Assembly (NCBI GenBank): GCA_045545475.1
Contig: JAZQAZ010000015.1
Coordinates: 32,001 to 96,000 of the forward strand
Direction of reading: 5' to 3'
From: Clostridia bacterium
GTDB taxonomy: Bacteria > Bacillota > Clostridia > CAKSNL01 > HGM11501
Length of the DNA stretch: 64,000 nucleotides
A model generated the notes under the pieces. That model was not told the DNA's origin and made no database searches. It saw only the letters and a program-made list of their open reading frames with translations. Of the stretch, positions 1-64,000 are shown piece after piece (positions within the stretch are counted from its first letter, which is position 1; every line of letters starts with the position of its first letter). Both the position numbers and the translations under genes were made by a program.

Positions 1-1415
1 ATATATACCTTTTCCGCAAAGGGGCCTATCTGGGTATCCAATCCGGAAAGTTCATTAACCTTTTCACCGTTTATAAAAATATCCTCAAAGAAAATGTTCC
101 AGGTCTTGTGTTCCTCGTCCTTACCTGAAATAATTACAGGAGGCTTACCAAGTCCTTCATCCACATAGATATTAATATTTTTCAAAGTTACATCGTGGTT
201 TTTGCCGTAGCGTCCCGTTCCTTCAACTCTCGGGAGAGGATAAATCCAGGCGTGGAAAAGCGGAGGCATATAGCCCGCTTTTCCGGTGTATTCAGCATCA
301 TCGGAGCTTTGATATTTAGGCTCTAAGCAGTTTTTGTCGTATTCAACACGAATGTCCTCATACAAAATGTGGTGAGCATCTGCAAAAACTCTGTTCTGCA
401 TACTCATAGCACCGTGCATATTGTGAATCAAGTCCAAATTTTTATAGTGTATGTTTCTTATTTCAGATGCCTGGGTTATTGCACCAAGCTCCAGCGTTCT
501 TCCCCAGTCGCACCACATAACTGAGTTTTCAACCAGTAGATTTTCCGTTACCTCGTCTTCCCAGTCTTTTCTGCCGTTGGGAACAATGATATCATCAAAG
601 TTTCTGAAGAAGGAATTTTTAACCGTCATATTTTTGCAGTTTATAAAGTCAATTCCGTCTGCATTGTATCGCCACATACCGATATGGCGTATATCGTTTA
701 TTTCAATGTTTTCACAGTGGTAAAATGTATGTGTCCAGCAGGCGGAATCCATAAAGGTAATTCCGTCAATTAAAATATTTTTGCTTTCGTAAATTCTCAT
801 TGCACCGATTGCAAAGTTTCCCTCATCATCCGGGGCAGATTCGGTTTTAGCCGTTCTTTCCTCCCAGGAGCCATCAATTATGCCGTGTCCCACAAAGGCG
901 ATGTTTTCTGCATTTCTTGCAATGAAGTTTCCGTAAAGGCGTGAGCCCTTATCCACATATACCACAGTGTCGGATTTTATTTCCGTCGTTCCTACATGGT
1001 GCTCGCCCTTGCCGTAGTATAAAAGATTTTTCGCATTTTTATATTTTGAATAGTCCTTTTCGGGGACAATGAAAATGTGAAGTGCGTTATGAAAATCGTC
1101 ACATTCCAGGCTGTAGTGTCCTATCGGAAATGTGGCTTTTATTGTTTTTCCCGAAATTTCGGGAGTGATATTTTTTGAAAGAGGGCGAAAAAGCACCTCT
1201 TTAAAAGACAAAGAAGGTGTGATTTCAAGTGTTACCTCCCCCTTTGCTTCAAGCAGAATAAAGCCCGCTTCCTCCGTCTGATCAATGGGCCGCTGATGCC
1301 CCGGCCAAACGGTGTTAAAGGGGATTTTTGATACCCTGCAAAAGTATACAGGAATATCCTTTTCGCCTGACTTTACCTTATATAAATCGGTAAACACACT
1401 ATCACACCTTTTCAT
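1..1415 (-). CDS. GH28-like right-handed beta-helix glycoside hydrolase, runs off the left edge; paralog of 56115..57650
   Basis: Not in the ORF track; translated by hand from ATG 1415 (alternative GTG 1397): ...CRVSKIPFNTVWPGHQRP...HNALHIF...IGMWRYNADGID...RNFDD...WCDWG. These motifs are shared with 56115..57650. No stop before position 1 and no signal peptide. Confidence 0.8.
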   Translation of the reverse strand, partial: MKRCDSVFTDLYKVKSGEKDIPVYFCRVSKIPFNTVWPGHQRPIDQTEEAGFILLEAKGEVTLEITPSLSFKEVLFRPLSKNITPEISGKTIKATFPIGHYSLECDDFHNALHIFIVPEKDYSKYKNAKNLLYYGKGEHHVGTTEIKSDTVVYVDKGSRLYGNFIARNAENIAFVGHGIIDGSWEERTAKTESAPDDEGNFAIGAMRIYESKNILIDGITFMDSACWTHTFYHCENIEINDIRHIGMWRYNADGIDFINCKNMTVKNSFFRNFDDIIVPNGRKDWEDEVTENLLVENSVMWCDWGRTLELGAITQASEIRNIHYKNLDLIHNMHGAMSMQNRVFADAHHILYEDIRVEYDKNCLEPKYQSSDDAEYTGKAGYMPPLFHAWIYPLPRVEGTGRYGKNHDVTLKNINIYVDEGLGKPPVIISGKDEEHKTWNIFFEDIFINGEKVNELSGLDTQIGPFAEKVY

Positions 1416-1428
1416 ATTAATTTTTAAG

Positions 1429-2280
1429 TTAGATCCATTCAAGCCCGGCAACCGATACACTCCCGCCGTTTGGTATTGGCTTATTTTTCCATCCGCAGGT
1501 TGTTATGTAATATTTTCCGTTGTCACAAATAATTTCGGGAGCATGTGCCGTAAGCTTAGTGACAGGAATCGTGCCGCCTTTGCCTCCGTTGTATTCGCCG
1601 AAAAATTCAGGATTTTCCGATGCGAAAACTAATGTATCTGAATATGTGGCATCCGAGCAGTCGGTATAAGTTATAAATAAATAGTAAAGCCCGTCCTTTT
1701 TTACCACAAAAGGAGACTCAAAAGCACCCCAAGCCACTTTAAGCGGTGCATCGTCACCCGAGGTTAATGCATAGCCTGAAAACTCCCAGTTAATCAGGTC
1801 TTCTGATGAAAAGCAGCTTACCGCACCCTTTTTATCCTTTACCCCGACAACATACATAAGATATTTATTTTCAGAAATTTTAATTACAAAATGGTCACGG
1901 TGTGCGCCCATCAAAGGCTCATTGTTAAGATTAACCTTTGTTCCGAACCACTCTGTCATATCAAATGAAACTGCCAAGGATGTGGGTGACGGCCCGTAAA
2001 ACATATAATATATTCCGTCCTTTTCTATGACGGAAGGTGCCCAGGCAAGGGTTCCTTTGTCAATTGAACGGCCCACTTCCCGAAGCTCGCCTTCAAGGCT
2101 TTCGCCCTTTCCGTGAGCAAAATAGCGTTCCGCTCCCGGCGTTCCTTCAAAGCTTGTAATTCCGTATATATGCCACAGCCCGTCGCTGCCCTTTACTATG
2201 GAATGGTCATTCACATAGTTTCCGTGTACTTCTGGCTTAAACAAAACTCGCCATTCACCTGTTATGCAAGGTATTTTCAT
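1429..2280 (-). CDS. Five-bladed beta-propeller glycoside hydrolase (GH32/GH43-like), cytoplasmic
   Basis: VNDHS...WHIYG, WAPSV, HRDHFV and FESPFV correspond to the ND/RD/E catalytic motifs of clan GH-J/GH-F propellers. Confidence 0.75.
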   Translation of the reverse strand: MKIPCITGEWRVLFKPEVHGNYVNDHSIVKGSDGLWHIYGITSFEGTPGAERYFAHGKGESLEGELREVGRSIDKGTLAWAPSVIEKDGIYYMFYGPSPTSLAVSFDMTEWFGTKVNLNNEPLMGAHRDHFVIKISENKYLMYVVGVKDKKGAVSCFSSEDLINWEFSGYALTSGDDAPLKVAWGAFESPFVVKKDGLYYLFITYTDCSDATYSDTLVFASENPEFFGEYNGGKGGTIPVTKLTAHAPEIICDNGKYYITTCGWKNKPIPNGGSVSVAGLEWI

Positions 2281-2415
2281 AATGCAAGTCCCCTTTCTTT
2301 TTTTAGTTTATCATACCGCACATCAAAAAGCAAGGTTATTGCTCATAAACATAATGCCATATCCCGGATTTTCAGTCAACGGCAAATTGTTGTCAATGAC
2401 TTGTAAAATGTTTTG

Positions 2416-3183
2416 TCACTTTGAAAGCATCTTCGCGCTGTCCTTGTCTAAATACAGTTTTGCACTTTCATGCTTTCTTAAAATGCTGGCAGGGCATAAA
2501 ATGCTTATTTCGCCCTCCATTGTATTTTTAACAGCCTCAGCCTTTGTAAAGCAGGGTACTATGCAAAACATATGCGATGCAGCCGTTAAAGCAGGAATTG
2601 TTAATGTCAGGGCAAACTTTGGAACATCGTCTATTTTTTCAAAACAGCCGTCATTTACCTGCTGTTTTCTGCAAACCTCATCAAGGTCCACCTTTTTAAC
2701 CAATGCCTTGTCGTTAAAATCGGCAACGTGGGGGTCGTTAAATGCAATATGGCCGTTTTCCCCTATTCCGAGAACCACTATATCAACGGGATTTTTTAAG
2801 AGCAATTTGCTATAACGCTCAATTTCTTTTTCGGGTTCCGTTGCAGAATAATCAATTAAATTTACCGACTTAAAGGGCTTTTTTGAAAATATTTTTTCCA
2901 TAAGGAAATTTGCAAAGCCCTGGGGTGCACCCTTGGGAAGCTCTATATATTCATCCATATGAAAAGCATTGATTTTTTCCCATTCAATGCTGCAGCTTTC
3001 GCAAAGGTGGTAAAGCACATCATTCTGCGACGGTGCCGCCGCAAATATCATATTTACTTCATCCTTGCTTTCAAGGATTTTTTTGATGCATTTTTCAATA
3101 TCTTTGGCTGCGAAATATCCCATTTCATCACGGGTATCGTAAATTTCCGCAGTTAAATTATCATTTTTCAAACTTCTGATCAT
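2416..3183 (-). CDS. nagB: Glucosamine-6-phosphate deaminase / sugar-phosphate isomerase family
   Basis: FHMDEY, LGIGENGHIAFND, ALTLTIP and CPASILRKH motifs; AAAPSQ replaces the usual GLATGSTP. Confidence 0.75.
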   Translation of the reverse strand: MIRSLKNDNLTAEIYDTRDEMGYFAAKDIEKCIKKILESKDEVNMIFAAAPSQNDVLYHLCESCSIEWEKINAFHMDEYIELPKGAPQGFANFLMEKIFSKKPFKSVNLIDYSATEPEKEIERYSKLLLKNPVDIVVLGIGENGHIAFNDPHVADFNDKALVKKVDLDEVCRKQQVNDGCFEKIDDVPKFALTLTIPALTAASHMFCIVPCFTKAEAVKNTMEGEISILCPASILRKHESAKLYLDKDSAKMLSK

Positions 3184-3197
3184 AGTAAGACCTCTCT

Positions 3198-5066
3198 TTA
3201 TTCAAAATCATACCATTTATCCGGCACAAAAGCTCTTTCCGCTTTGCCTGTGCAAGGTATCATAATTCCGTATCCGTCGTTATCCTCCCTGAAGCTGTCG
3301 TATCTTGTCATATACAAAAGCTCGGGGTTGATGTTTTCATATTCTCTGATTGGCTGATAAACCAAAGATGCGGCATTTTCCTCCCTCGTTTCAAGGTCCG
3401 AGTAGCGGAATGCCATTCTCATAAGCCTTACGTTGTTTCTTTCGCGGGGCGTTTCTGCTGATAACAACGCCTTTTCGTAGCAGTCATACATATACTCCTT
3501 GTCGATATTCTCCATAAGATAAATTCCGCAACGCGAAATCTGCATCTGTCCGTCCATACACTCCTCTGCCTTTCTGATTGCATCGGCGATGTAGGGCGCA
3601 CCCTTTCCGAATATCTTAGTGAAATGCCAAAGGTTATCCTCCATCGAAAGCTCTACGTTATATGCCGTTCTTCCGAAGGTGTAGAAATTGAAAATATGGT
3701 TCCATATATGAAAGCACTCTATCTGGGTTGTAGCACCTATAATTTCATCTTTTATAAACCCCTTCCATATTGCCTGCACCTCGTCAGCCATAGGAAGATA
3801 GCGCTGTCTTTCTGCGTATATGCCCATATAATAATCGTAATAGCTTACCTCGGCTCCCGTCTTTTTCCAGCTAAGGAGATTTTCGTGGAAGTGGGTGCCG
3901 ATTAATGCAGAACCGTCCTTCTTTCCGATGCGCCTTAGTCCGTTTGCCGCCCAGGTTGCCTCCCAGACATCAACATTTGAGCAAAGCTTTATATTTTCGG
4001 GGCACTCCCATATATCCACATAAATCAAAAGGCTTATCTTAATTTCGGGATACACCTTGCCCACTCTTTTTGCAACCTCGTTTACAAAATAGCAGTAGTT
4101 TTCCGTTTTGCTCTTATCCTTGCACAAAGGACAACAGCACTGTGGAGCCGTTCCGTCGTGAGGCGGAAGGCTTAAGCTTACAAGGTCTTCATTGTAGCTT
4201 AACCACGTTATCACATTTTTGCTGAATTCTTCTATTAATTCAGGATTTTGGTAGCAGAAAATCATCTGTCCCATATGGTCAACGGGATGAAATCTCGTAC
4301 CGTCCTCTTCAAGACGGAAAAACTCAGGGTGGGTTTCATAATATTTTTCCGGGAAATATTTGTTTCCGTCGGCAGGCATAAAGATGTCCGATGCGTCGTG
4401 ATGTCCTACCTCCACCCCTATGCCCCTTTTGCTGAGTTCTTCAATTAATCCCGCATCCTTCATTTTTTCATAGACGCCTGCCCAGGTGCTGAAAAGATTG
4501 TATCTGTTTTTTGAAAGGAAATCGAAAAACTCTGTGTTAAGCTTTCTTAAAGGGTTTCCCGCACAGTCGGAATACTGTACGCAGGCACCTCTTTTAATTG
4601 ATGTTGCGCATTTAACTATATGCTCCTTGTTTTCTATTATAAGCTCGTCCATTTCCGGAACAAATTCCCCCGCATCTACGGAGGGACTTGAATAGGCAGA
4701 AAGAGCGCATCCGCAAAAGATTTCAAGAAAATCATATACAGCATAAATCGTTCCGCGGTTTTTATCCCCTTCGCTGCCTGCAATAAGCAAGGTGTTATCA
4801 TCAAGTGTTTTTACCATTGCACCCTCGGGGCCGGGAACAAGCTTATTGAATATATCCACCGAAATATACTCTTCGGCCGCCATATTCCGGGAAGGCCCGC
4901 CTATTATAAAAGATGTATTTTCTTTATTGTGAGTGCCTGTAATATTTACCTCTGCCATAAGCATAAGCTTAAGATATTTACAAAGCTCTTCTGATGCAAA
5001 AATTTCCCTTTTTGTTGCATTTTGAGAAATAACAATATCAACCTTATCGAATTTACATATTTTCAT
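3198..5066 (-). CDS. DUF4838-type putative glycoside hydrolase (GH67/GH20-like N-terminal domain + TIM barrel)
   Basis: FASEELCKYL...RGTIYAVYDFLE N-terminal domain; YYETHPEFF; CCCPLC; YCYFVNEVAK; YYDYY. Confidence 0.65.
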   Translation of the reverse strand: MKICKFDKVDIVISQNATKREIFASEELCKYLKLMLMAEVNITGTHNKENTSFIIGGPSRNMAAEEYISVDIFNKLVPGPEGAMVKTLDDNTLLIAGSEGDKNRGTIYAVYDFLEIFCGCALSAYSSPSVDAGEFVPEMDELIIENKEHIVKCATSIKRGACVQYSDCAGNPLRKLNTEFFDFLSKNRYNLFSTWAGVYEKMKDAGLIEELSKRGIGVEVGHHDASDIFMPADGNKYFPEKYYETHPEFFRLEEDGTRFHPVDHMGQMIFCYQNPELIEEFSKNVITWLSYNEDLVSLSLPPHDGTAPQCCCPLCKDKSKTENYCYFVNEVAKRVGKVYPEIKISLLIYVDIWECPENIKLCSNVDVWEATWAANGLRRIGKKDGSALIGTHFHENLLSWKKTGAEVSYYDYYMGIYAERQRYLPMADEVQAIWKGFIKDEIIGATTQIECFHIWNHIFNFYTFGRTAYNVELSMEDNLWHFTKIFGKGAPYIADAIRKAEECMDGQMQISRCGIYLMENIDKEYMYDCYEKALLSAETPRERNNVRLMRMAFRYSDLETREENAASLVYQPIREYENINPELLYMTRYDSFREDNDGYGIMIPCTGKAERAFVPDKWYDFE

Positions 5067-5068
5067 TC

Positions 5069-6157
5069 TTAAAGCTTCCTCTCAAAGAAATCCATAAATA
5101 CGTTCCAGTCTTCCCTTGACATAAAGTGTCCGCCTTCTCTTACATAAAAGCCAAGGTCACCGTCTATCAAAGCCTCTCCCGCTTTTACCATTTTCCCGTT
5201 ATGGATAAGCCCATTTCTTCCGAGCAATTCATAAACCCTGCTTGCATCCGTAAGGGACAAAAATTCAGAGAAAGGATCCATTCCGTCATCCTCTGTTGCA
5301 CCCGTCACAAAGGCATAGCCTGGCGCCTGACAAGCCATAAGATAATGCATATCATAGGGAAGCTTGACGTGAGGGGTATCTAAAAAGGTCTTGAATTTTT
5401 CGCAGAAGAAGTTATAGCTTCCGATTTTTATAAAATCGGAAATATCCTCACCCTTATGACCGCGGATAACGCCGCATCCTCCGTAGTTGGAATTGTTTCC
5501 GTATGCCATAAAAAATCTGTCATCCTGCGCTCTTGTCCAGAGTGCGGTCTTCCCCAGGCGGGAGTGACCTGCCACGGCAATTCTTTTTGTATTTAAATCA
5601 TCCCTTGTAATAAGATAATCCATAATTCTGCTTGCACCGTATGCCCAGATGCCAACAAGCCCCCACTCTGTTAAAGTGCGGTCTCTGTCCCCTATAAAAT
5701 GACCTGCAAGTCCGCCCTTAAAATCTCCGAATACGCTATCGGGCGTAATATCCTTATAATCAACCGTAACAAGGGCAAAGCCTCTGTCAATTATTTCCTC
5801 TTCGGGAACGGGGTAGCCGGGGCCGAAGCTTAAATACAAAATCACAGGTGGCTTTTCTGCCTTTTCCGGAACGGTTATTTCAACGGGAAAGCTGTACTTT
5901 CCCTTCGGCGTGTCAAACTCTATCATTTTGCACTCGGTTTTAGCCTTTCCGCCAAACATTTTATATCTGTTTTTCTGAATATCTTTCCCGCAGACATTCA
6001 TTGGAGCTTTTGGGGTAAATCCGAACAAATTTAAGGAGAGAATATCAAGTAGTTCTTTTTTCCTTTCTGCCCAGTTTTTCTCTGTTACAGCTTCGCCGTT
6101 ATTCATCAAAAGAATGCCCGGCAGTTTTCTTTTTTCAAGCTCGTCTCTGATATTCAT
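5069..6157 (-). CDS. CE15-like (glucuronoyl esterase family) alpha/beta hydrolase
   Basis: WAYGASRIMDYL, nucleophile motif GHSRLGK, LPYDMHYL, REGGH. Confidence 0.8.
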   Translation of the reverse strand: MNIRDELEKRKLPGILLMNNGEAVTEKNWAERKKELLDILSLNLFGFTPKAPMNVCGKDIQKNRYKMFGGKAKTECKMIEFDTPKGKYSFPVEITVPEKAEKPPVILYLSFGPGYPVPEEEIIDRGFALVTVDYKDITPDSVFGDFKGGLAGHFIGDRDRTLTEWGLVGIWAYGASRIMDYLITRDDLNTKRIAVAGHSRLGKTALWTRAQDDRFFMAYGNNSNYGGCGVIRGHKGEDISDFIKIGSYNFFCEKFKTFLDTPHVKLPYDMHYLMACQAPGYAFVTGATEDDGMDPFSEFLSLTDASRVYELLGRNGLIHNGKMVKAGEALIDGDLGFYVREGGHFMSREDWNVFMDFFERKL

Positions 6158-6261
6158 AAAGCTCTCTCCTTTCCTATCTTTATTTTAACTTAACATAAAT
6201 TAAGTTTGTGGTCAATGAAAATTGTTTTGTCAATCTTATGGAATGTTTTATCCGCCGCCAA

Positions 6262-7326
6262 TTACACACCGAAATCGTAATTTACCTTTACGCTGTTTCC
6301 TGTCTTTGCAGATTCAATTACCGCAGAGCAAACCGCAACGGTTTTTGCCCCTTCAAGGCCTGTCATAACAAGGCTCTTTCCGCAGATAACCGCATCACGG
6401 AATGCCTTATGCTCACCCGGAAGATTGTGATTGTTGATTTCCACCTTTATCTTGTGTGCCATTGTTCTCTCGCTTCCGTTTCCGTAAATGATGCCGCCTG
6501 CAAAGGGTGCTCCCTCTGCTGATTTTTCAAGATAAAGGCTCATTTCGGGGGATGTGTTATCAAAAATAAGTGTACCCTTTGTTCCGTAAAGGCAGGTTCT
6601 CATTGTATAGTCGCGCTTACATCCGATGGATGTGAATATTTTTCCGATTGTGCCGTTTTCCCACTTCATAATTCCGATGGTGGCATCGGATATGGGCCAA
6701 TCTTTCAAAACCATTCTGTTGGAGTAGGCTGTAACCTCGACAGGATCACCTATAAGCCAGCGAAGAAGATCGATCGAATGACAGCCTCCGCCTAAGATCG
6801 GCTCTCTGTCGGGGTGCATTCTCCACTTGTCAACTCCGGGAATTGTTGCATAGTCGTGGGCATATTCGCCCTCGGCAAAGAAAATGTCACCAAGGATGCC
6901 CGATTCCACAATCTGCTTTGCTCTTACAAAGGCAGGTGTGAAACGGCATACCTGACCAACCATCAAAAGCTTTCCGCTTTCCTTTTCTGCCATAAGCATT
7001 TCCCGGCAGTCCTCATGTCTTAATGCCATAGGCTTTTCGCACATTACGTTAAAGCCCGCCTTAAGAGCTGCAACTGTTGCATCCTTGTGGGCGTGGTCCG
7101 CAGTTGCAACAACCACTATGTCCGCTTCGATATTTTCAAGCATTTCGTTATAGTCTGAAAAGCACGCGGCATTAAGGGCGTACTTTTCGTTTTTCTCCTC
7201 GGTAAATTCCTTATGTACGTCGCAAAGTGCCACAATTTCAATGTCCTTTGTCTGAAGGAGTGCTTCAATGTGCATTCCGCCAAAGCTTCCGCATCCGATA
7301 ATCGCATATTTAATTTTTCTTTCCAT
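6262..7326 (-). CDS. Gfo/Idh/MocA NAD(P)-dependent sugar oxidoreductase
   Basis: IIGCGSFG Rossmann motif, CEKPMA, GGCHSIDLL. Confidence 0.9.
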   Translation of the reverse strand: MERKIKYAIIGCGSFGGMHIEALLQTKDIEIVALCDVHKEFTEEKNEKYALNAACFSDYNEMLENIEADIVVVATADHAHKDATVAALKAGFNVMCEKPMALRHEDCREMLMAEKESGKLLMVGQVCRFTPAFVRAKQIVESGILGDIFFAEGEYAHDYATIPGVDKWRMHPDREPILGGGCHSIDLLRWLIGDPVEVTAYSNRMVLKDWPISDATIGIMKWENGTIGKIFTSIGCKRDYTMRTCLYGTKGTLIFDNTSPEMSLYLEKSAEGAPFAGGIIYGNGSERTMAHKIKVEINNHNLPGEHKAFRDAVICGKSLVMTGLEGAKTVAVCSAVIESAKTGNSVKVNYDFGV

Positions 7327-7492
7327 AAATAAACCCTCTTTTCTTTCATTTTATAAACATTATAAAACGAGGCTGTTTTTATATCAATGGAAATACATTC
7401 TCATTTTTGTATACTTTTGTTCACTTAAATTTCTTTGTGAATTTTTATTGACATTCTGCATCCGATAAGTTAAACTATGAAAAGGTGATCAG

Positions 7493-8365
7493 ATGAGTAC
7501 ATATATAAGCCACTTTATTAAAAACGTAATTAGCGTATCATCCATAATAAACTGCTACAGAAAGGACTTTGCACCCGATTTTTGCGATATCCCCGAAAGC
7601 CACGATTTCTGGGAAGCGGTTTATCTTGACAAGGGCAGCATTTTCGTTTCCGCAGGCGGAAACAAAACCTTATTGAAGCCCGGAGACATATATTTTCACA
7701 AGCCCGGCGAAAGCCATCACATAATCATAAACGGAAAAGAAAATGTCATTGTTTATTTTATCTCCTTTTCATCAAAAAGCAGCTCAATGAATCTTTTTTA
7801 TGATGCGAAGCTTTCCCTTACGCCCTATCTTAAAAATCTGCTTTACATAATGCACGAGGAAGCGAAAAAGTCATTTATTTCAAAAAGAGTCGGCACTTCA
7901 TGCAGTGTTACCGCTTCCCCCGATGCACCGATAGGAGGTGCCCAGCTTTACAAAAACTATCTTGAAAGCTTTTTAATAAACCTACTCCGCTTCAAAATCG
8001 AAGCGGAAAAGGCAACGGTGTATTCCGAAAAAGAGGAATTTCACAAGGCCATTGTAAGAAAGATAACGGAAGAGGTATCACAAAGCCTCTATTCTCACTT
8101 TTCTATCAGTACACTCACCAAAAAGCTCAACTACGGAAGAACCTTTCTCTGCAATGTCTTCAAGGCAGAAACGGGCTATACCATAAACGGCTTTTACAAT
8201 CACCTTAAGATAAACGAGGCAAAAAAGCTTATGGCAGAAGGTCGTCATTCATTGGCGGAAATTTCCGAAATATTAAATTTTTCAAGCCGATATTATTTTT
8301 CCAAGGTATTTAAAAAGGAAACGGGCTATGCCCCGTCCGAATACAAGAAAACCTTAATAAAGTAA
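7493..8365 (+). CDS. AraC-family regulator (cupin + HTH)
   Basis: ESHDFWEAVY cupin; C-terminal EISEILNFSSRYYFSKVFKKETGYAPSEY; divergent from the Gfo gene. Confidence 0.92.
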   Translation: MSTYISHFIKNVISVSSIINCYRKDFAPDFCDIPESHDFWEAVYLDKGSIFVSAGGNKTLLKPGDIYFHKPGESHHIIINGKENVIVYFISFSSKSSSMNLFYDAKLSLTPYLKNLLYIMHEEAKKSFISKRVGTSCSVTASPDAPIGGAQLYKNYLESFLINLLRFKIEAEKATVYSEKEEFHKAIVRKITEEVSQSLYSHFSISTLTKKLNYGRTFLCNVFKAETGYTINGFYNHLKINEAKKLMAEGRHSLAEISEILNFSSRYYFSKVFKKETGYAPSEYKKTLIK

Positions 8366-8404
8366 GTTAAGTATATTCTACATCAAGAGCAAAATCAATA
8401 AAGA

Positions 8405-8442
8405 ATATTGCTATCTGATATAAATATATTGCTATCTTATAT
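8405..8442. promoter_or_regulatory. Direct repeat ATATTGCTATCT x2 with 21-bp period; probable AraC operator
   Basis: Exact copies at 8405-8416 and 8426-8437, just upstream of the AraC gene at 8461. Confidence 0.55.
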
Positions 8443-8460
8443 GTTGCGAAAGGAATTATT

Positions 8461-9267
8461 ATGGATAATCTGCTTAAATTTGAACAGCATACCGAAAAAT
8501 ATACCGTGTCAAAACGCCCATTTATATACACCGGCGAAGACCACAGTGCTTACAGAAACTGGCACGAAAACATTGAAATTTTATATGTATTCAAGGGAAG
8601 CGGAGTTTTGCACTATGACTCCAACATTTATAACATCAGCGAAGGAGACCTTGTTATAATAAACTCCTTTGCCGTTCACTACACGGAAAAGGAAAACAAT
8701 CTTTCCTACCATGTTTTCATTCCCTACAATGACTATTTTTCATCAAACGGCTTAAATCTTGCATCTACGAACTTTACGCCCATTGTGCGGGATCTCCCGG
8801 CAAAAGAGAAATTTCTTGCTTTAATTGATGCCATAGCAGAAAAAGACAAGCTTTCTGAAGCAAAAATCCGCCTTGCCGCTATGGATTTTCTTATTTACTT
8901 ATCTGAAAAACACTCGGAAAATTCTCAGGAAATTTCCGTAAAAAAGATAGACCTTTCAATAAGGCAGGCTCTTTCCTGCATTTTTTCAAACTACAGCGAA
9001 AACATAAGTGCCGAGGCTATATCAAAGCACGTGGGCTTTTCAAAATTTCATTTTTTACGGCAGTTTAAAAATGCAACGGGCCTGACATTTTCAAGCTTTC
9101 TTAATTCCGTAAGGATTGACAATGCAAAAAAGCTTTTGTCGGAAACCACTCTTCCCATAAAGGAAATATGTTATATGACAGGCTTTGAATCGGAGGCTTA
9201 CTTTTCAAAAATTTTCAGGGAAAAGGAAGGCTTTACCCCAAGTGAATACAGAAAAAAGGAACTGTAG
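8461..9267 (+). CDS. AraC-family regulator
   Basis: NWHENIEILY cupin; GFESEAYFSKIFREKEGFTPSEYR HTH. Confidence 0.92.
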   Translation: MDNLLKFEQHTEKYTVSKRPFIYTGEDHSAYRNWHENIEILYVFKGSGVLHYDSNIYNISEGDLVIINSFAVHYTEKENNLSYHVFIPYNDYFSSNGLNLASTNFTPIVRDLPAKEKFLALIDAIAEKDKLSEAKIRLAAMDFLIYLSEKHSENSQEISVKKIDLSIRQALSCIFSNYSENISAEAISKHVGFSKFHFLRQFKNATGLTFSSFLNSVRIDNAKKLLSETTLPIKEICYMTGFESEAYFSKIFREKEGFTPSEYRKKEL

Positions 9268-9321
9268 TTATGTGACCACAAAAAGTTAAGCTTTTTATAG
9301 CATTGTAGTTTGAATGACTGC

Positions 9322-9450
9322 AAATAAAAACCACCCGCTATGCGGATGGTTTTTATTTTTCGGGCATAACCCTAATATTACCGGCTACGCACAAGTGCGT
9401 TTTTTATCGGCATGCCAGCCATGCATCTTTTACTTACTACCCATAAATGG
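9322..9450 (-). mobile_element. IS200/IS605-family right-end remnant (tnpA C-terminal codons + subterminal hairpin)
   Basis: Minus strand 9450-9430 encodes PFMGSK*, resembling the Firmicute IS200 TnpA end DPFTGSK*. It is followed by ...GGGTTATGCCCGAA and the hairpin AAAAACCATCCGCATAGCGGGTGGTTTTT (9322-9358). Recognised from memory of such elements. Confidence 0.6.
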
Positions 9451-9487
9451 TTGTATAGTCTATTTTTTCCTTTTAGAAGAAGATTAA

Positions 9488-11491
9488 TTATTTTATAACA
9501 TTATCTTCGAATATGGAATTGGCACCCTTTTTAGACACCATTCTTTTTCCTATTATTACATTATTTCTTACAATATTATTATCCGATGTACCGGCTTCCA
9601 CTATCGCCTTTGAACCTTCTGGAATATCAATAGTACAGTTTTCAATGACACAGTCTGTAAGATTTATAATATATATAGCAGGAGTAGAACCCAGACTTTG
9701 TGAGGTTTTAATTGTAAGTCCTTTTACAATAGCTCCGCTGTTATTAACAGCCACTCTGCGGTTTACAATGCCTCCGACTATCTCTTTTGCACTCTTTATA
9801 CTTGTCCCAGCCACTCCATCGTTTATATAGATTTCTGTATTATAAACTTTATCCATCTTACTTATTCCTACAGGGAAAGCACAATTTTTTATAATACATC
9901 CCGAAACCGTGGAATTTGTATAATTACTCTGATAAATCGCTCCTGTTTTTGACTCTGCCCCAGAAAGTCCTACACCATCCATCAAAACATTTTCAAAAAG
10001 TAAATCCTTCGAGGTATTGAAAAGAACAGCATTCTGACAGTTTTTTAAGGTCCCGTCACGCACTATTACTTCTGAAGACCCAATTATTTTTATGGCAGTA
10101 TCTTTTATTTCTTCGCAAAAGAAATTATTGATTAAAATATTTTTATTATTTTGCGAACTGGTTGTATCAACCACAGCATTGACATTTACAACCTTCATAT
10201 TTGATATTGTTACATTTTCTTTCGTGCCTTTGCCGGAAAATCTAACCCCCACATTGCATCCCGCTACACTGTTATTATCTATTAAAACATTAATAATATC
10301 TCCACCTGGTGCGCCTATATTTATTGCATTTCCACGTATATTTTTAATTTCATTATTTCTTATTATAACATTTTTCACTGCCGTACCTTTCACCAGTGAT
10401 TCCACGGCTATCCCGAAATTCCCCTTGCCTTCTATGGTTCCGTCCACAACATTATTTTCAACAATCGCACCGTCGCAGCCGTCTCCTACGGAAATCGCAC
10501 CGCCGGCAGAGCCTGCCCCGGGGCTATTTATTACAATGTTGTCGTGAATATATGCATCTTTGCAAAAAACAAGATCCAAAGCCTCGTCTCCCACATTGTT
10601 TATTTTGCAATTTCTGTATGTTGCTCTCACAGTATACTGTATATCAAAGCCGTGAGTTTCCTCTTTGGTGCCGTTTTTTTCTATAGTCCACGCATGATTA
10701 ACAGGGTCAGTATCATATACTCCCATATCAGAAAATGTGATATCGTGCAAGTATTCGCTTTCGTTTTCTGGCTTTCTTTCAGGTTGTATTCTTACAGCAA
10801 CCCAACTTCCGTTTGTTTCCCAATTTTCAAGATATTTAATTACAGATTTGTCTCCGCCATCACCTAGTACTGTCAATCCTCCTGAACCATTAGGCAGACT
10901 TATATACATACCGCCTTCCAGAATCCCGTATTCACCTTCAGGGAAATACACCGTTGCAGGCAGATTATCTACAGCATATGCGAATGCATTTAAAATCGCT
11001 TCCTTATCGTCAGTTAAGCCATCACCAACAGCCCCAAAATCTTTAACATTAACCATTTGTTCTCTACTGTATATATGTACTTCTTTTTTTGTGTTGTCCC
11101 ACTTTACTATACAATCAAAGGCCTCACTTATAGCTCGTACAGGCACCATCGTTCTCGAATCAATCAGTTTTGCAGGGACATCAAGAACCTTTACCTCTCC
11201 ATTTACTGTAAGCTCCGATGCCTCTATTTTTATAGAAACATTTTTATCTTCTTTTTTAGCGGTTACAGTCTTTGTTTTATCATCCCAAAATACCTCAGCA
11301 CCTAATTTTTCAAAAATTTTACGCATTGGAACCATTGTGCGTCCGTCAATAATTACAGGTTCTACATCAAACTCAAGTTTAGTGTTGTCAATAAAAACTC
11401 CGAGACTCTCGTTCGCGTAAACTGACACCATAGAACCACCCAATAAAAGAAAAATCACAATAAAACATACCATTTTTCTCATTTTATTCAT
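9488..11491 (-). CDS. Secreted protein: signal peptide + copper-amine-oxidase N-terminal (stalk) domain + pectin-lyase-fold beta-helix
   Basis: Start moved to ATG 11491 (GGAGGG RBS, hydrophobic signal peptide). DVEPVIIDGRTMVPMR...VPAKLIDSRTMVPVRAISE is the stalk domain. VNVKDFGAVGDGLTDD...TVYFPEGEY begins the beta-helix. Confidence 0.8.
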   Translation of the reverse strand: MNKMRKMVCFIVIFLLLGGSMVSVYANESLGVFIDNTKLEFDVEPVIIDGRTMVPMRKIFEKLGAEVFWDDKTKTVTAKKEDKNVSIKIEASELTVNGEVKVLDVPAKLIDSRTMVPVRAISEAFDCIVKWDNTKKEVHIYSREQMVNVKDFGAVGDGLTDDKEAILNAFAYAVDNLPATVYFPEGEYGILEGGMYISLPNGSGGLTVLGDGGDKSVIKYLENWETNGSWVAVRIQPERKPENESEYLHDITFSDMGVYDTDPVNHAWTIEKNGTKEETHGFDIQYTVRATYRNCKINNVGDEALDLVFCKDAYIHDNIVINSPGAGSAGGAISVGDGCDGAIVENNVVDGTIEGKGNFGIAVESLVKGTAVKNVIIRNNEIKNIRGNAINIGAPGGDIINVLIDNNSVAGCNVGVRFSGKGTKENVTISNMKVVNVNAVVDTTSSQNNKNILINNFFCEEIKDTAIKIIGSSEVIVRDGTLKNCQNAVLFNTSKDLLFENVLMDGVGLSGAESKTGAIYQSNYTNSTVSGCIIKNCAFPVGISKMDKVYNTEIYINDGVAGTSIKSAKEIVGGIVNRRVAVNNSGAIVKGLTIKTSQSLGSTPAIYIINLTDCVIENCTIDIPEGSKAIVEAGTSDNNIVRNNVIIGKRMVSKKGANSIFEDNVIK

Positions 11492-11562
11492 ACCAAAACC
11501 CTCCTGAAATAAAAAAATGCCCCAACCGAAGTCAGCGCAAAAAAAGGCAAACTCCGATTGTC

Positions 11563-11720
11563 GCCAAACAAATTGAATAACATGGGATATTTTATATATC
11601 GCTGCTATCTGGAGTGTTGCATTTTTAACAATATAAAATAGCAGCATTACAAGAAAAGGGTATAATACTCCCATGAAATAAAATACCCCTATTTCTTGCT
11701 TTTTATTCAATTTGTTTGGC
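11563..11720. repeat. 158-bp element bounded by a perfect 18-bp inverted repeat, with internal hairpins
   Basis: GCCAAACAAATTGAATAA (11563-11580) and TTATTCAATTTGTTTGGC (11703-11720) are exact reverse complements. Confidence 0.9.
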
Positions 11721-11726
11721 AAAAGC

Positions 11727-11755
11727 ATTATATCACACATATTATATTTTTGCAA
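11727..11755 (-). promoter_or_regulatory. Sigma-A promoter for the 9488..11491 gene
   Basis: TTGCAA-17 nt-TATAAT with TG extension; predicted +1 near 11720, the first base of the inverted repeat. Confidence 0.75.
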
Positions 11756-11859
11756 CAAATTTATTTTTATTTCAAACAACTATTGACAAATGAGTAAAAA
11801 AACGTTTAGGGACTTCATCGTGCCGAATAAATCGGCAGAATAATTGAGTAGTATAGCAT

Positions 11860-11899
11860 AAAAAATGATGGCAGACGCTTTTATGTCTACCATCATTTT
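11860..11899 (-). terminator. Intrinsic terminator after module 1
   Basis: AAAATGATGGCAGAC / GTCTACCATCATTTT stem, 3 bp past the stop codon. Confidence 0.75.
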
Positions 11900-11902
11900 C
11901 AT

Positions 11903-14320
11903 TTATTTAGTAATTGTAATTTCCTGAGTCTCTCCGTTCCACTCTACGTTATATCCGAGCTGTTCAGAAATAAATCTTACAGGAATGAAGGTTCGGGAAT
12001 CCTTGATTTTAGGCGGTACGTTAAGAGTATATCTTACTTCCTTACCCTTTGAATCAATGATATAAACGCTTCTGGACATAATCTGCATTTCGATTATTGT
12101 TCCGTCCTTTTCGATTAATATCTGCTGAATATTTCCGTTCCATTCAATTGTTGCGCCCATTTCCTCTAAGAGTCCTCTTAAAGGAATAAGGGTGTAGCCT
12201 GCACCTGCAATGTAAGGAGCAACGTCAATCGTTCTTACAGAATCAACTCCGCCTTTATGGGACTTAATCTCGTTTGAACCGATTTTAAGGATGTAGCTTT
12301 CCTTTTCATCCTCTGCCCTCTGCTCTGCTGAATTGGTGCTTTCATAGAAGGTGATTTCAGCACAGCTTGCTCTTCCGTCATTACCCTGATTGATGTAGAA
12401 ACGGATGAATCCTGCATGTATGGGTTCATCAAACCTTATAACCTGCTCGCCCTTTTTCTTTTCAAAGGTTAAAAGCTCCTTTGCGATTTTGTAATTTTCA
12501 CCATCAACGGAGTAAAGCACGTCAAAATCAAGCCACAAGCCGTGATAGTCATCTGACTGACGAGGAAGCACGTTAATCTGTGCCACATAGTAATTGTCGT
12601 TTAAGTCAATATCTAAAACGTAGGGCCCTTCAACCTTGGTTGTCTGCCATACAGATTGGGGTGAGCCGTCAACCACCGCAGAAACCTTACCTGTATCGGG
12701 CCACTGCAAAGGAGCATCGCACTTTGCTGTCATTCCCTTTTTAGGAATTGCGATAAGGCCGCCTTCTTCGTATGCCGCTGCATAATCCTTCGGCTCAACA
12801 ATTGCCATATTGGGATCATACGGTTTAAGATTAAGCTCGGCACAAGTTCCGTAACCGCCGGCACCGTCCAGAAATTCAAGCTTCAAGGCGTCAAGCTTTA
12901 CGTTGAAGGACCACTCGGAATTCTTAAGTCCCATATCGTTTGCCCATTCACCGCCGCCGATCAAATATTCCTCTCCGCCCAAAATTGCATAGGCGTTATA
13001 TTTGAATATTCTTCCCGACTTTATGTTGTCCTGTCTGGGGGTATAGGTAAAGCCGCCGATTGTAACTGTGCCTGGAAGGGTTATTGTTACATAGAAGGGT
13101 GGGTTGTCCTTTGAAAGAATGGTGGAGCCGGATGCTTTATAGTTTGTGTGCCAGTAGGTGGAGCTGTCACCGTCAATCATTTTCTCGGCTGTGTTGTTTC
13201 CGATGTGGCTTGATGCCTTTATTTTCCATTCGGACTTGTCGGGGATGAAGCCGGGTTCATATTCCTCACGGGGGCCCATAAGTTCAGCCTTTTCCTCGGC
13301 AGACTTGATTTCGTCAATATCTTTCTTCGTCAAAATGTCAATTTCCCCGCAGGTGCCTACTCTTCCCGTTGTCGATCTGAACACAAGGCGGATTCCCGCG
13401 ATTTCCGTTTCCTTCCAAGAAACAACTTCAACAGTTCTGTCACCAATAAAGGTGCCCGATGCAAGCTTTTCACCCTGGGCTGTACCGGAAAGTGCGTATA
13501 CATCATAGTCCTTTATATAACCTGTATCGCTGGTCTGTCTTGGAGTATAACGTATACCTGCAGCCTTAACTCTGGCAGGTAGGTTTATGTCAATTGTAAA
13601 GGGGGCAGGATCTGTTGTGTCAACCTTTCCATCCTTTACAGTGTACTTTGAGTGCCAGTAAGTCACAGGATCGCCGTCTATCATTTTTTCTGCTTTTTCT
13701 GTGTTAAGCTCGCTTGATGCCTTGATTTTCCAGGTGGATTTTTCCGGAACAGTTTCCACCAAAGGAAGCTTTGCCGCATCGTTGGCAGATGCCATTTCCG
13801 CGGGGCTTATAAGGTCAATTTCCGCACAGGTTCCGACACCGCCCGATGCCACCGTACTTGTGAAAATTATTCTTATGCCGGAAAGATTAACGGCATCCCA
13901 GCTGAAAGTTTCGATTGTATCGTCTCCAACAAATGTGCCCTTTGCAAGAAGCTTTCCCTGAGTTTCGCCCGAAAGCTCATAAAATTCAAAGCCCTTTACA
14001 TAGCCCGTGTTGCTGTTCTGTCTCGGAGTATAACGGATACCTGCAACAGTTGCCTCGGAAGGAAGGGTAATGTCTATTATATAGGGAGGCTGAACCTTGT
14101 TTACAGCCTTTCCGTCTTCCGTGTCGTACTTGGAGTGCCAGATAGTATCTGTTTTTCCGTCAATCATCAACTCTGCCTTGCCCCAACCCATTTCCGTGTT
14201 GGCGGTAATTTTCCAGGTGGACTTTTCGGGGATTGGCAAATCTTCTGCACTTATATAAAGTACACTTACAGTTGAAAGCACTAAGATAAGAGAAAGCATT
14301 AAGCTTAAAATCTTTTTCAT
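11903..14320 (-). CDS. Module 1 partner: secreted protein with 4 F5/8C (CBM32/discoidin-like) domains + C-terminal stalk domain
   Basis: Start ATG 14320 (MKKILSL..., GGAGG RBS). Repeats of MIDG..TYWHS...YTPRQ...TCAEI. C-terminal IDVAPYI..TLIPLRGLLE...RTFIPVRFISEQLGYNVEW. Confidence 0.85.
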   Translation of the reverse strand: MKKILSLMLSLILVLSTVSVLYISAEDLPIPEKSTWKITANTEMGWGKAELMIDGKTDTIWHSKYDTEDGKAVNKVQPPYIIDITLPSEATVAGIRYTPRQNSNTGYVKGFEFYELSGETQGKLLAKGTFVGDDTIETFSWDAVNLSGIRIIFTSTVASGGVGTCAEIDLISPAEMASANDAAKLPLVETVPEKSTWKIKASSELNTEKAEKMIDGDPVTYWHSKYTVKDGKVDTTDPAPFTIDINLPARVKAAGIRYTPRQTSDTGYIKDYDVYALSGTAQGEKLASGTFIGDRTVEVVSWKETEIAGIRLVFRSTTGRVGTCGEIDILTKKDIDEIKSAEEKAELMGPREEYEPGFIPDKSEWKIKASSHIGNNTAEKMIDGDSSTYWHTNYKASGSTILSKDNPPFYVTITLPGTVTIGGFTYTPRQDNIKSGRIFKYNAYAILGGEEYLIGGGEWANDMGLKNSEWSFNVKLDALKLEFLDGAGGYGTCAELNLKPYDPNMAIVEPKDYAAAYEEGGLIAIPKKGMTAKCDAPLQWPDTGKVSAVVDGSPQSVWQTTKVEGPYVLDIDLNDNYYVAQINVLPRQSDDYHGLWLDFDVLYSVDGENYKIAKELLTFEKKKGEQVIRFDEPIHAGFIRFYINQGNDGRASCAEITFYESTNSAEQRAEDEKESYILKIGSNEIKSHKGGVDSVRTIDVAPYIAGAGYTLIPLRGLLEEMGATIEWNGNIQQILIEKDGTIIEMQIMSRSVYIIDSKGKEVRYTLNVPPKIKDSRTFIPVRFISEQLGYNVEWNGETQEITITK

Positions 14321-14334
14321 TTTTGTCCCTCCCC

Positions 14335-16980
14335 TTATAAAATTTCCGCAGCCTTTAATACTGCATCCACATTTATTTCTCCGCCGCTTATTGCAAATGT
14401 ATCTCCATTTACATAGGCTTTCCAACCGAACACCTCGGTTAAATAGCTTAAAGGAATGTATCTTAAGCCATCTACTACCTTAACGGGAGCAGAAAGTGCC
14501 ACTACCGCACCGTTCTTTCTTGCTTCCATACTTCCAACGATGGTGTATGACCAGATATGGTCAACAATTTCTATGCCCTTACGGTTATAATTTGAAACAT
14601 ACTGAGCATTATCCTCTGCATAATATTCCGTCTTTGTTTCGCCGTAGCCCATTATATCTTCCACAGCAAGTTCCGGAACGTAAAGTGTTCCGTTTTCCAT
14701 AAAGGCGGTGATTCTTGTATCGGCGTCATAAATATTCATTTTACCGCCCGATACCACCATTTTATTACTTCCAGCCTTAAATACCGCTGTATCATTAAGT
14801 GCCACCCTTGTATCATCATCAAGAGAAACCTGGGCAATTTCGGTGTAAAGATAGTTAAAGCGTCCATTGGGTGCAACGGATCCAAACTCGTAAAATCTTA
14901 ATACATCGCCGTTTTCTTCTGCATTGTCGGCAACCTTGAATTCAAGGTCAATTGCACCGGTTTCGCCTATCATCTCTCTTGTAAGAGCGAATATAACGCT
15001 CTTACCATTTATCTTTACTTCTGCATTTCCAACTGCGTTCCATGTGCCGTTATAGGAAGAAACATTACCGTCACCTGCAATAAGGTAGTCATAACCTTCC
15101 CATCCTGTCGCATAGTTACGGTCGGTATTTAAGTAAATGTGAAGCTTTGATGTATCCGTAACCTTCGCTTCTGCATCTACCTTTATGTAGAGCTTTGCGT
15201 CATCACGTGCCATTTTTGCACCGGTGATTACGTTTACATAGCTTGTTACATAGTGGAAGTTTTCGCCCGTCTTATAGTTGATGAGTCCGTATTCATCACG
15301 TTCTTCGCCGAAGTTATCGTTGATAAATTCCGGGCCAACGTTATCCCACTGGGAAAGGTCACCTGCGATATCTATGGTCTTATCCTCTGTTGCAAGAGGT
15401 GCAGGACGAACACCCTTATATTTTCTTACAAAGTCGCAAAGTAAATTATAATAGTCATCTCTTAAAGGACCTCTGGATGGCTCAAAGTCACGGCTTCCCT
15501 CATCGTCAAAGGAGTCAACAAAGGAGTTATCGTGGCCTGAATACTGAGCCTGTCTTCCCGCAGTCCACTCGTTCCAGCCGTCAACATAGATAAATGCAGG
15601 ATCTTCCCTTAGTGCCTGAATAGCCTCTTCCCTGAAGAAGTAACCCATATTCGTTGCGCCTTCTCTGTAGTCCTCGCCGAAGCCTTCTGTATAGCTTCTT
15701 CCCTTGGTGTAAGGATCGGAGAATACGCAGGTATGACTCCAGCCGTCAACATAGGATTCGTTTACTCCGGTACCCACAACCATAAATTCCGTTCTTCCGT
15801 CTTCTTCGGTGTTCCACTTGGTTAAGGGAGAAGCCTGGAGCCAGTGCCAATAGCGGTCGCCTCCCACATATTCAACGGGCTCACGGGAACCTGACATACG
15901 GAATGTGTAAAATTCAAAAATTTCTCTTATATATGCTGTTTCGTCAAGCTTTTTTGTATCAAGATTGGTAGACCACTTGGAGTTGTTACCAAACATAAGG
16001 GGCTTACCGTCCCACTCATACCAAAGATCTTTATATCTTTCGTTTTCAAAGAAATATGTATGGACATTTACAAGCTGAGTACGTCGCTGGGAATGGTCTA
16101 CATACCAGGAGTTAAGAGCATTAATCTTGGGAACACGGATTCCGTCCGCCTTTGCATCGGCATATGCCTCGCAGAGAAGATTAAGTGTCTGTCCGCCCGA
16201 AGCAGTACCGTTTGACCAGTCAAAGAAGATTACGTCAACGCCTGCATTTGCAAGCATAATGGCGTGGCGGCGGATTACCCAGTAGTCGGACATCATATAG
16301 TAGCCGAACAAGGGCTCGTTCCAGTAGTAGGCTGTTGCACCCTCCGGCCATGCCTCGTGATAGAAATCATCATATGCATCGGGGTGTGCAGCTATAATTT
16401 CCGAGGGAATTCTTGCTGTTGTTATGGGCTTTTCCTCCGATCCCCTGAGCCAGTACATCATACCGACCTGGCGCATTCCCTCTTTAACGGGTCCAACCTC
16501 TTCAAAGTCAGCCACCTTAACGCCTGCGGCACTTGTCGCAACCCAGGTGTCCGAATAGTTATCGATGAGGCAATCATCTGACGGAATGGTGTAGGGGCTT
16601 ACATACTTTTCCTTGGAAAATGTAACGGATTTAATTGCCGCTCTTCCGATATGCGCCGTTACATAAACGTCATGTACTCCTGAAATTTCTCTGATATTTG
16701 AGGAGTATTCCGTTATGCGATTGTCGCAGATTCTTAAAAATGTAATAATATGTCCTCCGTCTGCCTTATCTGCCGTAATTCTCAAGGTTGCTTCGCTGTA
16801 TGAATCAAGTGTAACCTTTACGGACTTTATGTCAGTAAGGTCAACCTTTTCAAAAACAACGCTTTCCCCCTCCTTGATGCTTTTTGAAACATCAAGAACT
16901 GTTTTTGTCCCTTCTGCAAATGACGGTATCATAGATAAAACCATCAGAAGCACAAGAAACAAAGCTGCAAGTTTTTTCAT
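14335..16980 (-). CDS. Module 1 enzyme: signal peptide + CBM6-like + GH99/GH71-like barrel + beta-sandwich + degenerate stalk domain
   Basis: SGVHDVYV (CBM6 end); YYWNEPLFGYY..YWVIRRHAIMLANAGVD; GKPL; GWNEW...EGSRDFEP; YLNTDRNYATGWEGYD; APVKVVDGLRYIPL. Confidence 0.7.
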   Translation of the reverse strand: MKKLAALFLVLLMVLSMIPSFAEGTKTVLDVSKSIKEGESVVFEKVDLTDIKSVKVTLDSYSEATLRITADKADGGHIITFLRICDNRITEYSSNIREISGVHDVYVTAHIGRAAIKSVTFSKEKYVSPYTIPSDDCLIDNYSDTWVATSAAGVKVADFEEVGPVKEGMRQVGMMYWLRGSEEKPITTARIPSEIIAAHPDAYDDFYHEAWPEGATAYYWNEPLFGYYMMSDYWVIRRHAIMLANAGVDVIFFDWSNGTASGGQTLNLLCEAYADAKADGIRVPKINALNSWYVDHSQRRTQLVNVHTYFFENERYKDLWYEWDGKPLMFGNNSKWSTNLDTKKLDETAYIREIFEFYTFRMSGSREPVEYVGGDRYWHWLQASPLTKWNTEEDGRTEFMVVGTGVNESYVDGWSHTCVFSDPYTKGRSYTEGFGEDYREGATNMGYFFREEAIQALREDPAFIYVDGWNEWTAGRQAQYSGHDNSFVDSFDDEGSRDFEPSRGPLRDDYYNLLCDFVRKYKGVRPAPLATEDKTIDIAGDLSQWDNVGPEFINDNFGEERDEYGLINYKTGENFHYVTSYVNVITGAKMARDDAKLYIKVDAEAKVTDTSKLHIYLNTDRNYATGWEGYDYLIAGDGNVSSYNGTWNAVGNAEVKINGKSVIFALTREMIGETGAIDLEFKVADNAEENGDVLRFYEFGSVAPNGRFNYLYTEIAQVSLDDDTRVALNDTAVFKAGSNKMVVSGGKMNIYDADTRITAFMENGTLYVPELAVEDIMGYGETKTEYYAEDNAQYVSNYNRKGIEIVDHIWSYTIVGSMEARKNGAVVALSAPVKVVDGLRYIPLSYLTEVFGWKAYVNGDTFAISGGEINVDAVLKAAEIL

Positions 16981-17032
16981 ATTTTTTCTTCCTTTCTTTT
17001 ATGCGGATAAAATCCCCATAATTCTTAGTTTT

Positions 17033-17094
17033 ATTTTACCACAAATCACTTTTTATTTCCTTAATTTTTTTTACCGATTATGTGCCTTATTTCT
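17033..17094 (-). promoter_or_regulatory. Activator-dependent promoter: extended -10 (TGGTAAAAT) + 37-bp motif at the -35 region
   Basis: 17058-17094 matches 46071-46107 at 32/37 positions, and both lie 19 bp from a -10 hexamer. Confidence 0.65.
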
Positions 17095-17169
17095 TCAATT
17101 TTTTGTCATTTATTAAAATTCGTCTCATACAGTATACAATACCTGAAACTATAATTCAAGCGATTAAAG

Positions 17170-17202
17170 AAAACAGGGCGTAGAAAATCTACGTCCTGTT
17201 TT
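17170..17202 (-). terminator. Intrinsic terminator after module 2
   Basis: AAAACAGGGCGTAG / CTACGTCCTGTTTT stem. Confidence 0.75.
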
Positions 17203-17214
17203 GGTTATTATGCC

Positions 17215-20200
17215 TTATTTGGTTATGGTTACCTGCCTTGTCTCTCCGTTCCACTCCACGTTATAGCCTAAGTGTTCGGAGATAAATCTTATGGGAATAA
17301 AGGTTCTTCCGTCCTTTATTCTGGGAGCCTGAGGAAGGGTGTAGCGCACTGTTCCGTACTTTCCGCCCGTTTCAACGAAAACAAGATTGTAGCGGTTCTG
17401 CAAGGTAATTGTTATGCCGTCCTTTTTAATTATGATGGTCTGATCTTCGTCAATCCATGTAATTTCAGCACCCATCATTTCAAGCAATCCACGAAGAGGA
17501 ATCAAGGTCGAGCCTCCTGCGATGTAGGGTGCAACATCCAGCGTTTTTTCTTCTGCTACGCCTTCTTTAACCGCACTTATCACGGGTGAATCAATTTTGA
17601 GAACGTACTTTTCGTTGTTTCCGCCGGTTCTCTTTTTCATTGTGGCAACGGTTTCATAAAATTTAAGTTCGCCCACAGATGCCTTGTCTGTATAGCCCTT
17701 TGTAATTCTGAATTCCACATACTGTGCCTTGACGGGTGTATCCAGAACAATTCTCTTAACATCGAGATTTTTTTCAAAGCTTAAATTTTCAAACATAACC
17801 TCATAGTTTTCACCGTCGAGTGAATAGTATACGCTAAACTCTTCCCATGTTCCGTGGAAATCCTTTGTCTGTCTGGGGAACACATCAATTGCAGCAATTT
17901 CCTGTACCCTTGCAAGGTTTATGTTAAGGGTATAAGGCGCTTTTTCATTACTTGCTGTCTGCCACCAGGTTTCCGGTCTTCCGTCAAGTACGTTTTTGAG
18001 CGGTCCGTTTACATAGGCAGGCTTGTTTGATGTTGCTATACCATCTTTTGTGTTAATTTCGGAAAGTCCCTTTTTATCGTAAAGAGCCTCATAACCTGAT
18101 GCCTTAACAGTATCAGATCCATCCTTTGCCTTAAAGAGCTTAAGCTCTGCACAGGTGCCGTAACCGTTACCGCCGTTTGTAATAACAAAACGGAATTTCT
18201 TTGCGGTAATGTTGCCAACATAGTGCTTTTCGCTTTTACTTGCCGGAATAAGGGTAGAAAATGCGGTATTCATTGTTCCCGATTCCAGGAAATACCACTC
18301 TCCGTCATCGGAATCTGATGCATAGGTTTCATAGCTTGTGCAAATGCCGCTCGTTCCGTCATGTCTTGCCTGATACATAAAGCCTGAGAAGGTTTCTTCC
18401 TTATCAAATATGATATCAATGTTATAAGGTGCACTGTCACGGCTAACGATATTGCTTCCCTCTGCCACATAGTTTGAGTGCCAGTAGCTGTTTTCTTTTC
18501 CGTCAATAACCTTATAGGGAGCATATCCCTCTCTTACACTGGAGGCTTCTGCCTTCCACCCGGAAGAAGAAAGGAAGTTATCAACTTCTTCTGTTTTTGC
18601 TTCGTCGTCTTTCTTTTCCTCGGTTTTCTGCACTACAACCTTACCGTCTGCATCCTTTACAGTTACATCGGAATCGCTTAAAGCCCCTTTTGCAAGAAGG
18701 TCTATTTCCGCAGCTGTTGCATAGCCGCCGTTTCCGTCTGTAACCTTTATCATAATACCCTTATAGCTTCCCCCGGGAATTGCAACATCACGATACTCTC
18801 TTGAAGAGATGATGCTTGTGGGAAATTCTGCCGTTACCATATGCTTGAAATTATTGCCGTCTTCCGTTACATATATTTCTATAACTTTTGCAATACCTGC
18901 ATCGGAGGCATCTTTTCCGTTTATTTGTCTTGGAGTATAACGGATACCGCCAAAGGTAATGGGTGCATCAAAAACTGCGGTTATCGAATGAGGGGGATCG
19001 TGTTTTGTGCTTGCTCCCGATTCATCGGAGAAATTGGAGTGCCAGTAGGTGTTTTCCTTTCCGTCAAACGCCTTATCCGCTTCATACCACTTCTGAACGC
19101 AGCTTGCAGATACTGTCCACTTTTTCTTATCTGCAGAAATAATGCTGTTTCCTTCGGAAACTTCTCCTCCGACTGTTTCTGTCTTGAGAGAATAGGTATC
19201 AGTTCTTCCGTCGCCCTTTACGGTACCTACATTTGCGGTGTTTTTCGCTCCACTTTCAATAAATGTAATTTCTGCCGCACTTCCGTGTCCCGATACACCT
19301 GAAACCTTAAAACGGATTGCCTTGAATTTTCCGGCTGCATAAAGTGCCGCTGTCGCAGTTTCTCTCTGCTGAGCAACCGCTACGGTATCATAAACGAGCT
19401 TTGTATTATATGTAAACTTTACTCCGTCCTCGGAGGTATAAACCTCAACTATCTGCCAGATACCTGCTTCGGAGGTATCCTTTTCAGTTTTCTGTCTCGG
19501 AACATATGTTACACCTGAAATTTCACGTATCTCGGGGAATATCACGGTAATCATATGGGGATTTTCGTGCTTTGTTGATACCCCGTCCTTTGAATATTCC
19601 GAGTGCCAGTAGGTTTTTTCGTTTCCGTCAAACGCTTTTATAATTTCGTTACCCTTCTGGAAACAGCTTACATAAACCGTTCCGACACTTGTTTCAGTTC
19701 CGGCTTCTGTAATTACAGTCTTTGCCGGCTCTTTAGCTTCGGTTTCTTTCTTGCTTTCATCCTTTTCTGTCGCACCGTCGCCCTTTACGGTTCCTACATT
19801 TGCGGTGTTTTTCGCTCCGCTTTTTATGAATTTGATTTCTGCCGCACTTCCGTGTCCCGATACTCCCGACACTTTAAAACGGATTGCCTTGAAACTTCCG
19901 CCTGCATAAAGCGCCGCCGTTGCAGTTTCTCTCTGCTGAGCCACCGCTACGGTATCATAAACAAGCTTGGTGTTGTATGTGTAATTAACTCCGTCCTCGG
20001 AGGTATATACCTCAACTATCTGCCAGATACCTGCTTCGGATGAGTCCTTTTCCGTTTTCTGTCTCGGAACATATGTTACGCCGGAAATATCCCTTTTATC
20101 GGGAAACTCAACAGTTATTGTGTGGGGAGGATTGTGCTTTGTCGATGCACCGTCCTTTGAATATTCCGAATGCCAGTAAGTGGATTCGTTTCCGTCAAAT

Positions 20201-20352
20201 GCCTTTTCGATTCCATACCACTGCTGATTACAGCTTGCCGTAATCGTCCAGGATGAAGAATCCTCATAATATTCTTCTGCACTTACTCCAATAGCCGATA
20301 CGAGAGAAAGCATAAGTGCAAAAACAAGTATTAAAGATAATGTTTTTTTCAT
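17215..20352 (-). CDS. Module 2 partner: secreted protein with 5 F5/8C (CBM32-like) domains + C-terminal stalk domain
   Basis: Signal peptide; five AFDG/IDG..YWHS..PRQ..AEI repeats; stalk domain LDVAPYIAGGSTLIPLRG...RTFIPIRFISEHLGY. Confidence 0.85.
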   Translation of the reverse strand: MKKTLSLILVFALMLSLVSAIGVSAEEYYEDSSSWTITASCNQQWYGIEKAFDGNESTYWHSEYSKDGASTKHNPPHTITVEFPDKRDISGVTYVPRQKTEKDSSEAGIWQIVEVYTSEDGVNYTYNTKLVYDTVAVAQQRETATAALYAGGSFKAIRFKVSGVSGHGSAAEIKFIKSGAKNTANVGTVKGDGATEKDESKKETEAKEPAKTVITEAGTETSVGTVYVSCFQKGNEIIKAFDGNEKTYWHSEYSKDGVSTKHENPHMITVIFPEIREISGVTYVPRQKTEKDTSEAGIWQIVEVYTSEDGVKFTYNTKLVYDTVAVAQQRETATAALYAAGKFKAIRFKVSGVSGHGSAAEITFIESGAKNTANVGTVKGDGRTDTYSLKTETVGGEVSEGNSIISADKKKWTVSASCVQKWYEADKAFDGKENTYWHSNFSDESGASTKHDPPHSITAVFDAPITFGGIRYTPRQINGKDASDAGIAKVIEIYVTEDGNNFKHMVTAEFPTSIISSREYRDVAIPGGSYKGIMIKVTDGNGGYATAAEIDLLAKGALSDSDVTVKDADGKVVVQKTEEKKDDEAKTEEVDNFLSSSGWKAEASSVREGYAPYKVIDGKENSYWHSNYVAEGSNIVSRDSAPYNIDIIFDKEETFSGFMYQARHDGTSGICTSYETYASDSDDGEWYFLESGTMNTAFSTLIPASKSEKHYVGNITAKKFRFVITNGGNGYGTCAELKLFKAKDGSDTVKASGYEALYDKKGLSEINTKDGIATSNKPAYVNGPLKNVLDGRPETWWQTASNEKAPYTLNINLARVQEIAAIDVFPRQTKDFHGTWEEFSVYYSLDGENYEVMFENLSFEKNLDVKRIVLDTPVKAQYVEFRITKGYTDKASVGELKFYETVATMKKRTGGNNEKYVLKIDSPVISAVKEGVAEEKTLDVAPYIAGGSTLIPLRGLLEMMGAEITWIDEDQTIIIKKDGITITLQNRYNLVFVETGGKYGTVRYTLPQAPRIKDGRTFIPIRFISEHLGYNVEWNGETRQVTITK
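19208..20206. repeat. Recent intragenic tandem duplication of about 430 bp (offset 567 bp)
   Basis: 19208-19639 and 19775-20206 are nearly identical in DNA and encode F5/8C domains 2 and 1. Confidence 0.9.
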
Positions 20353-20367
20353 ATTCTTTCCCTCCTA

Positions 20368-23130
20368 TCAGAGATTTTCCGCAGCTTTTAGTGCCGCAGA
20401 TTCATTTATTCCGTAACGACCTATTGCAAATATGCCTCCGCCTAAATCCTTAACCTCTAAATCGAATGCTTCTGCAAAATAGGTTATGGGCATATAGGGA
20501 ATTCCGTCCACCAGCTTCAATGGGTTGGAAAGTGTTCTTATCTTTCCGTTCACCCTCACTTCATAGGTTCCGATGAAGGAATATGTCCAGCGGTTATCAA
20601 CTATTTCATAGTTTTCAAGCTTGTGGCTTTTTACATATACAAGATTTTCATCGCTATAGAATTCGATTTTTGTTTCACCATAGCCGAGGATATCCTCTGC
20701 CGCCTTAACAGGAACATAAACTGTTCCGTTTTCAGCAAATGTTCCGTATCTTGTATCGGCTTCAAATGCAAACATCTTTCCGCCTTCAACATTTATATAC
20801 TTGCTTCCTGCCTTTACTACTGAAGTTTCAAAAAGAAGGCTTCTTGTATGTGCATCAAGTGTTACCTGAGGAATTTCCGTGTATAAATAGTTCATTCTTC
20901 CAAGGGGTGCAACTGTTCCGTGTTCGTAAACATTCAGGAAGTTTTCTCTTTCCTTTGCCACGTCTGCAATTTTATATTCAAATTCAACAGCTCCGGTTTC
21001 GCCAACTATCCATCTGGGAACAGAAACCGTCATTGCATTTCCTTTTACAGCAACCGAAACGTCAGCCACCTTGCCGAAATTAAGTCCGTCTGTGCAGGAA
21101 GAAAGTGTTCCCTTACCGCCAAGGTTTACTGCAAAGTCATAGCCTTCCCATCCGGTTGCCCGGTTACGGTCAATGTCAATGTAGATATGCATAAAGCCAT
21201 CTGCCTCAACTATATCCTTTTGCGCTTTTACAAGGAAATAGATATTTGCATCGTCTCTTGAAACCTTGGATGATAAAATGCGGTTTACTTCCTTTGTAAC
21301 ATAGTGGTATTTTTCTCCTGTTAAGTGGTTTCTCATACCATAGATGTCTCTTTCATATCCTCCACCGATATTTAAATATTCGGGAGTTACGCTGTCCCAC
21401 TGTGAAAGGTCACCTGCTATATCAATAGCCTTTGCTTCGCCTGCAACACGGGCAGGGCGAACACCCTTATATTTTCTGACGAAGTCTATAAGGAGCATAT
21501 AATAATCGTCTCTGAGCTTTCCTTTTGAAGGCTCGATATCACGGCTGTTTTCATCGTCAAAGGTGTCAACAAAGGCATTTTCAAAGCCTGAATACATACT
21601 CTGTCGGGCGGCAATCCATTCGTTCCAGCCACCAACCATTACCATAGCAGGATCTAAATCAAGGACACGTGATTCCTGCTCACGGAAGAAATATCCCTCG
21701 TTCATTGCGCCTTCGCGATAATCCTCACCAAAGGCTTCGGTGTAGCTTCTTCCTCTTGTGTATGGGTCTGAAAATACGCCTGTCTTTTCATATTCGAAAA
21801 CATAGGACTGATTTATCGCAACACCGAGGCTTATACACTCAGGTCTTCCGTCTTCTTCCAAATCCCAGGCTGTCTGAGGATATTTCTGAAGCCATACCCA
21901 GCTGTTTGCACCGTCTGTATATTCTCCGGCACTTCTGTTTCCCATATCCCTTACAGTGCAGTTATCAAAAATTTCATTTAAAAGTCTGTCGCTTTCCGCG
22001 TCACCTGAACCGAAGGACTTATTGGATAAATACTCTCTTGTGGTTCCGCCGAATAAAAGGGGCTTGTCATCCCATGTAAACCAAAGGTCTTTATACTGTT
22101 CATTTTTAATAAAGTTTAAGTAAATTGCCTTTACCTGCTTTTCTCTTTCCTTATAATCGGATGCCCAGGAATCCATAGCACAGATTTTCGGAACATTTAC
22201 ACCTGCTGCCTTTGCATCGGAAAATGCCTGAAACATCAGAATTGTAGTATCAAGGAAAATGTTGCTTCCGTTGGTCCAGTCAAGGAAAACGGTATCAACG
22301 CCCGCCATTGCAAGCATTTCTGCGTGACGGCGGAATTTGAAGTAGTCATAGTTACTTGTATAACCGAATATAGGCTCTGCCCAGTGATATACCGCATTGG
22401 TATCCCATGCCTTATGGTTGTAATCATCCTTTGCATCGGGATTTTCCGCAATTATTTCAGAAGGAATTCTTGCATTTGAACCGCTAGAGGGCTTTGCGGT
22501 CGAAAGACTTCTTCCGCCTGACCAGTTCCAGTAGGTTATTCCGACTTTGTGAGTGCCGTTTTTTACATCTCCTACCTCGGCATAATCTGCAATTTTTCTT
22601 CCGAGAGCGTCAGTTGCCGCCAACGTGTCATACCATCCGTCAACAATGGCAGAATCGGGCACAATTGTATATGTATTTTCCACCGCCTTGTCGGAAAGTA
22701 TTATTTCCGATACTCTGAACTCGCTTCCCGTATCACCATAGGTTGATTTAAGATATAAATCGTGAACGCCTTCGGTTGCTTCTATATTTGTATAAAACAC
22801 CTTGTCATAGGATTCCTTGTCGCTTAAAACAATGTATCCTATGCACTTACCCTTTATGGGATCATCGATGCGAAGAGAAATTGCATCACCGTTTGAAGAT
22901 GTTGATGACATATAAAAATCCGCCTTGATTCCGACAGATTTTATACCGGTGAAATCTATCCCCTTATAGCCCGCATACTGATCCATACGGCTTAAATTTA
23001 CCTTTTCACCCGAAAGCGATGCTCCCGATAAATCAAAAGCCGTATTTGCCTTTATTGTTTCTTCTGCCTTAACTAAAATGCAGGATGAAATCATTACAAG
23101 GCAAAGTATTAAGCTAAGTAATTTTTTCAT
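20368..23130 (-). CDS. Module 2 enzyme: CBM6-like + GH99/GH71-like + stalk-type domain, secreted
   Basis: EGVHDLYL; YHWAEPIFGY..RRHAEMLAMAGVD; GWNEW...DDENSRDIEP; paralog of 14335..16980. Confidence 0.7.
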   Translation of the reverse strand: MKKLLSLILCLVMISSCILVKAEETIKANTAFDLSGASLSGEKVNLSRMDQYAGYKGIDFTGIKSVGIKADFYMSSTSSNGDAISLRIDDPIKGKCIGYIVLSDKESYDKVFYTNIEATEGVHDLYLKSTYGDTGSEFRVSEIILSDKAVENTYTIVPDSAIVDGWYDTLAATDALGRKIADYAEVGDVKNGTHKVGITYWNWSGGRSLSTAKPSSGSNARIPSEIIAENPDAKDDYNHKAWDTNAVYHWAEPIFGYTSNYDYFKFRRHAEMLAMAGVDTVFLDWTNGSNIFLDTTILMFQAFSDAKAAGVNVPKICAMDSWASDYKEREKQVKAIYLNFIKNEQYKDLWFTWDDKPLLFGGTTREYLSNKSFGSGDAESDRLLNEIFDNCTVRDMGNRSAGEYTDGANSWVWLQKYPQTAWDLEEDGRPECISLGVAINQSYVFEYEKTGVFSDPYTRGRSYTEAFGEDYREGAMNEGYFFREQESRVLDLDPAMVMVGGWNEWIAARQSMYSGFENAFVDTFDDENSRDIEPSKGKLRDDYYMLLIDFVRKYKGVRPARVAGEAKAIDIAGDLSQWDSVTPEYLNIGGGYERDIYGMRNHLTGEKYHYVTKEVNRILSSKVSRDDANIYFLVKAQKDIVEADGFMHIYIDIDRNRATGWEGYDFAVNLGGKGTLSSCTDGLNFGKVADVSVAVKGNAMTVSVPRWIVGETGAVEFEYKIADVAKERENFLNVYEHGTVAPLGRMNYLYTEIPQVTLDAHTRSLLFETSVVKAGSKYINVEGGKMFAFEADTRYGTFAENGTVYVPVKAAEDILGYGETKIEFYSDENLVYVKSHKLENYEIVDNRWTYSFIGTYEVRVNGKIRTLSNPLKLVDGIPYMPITYFAEAFDLEVKDLGGGIFAIGRYGINESAALKAAENL

Positions 23131-23146
23131 ATTTTGTCCCCCTTAA

Positions 23147-23947
23147 TTATTTCCCGATTTTTTCTTTTCTTTTCATAAATTCTTCTCTCAGGCTTTCAAC
23201 TACCGTGTCTTCTTTCAAAGCCAGAATGTCCTTTGCAAGTCTCTTTGCATATAATTCGATAAGCTTATCCCCTTTTTCCTTTGTAGCTTTGGAGGGGCTT
23301 CCCGTAACGTGTTCGGGATAGCTTGCATACCAGGAGAAAGGTGTTTTAACCCTTCCTAAATGCTTGACACGTTTAAGCGCCTCAATAGGCTCCGGAGCTT
23401 TGCAGTTTTCAAGCTTTACGCTGCCCGGTGCCGCAGACATTGCAAGGCTTGTTTCCCAGGCATCTGCGTGACCTCCGTCAGGCTTAACATATTTATATAC
23501 CTCATCAAGTTCACTTGAGCTTAATCCCACATCAAAGCTTACGGCATAGAGGGTATAAGGAACATCTCTGTCCATATTTGAGAAAAGGAAATAATTAAGC
23601 ATCGGCATATTTCCGCCGTGGCCGTTTACAAACATAATTTTTGTAAAGCCGTTTCGCCCTATTTCATCGCATAGATTGCGAAGAATGGTAAGTGTTAAAT
23701 CCGAATCAAAAACTATTGCTCCGGGAGAATGTGTTGCCTCGTGTCCCTGCCCGAACCAATAGCCGGGGAAAACCACACAAGGTTCAAGCTTTGCGGCTTC
23801 GACCGCTATTTTGTGAGCCGCCAGAACGTCTGTCCCAAGGGGGCCGTGGTCTCCGTGACGTTCCAGTATTCCTATGGGTATCAGGCAAATTTTTTCTTTT
23901 TTCGCCATTTCCTCAAGTTCTTTAGATGTTAAAAGTTCCCATTGCAT
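23147..23947 (-). CDS. Creatininase / MftE-family metal amidohydrolase (copy 2)
   Basis: PIGILERHGDHGPLGTD, VNGHGGN, GGHADAWETS, ATKEKG. Confidence 0.9.
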   Translation of the reverse strand: MQWELLTSKELEEMAKKEKICLIPIGILERHGDHGPLGTDVLAAHKIAVEAAKLEPCVVFPGYWFGQGHEATHSPGAIVFDSDLTLTILRNLCDEIGRNGFTKIMFVNGHGGNMPMLNYFLFSNMDRDVPYTLYAVSFDVGLSSSELDEVYKYVKPDGGHADAWETSLAMSAAPGSVKLENCKAPEPIEALKRVKHLGRVKTPFSWYASYPEHVTGSPSKATKEKGDKLIELYAKRLAKDILALKEDTVVESLREEFMKRKEKIGK

Positions 23948-23963
23948 ACTGCCGCCTCCTTAA

Positions 23964-24767
23964 TTATTTCCCGATTTTTTCCGACCTTTCCATAAATTCT
24001 TCTTTAAGGCTTTCCACAACAGTATCTTCCTTAACAGCCTTTATATCTCTTGCAAGAACCTTTGCATAAAGCTCTATAAGCTTGTCGCCCGCTTCTTTAT
24101 TCGCCATGGAAGGATTACCCGTAACGTGTTCGGGGAAGCTTGCATACCATGAAAAGGGTGTAAAAACTCTTCCCAAATGATTTACCCTTCCCATAGCCTT
24201 TATGGGTTCAGGAAATCTTTGATATTCCATCTTCACGCTTTCGGGCGCAACAGACATAACAAGGCTTGTCTCCCATTTATCTGCGTGTCCGCCCGAATCT
24301 GCCGCCATGTAGCTATCCGCCTCTTCCCTTTCAGAAGGTGTAAGACCTGAATCGTACATTACGGAATAAAGTGTGTAAGGAACATTTTTATCCATTGTTG
24401 AAAAAAGGAAATAGGAAAGCAACGAACCGTTTCCGCCGTGGCCGTTTACAAACATAATTTTTGTAAAACCGTTTCTTGCAATTTCGTCGCAGAGATTTTT
24501 AAGAAGGGTTAATGTGAAATCCGATTCAAAGCTTACCGCACCAACTGAAAACTTTGCTTCGTGAACCTGACCGAACCAGTAAACGGGGAAAACCGCACAA
24601 GGCTCGATTTTTGCAGCTTCAACCGCAATTTTATGTGCAACAAGTCCGTCTGTTCCGAGGGGCAGATGCTCTCCGTGACGCTCAAGTACACCGATCGGAA
24701 CAATACAAAGCTTTTCTTCCTTTGCCATTTTTTCAAGATCTACAGGTGTTGATAATTCCCACTGCAT
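23964..24767 (-). CDS. Creatininase / MftE-family metal amidohydrolase (copy 1)
   Basis: PIGVLERHGEHLPLGTD, VNGHGGN, GGHADKWETS; tandem paralog of 23147..23947. Confidence 0.9.
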   Translation of the reverse strand: MQWELSTPVDLEKMAKEEKLCIVPIGVLERHGEHLPLGTDGLVAHKIAVEAAKIEPCAVFPVYWFGQVHEAKFSVGAVSFESDFTLTLLKNLCDEIARNGFTKIMFVNGHGGNGSLLSYFLFSTMDKNVPYTLYSVMYDSGLTPSEREEADSYMAADSGGHADKWETSLVMSVAPESVKMEYQRFPEPIKAMGRVNHLGRVFTPFSWYASFPEHVTGNPSMANKEAGDKLIELYAKVLARDIKAVKEDTVVESLKEEFMERSEKIGK

Positions 24768-24779
24768 AGTGCCGCCTCC

Positions 24780-25646
24780 TTATCTGTAAATGCCCTTTTC
24801 GGGCTCATACATAAAATATCCAACGCCAAAGCCAACGCTTTTGCCGTCTTTAAGATACTTATAAAAGCTCTTCTGAAAGCTTGTCTTAAGGTCTTCTTCC
24901 TTTACATCGTCAAAATTCAATTTGTCGAAAACCCGCCAGTAATCGCAATTGCCGCTATCCTTTTTAAATACAATTTCAAAGCAATCGTAAAACATTTTCA
25001 TATTGCTTCCCTCTTTATAGCAGGAGGCGATTCCCGGATGTATAAGCCAGGATGCACATCTTACAGGCATCGGGCCTGTATATCCGAAAAAGTCATAGGC
25101 TTTTTTAAGGGAATCCATTAAAAGCTCTTCTGTAAGAGGACCGGTTGAAGGAATGTGGCAGTTTAATACAGTATCGCCCTTTTTCACATAGTCCTTAAAA
25201 TCAACGTCCGAAGCCATAGGCTCATACTGAAGTCTCCCCAGACCGTAAATTTTAAGCCAGTAATAAAGGCTCATCCAGTCGGAAACAAAGGTGCCGACGA
25301 TTCCGTAAACCTTCTTGCACTCGTCATTTTTTGTGGACAAATCAAGCACGGAATTGTAATATACATCCTCTGATATTCCCTTTGCCTTGTAGATATAGCG
25401 AAGAGGTCTTGCCGCAAGGAGCAAAAATGCCAGATTTACTGTGTAAATATGTATATTTTTCTCCTCCGAAAGCTGTTTTAATATTTCATTATATTTTCTT
25501 TCACGGCAAAGGAACAAATCGTCAAGCGCACACTTTATATCGTCTCTTGATTCCTTATCTTCTGTTAAAGTGTCGCATACAGAAGAAAGGTAAGCCGAAT
25601 CCTCCTTTGAAAAGCCGATTTTTACTAAAAATTCATACATTTTCAT
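24780..25646 (-). CDS. N-acyltransferase domain protein (DUF5596 / NAT_N + GNAT_C type)
   Basis: LGRLQYE, VLNCHIPSTGPL, CASWLI, SNM..F, RVF, TSFQK motifs. Confidence 0.7.
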   Translation of the reverse strand: MKMYEFLVKIGFSKEDSAYLSSVCDTLTEDKESRDDIKCALDDLFLCRERKYNEILKQLSEEKNIHIYTVNLAFLLLAARPLRYIYKAKGISEDVYYNSVLDLSTKNDECKKVYGIVGTFVSDWMSLYYWLKIYGLGRLQYEPMASDVDFKDYVKKGDTVLNCHIPSTGPLTEELLMDSLKKAYDFFGYTGPMPVRCASWLIHPGIASCYKEGSNMKMFYDCFEIVFKKDSGNCDYWRVFDKLNFDDVKEEDLKTSFQKSFYKYLKDGKSVGFGVGYFMYEPEKGIYR

Positions 25647-25754
25647 TTCACTTCCTGTAAATATATTGTTACTGTAAATTATAATATTTTAATGGTTAAT
25701 TGTCAAATAATTTAAGCCTTATTACAATCAGAAAATGTACCGGTTTCCAATTAC

Positions 25755-27191
25755 TTATATGCTAAGCTTATCTGCAAATTTCAGTATCTTTTCCGAGTTT
25801 TCAAAAAATTCTTTTTCGCTGTAATGGTCTTCAGAGTTCCAGGTTCTGTCAACGGTCTGGGCAAGATTGAGAATAACTCTTTCTCTCATTCCCTCAAATG
25901 AGCTTCCCCACTGGCAAAGCATACCGCCGAGCACCATTTCCGGAGGCTCCAATTTAAGTCCGTTAAACGCCTTTGATGGCCAAGCCCAATGCTGAAGCTC
26001 GTGAACCTTCCAGTCTTCCCCTGCAACCGTCCACTTAAATTCGTGATTCAAGTCTTTTTCAATCCATTCAGGAACAACATACATAGGCTTCCAGGAGGCA
26101 TTTACCACCTTAAATCCCGCTTCGATAAGTTCGGGGCCTATCTGATAATAATTTTCCCAAGAAATAACTATGCATTCCCTTGAAATTTTTTCTGTTCCCT
26201 CTTTCGGAAATCCTTCCCACACAATGGGCGTTCTTCCCAAAGAAAGACAAATATCAACTATTTTAGCCGTAAAATGCGAGTAAAGCTCCTTTGTTGAGCC
26301 AATGCCGTTTTTCTTCATATACTCTGTGCAAAGTGTGCAGTCTGCCCACTTTTCGTGCTTCGCCTCGTCGCATCCTATGTGGATGTATTTTGAATATTTG
26401 AAAATTTCCGCAATTTCGGAAAGCATTTTTTCTATATTTTCAAAAATGTGAGGTTTTCCTATACACATTATGTTTTCTGTCCATTTTTTCTTGTCAGCCG
26501 GGTTCATAAGTACCTTTGCCGTTTCGCTTTCTTTGAAAAACTCGTTTGCAAATTCATCGGGACAGTTTCTGATTAATTCCGCCGAGTGACCTATTCCCTC
26601 AAACTCCGGGATAAGCTCCACTCCTGCCTCATTGGCATATTCTACAAGATATTCAATTTCTTCCCTCTTATAACTTTTCCCCTTTGTTGCTGCATCAGGG
26701 AAACATTTAAGAGGCAGTGTCCATGCCTTATTATCCATCAGGTGAAGCTGTATGTACTTTACCTTATACAGCCAGCAAATATCCACAAGTGCAATAAGGC
26801 TGTCGAAATCGGTTAATTCCGTCTTTACGTCTTCCATATATGCACGAAAATCCTTGTCGGGCTTATCAACTATCTCTGTATCCCGCAGTTTAAAACCATT
26901 TTCGGCTTTTTCCATAAGCTGAATCATGGTTGCAAGTCCGTATGCCGCCCCCTCTGTATCCGATGCATATACAAAAGCACCATTTATTTTATATTCGTCT
27001 TTATTTAAACTTTCATCATATAAAAGCTTAATTCCCGCATCTCCGCTTTTAAGTCTGACACCGTAAATTTTACGACACATTCTTAAAAAAGTCTTTTTGC
27101 AAAAGGAAAGTCTTTCATCAGATGAAAATTCAGGCGAAATGAAAATTTCTCCCTTTTCTTTTATGCTTTTAACCTTTGGTATAATATTCAT
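25755..27191 (-). CDS. GH20 beta-N-acetylhexosaminidase, cytoplasmic
   Basis: IVDKPD.DFRA, QLHLMD, IPEFEGIGHS, HIGCDEA (catalytic DE), VLGGMLCQW. Confidence 0.85.
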   Translation of the reverse strand: MNIIPKVKSIKEKGEIFISPEFSSDERLSFCKKTFLRMCRKIYGVRLKSGDAGIKLLYDESLNKDEYKINGAFVYASDTEGAAYGLATMIQLMEKAENGFKLRDTEIVDKPDKDFRAYMEDVKTELTDFDSLIALVDICWLYKVKYIQLHLMDNKAWTLPLKCFPDAATKGKSYKREEIEYLVEYANEAGVELIPEFEGIGHSAELIRNCPDEFANEFFKESETAKVLMNPADKKKWTENIMCIGKPHIFENIEKMLSEIAEIFKYSKYIHIGCDEAKHEKWADCTLCTEYMKKNGIGSTKELYSHFTAKIVDICLSLGRTPIVWEGFPKEGTEKISRECIVISWENYYQIGPELIEAGFKVVNASWKPMYVVPEWIEKDLNHEFKWTVAGEDWKVHELQHWAWPSKAFNGLKLEPPEMVLGGMLCQWGSSFEGMRERVILNLAQTVDRTWNSEDHYSEKEFFENSEKILKFADKLSI

Positions 27192-27205
27192 TTAACCTCT
27201 TCCCT

Positions 27206-27964
27206 TCATTCTTTTGCTATTATATCGCAAAGTCTCTTTTCACAGAAGTCCAGAAATTCGCCCCAGCTTTCACCGTCAATAAAGAGGTTTTCTCCGGTGG
27301 TTGCAAGAATCTCCGCCTTGTCCTCCGTATTGTTGTTCCACACGTGGTTTCCGATAAATACATCAACCTTTTTTTCTTTTAATCTTTTAAGTGAGTTAAA
27401 ATAATCCTCTCTGCAGTTATCATAGTCAAACCTTTCTTTCACAAGAGTGTTTGCTCCCGCACCGCCAAAGGTTCCCACCTTGTATGTTATGCCATTTTCT
27501 TCGGTTTCGTAAAAAAGTGAAATTGTACCTTCTGTGTGACCAGGCGTTTCCATAACCTCAATTCTTGTATTGCCGAGGGAGACAACATCTCCATCTTTCA
27601 AAAGAGCATCGGCAATAAAATATTTTTCTGCCTTTTTGGCATCCTTTCTTCCGATAAAGGTTTTAGCTCCCGTAAGATCAGAAAGTGCCGCCGTTGCCTC
27701 GGTATGATCCCCGTGCCAGTGAGTGAGAATGATATATTTTATATCATAAGGTGAAAAGCCAAGCTTGTATATGGAGTTTATCAAAAGAAACAAAGTATCG
27801 CTGTAGCCGACATCAATAAGAATAAGTCCGTCACCGGTGTCAATAAGATGGGCTGAAGCAGGATAAGTTCCGACAAAATAGGTGTTGCCCACAATCTTAA
27901 ATGGCTCCATTTTTCCTTCGTAATGGGCAGCAAAATTCTTCACTTTTCTGTACATAAAACACAT
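27206..27964 (-). CDS. MBL-fold metallo-hydrolase, subclass B3-like
   Basis: PFKIVGNTYFVGT, THWHGDH (HxHxDH), TPGHTEG, GNH; no signal peptide. Confidence 0.8.
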   Translation of the reverse strand: MCFMYRKVKNFAAHYEGKMEPFKIVGNTYFVGTYPASAHLIDTGDGLILIDVGYSDTLFLLINSIYKLGFSPYDIKYIILTHWHGDHTEATAALSDLTGAKTFIGRKDAKKAEKYFIADALLKDGDVVSLGNTRIEVMETPGHTEGTISLFYETEENGITYKVGTFGGAGANTLVKERFDYDNCREDYFNSLKRLKEKKVDVFIGNHVWNNNTEDKAEILATTGENLFIDGESWGEFLDFCEKRLCDIIAKE

Positions 27965-28131
27965 CTCCTTTTACATATCAAACCCTGTTTAATAAAATCA
28001 TAGCATAAGACTTTTTCCTTGTCAACGTTTTCAAATCGAAAGTTTTTCGAAAACAAAAAATTGTGTAATATATTTGTTTTTTTCGCATTTTTTCGTAATA
28101 TTTCAAAAAGTGTTTTTTGCCTCATATAAAA

Positions 28132-28170
28132 AAATATAGTGGCTGATGTCTATATCAGCCACTGATTTTT
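28132..28170 (-). terminator. Intrinsic terminator
   Basis: AGTGGCTGAT / ATCAGCCACT stem with flanking A/T tracts. Confidence 0.7.
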
Positions 28171-28180
28171 ATTCAGTATT

Positions 28181-29314
28181 TTACCATTCAAAGTTCTTCT
28201 CTATCTGAGGATAGGGATTTATTGTAAGATGCTCGCTTAAGGGAAGGCCCTTTCTTACTCTGTCCATAAAGTTTAAAAATTCAATATAATCAGGAAGCTT
28301 ATGGCGATGCTGACCGGGACGGAACCATGCAGCAGCATGATCTTCGCAGCCTAAGTATTTATAGCATTCCTTTACAGCCATAAAGTTCTGCCATGCACCG
28401 ATGGGGTTTATCCAGTAGTCCTGCATACCTTCGCACTGGAGGTAGTATCTCGGTGCAACAAGTGCTCCGAAATAGTGCATATCGTAAGGAAGATCCTCTT
28501 CTCTGTCGCGGTAAGGTGTAAGACCGTCACCCATCCATGTGGGGAAAGCATCAAGCATATCGGCAAGTCGCTCTGTTCTTCTGCCCGCATCACCCTGGTC
28601 TGTTACAACCGCGCGGTAGGAAACTGCACCGTGACAACCGGAGTTATTGGGGCAGGTGTACTTAATTCTTTCGTCTATTACTGCCGCAAGCATAGCGGTT
28701 TTTCCGCCGCGGGAATGGCCTGTTACACCAACCTCTGTTTCGTCAACGAATGAGAGCTTTTCGAATACATCCATACAAACCATATAGCCCCACGCCCAGG
28801 CACCGATATCGGTGAAGCGGACATCGGGATATACTCTGTGAAGTCCGCCCTCGCGGCTTCCCTTAATGTCATTTGCAAGCTCCAGACGGTTAAAGCGCGC
28901 GGCAATATAGCCTCTTCTCATAGCTTCCCATGCAACATCGCTTTCCATATTCTGATAGCAGCCGTCACCCGTTAATACAACGGGATATTTTTCTGTTTCG
29001 CTTAAGGGGGTGTCGCCTCCTCCGGGGCTTACACCGGGAACATAAGGAATGTTTAATTCAAGTGTAAAGGAAACCTGACGTTCCTTTGTTCCCGCATAAA
29101 TCTTGTACCATGTGGGAACATGGTTTCTTGTAAGCGTATTAAGCCGTTCAAATTCAACAACCTCGGGATGGGGCGGAATTTCGCCGTATTCCGTCTCAAC
29201 AATCCTTTTCTTAATGGCTTCTCTTTCCTTTTCCCACTCTGCGGGAGTCATTCTTGTTCCGTCTTCCTTTAAAAACGGATCGGGCATTTTTCCTAAAAAT
29301 GTAATCTGTCTCAT
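28181..29314 (-). CDS. CE15-like (glucuronoyl esterase family) hydrolase, second copy
   Basis: AWAWG, GHSRGGK, NNSGCHG, LPYDMHY..ALVAPR, RPGQH. Confidence 0.8.
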   Translation of the reverse strand: MRQITFLGKMPDPFLKEDGTRMTPAEWEKEREAIKKRIVETEYGEIPPHPEVVEFERLNTLTRNHVPTWYKIYAGTKERQVSFTLELNIPYVPGVSPGGGDTPLSETEKYPVVLTGDGCYQNMESDVAWEAMRRGYIAARFNRLELANDIKGSREGGLHRVYPDVRFTDIGAWAWGYMVCMDVFEKLSFVDETEVGVTGHSRGGKTAMLAAVIDERIKYTCPNNSGCHGAVSYRAVVTDQGDAGRRTERLADMLDAFPTWMGDGLTPYRDREEDLPYDMHYFGALVAPRYYLQCEGMQDYWINPIGAWQNFMAVKECYKYLGCEDHAAAWFRPGQHRHKLPDYIEFLNFMDRVRKGLPLSEHLTINPYPQIEKNFEW

Positions 29315-29327
29315 GCTAACTACTCCT

Positions 29328-29831
29328 TTACTCTTTTATATACTGATAGGCAATCCTGGGACTGCCGTCCTCTACATAAATTATACCGCAGCGCTTAAAG
29401 CCGTTTTTTTCGATTAAATACTGCATTTTTTTATTGTCATTGTGGGTGTCTATGCGAAGATTTGAAAAATCCTCCTTACAGAAATCGCACACCTTTTTCA
29501 TTATTCCCTTGCCGTTTTTACCTGCCCCCACACGGTGAATTGTTTTATAGGGTTCGTCAGAAAGCCATGCACCGTCCTCTATGTAAGCGTAGGTTTTATC
29601 CCTTCCTCCGATATAGGCAAAAACTCCGGTGATTTCGCCATCTTCATCCACAACGTAAAGCTGACCTTTTTCTATATCATCTGTTAAAAGTTCTCTTTTC
29701 GGGTAGCCGCCTGCCCACTGGGTTGGATTTCCCGACTCCCGCATAAAGTTCCTTGCAAACTCGTAAACGGAAAGAATCTCATCAAGCTCTTCCATTTTTG
29801 CTTTTCTTATCATTGTTCCACCTGCTTTCAA
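29328..29831 (-). CDS. GNAT-family N-acetyltransferase
   Basis: MIRKA, QWAGGYP, TIHRV, LRIDTHNDNKKMQ...GFKRCGII; true start is probably the second Met. Confidence 0.85.
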   Translation of the reverse strand: MKAGGTMIRKAKMEELDEILSVYEFARNFMRESGNPTQWAGGYPKRELLTDDIEKGQLYVVDEDGEITGVFAYIGGRDKTYAYIEDGAWLSDEPYKTIHRVGAGKNGKGIMKKVCDFCKEDFSNLRIDTHNDNKKMQYLIEKNGFKRCGIIYVEDGSPRIAYQYIKE

Positions 29832-29941
29832 TACACCGACAGTATAACATTATCAAATGTCTTTTGCAAGACAAAAACGAAAAATTCTTTGTCTTTATTT
29901 TGTCAAAAGAGTAAAATTTAACGGAGTATTTATGCACTCCG

Positions 29942-31450
29942 TTAAAACATCATATTTTTAATATATTCTTCTGTGAAAAAACTACTTTCGGCAAGGGAAA
30001 TTGTCACTGCTTTTTTTGAAATTTCATTGGCTTTTTCAAGCATCTCCTCACTTAAAAGAAGCATTGCCGCCCCCATAACGGCACCATTTCCTATGCACTT
30101 TGTTTTTTCCTTTATTCCTTTCGGGAAGAGACCTATCGTTTCAGCCGAATAAAGGTTAAGCGTTTTTCCGAAACCTCCACAAATAACTACACTGCCGATT
30201 TCCAAAGTCTTCACATTTTCAAAATGCAAAAGCGTTTCTATCCCTGAAAAAACGGCACTTTTGGCAAGTTGTATCTGCCTTATATCCTCGGGCGTAATGA
30301 AAACATCTTCGCATATATCAAAAACCTTTTCCATATAGCCGGTTTTATCAACAGTTCCTTTTTTTATAAGACTTGCTACAGCATCTATAATTCCGCTTCC
30401 GCAGATTCCTGCAGGACTTTCATCTCCTATTACATGAAAATCAATTTTTCCGTTTTCAAGCCATACCTTGTCAACAGCACCTTTTCCGCCCTGCACTCCG
30501 CACTTTATTCCCACTCCTTCAAATGCCGGACCTGCCGCAGTTGAACAAACGGTAAGCCTTCCGTCCTTACAAAGCGCCATTTCTCCGTTTGTGCCTATAT
30601 CTGCTAAAAGATGTATCCCTTCTTTATCCGTTATTTCAGACGCTAAGAGTGCACATACCATATCTGCCCCTACAAAGGCCGATATACACGGCGGAATGTA
30701 AATTTCAGCATCTCCCCTTAAGGCGGAGATCCCCACCTCATATGCCGTAAGTATATTTCCGAAAAGCCGCTTTGTGGTAAAAGGGGCACAAGATAGCGGT
30801 GTTGTATCGGTATTGGTGAGCAGATGAAGCATTACCGTATTTCCGGTTATTACCGCCCTGTCAATATATCCCGGATTGATTTCAGCATGCTTTGCCATAT
30901 CAAGTATCAGGCTTGTTATATCCTCTCTCACAAGAGCAGAAAGAATCTTTCCCTTTCCTGAAAGCTGTGCTTCAATTCTGCTTACCACATCATAGCCAAA
31001 CCTTTTCTGGGAGTTTAATCGGCTGCTTTCTGAAAGCAAAGCTCCCTTTGAATCATAGAGTCTTGCACAAACGGTGGTGGTTCCTATGTCAATTGCTACG
31101 CCATAACGTGAAAAAACAGGATTAATGGTTATTGCCGGCAAAATTCCGTCTGATATTATTACATTTTCCGAAATGCCTTCAAAAATGCGTATCTCTCCGT
31201 CTCCAAAAGCTTTAAGACAACAGGCAAGACGAATTCCTTTTTCAAGCTCACTTTTCGTAAGCAGACTTAATTCATCCGCCGTTGGAGGATTAAAACATCC
31301 TTTGGCATACACTTTACATTTACCACACTTTCCGTGACCGCCACAGGGCATTGAAGATTTTTTTGTATTTTTCAAAATTTCTTTTACATTAAGGTTTTCT
31401 TCAAACTCAAAAGTGACATCTTCTATTTTGAGAATCGGCAAAGCACACAC
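29942..31450 (-). CDS. ASKHA-family reductive activator of corrinoid proteins (RACo/DUF4445) with N-terminal [2Fe-2S] domain
   Basis: CGGHGKCGKC...RLAC, AIDIGTTT, GYDVVSRI, GNTVM, FVGAD, DIGTNGEM, STAAGPAFEG, GICGSG, DIRQIQLAK. Confidence 0.9.
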   Translation of the reverse strand: MCALPILKIEDVTFEFEENLNVKEILKNTKKSSMPCGGHGKCGKCKVYAKGCFNPPTADELSLLTKSELEKGIRLACCLKAFGDGEIRIFEGISENVIISDGILPAITINPVFSRYGVAIDIGTTTVCARLYDSKGALLSESSRLNSQKRFGYDVVSRIEAQLSGKGKILSALVREDITSLILDMAKHAEINPGYIDRAVITGNTVMLHLLTNTDTTPLSCAPFTTKRLFGNILTAYEVGISALRGDAEIYIPPCISAFVGADMVCALLASEITDKEGIHLLADIGTNGEMALCKDGRLTVCSTAAGPAFEGVGIKCGVQGGKGAVDKVWLENGKIDFHVIGDESPAGICGSGIIDAVASLIKKGTVDKTGYMEKVFDICEDVFITPEDIRQIQLAKSAVFSGIETLLHFENVKTLEIGSVVICGGFGKTLNLYSAETIGLFPKGIKEKTKCIGNGAVMGAAMLLLSEEMLEKANEISKKAVTISLAESSFFTEEYIKNMMF

Positions 31451-31492
31451 CTCCTTTCTAATATTTTAACATACAATCTCTTTTTAGTAAAC

Positions 31493-31524
31493 AAAAAGTT
31501 GCCACGCATCTTCGTGGCAACTTT
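31493..31524 (-). terminator. Intrinsic terminator after module 3
   Basis: AAAGTTGCCACG / CGTGGCAACTTT perfect stem. Confidence 0.8.
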
Positions 31525-31527
31525 AAG

Positions 31528-34035
31528 TCATTCTGCTATTTTGCTTTCAATTGTAATTTCCCTTGTTTCACCGTTCCATGAAACGTTATAGCCAAGATGT
31601 TCAGATACGAATCTTAAGGGAATGAAGGTTCTTCCGTCCTTAATTCTCGGATACTGCGGAAGGGTGTATCTTACCGTTCCGTACTTGGTGCCTTCAATGG
31701 TTACGAGGTTGTTCCATATCTGGATATGGATAACCTTACCGTCCTTTTTAATTGTAACTTTCTGCTCTTCACCTTCCCATAAAACTTCAGCTCCCATTTC
31801 CTCCAAGAGTCCTCTTAAAGGAATCATTGTGCTTCCGCTTACGATGTATGGTGCAACGTCGGTTGTAACCGTTTTTTCACTGCCGTTTTTCTTAACGTAA
31901 ATTTCATTTTTGTCAACGGTTAATACGTATTTTTCCTGAGCTTTTAAAAGTCTTTCTTCTTTGTCTTTTCTGGTTTCGTAAATTTCAAGCTCTGCGCACG
32001 CCGCCTTATTTGAATAGCCCTCTAAAATTTCAAAACGAAGGAATCTTGCCGTAACTGCCTCATCAAATACAATAAGCTTTACGTTTGCCGAGCGGGCATT
32101 TGAAAGATTTTCCTTTACAAGTGTGTAGTTTTCGCCATCCAATGACGCATAGATATTATATTTCTCCCAGGTTCCGTGCCAGTCGGAGGAGCCACGGGGC
32201 GTCATATTGATTCTTGAAATCTTTATTTCGTTCATCAGACTTAAATCAACGATGAAGGGTGCGCTTTCGTGGGATGCACTCTGCCAGAAACGGCTTGTTC
32301 CGTCAATCATAAGCTGAGGATGATTGTCAACCCAGGATTCAACGTTTGCAGAAATTCCGGCTACGGAAAGGTCTACCTTTACAAGTCCGTTTTCCTTTGA
32401 ATAAGCCGGATAGTCCGAAGGCTTTACCGTGTCATAGTCTGCTAATGGCGATATAAAGTCGATTTCCGCACAGGTTCCGTGCATTTTGGTATCAACAATA
32501 AGCTTTGCCTTTTTGATGTTTATGTTTGCGGAGAAAAATCTGTTCTTTCTGCCGTTTCCGATATCGAAGGTAAAGGTTTCAACAAGGGTGTATTCGCCAT
32601 CATCGGTGTCGGATACATAAAGCTCGCAGGAAAGCCAGTTTCCGCTGTTTCCCGAAGGTCTTGTAGTATAGGCAAAGCCCGATGCCGTAATCGCCTTATC
32701 CATCTTTATTTCGATTGTATAAGGTGGAGGATCGCTGGATGTTATGGTAGAGCCCGATGCGGTGTAATTTGTGTGCCAGAAGGTTGCCGTGTTATCGTCA
32801 AGCATTGCCTTGGGTGTGGTGAAGGATGCACAGCTTGTCGCCGTGATTGACCACGCCTTTTTACCCTTTACATAGCTTGTGTTAAGTTTTCCGTCAACCT
32901 CTGTCTCCTCGGGTGTTACGGTTTCTGTCTTATCTCCGCCGAGGACAGACTCAGCCGAGGGTTTATCTATATTTCCCTTAAGGATTTTAATTTCCGCTGC
33001 TGTGCCGTAATTTCCCTGGGCTTCTGTCACCTTTATCATAAGAGCCTTATATGTTCCCTTTTCGATTTTAAATGTCACTTCTTCTCTCGTTCTTAAAACG
33101 GTATCAAAATCCAGTGTCACAGTTGCAGAAAGTTTGTATTCTGCACCGTCTTTAGAAGTGTAAATTTCAGCCTTCTTCCAGATACCTGCAGAGGATTCGT
33201 CTTTTCTCGGAACATAGCTTATGCCGGAAACTTCTCTTTCATCGGGGAATACTATTGTAATTATATGAGGACACTCATCCTTACTTACAATCTGTCCGTT
33301 TTCAACGGTGTAGCTTGTGTGCCAATAGCTTTTTTCATTATTGTCAAATGCTCCCGATATTCCGCCCATTCCGTCGCTGGATGCCTTTATTTCCCAGCTC
33401 TTGGCGTCGGTATAGGATTCCGCTTTTCCTCCCGATGCAGAAGGAGTTGTGATATCCTCCTTTGCACTTTCAATCTTTGTTCCGTCAGACTCTATAGCTT
33501 TAGTTGTACTTGTAACTTCGCCTTTCAGGATTTTAATTTCTGCCGCTGTTCCGTAGTTGCCCTGAGCTTCCGTTACCTTGATTCTTATCGCCTTGTAATT
33601 GCCCTTTTTAATTGCGACCGTTGCCTCTGCTCTCGATGCAACAAGGTCAAATTCTGCAGTTGTGTTAAGGGTAAAGGTTGCACCGTCAACTGATGTGTAA
33701 ATTTCAGCCTTTTTCCATATACCTGCAGAGGATTCGTCTTTTCTGGGAAGATAGCTTATACCGGAAACCTCTCTCTCGTCGGGGAACACGATATCGATTA
33801 TGTGAGGACATTCTTCCCTTTTCACAATCTGTCCGTTTTCTACGGTGTAGCTTGTGTGCCAATAGCTCTTTTCGTTATTGTCAAAAGCTCCCGATATTCC
33901 GCCCATTCCGTCACTGGAGGCTTTTATTTCCCAGCTCTTTGCATCTGTGTATGCTTCAGACGCAGATACGGGAAGGCAGCATATAACGCTTATTATAAGA
34001 CTTAATGTTAAAGTAAGTGCAAATATTTTCTTCAT
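31528..34035 (-). CDS. Module 3 partner: secreted protein with 4 F5/8C (CBM32-like) domains + C-terminal stalk domain
   Basis: Start ATG 34035 (AAGGAGG RBS, MKKIFAL...); repeats AFDNNEKSYWHT..PRK; stalk domain DVAPYIVSGSTMIPLRG...RTFIPLRFVSEHLGY. Confidence 0.85.
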   Translation of the reverse strand: MKKIFALTLTLSLIISVICCLPVSASEAYTDAKSWEIKASSDGMGGISGAFDNNEKSYWHTSYTVENGQIVKREECPHIIDIVFPDEREVSGISYLPRKDESSAGIWKKAEIYTSVDGATFTLNTTAEFDLVASRAEATVAIKKGNYKAIRIKVTEAQGNYGTAAEIKILKGEVTSTTKAIESDGTKIESAKEDITTPSASGGKAESYTDAKSWEIKASSDGMGGISGAFDNNEKSYWHTSYTVENGQIVSKDECPHIITIVFPDEREVSGISYVPRKDESSAGIWKKAEIYTSKDGAEYKLSATVTLDFDTVLRTREEVTFKIEKGTYKALMIKVTEAQGNYGTAAEIKILKGNIDKPSAESVLGGDKTETVTPEETEVDGKLNTSYVKGKKAWSITATSCASFTTPKAMLDDNTATFWHTNYTASGSTITSSDPPPYTIEIKMDKAITASGFAYTTRPSGNSGNWLSCELYVSDTDDGEYTLVETFTFDIGNGRKNRFFSANINIKKAKLIVDTKMHGTCAEIDFISPLADYDTVKPSDYPAYSKENGLVKVDLSVAGISANVESWVDNHPQLMIDGTSRFWQSASHESAPFIVDLSLMNEIKISRINMTPRGSSDWHGTWEKYNIYASLDGENYTLVKENLSNARSANVKLIVFDEAVTARFLRFEILEGYSNKAACAELEIYETRKDKEERLLKAQEKYVLTVDKNEIYVKKNGSEKTVTTDVAPYIVSGSTMIPLRGLLEEMGAEVLWEGEEQKVTIKKDGKVIHIQIWNNLVTIEGTKYGTVRYTLPQYPRIKDGRTFIPLRFVSEHLGYNVSWNGETREITIESKIAE
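32981..33952. repeat. Recent intragenic tandem duplication of about 430 bp
   Basis: About 32981-33415 vs 33527-33952; both encode YTDAKSWEIKASSDGMGGISGAFDNNEKSYWHTSYTVENGQIV...TAAEIKILKG. Confidence 0.9.
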
Positions 34036-34048
34036 GTGCCGTCCCTCC

Positions 34049-36820
34049 TTAATCAAGTAATGCCGCAGCAGAAAGTGCTGCATTTTTATCTATTTCATGG
34101 CTCGATACAGCATAAATTCCGTTACCGAGACTTTCCGCCTTCCATCCGAATACATCGGCAAAATATGTATATGGCAGGTAAATTATTCCGTCAATATTTT
34201 TACATACTGCAGAAAGATAATTTGCCTTTCCGTTTACTCTTACTTCAGCTGAACCTATAACATTGCATGACCAGATATAATCTTCAATCTGTGCACGAAT
34301 TGATTTGTTACCTCTGTAGTCTGCCAGAGGTTCATCTGAAAGTCCCAAGTTAAAGTTCTTTACAAAAACCATATTAAGGTCGGAATAATACTCAACCTTA
34401 GTTTCACCATATCCCAAGATTTCCTCTGCCGCAAAGAGGGGTACATATAAAACGCCGTTTTCTTCAAAAGAATTTACCCTTATATCTGACTCGTTTACAT
34501 ACATTTCTCCGCCGTTTACATTCATTTTCGCACTTCCCGCCCTAAATACCGAAGTATCTGAAAGTGCCTTTCTGGTTGTTTCATCAAGGGAAACTTCTTC
34601 AATTTCTGTATAGAGATAATTAAAACGTCCGAGAGGTGCAACACTGCCGAATTCGTATAATCTTAAAATATCTCCGTTTTCTTCTGCTCCGTCTGCCCAC
34701 TTAAATTCAAAATCGGAAACGGTTTCTCCAAGGAGCCAGATGGGTATAGAAACCATAAATGTGTTTTCCTTCATGCTAGTGGGGCAATCAGCAACCTTTG
34801 CCCATGCACCGTTATAGCCTGCGGCAGAAAGCTCGCCAAATCCCGATACGTTAAATGAGAAGTCATAGCCTTCCCAGCCTGTCGCTCTGTTTCTGTCAAC
34901 ATCTATATAAAGATGCATGAAAGAGTCGCCTTTTTTGATAGGCTCTTCTGTTTCTACAAGGAAGTAATAGTTTGCATCGTCACGTGCAACCTTTGCTCCC
35001 GTAATGTAGTTTGAAAGCTTTGTGACATAACGATAGTTTTCTCCCGTTTCGGGATTTACGTAGCCGTAATCGTCACGCTCATAAGCTCCTCCTACATTCA
35101 GGTAGTGCGGAGTAACATCTGCCCACTGTTCGCTACCCATATTTATGTCAATGGTCTTTTTCGCTGATGCGACAGGTGCTTTTCTTACGCCCTTATACTT
35201 TCTTATAAAGTCTGTCATCATCATATAATAGTCATCACGAAGACTTCCTCGTGAAGGCTCCATATCACGGCTCTTTTCTTCGCTGTAAGTATCAACAAAT
35301 GCGTTCTCAAATCCCGAATAACCGTTATGACGGCCGTTCTGCCATTCATTCCATCCGTCAATTAATACAATCGCCGGATCAACCGAGAGTGCACGGGAAA
35401 TCTGTTCGCGGAAGAAATAGCCGATGTTTTTAGCTTCAGGTCTAAAGTCATCACCAAACGCTTCGGAATACCCTCTGCCCTTAGTGTAGGGATCAGAAAA
35501 TACGCCGTTATCGTCATATTCATATTCGTAGGAGTGGTTGATTGCAGTACCTACCGGCACGCACTCAACTCTGCCGTCAGCTGTTACGCCCCACTTGGTC
35601 TGAGGATAGTTCTGAAGCCAGTTCCAGGCCCCTGTGGGTTCACTGTCGCCTGCACCTCTGTAGCCGTTACAGCGGAAGGTGAACTTATCTATGATATCTT
35701 CCATAATATCGTTTCTTGAAAAGTCTTCTCCGGGCTTGAAGCTGCTTTCCGGCGAAGGTGTCATAAGCAGGTACTTACCATCAAGCTGATACCATATATC
35801 GGCATAAGCTTCTTCTCTTATTATGCTTAAGTAAACCGCCTGACAGAATCTTTCTCCTCCGCCCCAGGGACCGAGAGCCGAAAGTTCCGGAATGTCAACG
35901 CCGTCCTTCTTGGCATCCAAAAATGCTTCAAGAAGAACTTCCATTGAATTCCAGAAAACAACCTGTCCGTTGGACCAGTCAAAAAGAAGAAAGTCAACTC
36001 CTGCTGCCGAAAGCATTTCTGCATGACGGCGGTAAACCCAATAATCTCTTGAATGGTAGTAGCCAAAAAGGGGCTCGCCCCAGTAATATGCCCCTGATAT
36101 ACCTTTGGATTCGGGCCAGGCGGGATGGTCATAGTCATCCTTTGCATCGGGGTACTTTTCAATAAGCTTTTCCTGAAGAGTTACAACGCTTTTGGGCACT
36201 CCGTTAAGCCCGAAATTAACCCAGTAGAAAATACCCACATCGTGAAGTCCTTCCTTCACGGGACCTGCTTCTTCATAGCCTGCCAGTTTTCTGCCCAAAG
36301 CATCGGTTCCAACCCAGGTATCGGAAAAATCGTCAATGATGGCTGAATCAGGAACAACAGGAACACTCGGTGCTTCTTCCTTGGAGAGAATAACGTCCTT
36401 TATGTAAATTTCCTGGTCGGAAATATAGGTAGTCTGAATATAAAGCTTTACCTTTCCGCTTACGGGATACAAAAGGTTTCCGGAATAAACCTTGTCCTTT
36501 GAATCCATATCGTGAACACTTATATAGCCCACACAGTCTCCCTCTAAGGGATCGCCGATTCTTATTCTGAATGTTTCTCCGTTTTCGCTTGAAACAATTT
36601 TGCAGTCGGCAACTAATGAGATAGACTTAACTCCTGTCATATCAACGTCATCCCATCCTATATAGGCACTGTTTTTAAGCCTTACACCGTTTTCAGTTTT
36701 TTCAGCGTTTGACTCAAAGTCTGCCTTGGTAACATCCAAATTCATATCGCCATCTTCAGCGAAACAGAATGTGGGTGCCATGATTACAAGGCACAAAAGA
36801 ATACACAAAGCTTTTTTCAT
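34049..36820 (-). CDS. Module 3 enzyme: CBM6-like + GH99/GH71-like + stalk-type domain, secreted
   Basis: YYWGEPLFGYY..YWVYRRHAEMLSAAGVD; GWNEW...SEEKSRDMEP; YIDVDRNRATGWEGYD. Confidence 0.7.
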   Translation of the reverse strand: MKKALCILLCLVIMAPTFCFAEDGDMNLDVTKADFESNAEKTENGVRLKNSAYIGWDDVDMTGVKSISLVADCKIVSSENGETFRIRIGDPLEGDCVGYISVHDMDSKDKVYSGNLLYPVSGKVKLYIQTTYISDQEIYIKDVILSKEEAPSVPVVPDSAIIDDFSDTWVGTDALGRKLAGYEEAGPVKEGLHDVGIFYWVNFGLNGVPKSVVTLQEKLIEKYPDAKDDYDHPAWPESKGISGAYYWGEPLFGYYHSRDYWVYRRHAEMLSAAGVDFLLFDWSNGQVVFWNSMEVLLEAFLDAKKDGVDIPELSALGPWGGGERFCQAVYLSIIREEAYADIWYQLDGKYLLMTPSPESSFKPGEDFSRNDIMEDIIDKFTFRCNGYRGAGDSEPTGAWNWLQNYPQTKWGVTADGRVECVPVGTAINHSYEYEYDDNGVFSDPYTKGRGYSEAFGDDFRPEAKNIGYFFREQISRALSVDPAIVLIDGWNEWQNGRHNGYSGFENAFVDTYSEEKSRDMEPSRGSLRDDYYMMMTDFIRKYKGVRKAPVASAKKTIDINMGSEQWADVTPHYLNVGGAYERDDYGYVNPETGENYRYVTKLSNYITGAKVARDDANYYFLVETEEPIKKGDSFMHLYIDVDRNRATGWEGYDFSFNVSGFGELSAAGYNGAWAKVADCPTSMKENTFMVSIPIWLLGETVSDFEFKWADGAEENGDILRLYEFGSVAPLGRFNYLYTEIEEVSLDETTRKALSDTSVFRAGSAKMNVNGGEMYVNESDIRVNSFEENGVLYVPLFAAEEILGYGETKVEYYSDLNMVFVKNFNLGLSDEPLADYRGNKSIRAQIEDYIWSCNVIGSAEVRVNGKANYLSAVCKNIDGIIYLPYTYFADVFGWKAESLGNGIYAVSSHEIDKNAALSAAALLD

Positions 36821-36860
36821 ATTTTACCCTTCCCTTCTTATTACTTATCAGCTTAAACTG

Positions 36861-36933
36861 ATTATAACACCACAAAAAATAAATTTATATATAAAATCGT
36901 ACATATTTAATGAAAAAATTATAAAATCGTACA
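36861..36933 (-). promoter_or_regulatory. Module 3 promoter: -10 TATAAT (36861-36866) + direct repeat TATAAAATCGTACA x2
   Basis: Exact 14-bp copies at 36890-36903 and 36920-36933 (30-bp period), between module 3 and the divergent AraC gene. Confidence 0.6.
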
Positions 36934-37038
36934 CTCGTGTTGTAATTTATATATTTTTCTGTATTTTATTATAATGCATTTTCTCACCCTTATCAATAGC
37001 TAAAATATCTCAAAACATGCACAAAATAATTTTAAACC

Positions 37039-37944
37039 TTGAAAAAAACGCAATTAGCATATATAATTATTCAGAAGGGAGTAATTTTTATGATTATGAA
37101 CGTAGCATACTCGAGCACAGATAAAGTTTCTGACATAGAAGATTTGTCACGTCCTCTCAAAATAAATTGCTGTGGACATTTCATTGTAGATTCCCGCCCC
37201 GGTATAACAACCGAGCATCCCGAAGGCAGACGTGACTATCAGCTTATATATATAGCATCCGGCAAAGGACATTTTTATTTTGACGGAATCGAGCACATTG
37301 TAACACAAGGGCATATGATTTTATTCAGACCTCACGAGCCCATGCAGTATTATTATTATCCGGAAGATAAAACCGACGTATATTGGGTGCATTTTACCGG
37401 AAAGGACGTCCCCTTGCTACTCAAACATTATGAGCTTCCCGAAAACGGAAACATATTCTACACCGGGGTTTCTCCCGATTATCAGTGGATATACCGCCAG
37501 CTGATACGTGAGCTTCAGCTTAAGCGAACAAATTATGAGGAAATGCTTTCTCTTTTACTAAATCATATATTCTTGGTTATAAACCGCTATATCAAAGAGA
37601 GTAACACCCCCGGAAGCGATATGGTAAACGAAATTGAGAGAGCAGTTTCCTATTTTACGGAAAACTACCAAAAAGATATAAGCATTGAAGCTTATGCAAC
37701 AGAACGAAGTATAAGCAAAAACTGGTTCATCCACAGTTTCAGGAGAATAATGAAAGTAACCCCCATGCAATACATTTTGTCACTTCGCATCTCTGCCGCA
37801 AAAGCTTACCTTGAAAGCACTGAAAAAAATATAACCGAAATAGCCTATGCCGTAGGCTATGATAACCCATTATACTTTTCAAGACTCTTTAAAAAATTCA
37901 CAGACCAATCTCCTTCAGAATACAGAAAACAAAGGCAGGATTAA
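37039..37944 (+). CDS. AraC-family regulator divergent from module 3
   Basis: GRRDYQLIYI; EIAYAVGYDNPLYFSRLFKK..SPSEYR; true start probably ATG 37090. Confidence 0.92.
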   Translation: MKKTQLAYIIIQKGVIFMIMNVAYSSTDKVSDIEDLSRPLKINCCGHFIVDSRPGITTEHPEGRRDYQLIYIASGKGHFYFDGIEHIVTQGHMILFRPHEPMQYYYYPEDKTDVYWVHFTGKDVPLLLKHYELPENGNIFYTGVSPDYQWIYRQLIRELQLKRTNYEEMLSLLLNHIFLVINRYIKESNTPGSDMVNEIERAVSYFTENYQKDISIEAYATERSISKNWFIHSFRRIMKVTPMQYILSLRISAAKAYLESTEKNITEIAYAVGYDNPLYFSRLFKKFTDQSPSEYRKQRQD

Positions 37945-37961
37945 CCTGCCTTTGTTTTTTT
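37926..37961. terminator. Bidirectional terminator between convergent genes
   Basis: AAAACAAAGGCAGG / CCTGCCTTTGTTTT. Confidence 0.8.
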
Positions 37962-40560
37962 ACTGTTCGTTTGTAATTGTAATAGTCTTAGTTTCGCCAT
38001 CCCATAAAACAGTATACCCAAGATGTTCAGAGCAGAATCTTAAAGGAATGAATGTTCTTCCTTCGACAATTCTTGGTTCCTGATTAAGGGTATATCTCAC
38101 TCTTCCGTAGCGACCGCCGGTTACATAAACGATGTTGTTCCATATCTGAAATTCTATCTTCATCAATGAATTTTCAACGATTATGGACTGATTTTTGTCA
38201 ACCCATTCTATTGTGGCTCCCATTTCCTCCAAAAGTCCTCTTAAAGGAATAAGGGTGTAGCCTTCATCAATGAACGGAGAAACATCCAACGTTACGTTCT
38301 TTGTTTCCCCGCCCTTCGTAACTTCAATTACCGGAGAGCCTATCTTTAGCACATATTTTTCAAAATTGCTTTCTTGGCTGTCTTTATAATCTCCGGCAGA
38401 CTGATAGAAGGTAACTTCTGCACAGGATGCTTTGTTTGTATAGCCTTCCACTATTTCAAACTCCACATAGCGTGCCTTTACTGGAGAATCAAACTTAACA
38501 TTTTTAACCTTCATGCTTCGCTCAAAGCTGTGGTTTTCAAGGACACATTCATAATTTTCTCCGTCTAAGCTTACCCACACGTTAAATAAATCCCAGTTTC
38601 CGTGAAAATCCTCACTTTGTCTCGGTGCCACATCAAAGGAGTCAATACTCCATTCTCCGCCAAGGTCGATTGTTAAAATAAAAGGTTCCTTTTCTTCCGA
38701 AGCAGTCTGCCAGAAGCCTGTCATAGCCTCATCCAAAACACCTGACGGCTCGTGATTAAGCCAGAAGCCCTGAGGTGAGGATGCACTCATATTGGCCTTC
38801 GGTATTTCGTACACGGCAATTTCATCATAGATTTCGGTGTATTCTGCAGGTGTTACGGTTTTCTTTGCAGGATCAGACTTATAAAAGTCGATTTCCGCAC
38901 AGCTTCCGTAACCTCCTACGCCCTCTTTAATTTCATATCTTATACGCTTTGCCTTTATGTTTGCGGCAAACATCTTCATTTTTTTACCGTTGTCCTCGTC
39001 AGCTGTGCCTTCTTCAATTAAAACCCAGTCATCCGAATCATCGATACATCCGTAAATAGCATACTTTGTGGGGTTTCCTGCCTCTCCGTCCGGTCTTGTT
39101 GTAAACTCAACGCCTGAAAGCTCCCTTACTTCGGGGAAGGTTATATCTATATAGTGAGGCGGAAGCTCTCTTGATACAATTATGGAACCTTCGTTTTTAT
39201 AGTCTGAGTGCCAGTAATTTACATAGTCACCGTCGATGGGGCGACGCATATAGGCATTATCCTTCACTTTGGAGCTTGAAAGTTTTACTTCCCAGGCACC
39301 CTTACCAGTAAGATAGGTACCGTCGTCTCCCTGCACATCATCTGTGTTTGTTGCAGAAGCTCCGGATTCCTCTTTTTTTGTATCTGAAGACGTATTTTCG
39401 TTTTCCCGTGTGGAGCTTTTGTAGTCCTTTAATGCTACGGTCTTCTTTGATGCATCACTCACCATAAACTCGATTTCCGTACAGGATGCATAACCGTCTA
39501 CGCTGTCGGTTATCTTGAAGCGTACCTTTTTTGCACTTACGTTGGAATTAAGGAGTACTTCAAACTGTGCTGCCCCCTTTACTGCCGTTCCCGACTCTAA
39601 AAATACCCAGGTTTCGGAATCGTCGGCACATCCGTATATAGAATATTTAAGGGGATTACCCGCTGTACCTGTTACACGGTTTATGAATACAACTCCGGAG
39701 AAGGTTCTCGCCTCGGGGAAGGTTATATCCACAAAGTGCGGAGGATTAACCTTTCCTGTAATCTGGCTTCCTTCGTTGGTGTAGTCTGTGTGCCAGTGCT
39801 GTTCCATATCGGTATCTATAGGGCGGCGGACATAGCCATCACTTTTTACCTTGGAGCTTGAAACGGTAACATCCCAGCTTTCCTTGCCTGTTAAATACTT
39901 ACCGTCATCGCTCTGATGCACTCCCGGATTTCCTTTGGAAGTGAGGCTTACCGCAGCATCTCCTGTTGAAGGTTTCTCGGTATTTTCCTGTGTATTTTCT
40001 GTTGCCGTCGTTTCGGTGTCTTTTACATCGCCCTTCAGCATTATAATTTCTGCGGCGGTGCAATAGCCGCTATTTGCCGCAGTAACGATGAACTTAATTG
40101 ACTTGTAACTTCCCTTTTCAATAGCTCTGTCTGCAGTTGCCCGGCTTTTTGCAAGGTCATATGTTACTTCTCTTAAAAGCTTATATTCGCTTCCGTCAGC
40201 ACTTCCGTAAATTTCAACCTTTTCCCATATGCCTGATGTGGAATCCACATTGTTTTTCTGACGAGGAACATATCTTACGCCTGAAATTTCAAGAGCTTCG
40301 GGAAATTCTATTATGATTTCGTAGGGAGGATTATCGTGTCCTACTACCTTTCCGTCCTCAACATAATATTTTGAATGCCAGTAGGTATTAATATCACCGT
40401 CTATCGCCTTTGTGATGTCGTTAAATTCGCCCATTATGCTCTCTGTCGTAATTGTCCAGCCCGATGTGTCGGTATAGGCATCCTCCGCAAAGGAAGGAAT
40501 AACGAAAAGCATTGATGTTATAAGACTTAATGCAAGTAAAAGTGTAAATATCTTTTTCAT
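37960..40560 (-). CDS. Module 4 partner: secreted protein with 4 F5/8C (CBM32-like) domains + C-terminal stalk domain
   Basis: Signal peptide; AIDGDINTYWHS..VPRQ and related repeats; stalk domain LDVSPFIDEGYTLIPLRG...RTFIPLRFCSEHLGY. Confidence 0.85.
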   Translation of the reverse strand: MKKIFTLLLALSLITSMLFVIPSFAEDAYTDTSGWTITTESIMGEFNDITKAIDGDINTYWHSKYYVEDGKVVGHDNPPYEIIIEFPEALEISGVRYVPRQKNNVDSTSGIWEKVEIYGSADGSEYKLLREVTYDLAKSRATADRAIEKGSYKSIKFIVTAANSGYCTAAEIIMLKGDVKDTETTATENTQENTEKPSTGDAAVSLTSKGNPGVHQSDDGKYLTGKESWDVTVSSSKVKSDGYVRRPIDTDMEQHWHTDYTNEGSQITGKVNPPHFVDITFPEARTFSGVVFINRVTGTAGNPLKYSIYGCADDSETWVFLESGTAVKGAAQFEVLLNSNVSAKKVRFKITDSVDGYASCTEIEFMVSDASKKTVALKDYKSSTRENENTSSDTKKEESGASATNTDDVQGDDGTYLTGKGAWEVKLSSSKVKDNAYMRRPIDGDYVNYWHSDYKNEGSIIVSRELPPHYIDITFPEVRELSGVEFTTRPDGEAGNPTKYAIYGCIDDSDDWVLIEEGTADEDNGKKMKMFAANIKAKRIRYEIKEGVGGYGSCAEIDFYKSDPAKKTVTPAEYTEIYDEIAVYEIPKANMSASSPQGFWLNHEPSGVLDEAMTGFWQTASEEKEPFILTIDLGGEWSIDSFDVAPRQSEDFHGNWDLFNVWVSLDGENYECVLENHSFERSMKVKNVKFDSPVKARYVEFEIVEGYTNKASCAEVTFYQSAGDYKDSQESNFEKYVLKIGSPVIEVTKGGETKNVTLDVSPFIDEGYTLIPLRGLLEEMGATIEWVDKNQSIIVENSLMKIEFQIWNNIVYVTGGRYGRVRYTLNQEPRIVEGRTFIPLRFCSEHLGYTVLWDGETKTITITNEQ

Positions 40561-40575
40561 TTTTCTCCCTCCTTA

Positions 40576-43296
40576 TTAAAATTCCGATGCTGCAGTTTTA
40601 ACTGCATTTACATCAATTTCGTGACTTGATACTGAGAATATATCACCTTCATTATACATCTTCCAGCCAAATACGTCACACACATAGGTTAAAGGCACAT
40701 AGCAAAGACCGTCTTTAACAACTACCGGAGCCTGTAATGTCGCAGCTTCGCCGTTGATTCTTACTTCATTTGTGCCAATATATGTATATGACCAGATATT
40801 ATCTGTAATTTCAAAGTTTTTAAGATTGAAATTCTTAAGGAAGAACATATTCTTGCTCTGACGGTATTCATATTTTGTTTCGCCGTCACCCAGGATATAT
40901 TCAAAGGCACTTGCAGGCACATAAAGAGTTCCGTTTTCCATAAAGGTTGAAACTCTTGTATCAGCGTCGTAAACATAGTTTTTTCCGCCGTTTACAAACA
41001 TTTTATTTTCACCCGCTTTAAATACCGATGTATCGGAAAGTGCGTTTCTTGTTTCAGCATCAAGGCTCTTTTGCGGAACTTCTGTGTAAAGATAGTTAAA
41101 GCGTCCCATGGGAGCAACGCTTCCGAATTCGTAAAATCTTAAAATATCTCCGTTTTCAAAAGAATAGTCTGCCCATTTAAATTCAAGGTCTGCCTTATCG
41201 GTTTCACCGAGTATGCCCCTTGGAATCGAAACCGTATATACATTTCCTGTTATGTTTAAAGTTGCATCGGCCTCTTTAATCCATACCCCTTCCTTGTAGC
41301 TTGCAATTTCGCCCTTGCCTGTTACATTAACGGAGATGTCATATCCTTCCCAGCCTGTTGCCCAGTTTCTGTCAACATCAATATAAAGGTGCATAAAGGA
41401 GTCATTGTCCTTAATATCATCTTCGCACTCTGCCATGAAGTAGAAATAATTTTTGTCTCTGGCAACCTTTGCACTTCTTATAACATTTGAAAGCTTTGAT
41501 ATAAACACATATTTCTCTCCGGTATCGCCGTTGGTAAGACCTGTTGCATTTCTTTCATAACCGCCTTCTATGTTGATAAATCGGGGTTCTACATTATCCC
41601 ACTGCGATACGTCACCGCTTAAGTTAATGGTTGTTTCACCGCTTGCTAAAGGTGCAGGACGAACGCCCTTATATTTTCTAATATAGTCAACCAATATGTT
41701 GTAATAGCCGTCCTTAAGCACTCCTGCCGACGGTTCAAAGTCTCGGCTGTTTTCATCGTCAAAGGTATCAACAAAGGAGTTTTTGAAGCCTGAATATTCT
41801 GAATTTCTTACCGCTGTCCATTCGTTCCAACCGTCAATCATAACCATAGCGGGATCAAGTGCCAAAACTCTTGACATCTGCTCTCTGAAGAAATATCCCA
41901 TATGCATAGCTTCCTCCCTGTAGTCTTCGCCAAAGCCTTCTGTGTAGCTTCTTCCCTTTGTGTAGGGGTCTGAAAACACACCTGTTTTTTCAAACATAAA
42001 TACGTATGATTGGTTTATTCCCGTACCTGCAGATACGCTTTCGACTCTGCCGTCAGCCATTTTGCCGTAAGCTGTCTGGGGATACTGCATAAGCCAGTTC
42101 CATGCCTTTTCATCGGAGTATTCTCCGCCCTGACGACTTCCATTTTGCCTGAAGGTAAAGTATTCAAATATTTCCTTAAGAAGTGCATCGTTTTCCGAAT
42201 CTTCTCCTGTTACAAAACGAGAGAGCGTATCAGGATTGGTCGAGCCAAACATAACGGGCTTTCCTTCCCACTTATACCAGAGATCGTTATACTTTTCAGG
42301 CTTGAAGTAGTTAAGGTAAAGGCACTTAATCTGTGCAAGCCTGTGTTCGTAGTCTCCGCTCCATGAGGAAAGACAGCTTACTCCCGGAACATTAACGCCC
42401 GCCTTTTTTGCATCGTAAAATGCTGAAAAGAGGATATTTGTCTGAGTTATAAAAGCACTTCCTCCATTGGAAAAGTCAAAGAAGATTGCATCCACTCCCG
42501 CATTTGCCAGCATTTCCGCATGACGGCGATATACCCAGTATTCATTACTTGTGTAAAAACCAAAGAGAGGTTTTGACCAGAAATAGTTTCCGTTGATATC
42601 CCATACGTCACTGTAATAATTTTCCTTTTCTGAAGGATGAGCAGCAATTATCTCGGAGGGGATTCTTGCATTATGAATGTCTGTCACGGTCCAGTTCCAG
42701 TAAAGCATACCCACCTCGTGGAGGCCTTCCTTTACTTCGCCGACTTCTTCATAGTCGGCAAGTTTTCTTCCCATATGGTCAGTTCCTGCCCATGTATCTG
42801 AGAAGTTATCGATGATTGCAGTATCGGGAACAGGCACATAGGTATTTTCAACAATTTCTCCGGAAAGAACAATTTCTTTTACCGAGATGGCGTTGTTTCC
42901 GCCATAGGTTGCCACAACATAAAGGTCGTGAACTCCTGTTACTTCTTTTATATTTGTTGAAAAAACACCGTCAATGGCGTTGCCTTCGTTGAATACAACA
43001 TAGCCAAGACATTCACCCTTTTGGGGATCGTCAATTCTTATGCCGAAAGCCTCACCGTTTGCACCGCCTGTAATTATGGAATCCCCCTTGATTGATATAC
43101 TCTTAATACCGGTTAAATCCACATTTGAAAAGGCGATATACCTTCCCTTCGCAAAGCCTTTAACTGCATTTCCGGAAACCGACACTCCGCTGCTTTTTGA
43201 AAAGGACACCGCAATTAAAGTTTTGTCCGCTGCAAAGGAAGTCACAAGGGACAGTGCCAGAATTAAGGCAAGTGTCAGGCAAGCTAACTTTTTCAT
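40576..43296 (-). CDS. Module 4 enzyme: CBM6-like + GH99/GH71-like + stalk-type domain, secreted
   Basis: TGVHDLYV; YFWSKPLFGFY..YWVYRRHAEMLANAGVD; GWNEW...DDENSRDFEP. Confidence 0.7.
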   Translation of the reverse strand: MKKLACLTLALILALSLVTSFAADKTLIAVSFSKSSGVSVSGNAVKGFAKGRYIAFSNVDLTGIKSISIKGDSIITGGANGEAFGIRIDDPQKGECLGYVVFNEGNAIDGVFSTNIKEVTGVHDLYVVATYGGNNAISVKEIVLSGEIVENTYVPVPDTAIIDNFSDTWAGTDHMGRKLADYEEVGEVKEGLHEVGMLYWNWTVTDIHNARIPSEIIAAHPSEKENYYSDVWDINGNYFWSKPLFGFYTSNEYWVYRRHAEMLANAGVDAIFFDFSNGGSAFITQTNILFSAFYDAKKAGVNVPGVSCLSSWSGDYEHRLAQIKCLYLNYFKPEKYNDLWYKWEGKPVMFGSTNPDTLSRFVTGEDSENDALLKEIFEYFTFRQNGSRQGGEYSDEKAWNWLMQYPQTAYGKMADGRVESVSAGTGINQSYVFMFEKTGVFSDPYTKGRSYTEGFGEDYREEAMHMGYFFREQMSRVLALDPAMVMIDGWNEWTAVRNSEYSGFKNSFVDTFDDENSRDFEPSAGVLKDGYYNILVDYIRKYKGVRPAPLASGETTINLSGDVSQWDNVEPRFINIEGGYERNATGLTNGDTGEKYVFISKLSNVIRSAKVARDKNYFYFMAECEDDIKDNDSFMHLYIDVDRNWATGWEGYDISVNVTGKGEIASYKEGVWIKEADATLNITGNVYTVSIPRGILGETDKADLEFKWADYSFENGDILRFYEFGSVAPMGRFNYLYTEVPQKSLDAETRNALSDTSVFKAGENKMFVNGGKNYVYDADTRVSTFMENGTLYVPASAFEYILGDGETKYEYRQSKNMFFLKNFNLKNFEITDNIWSYTYIGTNEVRINGEAATLQAPVVVKDGLCYVPLTYVCDVFGWKMYNEGDIFSVSSHEIDVNAVKTAASEF

Positions 43297-43436
43297 ACTA
43301 TTTCCTCCTAAAAATAAGTTGACAAGTAATTGACTCTACATATATAATACAATTAAATAATTTATAATTCAAGTAAAATATTGCACTTTTAAGCGAAAAA
43401 AACAAAAATATTATTATTTAAAAAAGAAGGTACTTT

Positions 43437-44207
43437 ATGGAATTTTATCAGGTAAAATCTTTGTGGCCCGAAAAGAAAGGTTTTTCCCTTTACCGGCCGA
43501 AGATAAACGATGAATATATCTTCCTTCACTTCCTTACACCTGCCACACTTTTTCTTTCCGGCGAATATGTCCCCGTAAAAGCAGGTGCCTCCATTTTTTA
43601 CGCCCCCGGCTCGTGTCAGGAATTTTCCTCAAATGACTCCGAGCTTCTTCACGACTGGTTTCACGTGTCTTCTGATTTTTCACAATTAATGGAAAAATAT
43701 GGGGTTTTTCCGGGGAAAATTTATTATCCGGAAAGTGCCGAAATAACCGAAATTGTAAGAGAAATAGAACTTGAATGTCTTACATCCGGGGTACATTTTC
43801 ACGATGCCGCAAGGCTCCTTTCAGAAAAACTTTTAATTACTCTTTCAAGAAGTGCATCAGATGAAAATCCCCTCCCCCAATCTCCCGGAGACCTTCATAA
43901 AAAACAGTTTATATATGCACGAAGCCATATTCATATGGACTATAAACGAGACTGGTCGATAGACGAAATGGCCGAGCTGGTTCATTTAAGTGCTTCCCGT
44001 TTTTTCACATTATATAAAAATATTTTCGGAATATCTCCAAAGGAAGATTTGTTAAAATCCCGCATACAGCACGCAGAAATGCTCCTTTCCCAAGGGTATT
44101 CCGTTAAAGAAGTAGCAACGCTTTCAGGTTTTTCCAATCAGTATAATTTCATAAGGCAATTTAAAAAGATAACCGGCCAGACCCCCGGGAAATATAAAAA
44201 GGACTGA
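43437..44207 (+). CDS. AraC-family regulator divergent from module 4
   Basis: WSIDEMAELVHLSASRF; VATLSGFSNQYNFIRQFKKITGQTPGKY. Confidence 0.92.
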   Translation: MEFYQVKSLWPEKKGFSLYRPKINDEYIFLHFLTPATLFLSGEYVPVKAGASIFYAPGSCQEFSSNDSELLHDWFHVSSDFSQLMEKYGVFPGKIYYPESAEITEIVREIELECLTSGVHFHDAARLLSEKLLITLSRSASDENPLPQSPGDLHKKQFIYARSHIHMDYKRDWSIDEMAELVHLSASRFFTLYKNIFGISPKEDLLKSRIQHAEMLLSQGYSVKEVATLSGFSNQYNFIRQFKKITGQTPGKYKKD

Positions 44208-44231
44208 ATGCAATCGCATTCAATCCTTTTT
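44197..44231. terminator. Bidirectional terminator
   Basis: AAAAGGACTGAATGC / GCATTCAATCCTTTT. Confidence 0.7.
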
Positions 44232-44242
44232 TCATATACTTT

Positions 44243-46015
44243 TTATGCTTCGCTTCCGCGCATAGTGTCGTTTTCTTTTATGTGTTCTATCGGTTTTCCG
44301 ACATTTATAAGTCCGTTATTATATGCAATTCCTATGGAAGTTCTTGTATATCTTTTTATGTCAAAGGCATTATCTGTCGCAGGTAGAGGAGGACGAAGCT
44401 TGAAATGCTCGGGATCCATTTCAACAGAATAATCCTTTATGCAATGGTAAATGTCCATAATTTCGTGCATTAACTCTACCACTTCGGGATTTTCGTGCAT
44501 AACCTCGTTGTTGTAGCGGTGATAATCTATATTTGCCCTTATGAACATAAGGCGCCATCTCCAGGATTTTTTACCCCACTCGGGAAGCAATCCGTCAATT
44601 TCCTTTGCAAGAGCAAGTGCCCTTTCCGCAAGAGAAAAATCGGTAAGATTATTTTCGGGTGTCAGATTTATTTTAACCCTGTCATAGTTTTTAACGTGGT
44701 TTTCTTCAATCAGATTAACCATTTCAACAAACTTTTCCGTTTCCTTTAAGCCGAAGTGATAGCTTGCATATTCCGCCACGGCTTTTTCGGGATCGTTGTT
44801 GAAATCCTTGTAAAGTCCTGATACAACATACTTATTAAGGTCTTCAAATATGCCTTCGGAGTACATTCTTCCGCCATCAAGCTTTCCTTCTGTCGCTCTG
44901 AACAATTTCGTATATCTTTTCGGGAAGAAGGATGCACCGTATCCGCCCCAGGGCCAGAGTCCCCACATGGATATTTCGGGAAATGCAGTAAGAGGAAGGC
45001 CTCCCGGCACTTTCACATCGATTGGGTAGCGGGGATATTTTGTGTGGGAATCGGCTTCTATAGCATCGCACCATTTTTCATTTTCAAGAGATTTTGAAAG
45101 TCCCTCCCATTCGCCTGACGGAGGTGAGTCAAAAAGCCAGGTGCTTACCGTAAGCTTGCAATCGGGGAAAAGCTCTCTTGCCACTGCCTTGGCTCTTTTA
45201 GCCGCTTTGATATATCCGTTTCCTCCCCAGGGAGAGCATTTTTCACATCCGCAGCCGCCCTCATCATAAGGGAAGGTTGATATCATATCAATTTCAATTC
45301 CGCGTTTTTTATATTCGCCAAGCACCATACGGTTTTGTTTATCGAGTATTTCCTGACCTACTTTAGTTGAAGGGCAAGCTTTATTTCCGTGTTCGCATCT
45401 TAAACCGTAGGGATCAAATATTTTTTGGGTTTTAGCCTCATCAGGCACGGGTAAAAATGTGCAGGATGTAGCGACGCTCGTGGACAGCTTCATACCCAGA
45501 GATTTGATAAATTTCTGAATTTCTGCAAGATGGGAAAAAGCATCTTCAATTTCCTTGTTTCCTTCTGCTTCCCCCAAAAACGGCATTCCGATGTGTATGC
45601 GGTTTATGCCCATAAGTGCAAGATCCTCGTAATAGTCGAAAACTTCAGAAAGGGGTGCCATCCAGTAAAAGGTATGAAAATGAGTTGCCGTGTACACGCA
45701 TCTTTCGCTGCAATCGGGAGTTTTATAACCTCTCTTTTCAGAAGGTATAATTCCGCTTTCGTCAAATTTGCTTGAATAGAGAAATACCCCTACTCCTGCA
45801 AAGACGTTTATGAGCGAGTCTGCCTTTACGGTTATCATTTCAGGTTTTCCCGTTATTCTGTAAGAATCGGGACGCATAGCTTCATCTGTCTCCAGAACCA
45901 AAGTGAACTCAGCTTCTTCGGAAAGTTCCATTCCGCGTGCCGTAAGCCTTTTTAATACCGTATCGTAAACAGGCTTTAATCTTTCATCCGAAACCAAGAT
46001 GTTGAAAGTTTTCAT
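44243..46015 (-). CDS. Uncharacterised cytoplasmic protein, probably a glycoside-hydrolase-like TIM barrel with GH20/GH67-type N-terminal domain
   Basis: DSYRI...VFAGVG N-terminal domain; ATHFHTFY; YEDLALMGIN; PYDEGGCGCEKCSPWG; FPEISMWG; YSEGIFED. Confidence 0.5.
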   Translation of the reverse strand: MKTFNILVSDERLKPVYDTVLKRLTARGMELSEEAEFTLVLETDEAMRPDSYRITGKPEMITVKADSLINVFAGVGVFLYSSKFDESGIIPSEKRGYKTPDCSERCVYTATHFHTFYWMAPLSEVFDYYEDLALMGINRIHIGMPFLGEAEGNKEIEDAFSHLAEIQKFIKSLGMKLSTSVATSCTFLPVPDEAKTQKIFDPYGLRCEHGNKACPSTKVGQEILDKQNRMVLGEYKKRGIEIDMISTFPYDEGGCGCEKCSPWGGNGYIKAAKRAKAVARELFPDCKLTVSTWLFDSPPSGEWEGLSKSLENEKWCDAIEADSHTKYPRYPIDVKVPGGLPLTAFPEISMWGLWPWGGYGASFFPKRYTKLFRATEGKLDGGRMYSEGIFEDLNKYVVSGLYKDFNNDPEKAVAEYASYHFGLKETEKFVEMVNLIEENHVKNYDRVKINLTPENNLTDFSLAERALALAKEIDGLLPEWGKKSWRWRLMFIRANIDYHRYNNEVMHENPEVVELMHEIMDIYHCIKDYSVEMDPEHFKLRPPLPATDNAFDIKRYTRTSIGIAYNNGLINVGKPIEHIKENDTMRGSEA

Positions 46016-46045
46016 TTTTATTCCCCCTTATACTTTGTTTACTTA

Positions 46046-46107
46046 ATTATAGCACAGGAGAAAATTAAAATCCTTAAATTTTTTTACCGTTTTTCTGCCT
46101 TTTTTCT
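46046..46107 (-). promoter_or_regulatory. Activator-dependent promoter: extended -10 (TGCTATAAT) + the 37-bp motif shared with 17058-17094
   Basis: TCCTTAAATTTTTTTACCGTTTTTCTGCCTTTTTTCT at 46071-46107, 19 bp from the -10 hexamer. Confidence 0.65.
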
Positions 46108-46917
46108 TTATTTTTTTGTTATTCTCAAAAAATCCTTCATCAATTCCTCTGTCGGAGCTTCATATCGGAAACATTCTCTGTTAAGTGCCGTATATTTATG
46201 TTCTCCCATTTCATGATACGGCAAAAGCTCCACATCTTTTATCCGTAAACCTAAAAGAAAATCCGCTATCTTTTTCATTTCGGCAGAATCATCGTTAAAG
46301 CCCGGAATTACAGGGATTCTTATTATGATATCCCCTTTGAATTTTTCCGAAAGCTTTTTAAGATTTTTTATTATCTGCTTGTTTGAAACACCGGTTCCTT
46401 TAATGTGCAATTTTTCCGAAAAGCACTTTATATCATATAAAAACAAATCTGTATACGGCAAAATTTTTTCAAATCTATCCCAGGGTACATTTCCTGCCGT
46501 GTCAACTGCCGTATGTATTCCGTTTTCCTTGCACATTTTAAGGATTTCCAAAAGAAAATCCATTTGCAGCATACATTCTCCACCCGAAAATGTTACTCCG
46601 CCGCCTGATGTTTCGTAAAAACTTTTATCCTTTATAATTTCATTAAAAACCTCATCAACAGTATATTCTTTTCCACAGATTTCCTTTGCATCATTAAAGC
46701 AGAAAAAACTTTCATTATCCACAGACAAATTTTCACATCTGCCGCATTTGGTGCATTTATTTTCATAAAACAGGATTTCCTTTTCAAAATGTTGACTCTC
46801 AGGATTATGGCACCATTTGCATCTTAAGTTGCATCCCTTAAAAAATACCGTTGTCCGTATTCCCGGACCGTCGACATATGAATTTCTTTGTATATCAAAA
46901 ATTATTGCTTTCATCAA
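46108..46917 (-). CDS. Glycyl-radical enzyme activating enzyme (radical SAM)
   Basis: DGPGIRTTVFFKGCNLRCKWCHNPE (CxxxCxxC), short CTKCGRC insert, GGVTFSGGE, ELLPYH. Confidence 0.95.
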   Translation of the reverse strand: MMKAIIFDIQRNSYVDGPGIRTTVFFKGCNLRCKWCHNPESQHFEKEILFYENKCTKCGRCENLSVDNESFFCFNDAKEICGKEYTVDEVFNEIIKDKSFYETSGGGVTFSGGECMLQMDFLLEILKMCKENGIHTAVDTAGNVPWDRFEKILPYTDLFLYDIKCFSEKLHIKGTGVSNKQIIKNLKKLSEKFKGDIIIRIPVIPGFNDDSAEMKKIADFLLGLRIKDVELLPYHEMGEHKYTALNRECFRYEAPTEELMKDFLRITKK

Positions 46918-47033
46918 ATTCTCCTATAATCACTCAAAAAATAAAATGTAAGTTTTGCAATTTCATCAGGGCGTATATAACGTTCTGTTGCGTGACGTTT
47001 GTATTTTTTGATTTATTGTTCCTGAAGCAGCAT

Positions 47034-48455
47034 TCACCTTAACGAATCTTCTTTGTCGCACTCCAACAGCATCAGCATTGTAAGCTCAAGTGCTTCGAGC
47101 ATTCCGTCAATGCTGATGCATTCATCAGGCTGATGCACTCCGCCGTGACCTTGGGTTAGACCGTTTGGTATACCTCCGCGGAGTGTAGTTCCTATTTCGG
47201 CAGCACAAGGCAGATGCATTGCGTAGGTTCCGCCTGCATTAATATACATTTGGGCTTTTTCATTTCCCGTGTATTTTTTATATGTATTAAGACAAGTCTG
47301 AAGATACGGATTGTTCTCATCAACTATATGTGCGTTCACAGCTCTAACAAATTCAGCCTTCCAGTTTTTATTTTTAAGTGTATTTACAATTTTCTCCTGC
47401 ATAACGCTTATATCGGCACATTTCCCAAAACGCACATCAAAGGATAATGAAATTTTCCCGTCATTTACTTTTATCATTCCATTGGTACAGGTAAGCTTTC
47501 CGAATTGGTCATCTTCACAGTCAATTCCAAAAGGCGCACCGTAATAATTTGATAATAAATCCCGGACAAACTTCATCTGCTTTCGGTCATTTTCGTTTAA
47601 TCCTTCGCAGGAAGATAGTAATTCAGCCAAAATATATCCTGCATTAAGCGACCCATCCGGTAATGCACCGTGTTTTGAAATACCCTCTGCAGCAATGATA
47701 ATTTCACCATTTTCTACGCTTATATTTATTCGTTCTGTTTTGCTCTTTTTTAAGCTTTCAAGCAGTATATCACTATATTTCAGTCTCGCCGTTGCCTTGC
47801 CTAAAATAATATTAAAGCTTTCGCCGCCGTTAAAATCTGTGATTTGTTCAAAACTCTTGTCAGCTACGGCAAAAAAACGCATAATCCCCTTGTTGCCCCG
47901 ATAAAGCGGAAAAGTCGTGTCACAAACAAGCGAGAAATCAGGAGCTTTATGTTTTTTTCCATAGCTTAAAACATCCTCCATGCCCGATTCTTCATTTGCA
48001 CCCGTAAAGCATACAAGTCGAGAATTGAACGGAATATCAAGTTCCTTTAACATTTTCATACAGAAAAGAGAAATAACAATCGCAGATTTGTCATCTAAAA
48101 CACCTCTGCCAATTAAACAGCCATCCTTTTCAACAGGTTCAAAAGGGCTTGTTAAAGTCCAGTCGTCATATACCGGCACAACATCGGCATGGGCAAAAAG
48201 TCCAAGGCTTTTTGTCCCGTTGCCGCAATTTGACAGCAGATACCCGCCTTCTCTGTCATACTCTGTTTCAAATCCGTTTTCTCTGTACAGTTTTTCAGTA
48301 TATTCAAGTACATATGCACAAGCTTTTCCAAACGGAGCATCCGGTGTTGTTTCGCCTCTTACAGAAGGGATTCTGACAATTTCTTTCAAAAGTTCTACAA
48401 TTTCATCCTTGTTATTGATTATGTAGCTATGTATTTGTTCTTTGTAGCTTAACAT
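47034..48455 (-). CDS. M20 family (PepV/Sapep-like) metallo-amidohydrolase
   Basis: AHADVVP, GRGVLDDK, GANEESG, FPLYRG.KG, GGTYA, GGVHQPDE; overlaps the GRE stop by 7 nt. Confidence 0.88.
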   Translation of the reverse strand: MLSYKEQIHSYIINNKDEIVELLKEIVRIPSVRGETTPDAPFGKACAYVLEYTEKLYRENGFETEYDREGGYLLSNCGNGTKSLGLFAHADVVPVYDDWTLTSPFEPVEKDGCLIGRGVLDDKSAIVISLFCMKMLKELDIPFNSRLVCFTGANEESGMEDVLSYGKKHKAPDFSLVCDTTFPLYRGNKGIMRFFAVADKSFEQITDFNGGESFNIILGKATARLKYSDILLESLKKSKTERINISVENGEIIIAAEGISKHGALPDGSLNAGYILAELLSSCEGLNENDRKQMKFVRDLLSNYYGAPFGIDCEDDQFGKLTCTNGMIKVNDGKISLSFDVRFGKCADISVMQEKIVNTLKNKNWKAEFVRAVNAHIVDENNPYLQTCLNTYKKYTGNEKAQMYINAGGTYAMHLPCAAEIGTTLRGGIPNGLTQGHGGVHQPDECISIDGMLEALELTMLMLLECDKEDSLR

Positions 48456-50572
48456 TTGTGTGCTGTCCTTTCTATAATTTCATCCTGAATTACATCGCCA
48501 AGCTTTACAAAATAATCGGAGAAGCCCGATACTCTGACACGTAGATTACTATAATTGTCGGGCGTTTCTTTTGCTTTAATCAAATCTTCCTTTGATACAT
48601 AGGTGAGCTGAAAATGAACGCCGCCGTTTTTGAAATATGTTTCAAGCATATCAACGGTTTTTTCAAAATTATCATCATTTTTTATAAGCTGTTCATCAAG
48701 CATCAAGTTTGTTACCGTAGCACCGCATCCGATTCCGCTTGGGTCCACCTTGGCAACGGAATTGAGCAATGCAGTAAGGCCGTTTCTGTCCCTTCCTTCG
48801 CTCTGACCAAGTCCGAATTGCAAATCGTCGCCCTTAAATCTTCCGTCAGGCGTTGCATCCGTTTTCATACCATACCTTCTGCCGTAAGGATTGTATCCCA
48901 TAAGGTCGCCCACCAGCCAATGATAGCCGAAAAGGTTTGTCTTGTCTTTTAAGAACTCATACAAGCTTTGGTACAGCTTCCTTGCAACATAGTTTGAACG
49001 CTCAGTATCGTTTCCGAAAAAATCGCCCTTTTTAAGGATAATTGCCCGAAGCTCAGCATAGCCCTGCCAGTTATTTTTCAAGGCATCAATAAGCTCTGCC
49101 ATAGTTATAATTTTTTCATCAAATACAAATTGCTTTACTATTATAAGCGAGTCTATAACATTTGTTATTCCGATATACATGGGCGATGCAATAACCGTAT
49201 CCCCTGCACCCTGAGTTAAGCTTTTTCCCTTTTCTATGCATCCGTTAAAGAAAAGGCTTGAAAGATAATTGATATCCTTTGCACGGATGCTGTTATATTT
49301 ATTGTCATATTCATAGCCAATTTCAAGGTCCGCTTTCATTTCTTCAAGAAAGGCAGAATAAAAATCCTCAAAGCTTTCGGCATTTATAATTTTCTCACTT
49401 TTCTTGTGAAAAAGTGTTTCAACAGAGCGGGCAAAATTTATTTTGGAGTTACTTCCCGAAATTGCACCGAGAAAAGCAGGCTCGTTGCACCCTACGGTTG
49501 TATATCCTACCGCCTTTTCAAAGGGGAATCCGCAAATTTCGGTATAGCATTTTATGCGCTTTTCATCATTCTGGAAAGCAATTCTTTTATGTGGGTCTTT
49601 CCTTTCCATATCAAGAGCGTACTTAAAAACCTCGTGGGGAGTTTTCTTCGTCCATCTCAAAGTTACCTGCGGAATATATGTGGGAAGCTCGGTCATACTT
49701 TCAATAATCAGCTTGGATAACTCGGTAAATCCGTCTTCTCCGTTCGGAAGATAACCGCCTACGCAAAAATGTGATTCTCCCCCTCGCGTGAAATTGCGGG
49801 AATCCTTACGCGTTGCCGCCTGAAGCATTAAAAAAAGCTCCTGAAGATACATTTTCGCATCATCTTTCGTTATAACCCCTTTTTTAATATCCTCTTCGTA
49901 GAAGGGATAAAGATATCTATCAAGGGTTCCCACGCTGTCCGGATCCGCCGCAAAGCAGATATAAATAGTCAAAACCGCCTCATAAAATGACGAAGGCTTG
50001 TTTTCGGGAACATTTAATAGTGCCTTTGAAAGCTTCATAAGATTTTCTTTATACTCTTCCTTTTCAACGGTTTTTGAAAGCTCCAATGCTCTTTCAGAGC
50101 ACTTATGCGCCCATTTTATATAGACAAGTGCAACCTTTCTTATAGCTCTTAAAAATTCAGTTTCTTCTTTTTCGGTGTGTATTTTAAGTGAATCGTCAAT
50201 TTCTCCGATAATTCCCGAAATTCCTTTTTCCAAAACCTTTTTATAGTCAGCCGTGGCGTGCTGCCACTCCATTGTAGAAAGATTATCCACATCTTTGCCG
50301 TAAAAGCCCTGAAGCAATTCTCCAAAACCTTTATGTCCTCCTCTGCGGAAGGCATCTCCTACAACCGAGCCGTCGCAATTAAAAAAGCCTGTCATCAAAG
50401 AGTAGGGCGTAAGCACAGGCTCCTGGTTAAGGATAAATTCGCAAAGCCTTTTTGACTCCATTTCCTCTCTTCCCAAAAACACATCTTCTCTGTCAAACTC
50501 TGTTGCCTTCGGATGGGCATACATTTCTCCTGCAAGGGTTAATTCAAGTAATGCTTTTATTCTTTCTCTCAT
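48449..50572 (-). CDS. Glycyl-radical enzyme of unassigned class (non-PFL)
   Basis: Cys loop VGCNEP; ATPDGR; C-terminal Gly loop LRVRVSGFSDYF; only 707 aa. Confidence 0.92.
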   Translation of the reverse strand: MRERIKALLELTLAGEMYAHPKATEFDREDVFLGREEMESKRLCEFILNQEPVLTPYSLMTGFFNCDGSVVGDAFRRGGHKGFGELLQGFYGKDVDNLSTMEWQHATADYKKVLEKGISGIIGEIDDSLKIHTEKEETEFLRAIRKVALVYIKWAHKCSERALELSKTVEKEEYKENLMKLSKALLNVPENKPSSFYEAVLTIYICFAADPDSVGTLDRYLYPFYEEDIKKGVITKDDAKMYLQELFLMLQAATRKDSRNFTRGGESHFCVGGYLPNGEDGFTELSKLIIESMTELPTYIPQVTLRWTKKTPHEVFKYALDMERKDPHKRIAFQNDEKRIKCYTEICGFPFEKAVGYTTVGCNEPAFLGAISGSNSKINFARSVETLFHKKSEKIINAESFEDFYSAFLEEMKADLEIGYEYDNKYNSIRAKDINYLSSLFFNGCIEKGKSLTQGAGDTVIASPMYIGITNVIDSLIIVKQFVFDEKIITMAELIDALKNNWQGYAELRAIILKKGDFFGNDTERSNYVARKLYQSLYEFLKDKTNLFGYHWLVGDLMGYNPYGRRYGMKTDATPDGRFKGDDLQFGLGQSEGRDRNGLTALLNSVAKVDPSGIGCGATVTNLMLDEQLIKNDDNFEKTVDMLETYFKNGGVHFQLTYVSKEDLIKAKETPDNYSNLRVRVSGFSDYFVKLGDVIQDEIIERTAHKC

Positions 50573-50669
50573 AAAAAGACCTCCTACCTATGGATATTGT
50601 AATTATACTTACAAACGCAACTCATTAAAATGCACCAATAATATCATTTGCACTTTTCGACACTGTTTT

Positions 50670-51500
50670 GTGTTGACAAATGCAAATAATTATAGTATCA
50701 TCGTAGCGGGTGATGCTATGAATACTGATTTTAATATAACTAAAATCCATACAGCAATTTTTGTAAACAAATATGACCATCCGAATGCAAGGTTGAATTT
50801 CCCTGGAAACCTCAAATATAACGAACTCATATATCATATCAGCGGAGAAGCAACGGTGCATTTCAACGGTAAAACCTTAGAGACAAAGAAAAACACCATC
50901 CGCTTTTTGCCTAAGGGTGAAAACAAAGGATATGTTGTTGAAAAGAAAGAATTCGGCGAATGCATAGATATATTTTTCGACACAGATTTACCCGTATCCG
51001 ATGAAGCATTTACAATAGATATGGCTGAAAATACCACCGTCGGAAATTTATTTAACAAGTTTTTTACTACCTGGATTTCAAAAAACGACGGATATAGATT
51101 TGAATGCCTCTCAATTTTATACAAAATTTTCGCACAGATGCAAAGCAAAAATTATATTCCTCAAAACCAATATGATAAAATAAAGCCTGCTATCACATAT
51201 ATTGAGGAAAATTTCCACAAAGAGAAAATCAGCATTGCTTCTTTGGCTGAAAAATGCAAAATAAGCGAGACTTATTTTAAAAAGCTTTTCATAAAGAAAC
51301 TTTCGATGCCGCCGTCTAAATATATTATTCAGATGAAAATTAACTTTGCAACAGAGCTTCTTCGCTCAGGATTATATTCAATTACGCAGATTGCCGATAT
51401 GTGCGGATATGAAACTCCCTACTTTTTCAGCCGTCAGTTTAAGGAGTATGTGGGCTTGTCCCCTACCGATTTTGCAGAAAAATTCAAAGTTTCAAAATAA
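50670..51500 (+). CDS. AraC-family regulator divergent from the GRE operon
   Basis: LAEKCKISETYFKKLF; IADMCGYETPYFFSRQFKEYVGLSP; true start probably the second Met. Confidence 0.92.
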   Translation: MLTNANNYSIIVAGDAMNTDFNITKIHTAIFVNKYDHPNARLNFPGNLKYNELIYHISGEATVHFNGKTLETKKNTIRFLPKGENKGYVVEKKEFGECIDIFFDTDLPVSDEAFTIDMAENTTVGNLFNKFFTTWISKNDGYRFECLSILYKIFAQMQSKNYIPQNQYDKIKPAITYIEENFHKEKISIASLAEKCKISETYFKKLFIKKLSMPPSKYIIQMKINFATELLRSGLYSITQIADMCGYETPYFFSRQFKEYVGLSPTDFAEKFKVSK

Positions 51501-51502
51501 CA

Positions 51503-51542
51503 AAAAACCTCCTGGTCAGAAACTTCTGACCAAGAGGTTTTT
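51503..51542. terminator. Bidirectional terminator
   Basis: AAAAACCTCCTGGTCAGAA / TTCTGACCAAGAGGTTTTT. Confidence 0.75.
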
Positions 51543-51543
51543 A

Positions 51544-53340
51544 TCATATGTATTGTATGAAGGTAACCCACTTTCCGCAGCCGCCGACAGAGCCGATTTC
51601 GATAAATGCTTCCGCTTCTTTATCGTTATCAAAGTAAAATTCAAATTTATTTTCTCCTCTTTCGGGAGTGAAAATGCTGCAGCAGCCTCTGTGAAAAGCG
51701 GGAACATATTCTAATCCCGCTGCCCTTTCGTGGATTTTTTCTCCGTTGAAGAAGGTATCAAACTTTGCTTTTCCGTTGTGGGAAATTTTTAAGGCCCTTC
51801 CCCCTACCGCAGGAATGAAATCAAGGGTATAGCGGTATTTTCCCTTCGGCACGGTAAAGTAAGCAAAGGGCGTTTCAACATCGTACTTTTCGCCCGTTTC
51901 AAGATTTTCAACGTGATAAACTTTTGCATCGGGGAAGCCGAAGGAAGCATCCCAATTTAAGCCGTTTACCGAAAACATTACATTTACGGTGTTAACCGGC
52001 ACTCTCTTTTTAGCTATGAGTTTTTTTACATTGAAGGCATATTCTGCCTTATCGCCCGGCGCAAGGTCAAGATTGAAGGAAGAAGGTTTTATAATTACAT
52101 TCTGAGATGCACCGAGTGTAAATGTTCCCTTCATTTCAGTCTTTGTTCTGTTTTCTATTTTTATCTTGAAGTTATTTTCCTTTTCATAGCAATATGCCAC
52201 AGTTTCGGGATATACCACACTCACGGTAAGAGGAGTTTCCGCTATAAGTGCCTCTGTAAGTTCATAATCCTTATCGATATGTCCGCTTAATCTGGGCGGT
52301 GCCATATTGTATGTTTTTCTGTCTTTTGGAAAGTTTTCAAATTTCACATCGGAATTATAATATTCCATAACCTTTTCAGCGACAAATGCCACCTCGTCAC
52401 AAAAATCCCCGATTGTAGCAGATTCTGTCACGTTTATCATATTGTAAGAAAGTAAGAGTTCATCTCCGATAGGTTTTGTCCACTTTTCAGAAATTCCTTC
52501 GGGATTAAGTATTCCCACAATAGAACCTACCGTTGCCGCAGTGCAGTCCGCATCGTGACCTAAATTTGTAGCGGTGCAGATAGCCGTGTCAAAATCGCCT
52601 TTTGAATGAAGAAGTGCCGTTAAGATAAAGGACACATTTATTGTTACATCCGTCCAGTTTTCCGAGCTGTAGTTTTCAAGTATTCTGCTTCGAACCTCAA
52701 CCGGGTCCTTTGTTTCATTGTACCATTTAACGGCATCACGGAAGGCTTTGCTCATTTTTGCATCTTCCGGAATGTAGGAAATTGCCTTGTCGATCATTTT
52801 TTCAACATCGGTTTCGGTAAACGCCATACTTTCAAGGGCGGCAAGAAACATAATGGCGTGAATTCCGTCATCTGCGTGGTCGGTGCATCCGTCCTCAATT
52901 GAAAGCTTAACCGCAAGGTCGGGATTTCCCGGTGCCAGGCACGCCCAGAGTTCACTTCTTATTGCCGCACCCATACCGCCGTGAAATTTATTGTTGTATC
53001 TGCCTGACAATGGGGCATAAATCTTTTTCTGATAGTTTCCTTCGGCAACGCCGTATTCGTCGGGCAGGGTTTCCTGATTGTAAAGCCTCCAGGTATCGCC
53101 CATATTAAATCTGCTTACGGGAAGTCCCGTTCTCATAATTATTTCAAGGGCTGAAACCTGCAAATCAAGATCGTCATTCGGTATCATTGTATCGGGAACG
53201 GGATCGTAATATGTCACATTATTGACCCGGCACCTTCCCTCAAATGGCATACCGAGTGTTCCGCCCACGGACTTACCTATAAAACATCCCTTAAGCTTTT
53301 TTCTGTATACGCCATAATCAAGTTCTTTCATCAAAATCAC
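51544..53340 (-). CDS. ADP-ribosylglycohydrolase (DraG/ARH) family protein with C-terminal beta-sandwich extension
   Basis: GKSVGGTLGMPFE, PNDDLD, MGAAIRSELWA, GHDADCTAATVGS; about 270 extra C-terminal residues. Confidence 0.85.
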   Translation of the reverse strand: MILMKELDYGVYRKKLKGCFIGKSVGGTLGMPFEGRCRVNNVTYYDPVPDTMIPNDDLDLQVSALEIIMRTGLPVSRFNMGDTWRLYNQETLPDEYGVAEGNYQKKIYAPLSGRYNNKFHGGMGAAIRSELWACLAPGNPDLAVKLSIEDGCTDHADDGIHAIMFLAALESMAFTETDVEKMIDKAISYIPEDAKMSKAFRDAVKWYNETKDPVEVRSRILENYSSENWTDVTINVSFILTALLHSKGDFDTAICTATNLGHDADCTAATVGSIVGILNPEGISEKWTKPIGDELLLSYNMINVTESATIGDFCDEVAFVAEKVMEYYNSDVKFENFPKDRKTYNMAPPRLSGHIDKDYELTEALIAETPLTVSVVYPETVAYCYEKENNFKIKIENRTKTEMKGTFTLGASQNVIIKPSSFNLDLAPGDKAEYAFNVKKLIAKKRVPVNTVNVMFSVNGLNWDASFGFPDAKVYHVENLETGEKYDVETPFAYFTVPKGKYRYTLDFIPAVGGRALKISHNGKAKFDTFFNGEKIHERAAGLEYVPAFHRGCCSIFTPERGENKFEFYFDNDKEAEAFIEIGSVGGCGKWVTFIQYI

Positions 53341-53454
53341 TCCTTTTACTTTATTTTATCGTACATTACAGATTTTGTAAATGATATTTAACGGCAACAT
53401 AAGTTGACTTTTATTGACATTTCTGCTAAAATTACTTCAAAGAGGTGATTTTTA

Positions 53455-54372
53455 ATGGCAGAAGAGAAAAACTTTACAGGCGGATTTGTTGACGGGAAAT
53501 ACTTTGTCAGAATCGGACGATACAGTAAAAACCTTTTCAGAAACGTTGCCTATACCTATCACCCTTCGGGGTATCTTCACTCCTATCACACCCACGATTT
53601 TTACGAAATGAATTATGTACTTAAAGGAAAATGCGTAAACTATGTAAGCGGTGAAAACCTTGAAATGAACGAAGGCGATGCAATTTTAATGCACCCGGGC
53701 ACCTTTCATTCGGTTTATGCCGAAAACGATTCTCTTGTTGTAAACTTTTTAATACGCAGTGAATTCCTTCTTTCCAATATGTCCTCATTAAATTCCGACT
53801 TTCCTTTCGGGAAATTTATTGATGCTTCAAAAAAGGACGACTACTACAGATATATTCTTTTTACCGATGGCGAAACAAGCACCGACCTTTGCAAAAAGCT
53901 TATAGAGCAGATTGAAAAGGATGCTTCAGGCACGGCAGAAGGTTTTTTAAGAGAAGAGGCACTTTTTCTTCTCCTTGCATCTGACCTTGCGACGAAGAAA
54001 ACCAATCAGATACTCTCAGAGCAGAAGGGCAGAGAATCAGAAAAGCTTCACGAGGCCATGATGTTTTATGCCTACGAGCACTATAACACCATAACCCTTG
54101 AGGCACTTTCAGAAAAATTCGGTTATTCCAAAAGCCACGTGTGTCGCATATTCCGCCATTATACGGGAACCACCTTCCACGAAATATTAACCGATGTAAA
54201 GCTATCTTATGCCTGCACCTATCTCAGAGAATCGGATTTATCCGTTCAGACAGTCGCACAAAAGGTTGGCTTTCAGAGCATTGAACATTTTCACCGACTA
54301 TTTAAAAATAGGTTTTCGATTTCTCCGCTTAAATATAGGTCCTCTCCTGAAAACATTGCCCGTAATATGTAA
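53455..54372 (+). CDS. AraC-family regulator
   Basis: HTHDFYEMNYV cupin; VAQKVGFQSIEHFHRLFKNRFSISPLKYR. Confidence 0.92.
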   Translation: MAEEKNFTGGFVDGKYFVRIGRYSKNLFRNVAYTYHPSGYLHSYHTHDFYEMNYVLKGKCVNYVSGENLEMNEGDAILMHPGTFHSVYAENDSLVVNFLIRSEFLLSNMSSLNSDFPFGKFIDASKKDDYYRYILFTDGETSTDLCKKLIEQIEKDASGTAEGFLREEALFLLLASDLATKKTNQILSEQKGRESEKLHEAMMFYAYEHYNTITLEALSEKFGYSKSHVCRIFRHYTGTTFHEILTDVKLSYACTYLRESDLSVQTVAQKVGFQSIEHFHRLFKNRFSISPLKYRSSPENIARNM

Positions 54373-54405
54373 AAAAGGTTGCTTAAGTTTCCTTAAGCAA
54401 CCTTT
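54370..54405. terminator. Bidirectional terminator
   Basis: AAAAGGTTGCTTAAG / CTTAAGCAACCTTTT. Confidence 0.8.
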
Positions 54406-54407
54406 TA

Positions 54408-54677
54408 TTATTCAGCGTCCTTGCTCTTGATTTTACTTAAGAGCGATGTAACTATAATGATTACGCCGATTACGACGAATATACCAAGCATTCCGAGTCC
54501 CATATAGCTTAAGTTGTCAACGAAAGCACCGGGATTAAACTTAAATTCTGCTTCGCTCGTTTCTACTGTGGCTTCCGTAGCTGTAACTTCGGTATTTTCT
54601 AAAACTTCGCCTTCAATTTCAAGAATTACTTCTTCTGTCTCTGTTTCTAAAACTTCTGTTTCAATAACTTCGTTCAT
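54408..54677 (-). CDS. OadG-like single-pass small subunit with acidic N-terminus
   Basis: MGLGMLGIFVVIGVIIIV transmembrane segment resembles OadG; 14 bp downstream of oadB, with a GGAGG RBS. Confidence 0.7.
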   Translation of the reverse strand: MNEVIETEVLETETEEVILEIEGEVLENTEVTATEATVETSEAEFKFNPGAFVDNLSYMGLGMLGIFVVIGVIIIVTSLLSKIKSKDAE

Positions 54678-54691
54678 TTAAGTACCCTCCC

Positions 54692-55831
54692 TTACTTCAA
54701 AAAGAAATTAAGAATAAGACCGCCTGCGATAACCGATGCAATCTGTCCCGATACGTTTACACCGATAGAGTGCATTAAAAGGAAGTTCTGAGGATCTTCC
54801 GCAAGGCCCATCTTGTGAACGATTCTTCCTGACATGGGGAATGCAGAAATACCTGCCGCACCGATCATGGGGTTTATCTTTTTCTTTAAGAAAAGGTTTA
54901 AGAATTTTGCAAAAAGCACGCCGCCTGCAGTATCAAAGATAAATGCGATAAGACCAAGGCCTAAGATTAAAAGGGTCTGAGGCTGTAAGAACTTATCAGC
55001 CTGCATCTGTGTTGCAATTGTGATACCAAGGAAAATTGTAACAAGGTTAGCTAAAACCTTCTGGGCAGTGTCGGAAAGTGAATCAAGTACTCCGCACTCT
55101 CTGATTAAGTTACCGAACATTAAAAAGCCGACTAAGCTTGCTGCAGCAGGAGCTATTATTGATGCTATCAAAGTAATTACAATGGGAAAAAGAATCTTTG
55201 TAAGCTTGGATACGCTCTTTCCCTGATATTCCATGCGGATTAATCTTTCTTTTTTGGTTGTTAAAAGCTTGATTACAGGGGGCTGAATAATGGGAACCAG
55301 TGCCATATAAGAATATGCCGCAACCATTATTGCACCGGTATATTCTGATTTTAATTTCTGTGCAACAACTATTGATGTGGGTCCGTCAGCCGCACCGATT
55401 ATCGCAATGGATGCCGCATCGTTTATTTCAAAGAACATTGATGCCATACAAAGGGTAAAGAAAATACCAAACTGTGCAGCAGCACCGAAAATCATAAGCT
55501 TCGGGTTTGATAAAAGGGGGCCGAAGTCAATCATCGCACCGATACCGATAAAGAGTATCAACGGGAAAAGCTCGTTTGCAATACCTGCGTTATAAAGCGT
55601 GCTTAAGGCACCTATTTCTTCTTCTCCGTTTTCCAGAATCTGCGTTACCGCACCGGACATGGGGATGTTTACCAAAATTGCACCAAAGCCCATGGGGAGA
55701 AGAAGCGTAGGCTCCATATCCTTCTTTATGGCAAGGTAGATTAAAATTCCGCCGATAATCCACATTACGATAAGACGCCAGTCACTTAACCCTTTGACAT
55801 TTTCAAAAATGCCTAAAATTTTGTCTAACAT
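54692..55831 (-). CDS. oadB: Na+-translocating decarboxylase beta subunit
   Basis: EPTLLLPMGFG, FIGIGAMIDF, GAAAQFGIF, IIGAADGPT, AAYSYMALVPIIQPP, GAAGISAFPMSGR, NVSGQI. Confidence 0.93.
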   Translation of the reverse strand: MLDKILGIFENVKGLSDWRLIVMWIIGGILIYLAIKKDMEPTLLLPMGFGAILVNIPMSGAVTQILENGEEEIGALSTLYNAGIANELFPLILFIGIGAMIDFGPLLSNPKLMIFGAAAQFGIFFTLCMASMFFEINDAASIAIIGAADGPTSIVVAQKLKSEYTGAIMVAAYSYMALVPIIQPPVIKLLTTKKERLIRMEYQGKSVSKLTKILFPIVITLIASIIAPAAASLVGFLMFGNLIRECGVLDSLSDTAQKVLANLVTIFLGITIATQMQADKFLQPQTLLILGLGLIAFIFDTAGGVLFAKFLNLFLKKKINPMIGAAGISAFPMSGRIVHKMGLAEDPQNFLLMHSIGVNVSGQIASVIAGGLILNFFLK

Positions 55832-55846
55832 AATATCCTCCTTTGC

Positions 55847-55935
55847 AAAATAAAAGACAGACTTTCGCCTGTCAGACCAATTTCCGGCAAACAGAAATTA
55901 CTTTCTGTGACAGACTCCCCCACTTGCCGGAAGCT
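55847..55935 (-). ncRNA. Candidate riboswitch / attenuator in the oadB 5' UTR
   Basis: Stem UUCCGGCAA/UUGCCGGAA with inner ACAGAAA/UUUCUGU. Downstream terminator GACAGGC-GAAA-GUCUGUC-UUUUAUUUU. The aptamer segment GUCUGUCA is complementary to the terminator 5' arm. Confidence 0.65.
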
Positions 55936-55952
55936 ATTAAACCAACTTCGCT

Positions 55953-55981
55953 ATTATACAACATTTCCCTGAAATTGTCAA
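55953..55981 (-). promoter_or_regulatory. Consensus sigma-A promoter for oadB
   Basis: TTGACA-17 nt-TATAAT. Confidence 0.85.
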
Positions 55982-56006
55982 CAATATAATAATGTATATT
56001 TTAATC

Positions 56007-56034
56007 TTGACAAGCCCCTTTTGATGATTATACT
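56007..56034 (+). promoter_or_regulatory. Probable sigma-A promoter for the 56115 gene
   Basis: TTGACA-16 nt-TATACT. Confidence 0.55.
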
Positions 56035-56114
56035 ATGTTTTGTGGTGAGAAATTTATATAAATATATAATTTTCTTTGATAAAATATAGTAAATCAAAAA
56101 GAGAGGTGTTTTTT

Positions 56115-57650
56115 ATGAGTTATATTCCCGAAGTAAAAACCACAACCAAAGGATATTTCCCCATCAAAGAAGGCTTTCTGTCCGAAACCTATGTAGCTTT
56201 CGGAGGAACGGAGTACACCCACGATTACAGTTTATTGAATTACAAGCTTTATAATGATGACTACAAGGTTGTAATTGACGGCAGGGAATATAAAGCAAGA
56301 AACTGCCGTGTATCAAAAATTCCCTTCAACCGTCCCTGGCCCGGCCATCAGAGAGATTTTTCTCAGAGCGAGGATGCCGCTTTCATTTCCGTTTACGGCT
56401 CTGCACCCGTGACCTTAACAGTTTCACTTAAAGGCGGTTTCCCCTCTCCCGTAGTCAGACCTTTATCAAAAAACATCATACCTGAAAAATCAGGCGACGA
56501 TGTTGTAATTACTTTAGAAAAGCACGGTCAGTATGTACTTGAGCCTGAAAGTGAGCATAACGCCCTTCATATATTCTTTGAGGAGGAAAAGGAATATCCC
56601 GATGCAAAGGATGCAACCTACTATTTCGGTCCCGGTGTTCACTTTCCCGGTGTTATCACCTTAAAGGACAACGATTCGGTTTATATCGACAAGGAAGCTA
56701 TAGTTTTCGGTTCACTCTATTCCGAGGGCGGTAAAAACATCCGTGTTTTCGGTGGCGGTACAATCGACAATTCCACCGAGGAGCGAATTTGCGAAAACTG
56801 CTACGAAAACTATACAAAGGGAACACTCCGTTTTTATGACTGCAAGGACACCGTTATAGAAGACATAATATTGATGAACTCATCGAACTGGATTTTAGCT
56901 CTTTTTGACTGTGACGGTGCAGTAATTGACAATATAAAAATCATCGGTCATTGGAGATACAATGCGGACGGAATTGACCTTACCAATACAAGCAATGTTT
57001 TAATTAAAAATTCCTTCATCCGTTCCTTTGACGATACCATTACCATAAAGGCAATTTACGAGCATCCGTCTCCTGTTGAAAATATTGTTGTCGACAACTG
57101 TGTACTCTGGTGCGACTGGGGAAACAACTGCGAAGTTGGTATTGAAACCGATGCTCCCGTATACAGAAACATTGTCTTTAAAAATTCCGACCTTGTTCAC
57201 AATGCCGCAACGGCGATGGATATTCAGAACGGCTGCGGTGCCGATATAAGCAATGTCACATTTGAAAACCTGAATATCGAATATTCAAAATACGCCCTTC
57301 CCATGGTTTTCCAGCAGTCGGAAGAACAGGTTTATACAGCAGATAAAATGGGCGTTCCCAATTTGATAGCCATAGTAAACCACAAAATGCCCCTTCGCAA
57401 ACGAACCGACGAGGGCGTAATCCGCACCACCAAGGACTTTTTCGGCTATACCCACGACATATTATTCAAAAACATAAATGTCTATATGGATGAGCTTGAA
57501 AGAAAGCCCTCCGTTATCCTTAAGTCCTATGACGAAAATGTAGTTTTCAAAAACATTGTAATTGACTCTCTTTATATAAACGGAGCAAAGCAGGAAAATC
57601 TTGACAGCTTTAATTTAATTCTCCAAAATTCAGAATATGAGGTAAAGTAA
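56115..57650 (+). CDS. GH28-like beta-helix glycoside hydrolase, cytoplasmic; paralog of 1..1415
   Basis: Start moved to ATG 56115 (GAGGTG RBS); YYFGPGVH, VYIDKEAIVFG, WRYNADGID, IRSFDDTITIK, WCDWG. Confidence 0.75.
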   Translation: MSYIPEVKTTTKGYFPIKEGFLSETYVAFGGTEYTHDYSLLNYKLYNDDYKVVIDGREYKARNCRVSKIPFNRPWPGHQRDFSQSEDAAFISVYGSAPVTLTVSLKGGFPSPVVRPLSKNIIPEKSGDDVVITLEKHGQYVLEPESEHNALHIFFEEEKEYPDAKDATYYFGPGVHFPGVITLKDNDSVYIDKEAIVFGSLYSEGGKNIRVFGGGTIDNSTEERICENCYENYTKGTLRFYDCKDTVIEDIILMNSSNWILALFDCDGAVIDNIKIIGHWRYNADGIDLTNTSNVLIKNSFIRSFDDTITIKAIYEHPSPVENIVVDNCVLWCDWGNNCEVGIETDAPVYRNIVFKNSDLVHNAATAMDIQNGCGADISNVTFENLNIEYSKYALPMVFQQSEEQVYTADKMGVPNLIAIVNHKMPLRKRTDEGVIRTTKDFFGYTHDILFKNINVYMDELERKPSVILKSYDENVVFKNIVIDSLYINGAKQENLDSFNLILQNSEYEVK

Positions 57651-57686
57651 AAAAACACACAGAGCAAAATGCTCTGTGTGTTTTTT
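57649..57686. terminator. Bidirectional terminator
   Basis: AAAAAACACACAGAGC / GCTCTGTGTGTTTTTT. Confidence 0.85.
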
Positions 57687-57693
57687 CGTATAA

Positions 57694-58431
57694 TTACATT
57701 TTCCTTCTGCATCCGTCTATCTGAATGTTCTGTCCTGAAATATAGCTTGACTCATCACTTGCAAGGAACAATATGAGGTTTGCGTTTTCCGCATCTGTGC
57801 CTGATCTTCCTATATAGGAAAAATCGGAAGGCTCGTTAAAATTAACATCCAAGTTTTCAGATGGGCTGACAGTTCCCGGAGAAACAGCGTTTACTAAAAC
57901 GCCTTTATCCGCCACTTCCTTGGCAAGTGCCTTTGTCATTGATATAACCGCACCCTTGGTGGCTGAATAATGTGTCATATTTCCGTTTCCGTAAACACCG
58001 GCAACGGATGCAACATTTATTATTCTTCCGTAGTTTCTTTCAACCATTCCCGGAAGTACAGCTTTCGTCATATATACAACGCCCATTATATTTACGTCAA
58101 TAAATTTGCGCCATTCAGAAAAAGGAGTGTCGAGAAAGCTTCTCCATCCTCGCCAGAGCGCCGCATTGTTGACGAGAATGTCAATTCTTCCGAGTGCTCC
58201 CTCTGCCTCTTTTACAACCTTTTCTACATCTTCTTCATTGCTTACATCGCACTTATAAATAAGGACATCTTTTGTATATTTTCCGACTTCGTTTTTAACC
58301 TTTATAAGCTTTTCATAATCAATGTCAAGAAGAATGAGCTTTGCTCCTTCTTTCGCAAACCTTAAAGCCGTTGCTCTGCCTATTCCTACACTCGCACCTG
58401 TAATAAGTGCCGATTTATCTTTAAGCTTCAT
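57694..58431 (-). CDS. Short-chain dehydrogenase/reductase
   Basis: TGASVGIG, NNA, YSATK, VNAVSPG. Confidence 0.92.
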   Translation of the reverse strand: MKLKDKSALITGASVGIGRATALRFAKEGAKLILLDIDYEKLIKVKNEVGKYTKDVLIYKCDVSNEEDVEKVVKEAEGALGRIDILVNNAALWRGWRSFLDTPFSEWRKFIDVNIMGVVYMTKAVLPGMVERNYGRIINVASVAGVYGNGNMTHYSATKGAVISMTKALAKEVADKGVLVNAVSPGTVSPSENLDVNFNEPSDFSYIGRSGTDAENANLILFLASDESSYISGQNIQIDGCRRKM

Positions 58432-58443
58432 AAAAAATTCCTC

Positions 58444-59193
58444 TCATATATTGTCCCTTATTGCCTTTAAGTTTTCAAGAAGCGGCTGGGCGGGGGCTGC
58501 AAGCTCGTCGTGCTCATATACCGCAAGATACATAACACAGCCGATTTCTCCGCCGATTCTTCTAAGTAATCTGCATTCTCCTCCGCTTAAGAACAAAAAG
58601 GGTATCGAAAGCTTTTCCTTAAGAAGATTTATTATTTTAAGGTTTTCAAGCTGCTCTTCCATAGTTTCCGCACCCACAACCAGTTTTGCAATGTCAGCAC
58701 CACGTCTTTGATATTCAAGGGCAATTTCCAGTACCTTTTCGGCAGGAGTGAATTTAAGGATATGAGATGAAATTAAAACCTCAGCACCCTTTTCGTGAAG
58801 CTTACCAATTAATTCCATCTGCTTTTTTGCGGCAGCTTCATTCATCGTTACTTCGCCCGGAGTTTTATCATAAAGGTCACCCAGCACATCAACCAAGGTT
58901 GCGCCGCATTCTGCCAGCTCCAAAAGCTCTTCTGCTATTTCCTCGTCAGACTTTCCTTCGTTGTGATAGTTTCTGTAATTGGTGGCATAGACAGGTTTAT
59001 CGGTATATGAGAAAAGCTCCTTATAGGTTTCTTTGTTTCTGTATTCGGGATTAAGCTGTTCAAACTGCATACCTATCGCCTCTGCCCCACAGGCTACGGA
59101 TTTATCTGTAAGCTCCTTTATGCGCTCGGGAGTTTTTGCTATTACCATTGAGGTGATAATTGCCCTTTCGCTGTTAAGAAAAGTCTTTTTCAT
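58444..59193 (-). CDS. Type I 3-dehydroquinate dehydratase (AroD)-like TIM barrel
   Basis: ATNYR..NEG, LVDV, LISSH..FTP, GADIAKLV (Schiff-base Lys), APAQP. Confidence 0.7.
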   Translation of the reverse strand: MKKTFLNSERAIITSMVIAKTPERIKELTDKSVACGAEAIGMQFEQLNPEYRNKETYKELFSYTDKPVYATNYRNYHNEGKSDEEIAEELLELAECGATLVDVLGDLYDKTPGEVTMNEAAAKKQMELIGKLHEKGAEVLISSHILKFTPAEKVLEIALEYQRRGADIAKLVVGAETMEEQLENLKIINLLKEKLSIPFLFLSGGECRLLRRIGGEIGCVMYLAVYEHDELAAPAQPLLENLKAIRDNI

Positions 59194-59194
59194 A

Positions 59195-59959
59195 TCAGCG
59201 CCACCTTCCCATAGCGTTTCTTCCGCCGTCTATCATTATGTTTTCGCCGTTTATAAACTGACCTTTTTCCGATGCCACAAAAAGACAAAGGTCAATTATC
59301 TCCTGAGGCTCTGCCGCCCTTCCCAAAAGTGTCCTCATACCTGCCATTGACGGTCTTGTAAGAACGGGGCCGGGAGATATACAAACACATCTTATATTAT
59401 GCTTTGCCCCAAACTGTGCAAGGCCTTTGGTAAGTCCGTACATTACTCCCGATTTAGCCGCGGGGTATTCCATATGATAGGCATCCCCCTCCATACCGGA
59501 AATTGAGCCTATATTTATGATAAGTCCGCTTTTCTGCTCTCTCATCTGCTTTGCAACGGCGTGGGCAAAATAGAACTGGGCCCTGAAATTAACGTCTATT
59601 CCCCAGTCGTAAACCTCGATGGGCACATCTGGAAATTCGGGATATTTTTCCATATCAACCTTCTGCATCCTTACGGCAGTACCGCCTGCAAAATTTGCAA
59701 GAATGTCTATACGTCCGAAGGCTTTGACTGCTTCATCCCTTGCCATACATGCATTTTCATATTGGCGGACGTCGCACAAAACGCCTATTGCCTTGCCCTT
59801 ACCTTTATTATTAATCTCAGCTACCTTTTCATTAAGCACATCTTCGTTTACGTCACACATAACCGCGTTTCCGCCAAGGGATGCAATATTCTCGGCAAAT
59901 AAAAGTCCCATACCCGATGCCGCACCTGTGATAAGAGCAACCTTTCCCGTAAAATCCAT
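59195..59959 (-). CDS. Short-chain dehydrogenase/reductase
   Basis: TGAASGMG, GSISG, YPAAK, ISPGPV; abuts the AroD-like gene. Confidence 0.92.
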   Translation of the reverse strand: MDFTGKVALITGAASGMGLLFAENIASLGGNAVMCDVNEDVLNEKVAEINNKGKGKAIGVLCDVRQYENACMARDEAVKAFGRIDILANFAGGTAVRMQKVDMEKYPEFPDVPIEVYDWGIDVNFRAQFYFAHAVAKQMREQKSGLIINIGSISGMEGDAYHMEYPAAKSGVMYGLTKGLAQFGAKHNIRCVCISPGPVLTRPSMAGMRTLLGRAAEPQEIIDLCLFVASEKGQFINGENIMIDGGRNAMGRWR

Positions 59960-60104
59960 AATAATCCTCCTCTGCTTTTTTCTTTATTATATAACTTCCT
60001 TTATAAAGATACAATATCAAAAACGGTATACATTTGATGTTTTCGGTGTCATTTCCGTTATTTTGCTTGATATTTTTTATCTTTTATGGTACACTTCTTG
60101 ATGG

Positions 60105-60869
60105 GTGATGAAAATGGATTTTGATAAAATAATAATTACAAAGCTGCTTTCCATGTTTGTGGTACACTCACCGAAGGGAAGAAATGATAAGATTTTCGAG
60201 CGTCCAAGCTACGCCCTTTCTTTTACAAATGACGGGCAGATAACCTATACCCACCGTAAAAAGAGCTTTATATCGGATAATTTCTCTGCGGTAATCCTCC
60301 CCAAGGGGCAGACCTATGACATAAAGGGCGACAAAGAGGGCTTTTTTCCCGTTATCAATTTCGAGTGCGAAAACTTTTCGGCTGATACCTTCACCCTGTT
60401 CCCCATAAAAAATATGAATGCCGTTATGAAAGATTATGAATTATTGAAAAACGCATTTTTCAGCGGCAAAAATAACCTTCATACAATGGGGCTTTTTTAT
60501 AATCTTTTATCAGGAATTGTAAACCAGGGACGGGAGCAATCAAAGCTTTTATCCCCCGCAATAAACTATATAGAAGAAAACTACTCATCCGAAATAAGCA
60601 ATTTATATCTTGCAAAGCTTTGCCACATAAGCGAGGTGCATTTCAGGAAGCAGTTTAAAAAAGCTTACGGCATATCCCCCTATCAGTATATAATAAACTT
60701 ACGGATAAGTAAGGCAAAGCAGCTTCTTTCCGAGGGCTATCTTAAAATAAGTGCGGTCTCCGAAAAGTGCGGTTTTTCAAATCCCTATCATTTCTGCCGT
60801 CTTTTCAAGCAGAAAACAGGCTTAACCCCCTCTGAATATATGAAACGGAACAAGATTTTTGCACCTTAA
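60105..60869 (+). CDS. AraC-family regulator divergent from the SDR operon
   Basis: LAKLCHISEVHFRKQF; VSEKCGFSNPYHFCRLFKQKTGLTPSEY. Confidence 0.92.
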   Translation: MMKMDFDKIIITKLLSMFVVHSPKGRNDKIFERPSYALSFTNDGQITYTHRKKSFISDNFSAVILPKGQTYDIKGDKEGFFPVINFECENFSADTFTLFPIKNMNAVMKDYELLKNAFFSGKNNLHTMGLFYNLLSGIVNQGREQSKLLSPAINYIEENYSSEISNLYLAKLCHISEVHFRKQFKKAYGISPYQYIINLRISKAKQLLSEGYLKISAVSEKCGFSNPYHFCRLFKQKTGLTPSEYMKRNKIFAP

Positions 60870-60984
60870 GGTATTACTTAAAATACACATTTTTGCGGTT
60901 AATAAACAGATGACAAATAAGCAAAAGTGTGCTATAATACACCGGAAAGAGTTATACAAATAAGAATTTGACGGAGACGTAATC

Positions 60985-61845
60985 ATGGATAGAAAAGCAT
61001 TTATTAAATACATATCAGCATTATTGTTGTTTGGACTTAACGGGATAGTCGCAAGTCATATACCGCTGAACAGTTATGAAATCGTGTTTTTACGGACACT
61101 AATTGGTAGTGTTCTGTTGGTTGCCTTGTTTTTACTTAGCAAAGGTAAGTTTCATATAAAAACATACAAGAAAGATTCACTTTTCATAGTCCTATCTGGT
61201 ATCGCAATGGGAACAAGTTGGATGTTTCTTTATGAAGCATATCAACAAATAGGTGTAAGTTTATCATCATTGCTCTATTATTGCGGACCTGTAATTGTAA
61301 TGATATTATCACCACTTATCTTCCGTGAAAAACTAACTGCTCCTAAACTGTTGGGGTTTGCAACGGTGCTTGTTGGCATTATCCTTGTGAATGGTAATAC
61401 ATCTGGCAGTAGCAATACTTGGGGATTGTTCTGCGGTGCAATGTCGGCAGTGATGTATTTCTTTATGGTAACACTCAACAAGCAATCAAAAAGTATCAGC
61501 GGAATGGAAAACTCTGTAATTCAACTTGTGGTTAGTTTCTTGACTGTTGCGATATTTACAGGAATTAAGCAAGGTTTTATTATCAATGTTCCTGCAACTG
61601 CTTGGGGATGGATTTTAATACTTGGTATTCTTAATACAGGCATCGGTTGTTATCTGTATTTTTCACCACTTGCCAAACTCCCTGTGCAAACAGTAGCGGT
61701 ATGTGGTTATTTGGAGCCATTGTCGGCAGTTGTTTTTGCCGCTTTATTACTTGGTGAGAAAATGACAGCAGTTCAGATTGTTGGTGCAATTTGTATTATT
61801 GGTGGAGCAATGATAGGCGAATTGATAAAACTAAAAAAAGCATAA
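60985..61845 (+). CDS. EamA/DMT family membrane transporter
   Basis: About 10 TM segments; EIVFLR, AYQQIGV, YLEPLSAVVFAALLLGE. Confidence 0.9.
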   Translation: MDRKAFIKYISALLLFGLNGIVASHIPLNSYEIVFLRTLIGSVLLVALFLLSKGKFHIKTYKKDSLFIVLSGIAMGTSWMFLYEAYQQIGVSLSSLLYYCGPVIVMILSPLIFREKLTAPKLLGFATVLVGIILVNGNTSGSSNTWGLFCGAMSAVMYFFMVTLNKQSKSISGMENSVIQLVVSFLTVAIFTGIKQGFIINVPATAWGWILILGILNTGIGCYLYFSPLAKLPVQTVAVCGYLEPLSAVVFAALLLGEKMTAVQIVGAICIIGGAMIGELIKLKKA

Positions 61846-61874
61846 CAAATTCCAATTTGTTACTTAAATATCTG

Positions 61875-61911
61875 AAAGCAGCAAGGTGCATTTAACCTTG
61901 CTGCTTTTTTT
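61875..61911 (+). terminator. Intrinsic terminator
   Basis: AAAGCAGCAAGGT / ACCTTGCTGCTTT followed by a T tract. Confidence 0.85.
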
Positions 61912-61960
61912 ACTGAACAGCTTCTCCTTAGTTGTTTACAAAAAATTTTAAAATTTCCTA

Positions 61961-62023
61961 TTGACAATTTGACCTTCTTTGACTATAATATACTTACAAA
62001 GGTCAAAAATAGTCAAAGTCAAA
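61961..62023 (+). promoter_or_regulatory. Sigma-A promoter with CtsR boxes
   Basis: TTGACA-17-TATAAT (61961-61989); heptads TTTGACC-ttc-TTTGACT (61968-61984) and GGTCAAA-aat-AGTCAAA (62001-62017) match RGTCAAA-NAN-RGTCAAA. Confidence 0.9.
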
Positions 62024-62044
62024 TTTCGACAAGGAGATGATAAC

Positions 62045-62491
62045 ATGCATTTAAGTAACAGCATCGAAGAATTTTTAAATGAGCTTTTAAGAGACGAGGA
62101 CGGAATTATAGAAATAAAGAGAAATGAGCTGGCAGAGCGCCTTGGCTGTGTCCCCTCCCAGATAAACTATGTAATACAGACACGCTTCACCAAAGAGCGG
62201 GGCTACTCGGTTGAAAGCAGAAGGGGAGGCGGAGGCTTTATCCGCATCACCAAGGTTAAGGTCCGGGGCGACGAATATATTATGCATATAATAAATTCGA
62301 TAGGCTCCTCCCTGGATTACGCAACAGCAAGGGCTTTAGTTTCCAATTTACTGGGGTATAATAAAATAACGGAGCGGGAAGCAAAAATCATTTTAGCATC
62401 CCTTTCCGATAACATTCTTCCCTTCCCCGCACCCATCAAAAATGAAATAAGAAGTGCGGCAATGAAAAATATACTTATCAACTTAATCTGA
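62045..62491 (+). CDS. ctsR: Class III heat-shock repressor CtsR
   Basis: Start ATG 62045 (AGGAG RBS); IEIKRNELAE..CVPSQINYVIQTRFT..GYSVESRRGGGGFIRI. Confidence 0.95.
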   Translation: MHLSNSIEEFLNELLRDEDGIIEIKRNELAERLGCVPSQINYVIQTRFTKERGYSVESRRGGGGFIRITKVKVRGDEYIMHIINSIGSSLDYATARALVSNLLGYNKITEREAKIILASLSDNILPFPAPIKNEIRSAAMKNILINLI

Positions 62492-62505
62492 AAGGACTGA
62501 TTTTT

Positions 62506-62973
62506 ATGTTATGTGAAAGATGCAAGCACAATCAGGCAACAATGCATTACACAGAGGTTATTAACGGCAAGGTGACAGAATATCACCTTTGCGAGAAATG
62601 TGCAAGAGAGGAAAAGCTTTCTGCTGAATTTACCGATTTTGACATTTTCAATATGTTTTCTCCCAAAAAGGAGAAAAACGAAACAGGGCTTATCTGCAAG
62701 AGCTGCAAAACCACATTGCCCGAATTTAAGAAAACCGGTATTGCAGGCTGCTCAAAATGCTATGAAACCTTTGCTTCCGTAATTGAGTCCATGCTTTTAA
62801 GAACGCAGGGAACATCAAAGCACATTATGCCTGAGGAAATCAAAAAGGAAGAAACCACCGACGAAAAAATAGCAAAGCTTCAGTTATCCCTGAAAAAGGC
62901 AATTGAAGCGGAAGAATATGAAAAGGCGGCAAAGATAAGAGACGAAATCCGCACACTTAAGGAGGAGGAGTAA
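62506..62973 (+). CDS. mcsA: McsA, activator of the McsB kinase
   Basis: Four CxxC motifs and a C-terminal UVR motif EEYEKAAKIRDEI. Confidence 0.93.
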   Translation: MLCERCKHNQATMHYTEVINGKVTEYHLCEKCAREEKLSAEFTDFDIFNMFSPKKEKNETGLICKSCKTTLPEFKKTGIAGCSKCYETFASVIESMLLRTQGTSKHIMPEEIKKEETTDEKIAKLQLSLKKAIEAEEYEKAAKIRDEIRTLKEEE

Positions 62974-62975
62974 TT

Positions 62976-63989
62976 ATGAGCTGGTACAATGAAAACGGAC
63001 CCAAAAGCGAGGTTGTTGTAAGCACACGCTGCCGCTTTGCGAGAAATTTATCAAGCTATAAATTCCCCTCAAAAATGACAAGCGACGAGGCGAACCGCTT
63101 AATAGACGAAATAAGCGATACATTTTTTAATTCCAATGCTTCCTTTAAGGAGGAATTTTCTCTTACCAAATCAAACGAAGTTTCAAGAGAAGCACTCTTA
63201 ACACTTTTTGAAAAGCATTTAATCAGCCGTGATATGGTGAAAAATCCACTCCCCTCCGCAGTTTTGCTTAACAAAGACGAAACTGTTTCCATAATGCTTA
63301 TGGAGGAGGATCACTTAAGGCTTCAGGTTATTCTTCCCGGCTATCAGACAAAGGAGGCACTTAAAACCGCATCGGATTTTGAAAAGCTTCTTGACGGAAG
63401 GTTCGGCTTTGCGAAAGATGAAAACTTAGGCTATCTTACAGCCTGCCCCACAAACCTTGGAAGCGGTTTAAGAATTTCTGCCATGCTCCACCTTCCCGCC
63501 CTCACAATGACAAAAAGAATTGGTCAGATGCTTAATTCCGTGGGTAAGCTTGGTCTTACCATAAGAGGAATGTACGGTGAAGGCACAGAGGCAAGAGGTT
63601 GTTTATACCAGCTTTCAAATCAGGTTACCCTGGGAATGACGGACGAAGAAATATTAACCAAGGTAAATTCCGTAATTGACCAGATAGTATCAATCGAGAC
63701 AAAGCTAAGAGATGATATATTAAAGGCAAACGAAACAGAAATTAAAAACCGTGTTATGAGAGCATACGGCATACTTAAAAATTCCTATTCATTGACAAGC
63801 GAGGAAGCAATAGGTTACCTTTCCGATTTAAGACTTGGTAAAGCTCTCAGCATAACCGATTCGGACTATAAAAGCATTTCCCAAATGCTTGTTAAAGGCT
63901 CGCCCGCCTGCCTTATTTTTGAGGAAGGACTTTCAGATCCTCTGGAACGAGATTTAAGACGAGCTGATTTAGCAAAAGAAATTTTATGA
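62976..63989 (+). CDS. mcsB: Protein-arginine kinase McsB
   Basis: VVSTRCRFARNL, EEDHLRLQ, GYLTACPTNLGSGLR.S.MLHLP, RGMYGEG, YQLSNQVTLG. Confidence 0.95.
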   Translation: MSWYNENGPKSEVVVSTRCRFARNLSSYKFPSKMTSDEANRLIDEISDTFFNSNASFKEEFSLTKSNEVSREALLTLFEKHLISRDMVKNPLPSAVLLNKDETVSIMLMEEDHLRLQVILPGYQTKEALKTASDFEKLLDGRFGFAKDENLGYLTACPTNLGSGLRISAMLHLPALTMTKRIGQMLNSVGKLGLTIRGMYGEGTEARGCLYQLSNQVTLGMTDEEILTKVNSVIDQIVSIETKLRDDILKANETEIKNRVMRAYGILKNSYSLTSEEAIGYLSDLRLGKALSITDSDYKSISQMLVKGSPACLIFEEGLSDPLERDLRRADLAKEIL

Positions 63990-64000
63990 AAGGATGATTT

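Follow-up and report, generated by a model that had tools for sequence, protein, structure and literature searches.

Transcriptional riboswitches and T-box leaders of Firmicutes combine a structured 5′ domain with an antiterminator and a terminator that exclude each other, and with an anti-antiterminator pairing. In the CI RNA of phage P4 (seqA/seqC) and in IsrK of Gifsy-1, an internal segment complementary to other parts of the leader governs termination and read-through, and short terminated and long read-through forms are described (PMC4825925, in part). In AbiF/RCd22 and type III toxin-antitoxin loci, a SigA promoter is followed by a structured RNA, an intrinsic terminator and a gene reached by read-through (PMC12373285, in part). 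The C. difficile cwpV switch is of another kind: imperfect 21-bp inverted repeats bound a 195-bp segment that occurs in both orientations, with an orientation-dependent terminator (PMC2784873, in part).

The window analysed here, a 64,000-nucleotide stretch of clostridial DNA, holds a surface-protein gene behind a leader with long inverted repeats. A first-pass annotation had offered two readings of this leader, a cwpV-type invertible switch or a multi-stem cis-regulatory RNA. We propose, with a probability of about 0.75, that it is a member of a ~210-nt 5′ leader RNA family of gut Clostridia, working as a transcription attenuator. Judged from sequence, the structure is well supported and the switch is plausible.

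The perfect 18-bp inverted repeat, with 122 nt between its arms, was as annotated. It is the longest perfect inverted repeat of the window with arms <2 kb apart; when the window was block-shuffled 30 times, the longest reached 12–14 bp (loop ≥20 nt). No second copy of an arm was found in the window at ≤2 mismatches. The promoter TTGCAA-17-TATAAT was also recovered, on the minus strand and with an extended TG. P1, the helix formed by the two arms, starts 7 nt after the −10 box, and the promoter is so placed that transcription would begin approximately where the upstream arm begins (Table 1). A hairpin at the end of the upstream gene probably insulates the promoter. The extent of 158 bp given to the leader had to be revised: the unit runs ~50 nt beyond the right arm, to a terminator-like UUCG hairpin with U7 that had been overlooked.

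Table 1 Features of the leader and its surroundings in the window (all on the minus strand).
Feature	Position	Strand	Details	Basis
Sigma-A-type promoter	11727..11755	-	-35 box 11755-11750, extended TG 11735-11734, -10 box 11732-11727	
Whole structured leader RNA, ~210 nt	11511..11720	-	predicted start to terminator U-run	covariance-model match
P1 5′ arm	11703..11720	-	upstream inverted repeat	inverted-repeat search, covariation
P1 3′ arm	11563..11580	-		inverted-repeat search, covariation
P2 5′ strand	11678..11689	-	family fold; pairs with 11595-11584	inverted-repeat search, family alignment
P2 3′ strand	11584..11595	-		inverted-repeat search, family fold
P3	11658..11672	-	small hairpin, then U-run	family alignment, RNAalifold
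P4 arm	11601..11645	-	carries P5; 11645-11638 with 11608-11601	fold, family alignment
P5 hairpin	11611..11631	-	degenerate in window copy	conservation, complementarity
P5 A-rich loop and 3′ strand	11626-11611	-	predicted anti-antiterminator	
Switch tail	11541..11560	-	11555-11541 complementary to P5 strand	
Antiterminator 5′ strand	11560-11550	-	pairs with 11533-11523	fold, complementarity
Intrinsic terminator	11511..11539	-	UUCG hairpin (one G·G mismatch in window copy) and U7	
Ribosome-binding site	11500..11505	-	AGGAGG	
Hairpin ending upstream gene (11903-14425)	11862..11899	-	putative terminator	inverted-repeat search
Controlled gene	9488..11491	-	667-aa predicted secreted or surface protein	Cu_amine_oxidN1 domain, right-handed beta-helix

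Searches by blastn returned short chance matches only from plasmid records, and from phage records one true homolog, MT835503.1 (83%, E = 1e-6), which matched the stretch just 3′ of the inverted repeat. Its promoter is the same, and it shares interior words and a UUCG terminator with the window; the closing repeat differs in sequence but is again self-complementary, and the leader precedes methyltransferase and HNH nuclease genes. Although deposited as bacteriophage, the MT835503.1 record may come from a host chromosome, since the end with the leader (positions 1–4537) carries a tRNA-Gly, a restriction-modification (R-M) operon and a multi-membrane transporter-like ORF. At least 122 loci in GTDB were found with a pattern drawn from the 3′ block; this block lies outside the inverted repeat, and the pattern fixes 20 bases of the switch helices.

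The whole element was present at 116 of the 122 loci among the matches listed (95 and 21 in two model searches). The others were dropped, either as chance matches without the body (L045, L046, L053, L112 and L122) or as a duplicate (L060, of L059). The covariance model was built from 14 copies, and the copy it matched in the window was itself in this seed. In a non-circular check, the window interior scored 40.4 bits against an HMM whose training set was the half of the copies to which the window did not belong. All 116 loci among the matches listed were labelled Clostridia or clostridial families, mostly gut MAGs, and at least ~107 genomes hold the element (counted by eye from accession prefixes). 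Random pairs of listed copies were ~65% identical, and the listed copy closest to that of the window was 73% identical. Just upstream of P1, a −10-like hexamer was found in 115 of the 118 listed copies with enough flank, accompanied by TG in 99 of the 115 and by a −35 box of at least 4/6 in 95. Partial copies lay near full ones at L029:2761–2850, L062:5413–5600 and L063:8131–8282. A tRNA occurred within 14 of 60 loci scanned among the matches listed, and the linkage is not a rule; in L001 (MT835503.1), L009, L030, L037, L041, L054 and L063 a tRNA gene lay at most ~500 bp upstream of the promoter.

The copies shared one layout: promoter, P1 from about +1, three-way junction, the conserved hairpin P5, 15-nt tail, UUCG terminator and gene. 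P1 and P2 build a trunk, which ends in a three-way junction with the small hairpin P3 and the long P4 arm tipped by P5. Among the matches listed, the 107 model matches had compensatory double changes in 54 of the 59 modelled pairs and 91.2% of cells paired, compared with 39–45% for slid controls, in an alignment that was fitted to the model and counts related sequences, not independent events. None of 500 shuffles reached the observed level of pairing and double changes. P1 was 98.8% paired, with double changes in 11 of 11 pairs, among the matches listed. From a plain MAFFT alignment of the 14 seed copies, RNAalifold recovered P1, P3, P4 and the antiterminator; P2 and P5 were not recovered from this unfitted seed. 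Nearly all positions with ≥90% conservation among the matches listed were in P1, the P5 loop and 3′ strand, the 15-nt tail and the terminator. The paired 5′ end probably also stabilises the RNA.

The 116 homologous loci among the matches listed and their covariation thus strongly support the second of the two original readings, the multi-stem cis-regulatory RNA, for which covariation and Rfam analyses had been proposed as checks. Rfam matched no family to the leader: at the Rfam 15 gathering score the window gave 0 hits (best E ~1 or worse), 20 short homologous loci gave nothing significant, and 19 longer loci gave only tRNA, tmRNA, rRNA and, elsewhere, a ZTP riboswitch. Details of the original structure stood in part. 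The two hairpins drawn inside the repeat both appear in the minimum-energy fold of the window leader, which folds far better than its own shuffles (z = −7.1). The second one is P4, a feature of the family, and hairpin 1 is peculiar to the window copy. The words of the suggested pseudoknot were located at 11675–11669 and 11587–11581. As a family feature, hairpin 1 with the pseudoknot was rejected, P2 and P3 pairing better in 88 of 105 listed copies.

An inverted-repeat-flanked segment between promoter and ORF is also what an inverton has. However, two-fold cross-validated scoring of the interior favoured the forward direction in each of the 118 assembled copies among the matches listed, and flipped copies would have been found, because the search pattern lies outside the repeat. 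On the sense strand, G·U outnumbered A·C by 17:2 in P1, 100:55 in P2, 53:10 in P3, 116:20 in P4 and 217:2 in the terminator, among the matches listed; P5 had no such excess (31:39). The first position outside P1 was G·U in 64 of 106 listed copies. A single sense strand should be asymmetric in this way, and a DNA repeat should not. Flipping the interior had been said to create a terminator; it does bring a U-run behind the flipped hairpin, but this arrangement passed no terminator rule, with 0 sites in one scan and none in the flipped window body in another. Among the matches listed, 3 of 106 flipped bodies had a terminator-like site, compared with 94 of 106 fixed 3′ tails, and the orientation-dependent terminator was rejected. 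As the interior runs one way, even P1 has more G·U than A·C, and the terminator of the flipped interior is not conserved, we regard the leader as a structured RNA and not as a cwpV-type invertible switch.

There is another version of the inverton, flipped by a recombinase and strongly biased to one orientation like cwpV, with the assembled state OFF, the tail being sequestered by the P5 strand, and the flipped state ON. We give it little credence. P1 is 97% Watson-Crick among the matches listed, unusually clean for an RNA stem, and has a recognisable consensus, yet its sequence covaries freely, unlike a protein-binding site, and G·U is in excess over A·C both within it and at the adjoining base. 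The median tail-body duplex weakened on flipping, from −18.5 to −8.7 kcal/mol among the matches listed, although in the window copy it was unchanged (−13.2 and −13.6), and the body folded better unflipped in 97 of 105 listed copies. None of the 118 listed copies was flipped; cwpV is ON in only ~5% of cells (PMC2784873, in part), so consensus assemblies could hide a minority state. For the window, the earlier statement that no recombinase is encoded was confirmed in 43 of 48 ORFs of ≥150 aa, the five excluded ones overlapping longer ORFs on the opposite strand. Surface-protein and R-M genes are typical phase-variable targets. RecV acts in trans; still, no recombinase, reverse transcriptase or NusG paralog was found among the 124 nearest neighbours of the matches listed (one ORF per side).

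For the structured RNA, the arrangement of promoter, structured leader, intrinsic terminator and co-oriented gene agrees with attenuation. By complementarity, the tail has two mutually exclusive partners, which is a complete attenuator layout. The promoter would start the RNA at about the first base of P1. Pairing of the tail with the 5′ arm and loop of the terminator would form an antiterminator, letting the polymerase read into the gene. Pairing of the tail with the P5 loop and 3′ strand would instead sequester it, the terminator would fold, and transcription would stop. We expect that tail capture by the P5 loop takes place during transcription of the terminator, yielding mostly short terminated RNA, and that read-through rises when this capture fails or is blocked.

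The P5 strand and the tail formed at least 13 of 15 pairs in 103 of 106 listed copies, compared with 186 of 2120 shuffled interiors, and the antiterminator had 8–10 of 10 pairs in 105 of 105 listed copies. Folding and complementarity agreed that antiterminator and terminator exclude each other. In partition-function folding, which allows no pseudoknots and thus cannot form the OFF state, the antiterminator was favoured in 71 and the terminator in 34 of 105 listed copies; with the tail blocked, the terminator formed in 104 of 105. Among the matches listed, the terminator had a median energy of −15.0 kcal/mol and the antiterminator one of −15.6; the medians were −18.5 for the duplex of P5 strand and tail and −4.9 for P5. 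Almost no compensatory double changes were seen in the P5-tail helix or in the antiterminator among the matches listed, and variation there was one-sided. Since double changes are few and the search pattern had fixed 20 of these bases, the support for the switch helices is conservation.

For capture of the tail within one molecule, a full 15-bp pseudoknot helix would be topologically hard. Trunk and arm lengths did not compensate each other (rho −0.22, n = 90, among the matches listed); therefore a fixed docking geometry fits poorly, and pairing between two molecules is possible. We lean slightly towards capture within the same molecule, tuned by kinetics or by a protein, and judge this likelier than capture by a second copy of the RNA, which is possible but on balance unlikely. 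A small-molecule aptamer behind the switch is the least likely. The conserved positions are those of P1 and the switch helices, with no conserved unpaired core as in metabolite riboswitches, and the downstream genes form no coherent pathway. A leader peptide was rejected as well. The surface-protein frame is open through the entire window leader (11492–11779), and ORF callers therefore start the gene at 11779; despite this open frame, a ribosome-binding site with ATG occurred in the body of only 2 of 107 listed copies, and no conserved translated uORF was found among them.

The window copy is an outlier of the family. Among 105 listed copies it had the weakest P5-tail duplex (−13.2 kcal/mol) and ranked second from the bottom for the terminator (−9.6, with a G·G mismatch) and third from the bottom for P5, but its antiterminator was ordinary. 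The family fold costs this copy 10 kcal/mol relative to its own best fold, which contains hairpin 1. By these calculated energies, the window copy is probably decayed and leaky ON.

The protein encoded behind the window leader has an N-terminus resembling a signal peptide (judged from the sequence), along with a Cu_amine_oxidN1 domain and a pectate-lyase-like beta-helix. Nine large proteins with a Cu_amine_oxidN1 domain are encoded between 9488 and 43296 of the window; many of them also have F5/8 type C or CBM6 modules, and they sit among AraC regulators and glycan-degrading enzymes. Only one of the nine genes carries the leader; arm, pattern and covariance-model searches found no other copy in the window.

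Across the family, a same-strand ORF started within 130 nt of 100 of 121 listed copies, and 55 of these 100 had a hydrophobic N-terminus or a membrane segment (simple hydropathy). A Pfam family was assigned to 30 of 109 first genes scanned among the matches listed. There were eight DNA methyltransferases, six of them of EcoRI type, five BspA-type LRR proteins, three SLOG/YpsA, three zinc-ribbon and three DUF6809 proteins, and others. In all five listed cases with the next gene scanned, the methyltransferase was followed by GmrSD/HNH. The EcoRI-type methyltransferase operon stood behind the leader in varied chromosomal contexts (L001, L006, L016, L033, L078 and L081). The 101 downstream proteins compared fell into 72 clusters, and neighbours were often housekeeping genes, both among the matches listed. 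No second conserved element stood out at the far end of the genes in the listed loci. From these genes and the predicted switch, the leader probably controls read-through into accessory genes, among them those for surface proteins and DNA methylation.

Different genes have come to stand behind near-identical leaders. In 19 of the 24 listed leader pairs with ≥85% identity, pairs which are not independent, the next 200 bases were at background likeness, and in the alignments inspected the identity broke at the ribosome-binding site or the start codon. This suggests that leader/gene shuffling is a route to put newly gained genes under control. L084 and L085, 856 bp apart on one contig, had identical DUF6809 gene starts and bodies that were 56% identical. 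Their upstream flank resembles a tRNA 3′ end (by eye) and is partly repeated before the second copy, which, as far as the sequence goes, looks like tandem integration at a tRNA site. Copies in tandem, each behind a promoter of its own, were seen at L059:4876–5749, L039:7580–8195, L098:3–491, L064:6237–6721, L044:7987–8572, L086 and L007:7455–8203. In L059 and L039 the spacers were nearly identical and the RNA bodies strongly different, to which MAG assembly artefacts could contribute. In L044 the bodies were 93% identical, and the P1 arms differed by several compensatory changes.

Part of this picture could also be read as a stand-alone small RNA gene acting in trans, with the downstream genes on constant leak-through, like RCd22 upstream of abiF. 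The discrete promoter-to-terminator unit with its paired 5′ end fits this, as do the tandem copies that each have a promoter, some without a gene between them (L039, L059, L098 and L064), and the unrelated downstream genes (72 clusters for 101 proteins, among the matches listed). We consider it improbable: the conserved antiterminator and anti-antiterminator would be left unexplained, and there is no single cognate protein family among the matches listed. Several copies per genome, in tandem or scattered between housekeeping genes, and near-identical leaders at unrelated loci also recall a non-autonomous MITE-like mobile element that is bounded by terminal inverted repeats and places itself between a promoter and its gene. 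Such an element is scarcely credible here. The window has no target-site duplication, none of the 118 listed copies with enough flank was an empty site with the promoter joined to the 3′ block, and promoter, tail and terminator lie outside the inverted repeat and were always present among the matches listed.

With the attenuator as the preferred reading, the family adds a widespread and apparently uncatalogued regulatory RNA of uncultured gut Clostridia with a fully predicted switch. One element links lipoproteins, LRR surface proteins, R-M operons and SLOG proteins. Shared control of such unlike genes suggests either one signal behind all of them or RNA-RNA cross-talk. A further idea, doubtful and put forward tentatively, is that the leader gives accessory genes a portable and self-sensing expression module, in which the P5 of read-through RNA terminates other copies. 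If so, a free P5 hairpin would pair with the nascent tail of any other copy and force termination, and because the pairing sequences are almost invariant, all copies of a genome would be tied into a single RNA-only negative-feedback network. In a cell free of the RNA, an incoming copy would fire a burst of its gene, e.g., a methyltransferase ahead of its nuclease, and recombination at the constant 3′ block would swap the genes behind leaders. The family also calls for caution, as long inverted repeats in leaders that are nominated by inverton searches can be closing stems of an RNA.

The family of attenuator-type leader RNAs is real and apparently new. A literature search, with most subscription journals outside its scope, found no published description of the family, and neither did word searches in the readable supplements of PMC8040213 and PMC10690425. 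The search also covered parts of PMC11892184, bioRxiv 10.64898/2026.10.21.760802, PMC11109978 and PMC8632094. A fragment of the leader may already be an unnamed candidate in the alignments of PMC8040213/PMC10690425, the supplement of PMC11892184 or COMPASS.

With cwpV the leader shares a repeat-bounded segment between a promoter and a surface-protein ORF and control by termination (PMC2784873, in part); unlike in cwpV, its terminator is fixed outside the repeat, it has one orientation, and its repeat behaves as an RNA helix. The promoter, structured RNA, intrinsic terminator and read-through gene are those of AbiF/RCd22 and type III toxin-antitoxin systems (PMC12373285, in part). It differs from these in its conserved antiterminator and in having neither a repeated motif nor a cognate toxin family, no cognate RNase toxin being found directly downstream among the matches listed. 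As in riboswitches and T-box leaders, a structured 5′ domain precedes an exclusive antiterminator and terminator, but the clostridial leader lacks a match in Rfam, a conserved unpaired core outside the switch and a common downstream pathway. P4 CI, a processed RNA, and Gifsy-1 IsrK serve a single prophage operon of enterobacteria (PMC4825925, in part), whereas the clostridial leader is multi-copy and chromosomal, stands before unrelated genes and matches nothing in Rfam. It would nevertheless work most like these two, since it has an internal segment complementary to a downstream segment of the leader, with short terminated and long read-through forms proposed here as well.

Follow-up and report, generated by a model that had tools for sequence, protein, structure and literature searches.

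Glycoside hydrolases of the families GH99 (endo-α-1,2-mannosidases/mannanases) and GH71 (α-1,3-glucanases) both rely on a D/E-x-x-E catalytic dyad. According to an excerpt of a published study, a barrel tightly packed on a conserved β-sandwich is the distinguishing architecture of GH71 (PMC12394665). In PULs of Bacteroidota, a surface enzyme occurs alongside non-catalytic surface glycan binders, an arrangement also proposed here for a gene pair of uncultured gut Clostridia. Both proteins of this pair carry a stalk domain (PF07833), which in Firmicutes is present on extracytoplasmic proteins of varied function. Excerpts of earlier reports list PF07833 proteins as detected in a surfaceome study of D. 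reducens (PMC4137172) and the domain as part of the cell-surface proteins OlpC of C. thermocellum and ScaG of A. cellulolyticus (PMC3413522).

The window analyzed here, i.e., the whole stretch of 64,000 nucleotides, harbours four copies of the gene pair (modules A–D). On balance, we favour the reading that a two-gene operon, amplified to 42 diverged copies in the genome, serves enzyme–lectin glycan capture at the cell surface, where both products would be retained by their stalks. Taken together, the modules look like a large, undescribed set of tools by which a great variety of glycans would be captured at the cell surface. The initial annotation did not recognize the pair as a described system, and a literature search for it likewise found no description. 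Searches on stalk-domain and discoidin-domain proteins gave nothing relevant among the matches listed, and none of the papers listed on GH99, GH71 and new glycoside hydrolase families describes the gene 1 family, judged by titles and abstracts.

Organization and copy number of the two-gene modules

The following features of the window are considered (coordinates, strand, feature):
9488..11779, minus strand, stalk-bearing secreted enzyme with PF07833 (133.5 bits) near the N-terminus and a pectate-lyase-like β-helix
about 11860..11899, minus strand, hairpin and T-run 3' of gene 2 of module A, from direct reading, absent from the consensus scan
11903..14320, minus strand, gene 2 of module A, 805 aa, four F5/8C domains and stalk
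14335..16980, minus strand, gene 1 of module A, 881 aa
17170..17202, no single strand, two-way terminator-like hairpin 3' of gene 2 of module B, 15 pairs
17215..20352, minus strand, gene 2 of module B, 1045 aa, five F5/8C domains and stalk
20368..23130, minus strand, gene 1 of module B, 920 aa
23147..27964, minus strand, genes directly 5' of module B: metallo-beta-lactamase fold, GH20, GNAT-like and two creatininase-family proteins
31495..31524, minus strand, terminator-like hairpin 3' of gene 2 of module C, 12 pairs
31528..34035, minus strand, gene 2 of module C, 835 aa, four F5/8C domains and stalk
34049..36820, minus strand, gene 1 of module C, 923 aa
37039..37944, plus strand, AraC-family regulator, 219 bp from module C and divergent from it, convergent with module D
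37926..37958, minus strand, terminator-like hairpin 3' of gene 2 of module D, 14 pairs and T-rich tail
37960..40560, minus strand, gene 2 of module D, 866 aa, signal peptide, four F5/8C domains and stalk
40576..43296, minus strand, gene 1 of module D, 906 aa
43437..44207, plus strand, AraC-family regulator, divergent, 141 bp 5' of module D

All eight minus-strand ORFs of the four bicistrons proposed in the initial annotation were recovered at their coordinates, with gaps of 14, 15, 13 and 15 bp between gene 1 and gene 2 in modules A, B, C and D, respectively, and a GGAGG Shine-Dalgarno sequence in each gap; in gene 2 of module A, the true ATG lies internal to a longer ORF. The predicted terminator after each gene 2 was also found, as a hairpin followed by a T-run at all four modules. 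The paralogs in the window share 46–51 % (gene 1) and 36–38 % (gene 2) sequence identity. Module B probably does not stand alone as a bicistron: since only 16 bp separate gene 1B from the upstream genes on the same strand, module B and these genes probably form one operon with module B at its end.

The gene 2 products consist of 4, 5, 4 and 4 stretches of F5/8C (PF00754) in modules A, B, C and D, all above the gathering score (164–212 bits) and with sugar binding as predicted function, followed by the stalk. In case of gene 2-D, F5_F8_type_C scores 182 bits over 4 stretches (residues ~29–184, 223–375, 417–569 and 586–728) and PF07833 covers residues 749–866. The longest stretch without an assigned domain in the gene 2 proteins of the window comprises at most 42 aa and thus offers no space for a hidden catalytic domain, bearing out the supposed non-catalytic nature of this partner.

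A genome-wide search retrieved 42 intact gene 1 copies in the 2.74-Mb genome, so that both the fourfold repetition and the diversification for four substrates assumed initially fall far short. The modules span 222,951 bp (8.1 % of the genome). Immediately 3' of each gene 1 copy (42/42) and on the same strand lies an F5/8C gene with 2–5 domains; a stalk was detected with an HMM built here in 41 of these 42 gene 2 copies, the remaining one being interrupted by a contig end. GGAGG-type sites are present in 41/42 intergenic gaps, 40 of which measure 12–36 bp, and signal-peptide-like N-termini in 82 of the 84 module proteins. Downstream of the modules, 31 of 41 70-mers fold below the 5th percentile of random 70-mers.

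Co-duplication was judged by distance-matrix tests. The matrices of gene 1 and gene 2 are correlated (Mantel r=0.45, reached by 0/2000 shuffles) and both genes have the same nearest paralog in 26 of 41 modules; by this measure gene 1 and gene 2 duplicated together. In related gut Clostridia MAGs, the pair is present at 16 of 19 loci, and the F5/8C partner gene is not found beside stalk-less gene 1 homologues at loci of other genomes. Invariable pairing within the genome, shared nearest paralogs and these foreign loci support the initial view of an enzyme-like and a lectin-like protein forming a dedicated unit.

Gene 1 is present in all 11 congeneric genomes analyzed. Likely orthologues of gene 1-D with 84–92 % identity occur in four congeners, where other matches reach at most 58 % (paralogs of the own genome at most 56 %), indicating that the repertoire is old and maintained. 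The stretch of the window was found in 20 of the 23 animal-gut runs listed, originating from 8 studies. Two metatranscriptome runs yielded only contigs of 124–384 nt, some with 1–4 differences. These correspond to portions of both genes in modules C and D, the gene 1/gene 2 junction is not spanned by any piece listed, and such libraries can contain DNA.

Across the paralogs, the binding domains are the fastest-diverging parts of both genes: mean identity amounts to 31 % for the CBM of gene 1 and 28–30 % for the F5/8C domains of gene 2, as compared to 44 % for the barrel and 54 % for the gene 2 stalk (41 paralogs), the most conserved part of gene 2. A partial Mantel test of the barrel against the N-terminal F5/8C domain gave a weak signal (r=0.19, 35/2000 shuffles), which is not leaned on here, and that of the CBM against the same domain was null (r=0.03, 668/2000 shuffles).

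The stalk domain and its possible role

PF07833 (Cu_amine_oxidN1, cut-off 24.2 bits) scores 95.8–111.6 bits in all four gene 2 copies of the window and 24.2–36.1 bits in those of gene 1, with gene 1-C exactly at the cut-off and module D at 36.1. The structure model of the gene 1-D C-terminus (pLDDT 96.1) has its best fold match in the N-terminal domain of E. coli amine oxidase (86 columns, rmsd 2.4, 26 % identity, E 1e-3), a match which spans only about half of the 167 residues. Sequence searches against the PDB retrieved only E. coli amine oxidase for this C-terminus (E 0.07) and no match at E<=0.01 for the gene 2-D stalk. The initial assignment of a stalk-type C-terminus to gene 1 is thus upheld by both the PF07833 match and the fold.

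The two stalks fall into distinct classes. An HMM of the gene-1 type retrieves, besides the 42 gene 1 copies, one gene 2 and three other ORFs; that of the gene-2 type retrieves 41 gene 2 copies, 27 other ORFs and zero gene 1. PF07833 is found on ~110 ORFs of the 2.74-Mb genome, among them the ORF at 9488..11779, which shows that proteins outside the modules bear the stalk as well.

The existence of two stalk classes could reflect a specific heterodimer, in which each enzyme binds its own lectin partner via the two different stalk types ('catcher plus cutter'). Such docking, already suggested in the initial annotation, appears rather unlikely to us. It would agree with the intergenic gap, which comprises little more than the Shine-Dalgarno sequence and suggests coupled translation, as well as with single-chain fusions of the enzyme with F5/8C domains (P0004, P0007, P0008). 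The PF07833 domain of Paenibacillus PaSOD forms a homodimer, according to an excerpt of the respective report (PMC10432803). Co-folding of the gene 1-D C-terminus with the gene 2-D stalk, an approach which does not distinguish cognate from non-cognate pairs nor hetero- from homodimers, yielded an ipSAE of 0.54 (runs 0.54, 0.58 and 0.53) versus 0.02 for the best of 3 controls, with a partner pLDDT of at least 72, 100 % contact agreement between runs and the verdict 'weak support'. Of 157 solved complexes, 116 reach the mark applied, as do 2 of 215 mismatches; the range up to 0.60, however, contains only 18 of the 157 solved complexes and both mismatches that passed. Since both chains belong to one domain family, the pass may represent a generic dimer mode.

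Evidence from the paralogs points away from cognate docking. A partial Mantel test of the two stalks, controlled for barrel and last F5/8C domain, was null (r=0.09, 334/2000 shuffles), the gene-2-type stalk occurs on 27 unrelated proteins, and its top conservation within gene 2 contrasts with the divergence expected of module-specific docking surfaces. Consequently, the stalk appears to be a common module for surface display or assembly. To our knowledge, surface retention by PF07833 has never been directly demonstrated, and we know of no scaffold protein for stalk domains. SLH domains (56 matches in the genome) indicate that the organism already has a wall anchor of the classical type, which speaks against the favoured reading.

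Fold and candidate catalytic site of the gene 1 product

The gene 1-D protein comprises a signal peptide, a CBM6-like domain (residues ~29–144), a (β/α)8 barrel (~150–550), a β-sandwich (~580–740) and a divergent PF07833 domain (~740–906). This largely matches the architecture given in the initial annotation, except that CBM_6 (PF03422, cut-off 28.9 bits) is above cut-off in only one of the four copies (module D, 33.7 bits; B, 26.8 bits and below cut-off; A and C, no match).

Sequence-based assignment of the barrel gave little. Among the four window copies, only gene 1-C matches Pfam GH99 (PF16317), with 21 bits versus a cut-off of 33, and sub-threshold matches of 19–20 bits are found in 3 of 28 distant family members, with none in the rest. 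Pfam GH71 has no match in the four window proteins (E<=0.01) or the 28 relatives (E<=0.001), NCBIfam returned 0 families for all four window copies, and a phmmer search of the PDB with gene 1-D found 0 matches at E<=1. The best PDB profile match is GH99 at a marginal E of 0.012, with W-N-E-W aligned to F-N-E-W. A search of the protein atlas retrieved only clusters of 'hypothetical protein' and one automatically named 'GH71'.

The relationship to GH99 and GH71 holds at the level of fold. The structure model of gene 1-D (residues 150–740, pLDDT 92.5) has GH99 as top match of its barrel (Foldseek E 1e-7, TM 0.50 on target; VIA-align Z 19.5, 276 residues aligned, rmsd 4.2, identity 12 %). The second-best match is PDB 5ngw, a 'glycoside hydrolase-like protein' (Z 17.2), on which a literature search found nothing related; GH71 structures reach Z 15.0–15.4 at 10–14 % identity. 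The closest barrels are those of GH99 enzymes, for instance BxGH99 (4ad5), BtGH99 (4acy) and human MANEA (6zdc), from which gene 1 differs by its additional C-terminal β-sandwich and by the flanking CBM6-like and stalk domains. The combination of barrel and C-terminal β-sandwich is shared with the GH71 enzymes AnGH71C (9fnf/9fnh) and Agn1p (8yfh).

The first Glu of the GH99 dyad is kept as E492 of the W-N-E-W motif. Instead of the second Glu of E-x-x-E (position +3), 42/42 paralogs have A, T, V, S or N, never an acidic residue, and 45/45 family members have A, V, T, S, C or N, mostly Ala. Membership in GH99 was rejected on the basis of this replacement and the Pfam score below cut-off, and membership in GH71 since both the D-x-x-E dyad and a Pfam match are absent. 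The 'GH99/71-like barrel' of the initial annotation hence applies to the fold and not to the family: judged from the structure model, the barrel is best assigned to the GH99/GH71 fold group, where it would represent an unclassified family.

From sequence, the chemistry of gene 1 may differ from that of GH99 and GH71 or be absent. Gene 1 would then be a glycan-binding pseudo-enzyme or catalyze another reaction (lyase, transglycosylase, esterase), as the non-acidic second dyad position in all 42 paralogs and all 45 family members might suggest; moreover, Pfam, NCBIfam and family searches indicate no characterized member of the gene 1 family. We regard this alternative as improbable. D274, N277, N491, E492, R518, D519 and D529 are invariant in 42/42 paralogs, which are only 44 % identical in the barrel, and also over 45 distant family members, and in the structure model these polar residues are located at the C-terminal ends of the barrel strands, the pattern of an active catalytic site. 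D519 or E521 could substitute for the missing acid.

The gene 1 family comprises 687 representatives at E<1e-30 from Clostridia, Bacteroidota, Planctomycetota and others, with members fused to CBM6, CBM35, CBM32 or dockerin. In Oscillospiraceae, homologues carry a C-terminal dockerin where the stalk is situated in the present lineage. The homologues of Bacteroidota are encoded in SusC/D loci, near GH78, GH106, CE15 and GH43. From these contexts, the wider family looks carbohydrate-active.

Genomic context, proposed function and comparison with known systems

Two modules of the window (C and D) have the divergent AraC gene noted in the initial annotation. Genome-wide, a divergent AraC gene within 1.5 kb is found in only 13 of 42 modules. 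Within 8 kb, AraC is the sole widely recurring neighbour (30 ORFs near 24 modules), the others being heterogeneous. They include catabolic enzymes, namely GH78, GH106-like, GH20 and GH29 proteins, Gfo/Idh/MocA oxidoreductases and glycyl-radical enzymes, and the families found 5' of module B recur near other modules. Among the 36 flanking ORFs of the window there is no match to the SusC or SusD family, nor did the window's flanking ORFs reveal a dedicated transporter. The genome contains few importers of the CUT1 type (5 SBP_bac_1 and 14 BPD_transp_1 matches), which poorly fits 42 separate foraging systems. The proposed resemblance to SusG plus SusE/F is accordingly a loose one, without counterpart on the side of transport.

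The small number of sugar importers could also point to a role other than feeding, i.e., recognition and cutting of glycans of other cells (capsules/EPS of neighbouring microbes, fungal walls, host mucus) as a means of adhesion, competition or biofilm remodelling, the 42 copies providing a range of targets. Discoidin arrays occur on adhesins too, and the rapid divergence of the binding domains is what target recognition would predict. The families nearest in fold, GH99 and GH71, act on α-mannans and α-1,3-glucans of fungal and microbial surfaces, as stated in an excerpt of PMC12394665. We consider such a role very unlikely, since the neighbours of the modules are catabolic, the nearby AraC-type regulators are of a kind typical of sugar-induced operons, and the homologues of Bacteroidota reside in SusC/D nutrient loci. 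PF07833 is frequent on wall hydrolases; a reading of the modules as autolysins was dismissed, since it misfits modules that are present in 42 diverged copies and that all combine lectin arrays with sugar-catabolic neighbours.

In the favoured reading of glycan capture at the cell surface, a genus-level lineage of uncultured gut Clostridia would have amplified the two-gene operon. Gene 1 would encode a secreted, probably endo-acting glycan-cleaving enzyme using the conserved Glu of W-N-E-W together with the invariant Asp, Arg and Asn residues, and gene 2 a secreted non-catalytic array of 2–5 discoidin (CBM32-like) domains. The stalk of both proteins may act as a shared module for surface retention or assembly, in a role resembling that of the dockerin in relatives, keeping enzyme and lectin array together on the cell surface. 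The array would catch one particular glycan and the enzyme cleave it, each module presumably having its own specificity and many being switched by a nearby AraC-type regulator.

If correct, this would provide a function for a widespread protein family that has no relative in Pfam, NCBIfam or among solved structures, with an altered catalytic centre of interest to enzymologists. Some uncultured gut Clostridia would specialize by multiplying one compact operon rather than by gathering many glycoside hydrolase families, and the module would serve as a simple genomic marker of glycan repertoire. The long-unclear role of PF07833 in Firmicutes would become testable with 40-odd natural pairs. As a tentative and rather doubtful extension, the stalk display of ~110 proteins may constitute a third large-scale strategy of glycan foraging beside PULs and cellulosomes, the core of which would be 42 co-evolving one-glycan cassettes with a new glycoside hydrolase family built around a reconstructed GH99/GH71 centre.

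With cellulosomal enzymes the modules share the principle of many secreted carbohydrate-active proteins provided with one small common terminal module; the eight module proteins of the window carry no dockerin, however, and the genome as a whole contains only 2 matches to cohesin and 4 to dockerin. As compared to other PF07833 proteins, gene 1 bears a divergent, longer stalk subtype which is almost private to it. The PULs of Bacteroidota likewise represent an amplified gene pair in varied enzymatic contexts, often with its own regulator, but in the present lineage, which has no outer membrane, the amplified pair consists of enzyme and lectin instead of transporter and binder.

Two-gene modules in the window and genome-wide

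Four two-gene units (modules A–D), each consisting of an enzyme-like gene (gene 1; CBM6-like domain, barrel/sandwich core and stalk) and a downstream gene for an F5/8C array with stalk (gene 2), are encoded on the minus strand, the ORF reading agreeing with the positions in the initial annotation. In modules A and C the longer ORF contains the true ATG internally. The units and further features of the window are:

9488–11779: pectate-lyase-like protein with gene-2-type stalk (HMM match)
11903–16980, minus strand: module A (gene 1, 881 aa; gene 2, 805 aa; gap 14 bp)
17215–23130, minus strand: module B (920 aa; 1045 aa; 15 bp)
23147–24767, minus strand: two adjacent creatininase-family genes directly upstream of module B (domain annotation)
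31528–36820, minus strand: module C (923 aa; 835 aa; 13 bp)
37960–43296, minus strand: module D (906 aa; 866 aa; 15 bp)
46108–50572, minus strand: clustered genes for a glycyl-radical enzyme (PFL-like + Gly_radical), an M20 peptidase and a radical-SAM activase (domain annotation)

Identity among the copies amounts to 46–51 % for gene 1 and 36–38 % for gene 2. The gaps, initially given as 13–15 bp, are of exactly this size and contain a GGAGG site and little else; the anticipated terminators are present as hairpin plus T-run 3′ of all four gene 2 copies (module A read directly from the sequence), and the divergent AraC genes proposed for two modules lie upstream of modules C and D. Module B does form a two-gene unit, but its bicistron starts only 16 bp after a same-strand run of genes (metallo-β-lactamase fold, GH20, GNAT-like and the two creatininase-family genes), and it is therefore probably the tail of a longer operon.

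Gene 2 of the four window copies is accounted for over its whole length by a signal peptide, 4–5 F5/8C domains and a strong PF07833 stalk (Pfam, 96–112 bits). Since the longest unassigned stretch is 42 aa, the earlier view that gene 2 lacks a catalytic domain stands. Gene 1 also carries a signal peptide; its supposed CBM6-like N-terminal domain is weak, passing the Pfam cut-off in one of four copies, staying below it in another and being absent from two. For the core (about 580–590 residues), neither Pfam nor NCBIfam yields a family, and no sequence relative was found in the PDB. The C-terminal ~165 residues match PF07833 at or just above cut-off in the window copies, and the only consistent structural match for the model of this part of gene 1-D, the module D copy (pLDDT 96.1), is the N-terminal domain of E. 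coli amine oxidase (86 columns, rmsd 2.4 Å, 26 % identity). The stalk-type C-terminus originally assigned is thus upheld, the model predicting a stalk-type domain with an extension.

The genome of the window (G000; 2.74 Mb, 50 contigs, 95 % complete) harbours 42 intact gene 1 copies (open frames of 887–976 aa, 40–56 % identity to copy D), extending the four confirmed units greatly, to 42 genome-wide. In a scripted scan, all 42 copies have a same-strand downstream gene encoding 2–5 F5/8C-like domains, which bears the gene-2-type stalk in 41 cases and is truncated at a contig end in the 42nd. The gap measures 12–36 bp in 40 modules, the other two having a contig-cut partner and an inserted ORF, respectively. 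GGAGG-type sites are present in 41/42 gaps and signal-peptide-like N-termini in 82/84 proteins (simple rule), while 31 of the 41 70-mers lying downstream are more stably folded than random 70-mers at the 5th percentile. Together, the modules comprise 222,951 coding bases (8.1 % of the genome).

Distance matrices of gene 1 core and gene 2 tail are correlated (r = 0.45, reached by 0/2000 shuffles; n = 41, without the contig-cut C16 module), and the nearest paralog belongs to the same module for both genes in 26/41, so that both genes were duplicated as one unit. Mean identity across paralogs is lowest in the binding parts (gene 1 CBM 31 %, gene 2 N-terminal F5/8C 28 %, last F5/8C 30 %); barrel plus sandwich take a middle position (44 %), and the gene 2 stalk is the most conserved part (54 %). 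The pattern suggests that ligand specificity changes while the catalytic and anchoring frame stays constant.

Five of the 42 gene 2 copies deviate from pure F5/8C arrays (L099–L103; contigs C8:32009-35923, C37:21393-25415, C38:43808-46987, C19:45899-48214 and C18:61938-65519). Four have N-terminal regions of 296–879 aa with no Pfam family, and the C18 copy carries Flg_new-type repeats after a weak stalk. A 274-aa ORF between gene 1 and gene 2 of one module (C37:20505-21392; L102:14-838) begins right after the usual GGAGG site.

Distribution and genomic context

The gene 1 core was found in 11/11 congeneric genomes, with scored matches ranging from 3 to at least 32 and first-look candidates reaching 53, and in 13/13 genomes of the family, but in only 1/27 other families of the class sampled there; a wider draw yielded 22/300 genomes of the class. 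Two further many-copy lineages are family f15 (6/6 genomes, 12–35 candidates) and one genome of family f60 with 60 first-look candidates. Likely orthologues of copy D (84–92 % identity) exist in four congeners, compared with at most 58 % for the other hits in those genomes and at most 56 % for its own-genome paralogs; the repertoire is therefore old and has been retained.

At the loci analysed in other genomes, 19 stalk-bearing gene 1 copies have 2 kb or more of sequence downstream, and an F5/8C-plus-stalk gene follows 16 of them; the remaining three are L010 (none), L030 (380 aa, two F5/8C, no stalk) and L041 (xylose-isomerase-like gene). Downstream of the ~85 stalk-less core ORFs, no such gene was found. 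The pair is a trait of the stalk-bearing subfamily. The postulated dedicated enzyme–lectin unit, present in 42/42 and 16/19 cases and co-duplicated, is upheld, and the literature searches turned up no description of this arrangement.

AraC-type ORFs number 86 among 2241 non-nested ORFs, an unusually high share for the 2.74-Mb genome, with seven inside the window. A divergent AraC gene lies within 1.5 kb upstream of 13/42 modules, and any AraC gene within 1.5 kb of 17/42; besides AraC, no family recurs within 8 kb of most modules. Recurrent neighbours include GH78, GH106-like, GH20, GH29, creatininase-family and metallo-β-lactamase-fold genes, Gfo/Idh/MocA oxidoreductases fused to a xylose-isomerase-like barrel, and glycyl-radical enzymes with activases; in the window, GH28, GH43, two CE15 esterases and DUF4838 also occur. 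These families suggest complex glycans rich in rhamnose, fucose, uronic acids and hexosamines as substrates. Importers of the classical sugar-binding-protein kind are few (only 5 SBP_bac_1 and 14 BPD_transp_1 matches), arguing against each module serving one uptake system.

Of the four creatininase-family ORFs encoded genome-wide, three lie near modules (also C38:50830-51747, L084); the xylose-isomerase-like/Gfo/Idh/MocA fusion cluster comprises 36 ORFs, 7 near modules (e.g., 673 aa at C30:142322-144343, L079). Eight glycyl-radical enzymes and 7 activases are encoded, four enzymes and four activases lying no further than 8 kb from a module, with sites also at C31:72634-75153 and C3:30255-31127. 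A 590-aa ORF between the module D AraC gene and a radical-SAM activase (window 44243–46015, minus strand) matched no family in Pfam at E ≤ 1e-5 or in NCBIfam at E ≤ 0.01. Another fusion joins two ABC ATPase domains to an ECF S-component-like part (873 aa, C18:54841-57462, L082; cluster of 21 ORFs).

Near-identical DNA occurs in animal-gut metagenome runs from 8 studies. In two metatranscriptome runs, short contigs cover parts of modules C and D, possibly from DNA carry-over; none of the pieces listed spans the gene 1/gene 2 junction.

Role of the stalk domains

PF07833 matches 108 times in the genome. The gene-1-type stalk HMM detects 46 ORFs (42 gene 1 copies, one gene 2 and 3 others) and the gene-2-type HMM 68, i.e., 41 gene 2 copies and 27 others with the stalk at either terminus, among them the pectate-lyase-like protein of the window. 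PF07833 proteins are reported from the surfaceome of Desulfotomaculum reducens (PMC4137172), together with cohesin in the cell-surface proteins OlpC and ScaG (PMC3413522), and as a homodimer-forming domain in Paenibacillus PaSOD (PMC10432803). In Oscillospiraceae core homologues, a dockerin occupies the stalk's C-terminal position. The genome contains 56 SLH, 2 cohesin and 4 dockerin matches; a search for sortase gave no match.

On balance, the stalk is better regarded as a shared display or assembly module than as the means of docking each enzyme to its own lectin, since the gene 2 stalk is highly conserved and widely used and a partial Mantel test found no extra stalk–stalk co-variation (r = 0.09, reached by 334/2000 shuffles). 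Module-specific docking, as initially envisaged, is the less likely reading, even though the two stalks of module D, the gene 1-D C-terminus (167 aa; alignment of 56 rows) and the gene 2-D stalk (122 aa; 54 rows), reached 0.54 when co-folded (runs at 0.54, 0.58 and 0.53; best control 0.02; partner pLDDT ≥72, contact agreement 100 %), graded as weak support. This mark is reached by 116/157 solved complexes and 2/215 mismatched pairs, but at ≤0.60 by only 18 of the 157 and by both passing mismatches, and the co-fold cannot separate cognate from non-cognate pairs. The two chains share a domain family in which a homodimer is known, so a generic mode may lie behind the pass, and stalks may associate generically.

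A small cohesin/dockerin locus (L104, C20:54493-59814) is arranged like OlpC/ScaG: a 1329-aa protein with YDG, Big_2, MBG and Flg_new repeats, two strong stalk domains and an in-frame cohesin match adjoins short ORFs with cohesin and dockerins.

The enzyme core and its relation to GH99 and GH71

A full scan of 1.84 billion representatives retrieved 2071 core relatives at E ≤ 1e-3, of which 687 reach E ≤ 1e-30, named 'hypothetical' or 'stalk domain-containing' in their sources; a literature search found no characterised member. Some proteins consist of the core alone, while others fuse it to CBM6, CBM35, F5/8C, dockerin or stalk. Genome records that contain it include gut Clostridia MAGs, Planctomycetota, Sedimentisphaerales, Terriglobales and Bacteroidota (Dyadobacter fermentans, Pedobacter, Alistipes, Prevotellaceae, Duncaniella, Maribellus). 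At five annotated Bacteroidota loci, the stand-alone core adjoins SusC/D (3/5) and GH78 or GH106 rhamnosidases (2/5), with CE15, GH43 and DUF5722 nearby and frequent tandem copies. Fusions and neighbours point to a carbohydrate-active enzyme.

Stalk-less homologues are often tandem in other Clostridia and Bacteroidota (L017, four; L012, L035 and L066, three; L056, two with dockerins). Fused forms of 1081–1221 aa place F5/8C domains ahead of a gene-1-type enzyme in one chain (P0004, P0007, P0008, with the enzyme part of P0008 beginning at residue 341; G002:C30:60523-62268).

Residues 150–740 of gene 1-D, modelled with 45 aligned relatives (pLDDT 92.5, pTM 0.94), form a (β/α)8-type barrel followed by a β-sandwich. 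Foldseek against the PDB ranks GH99 endo-α-mannosidases first (E 1e-7, TM 0.50 on target, 12 % identity) and GH71 α-1,3-glucanases second; an independent all-against-all alignment yields Z 19.5 for GH99 MANEA, 17.2 for an unnamed 'glycoside hydrolase-like protein' (5ngw), 15.0–15.4 for GH71, values near 12 for clan GH-A enzymes, and CBM9 likeness of the β-sandwich (Z 9.9). The best PDB match of the family profile is BtGH99, at only E 0.012, with G-W-N-E-W aligned to F-N-E-W-H-E.

Seven polar residues positioned after barrel strands in the model (D274, N277, N491, E492, R518, D519, D529; gene 1-D numbering) are invariant in 42/42 paralogs and in the 45-sequence family alignment. They may constitute a live active site in which another acid replaces one missing from the catalytic dyad of the related families, and the unclassified enzyme family would then possess a rebuilt catalytic centre. 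This prospect, together with the scale of the system and its heavy use of stalks, makes experimental follow-up worthwhile.

GH71 and GH99 share a D/E-x-x-E dyad, and a conserved β-sandwich is reported to distinguish GH71 (PMC12394665). The core keeps the first acid as invariant E492, but the +3 position is A, T, V, S or N in 42/42 paralogs and A, V, T, S, C or N in 45/45 diverse family members. The GH99/71-like barrel of the initial annotation thus holds at the level of fold, including the GH71-like succession of barrel and β-sandwich, but not of family membership; lacking the second dyad acid, the core branches separately within the GH99/GH71 fold group and belongs to neither family.
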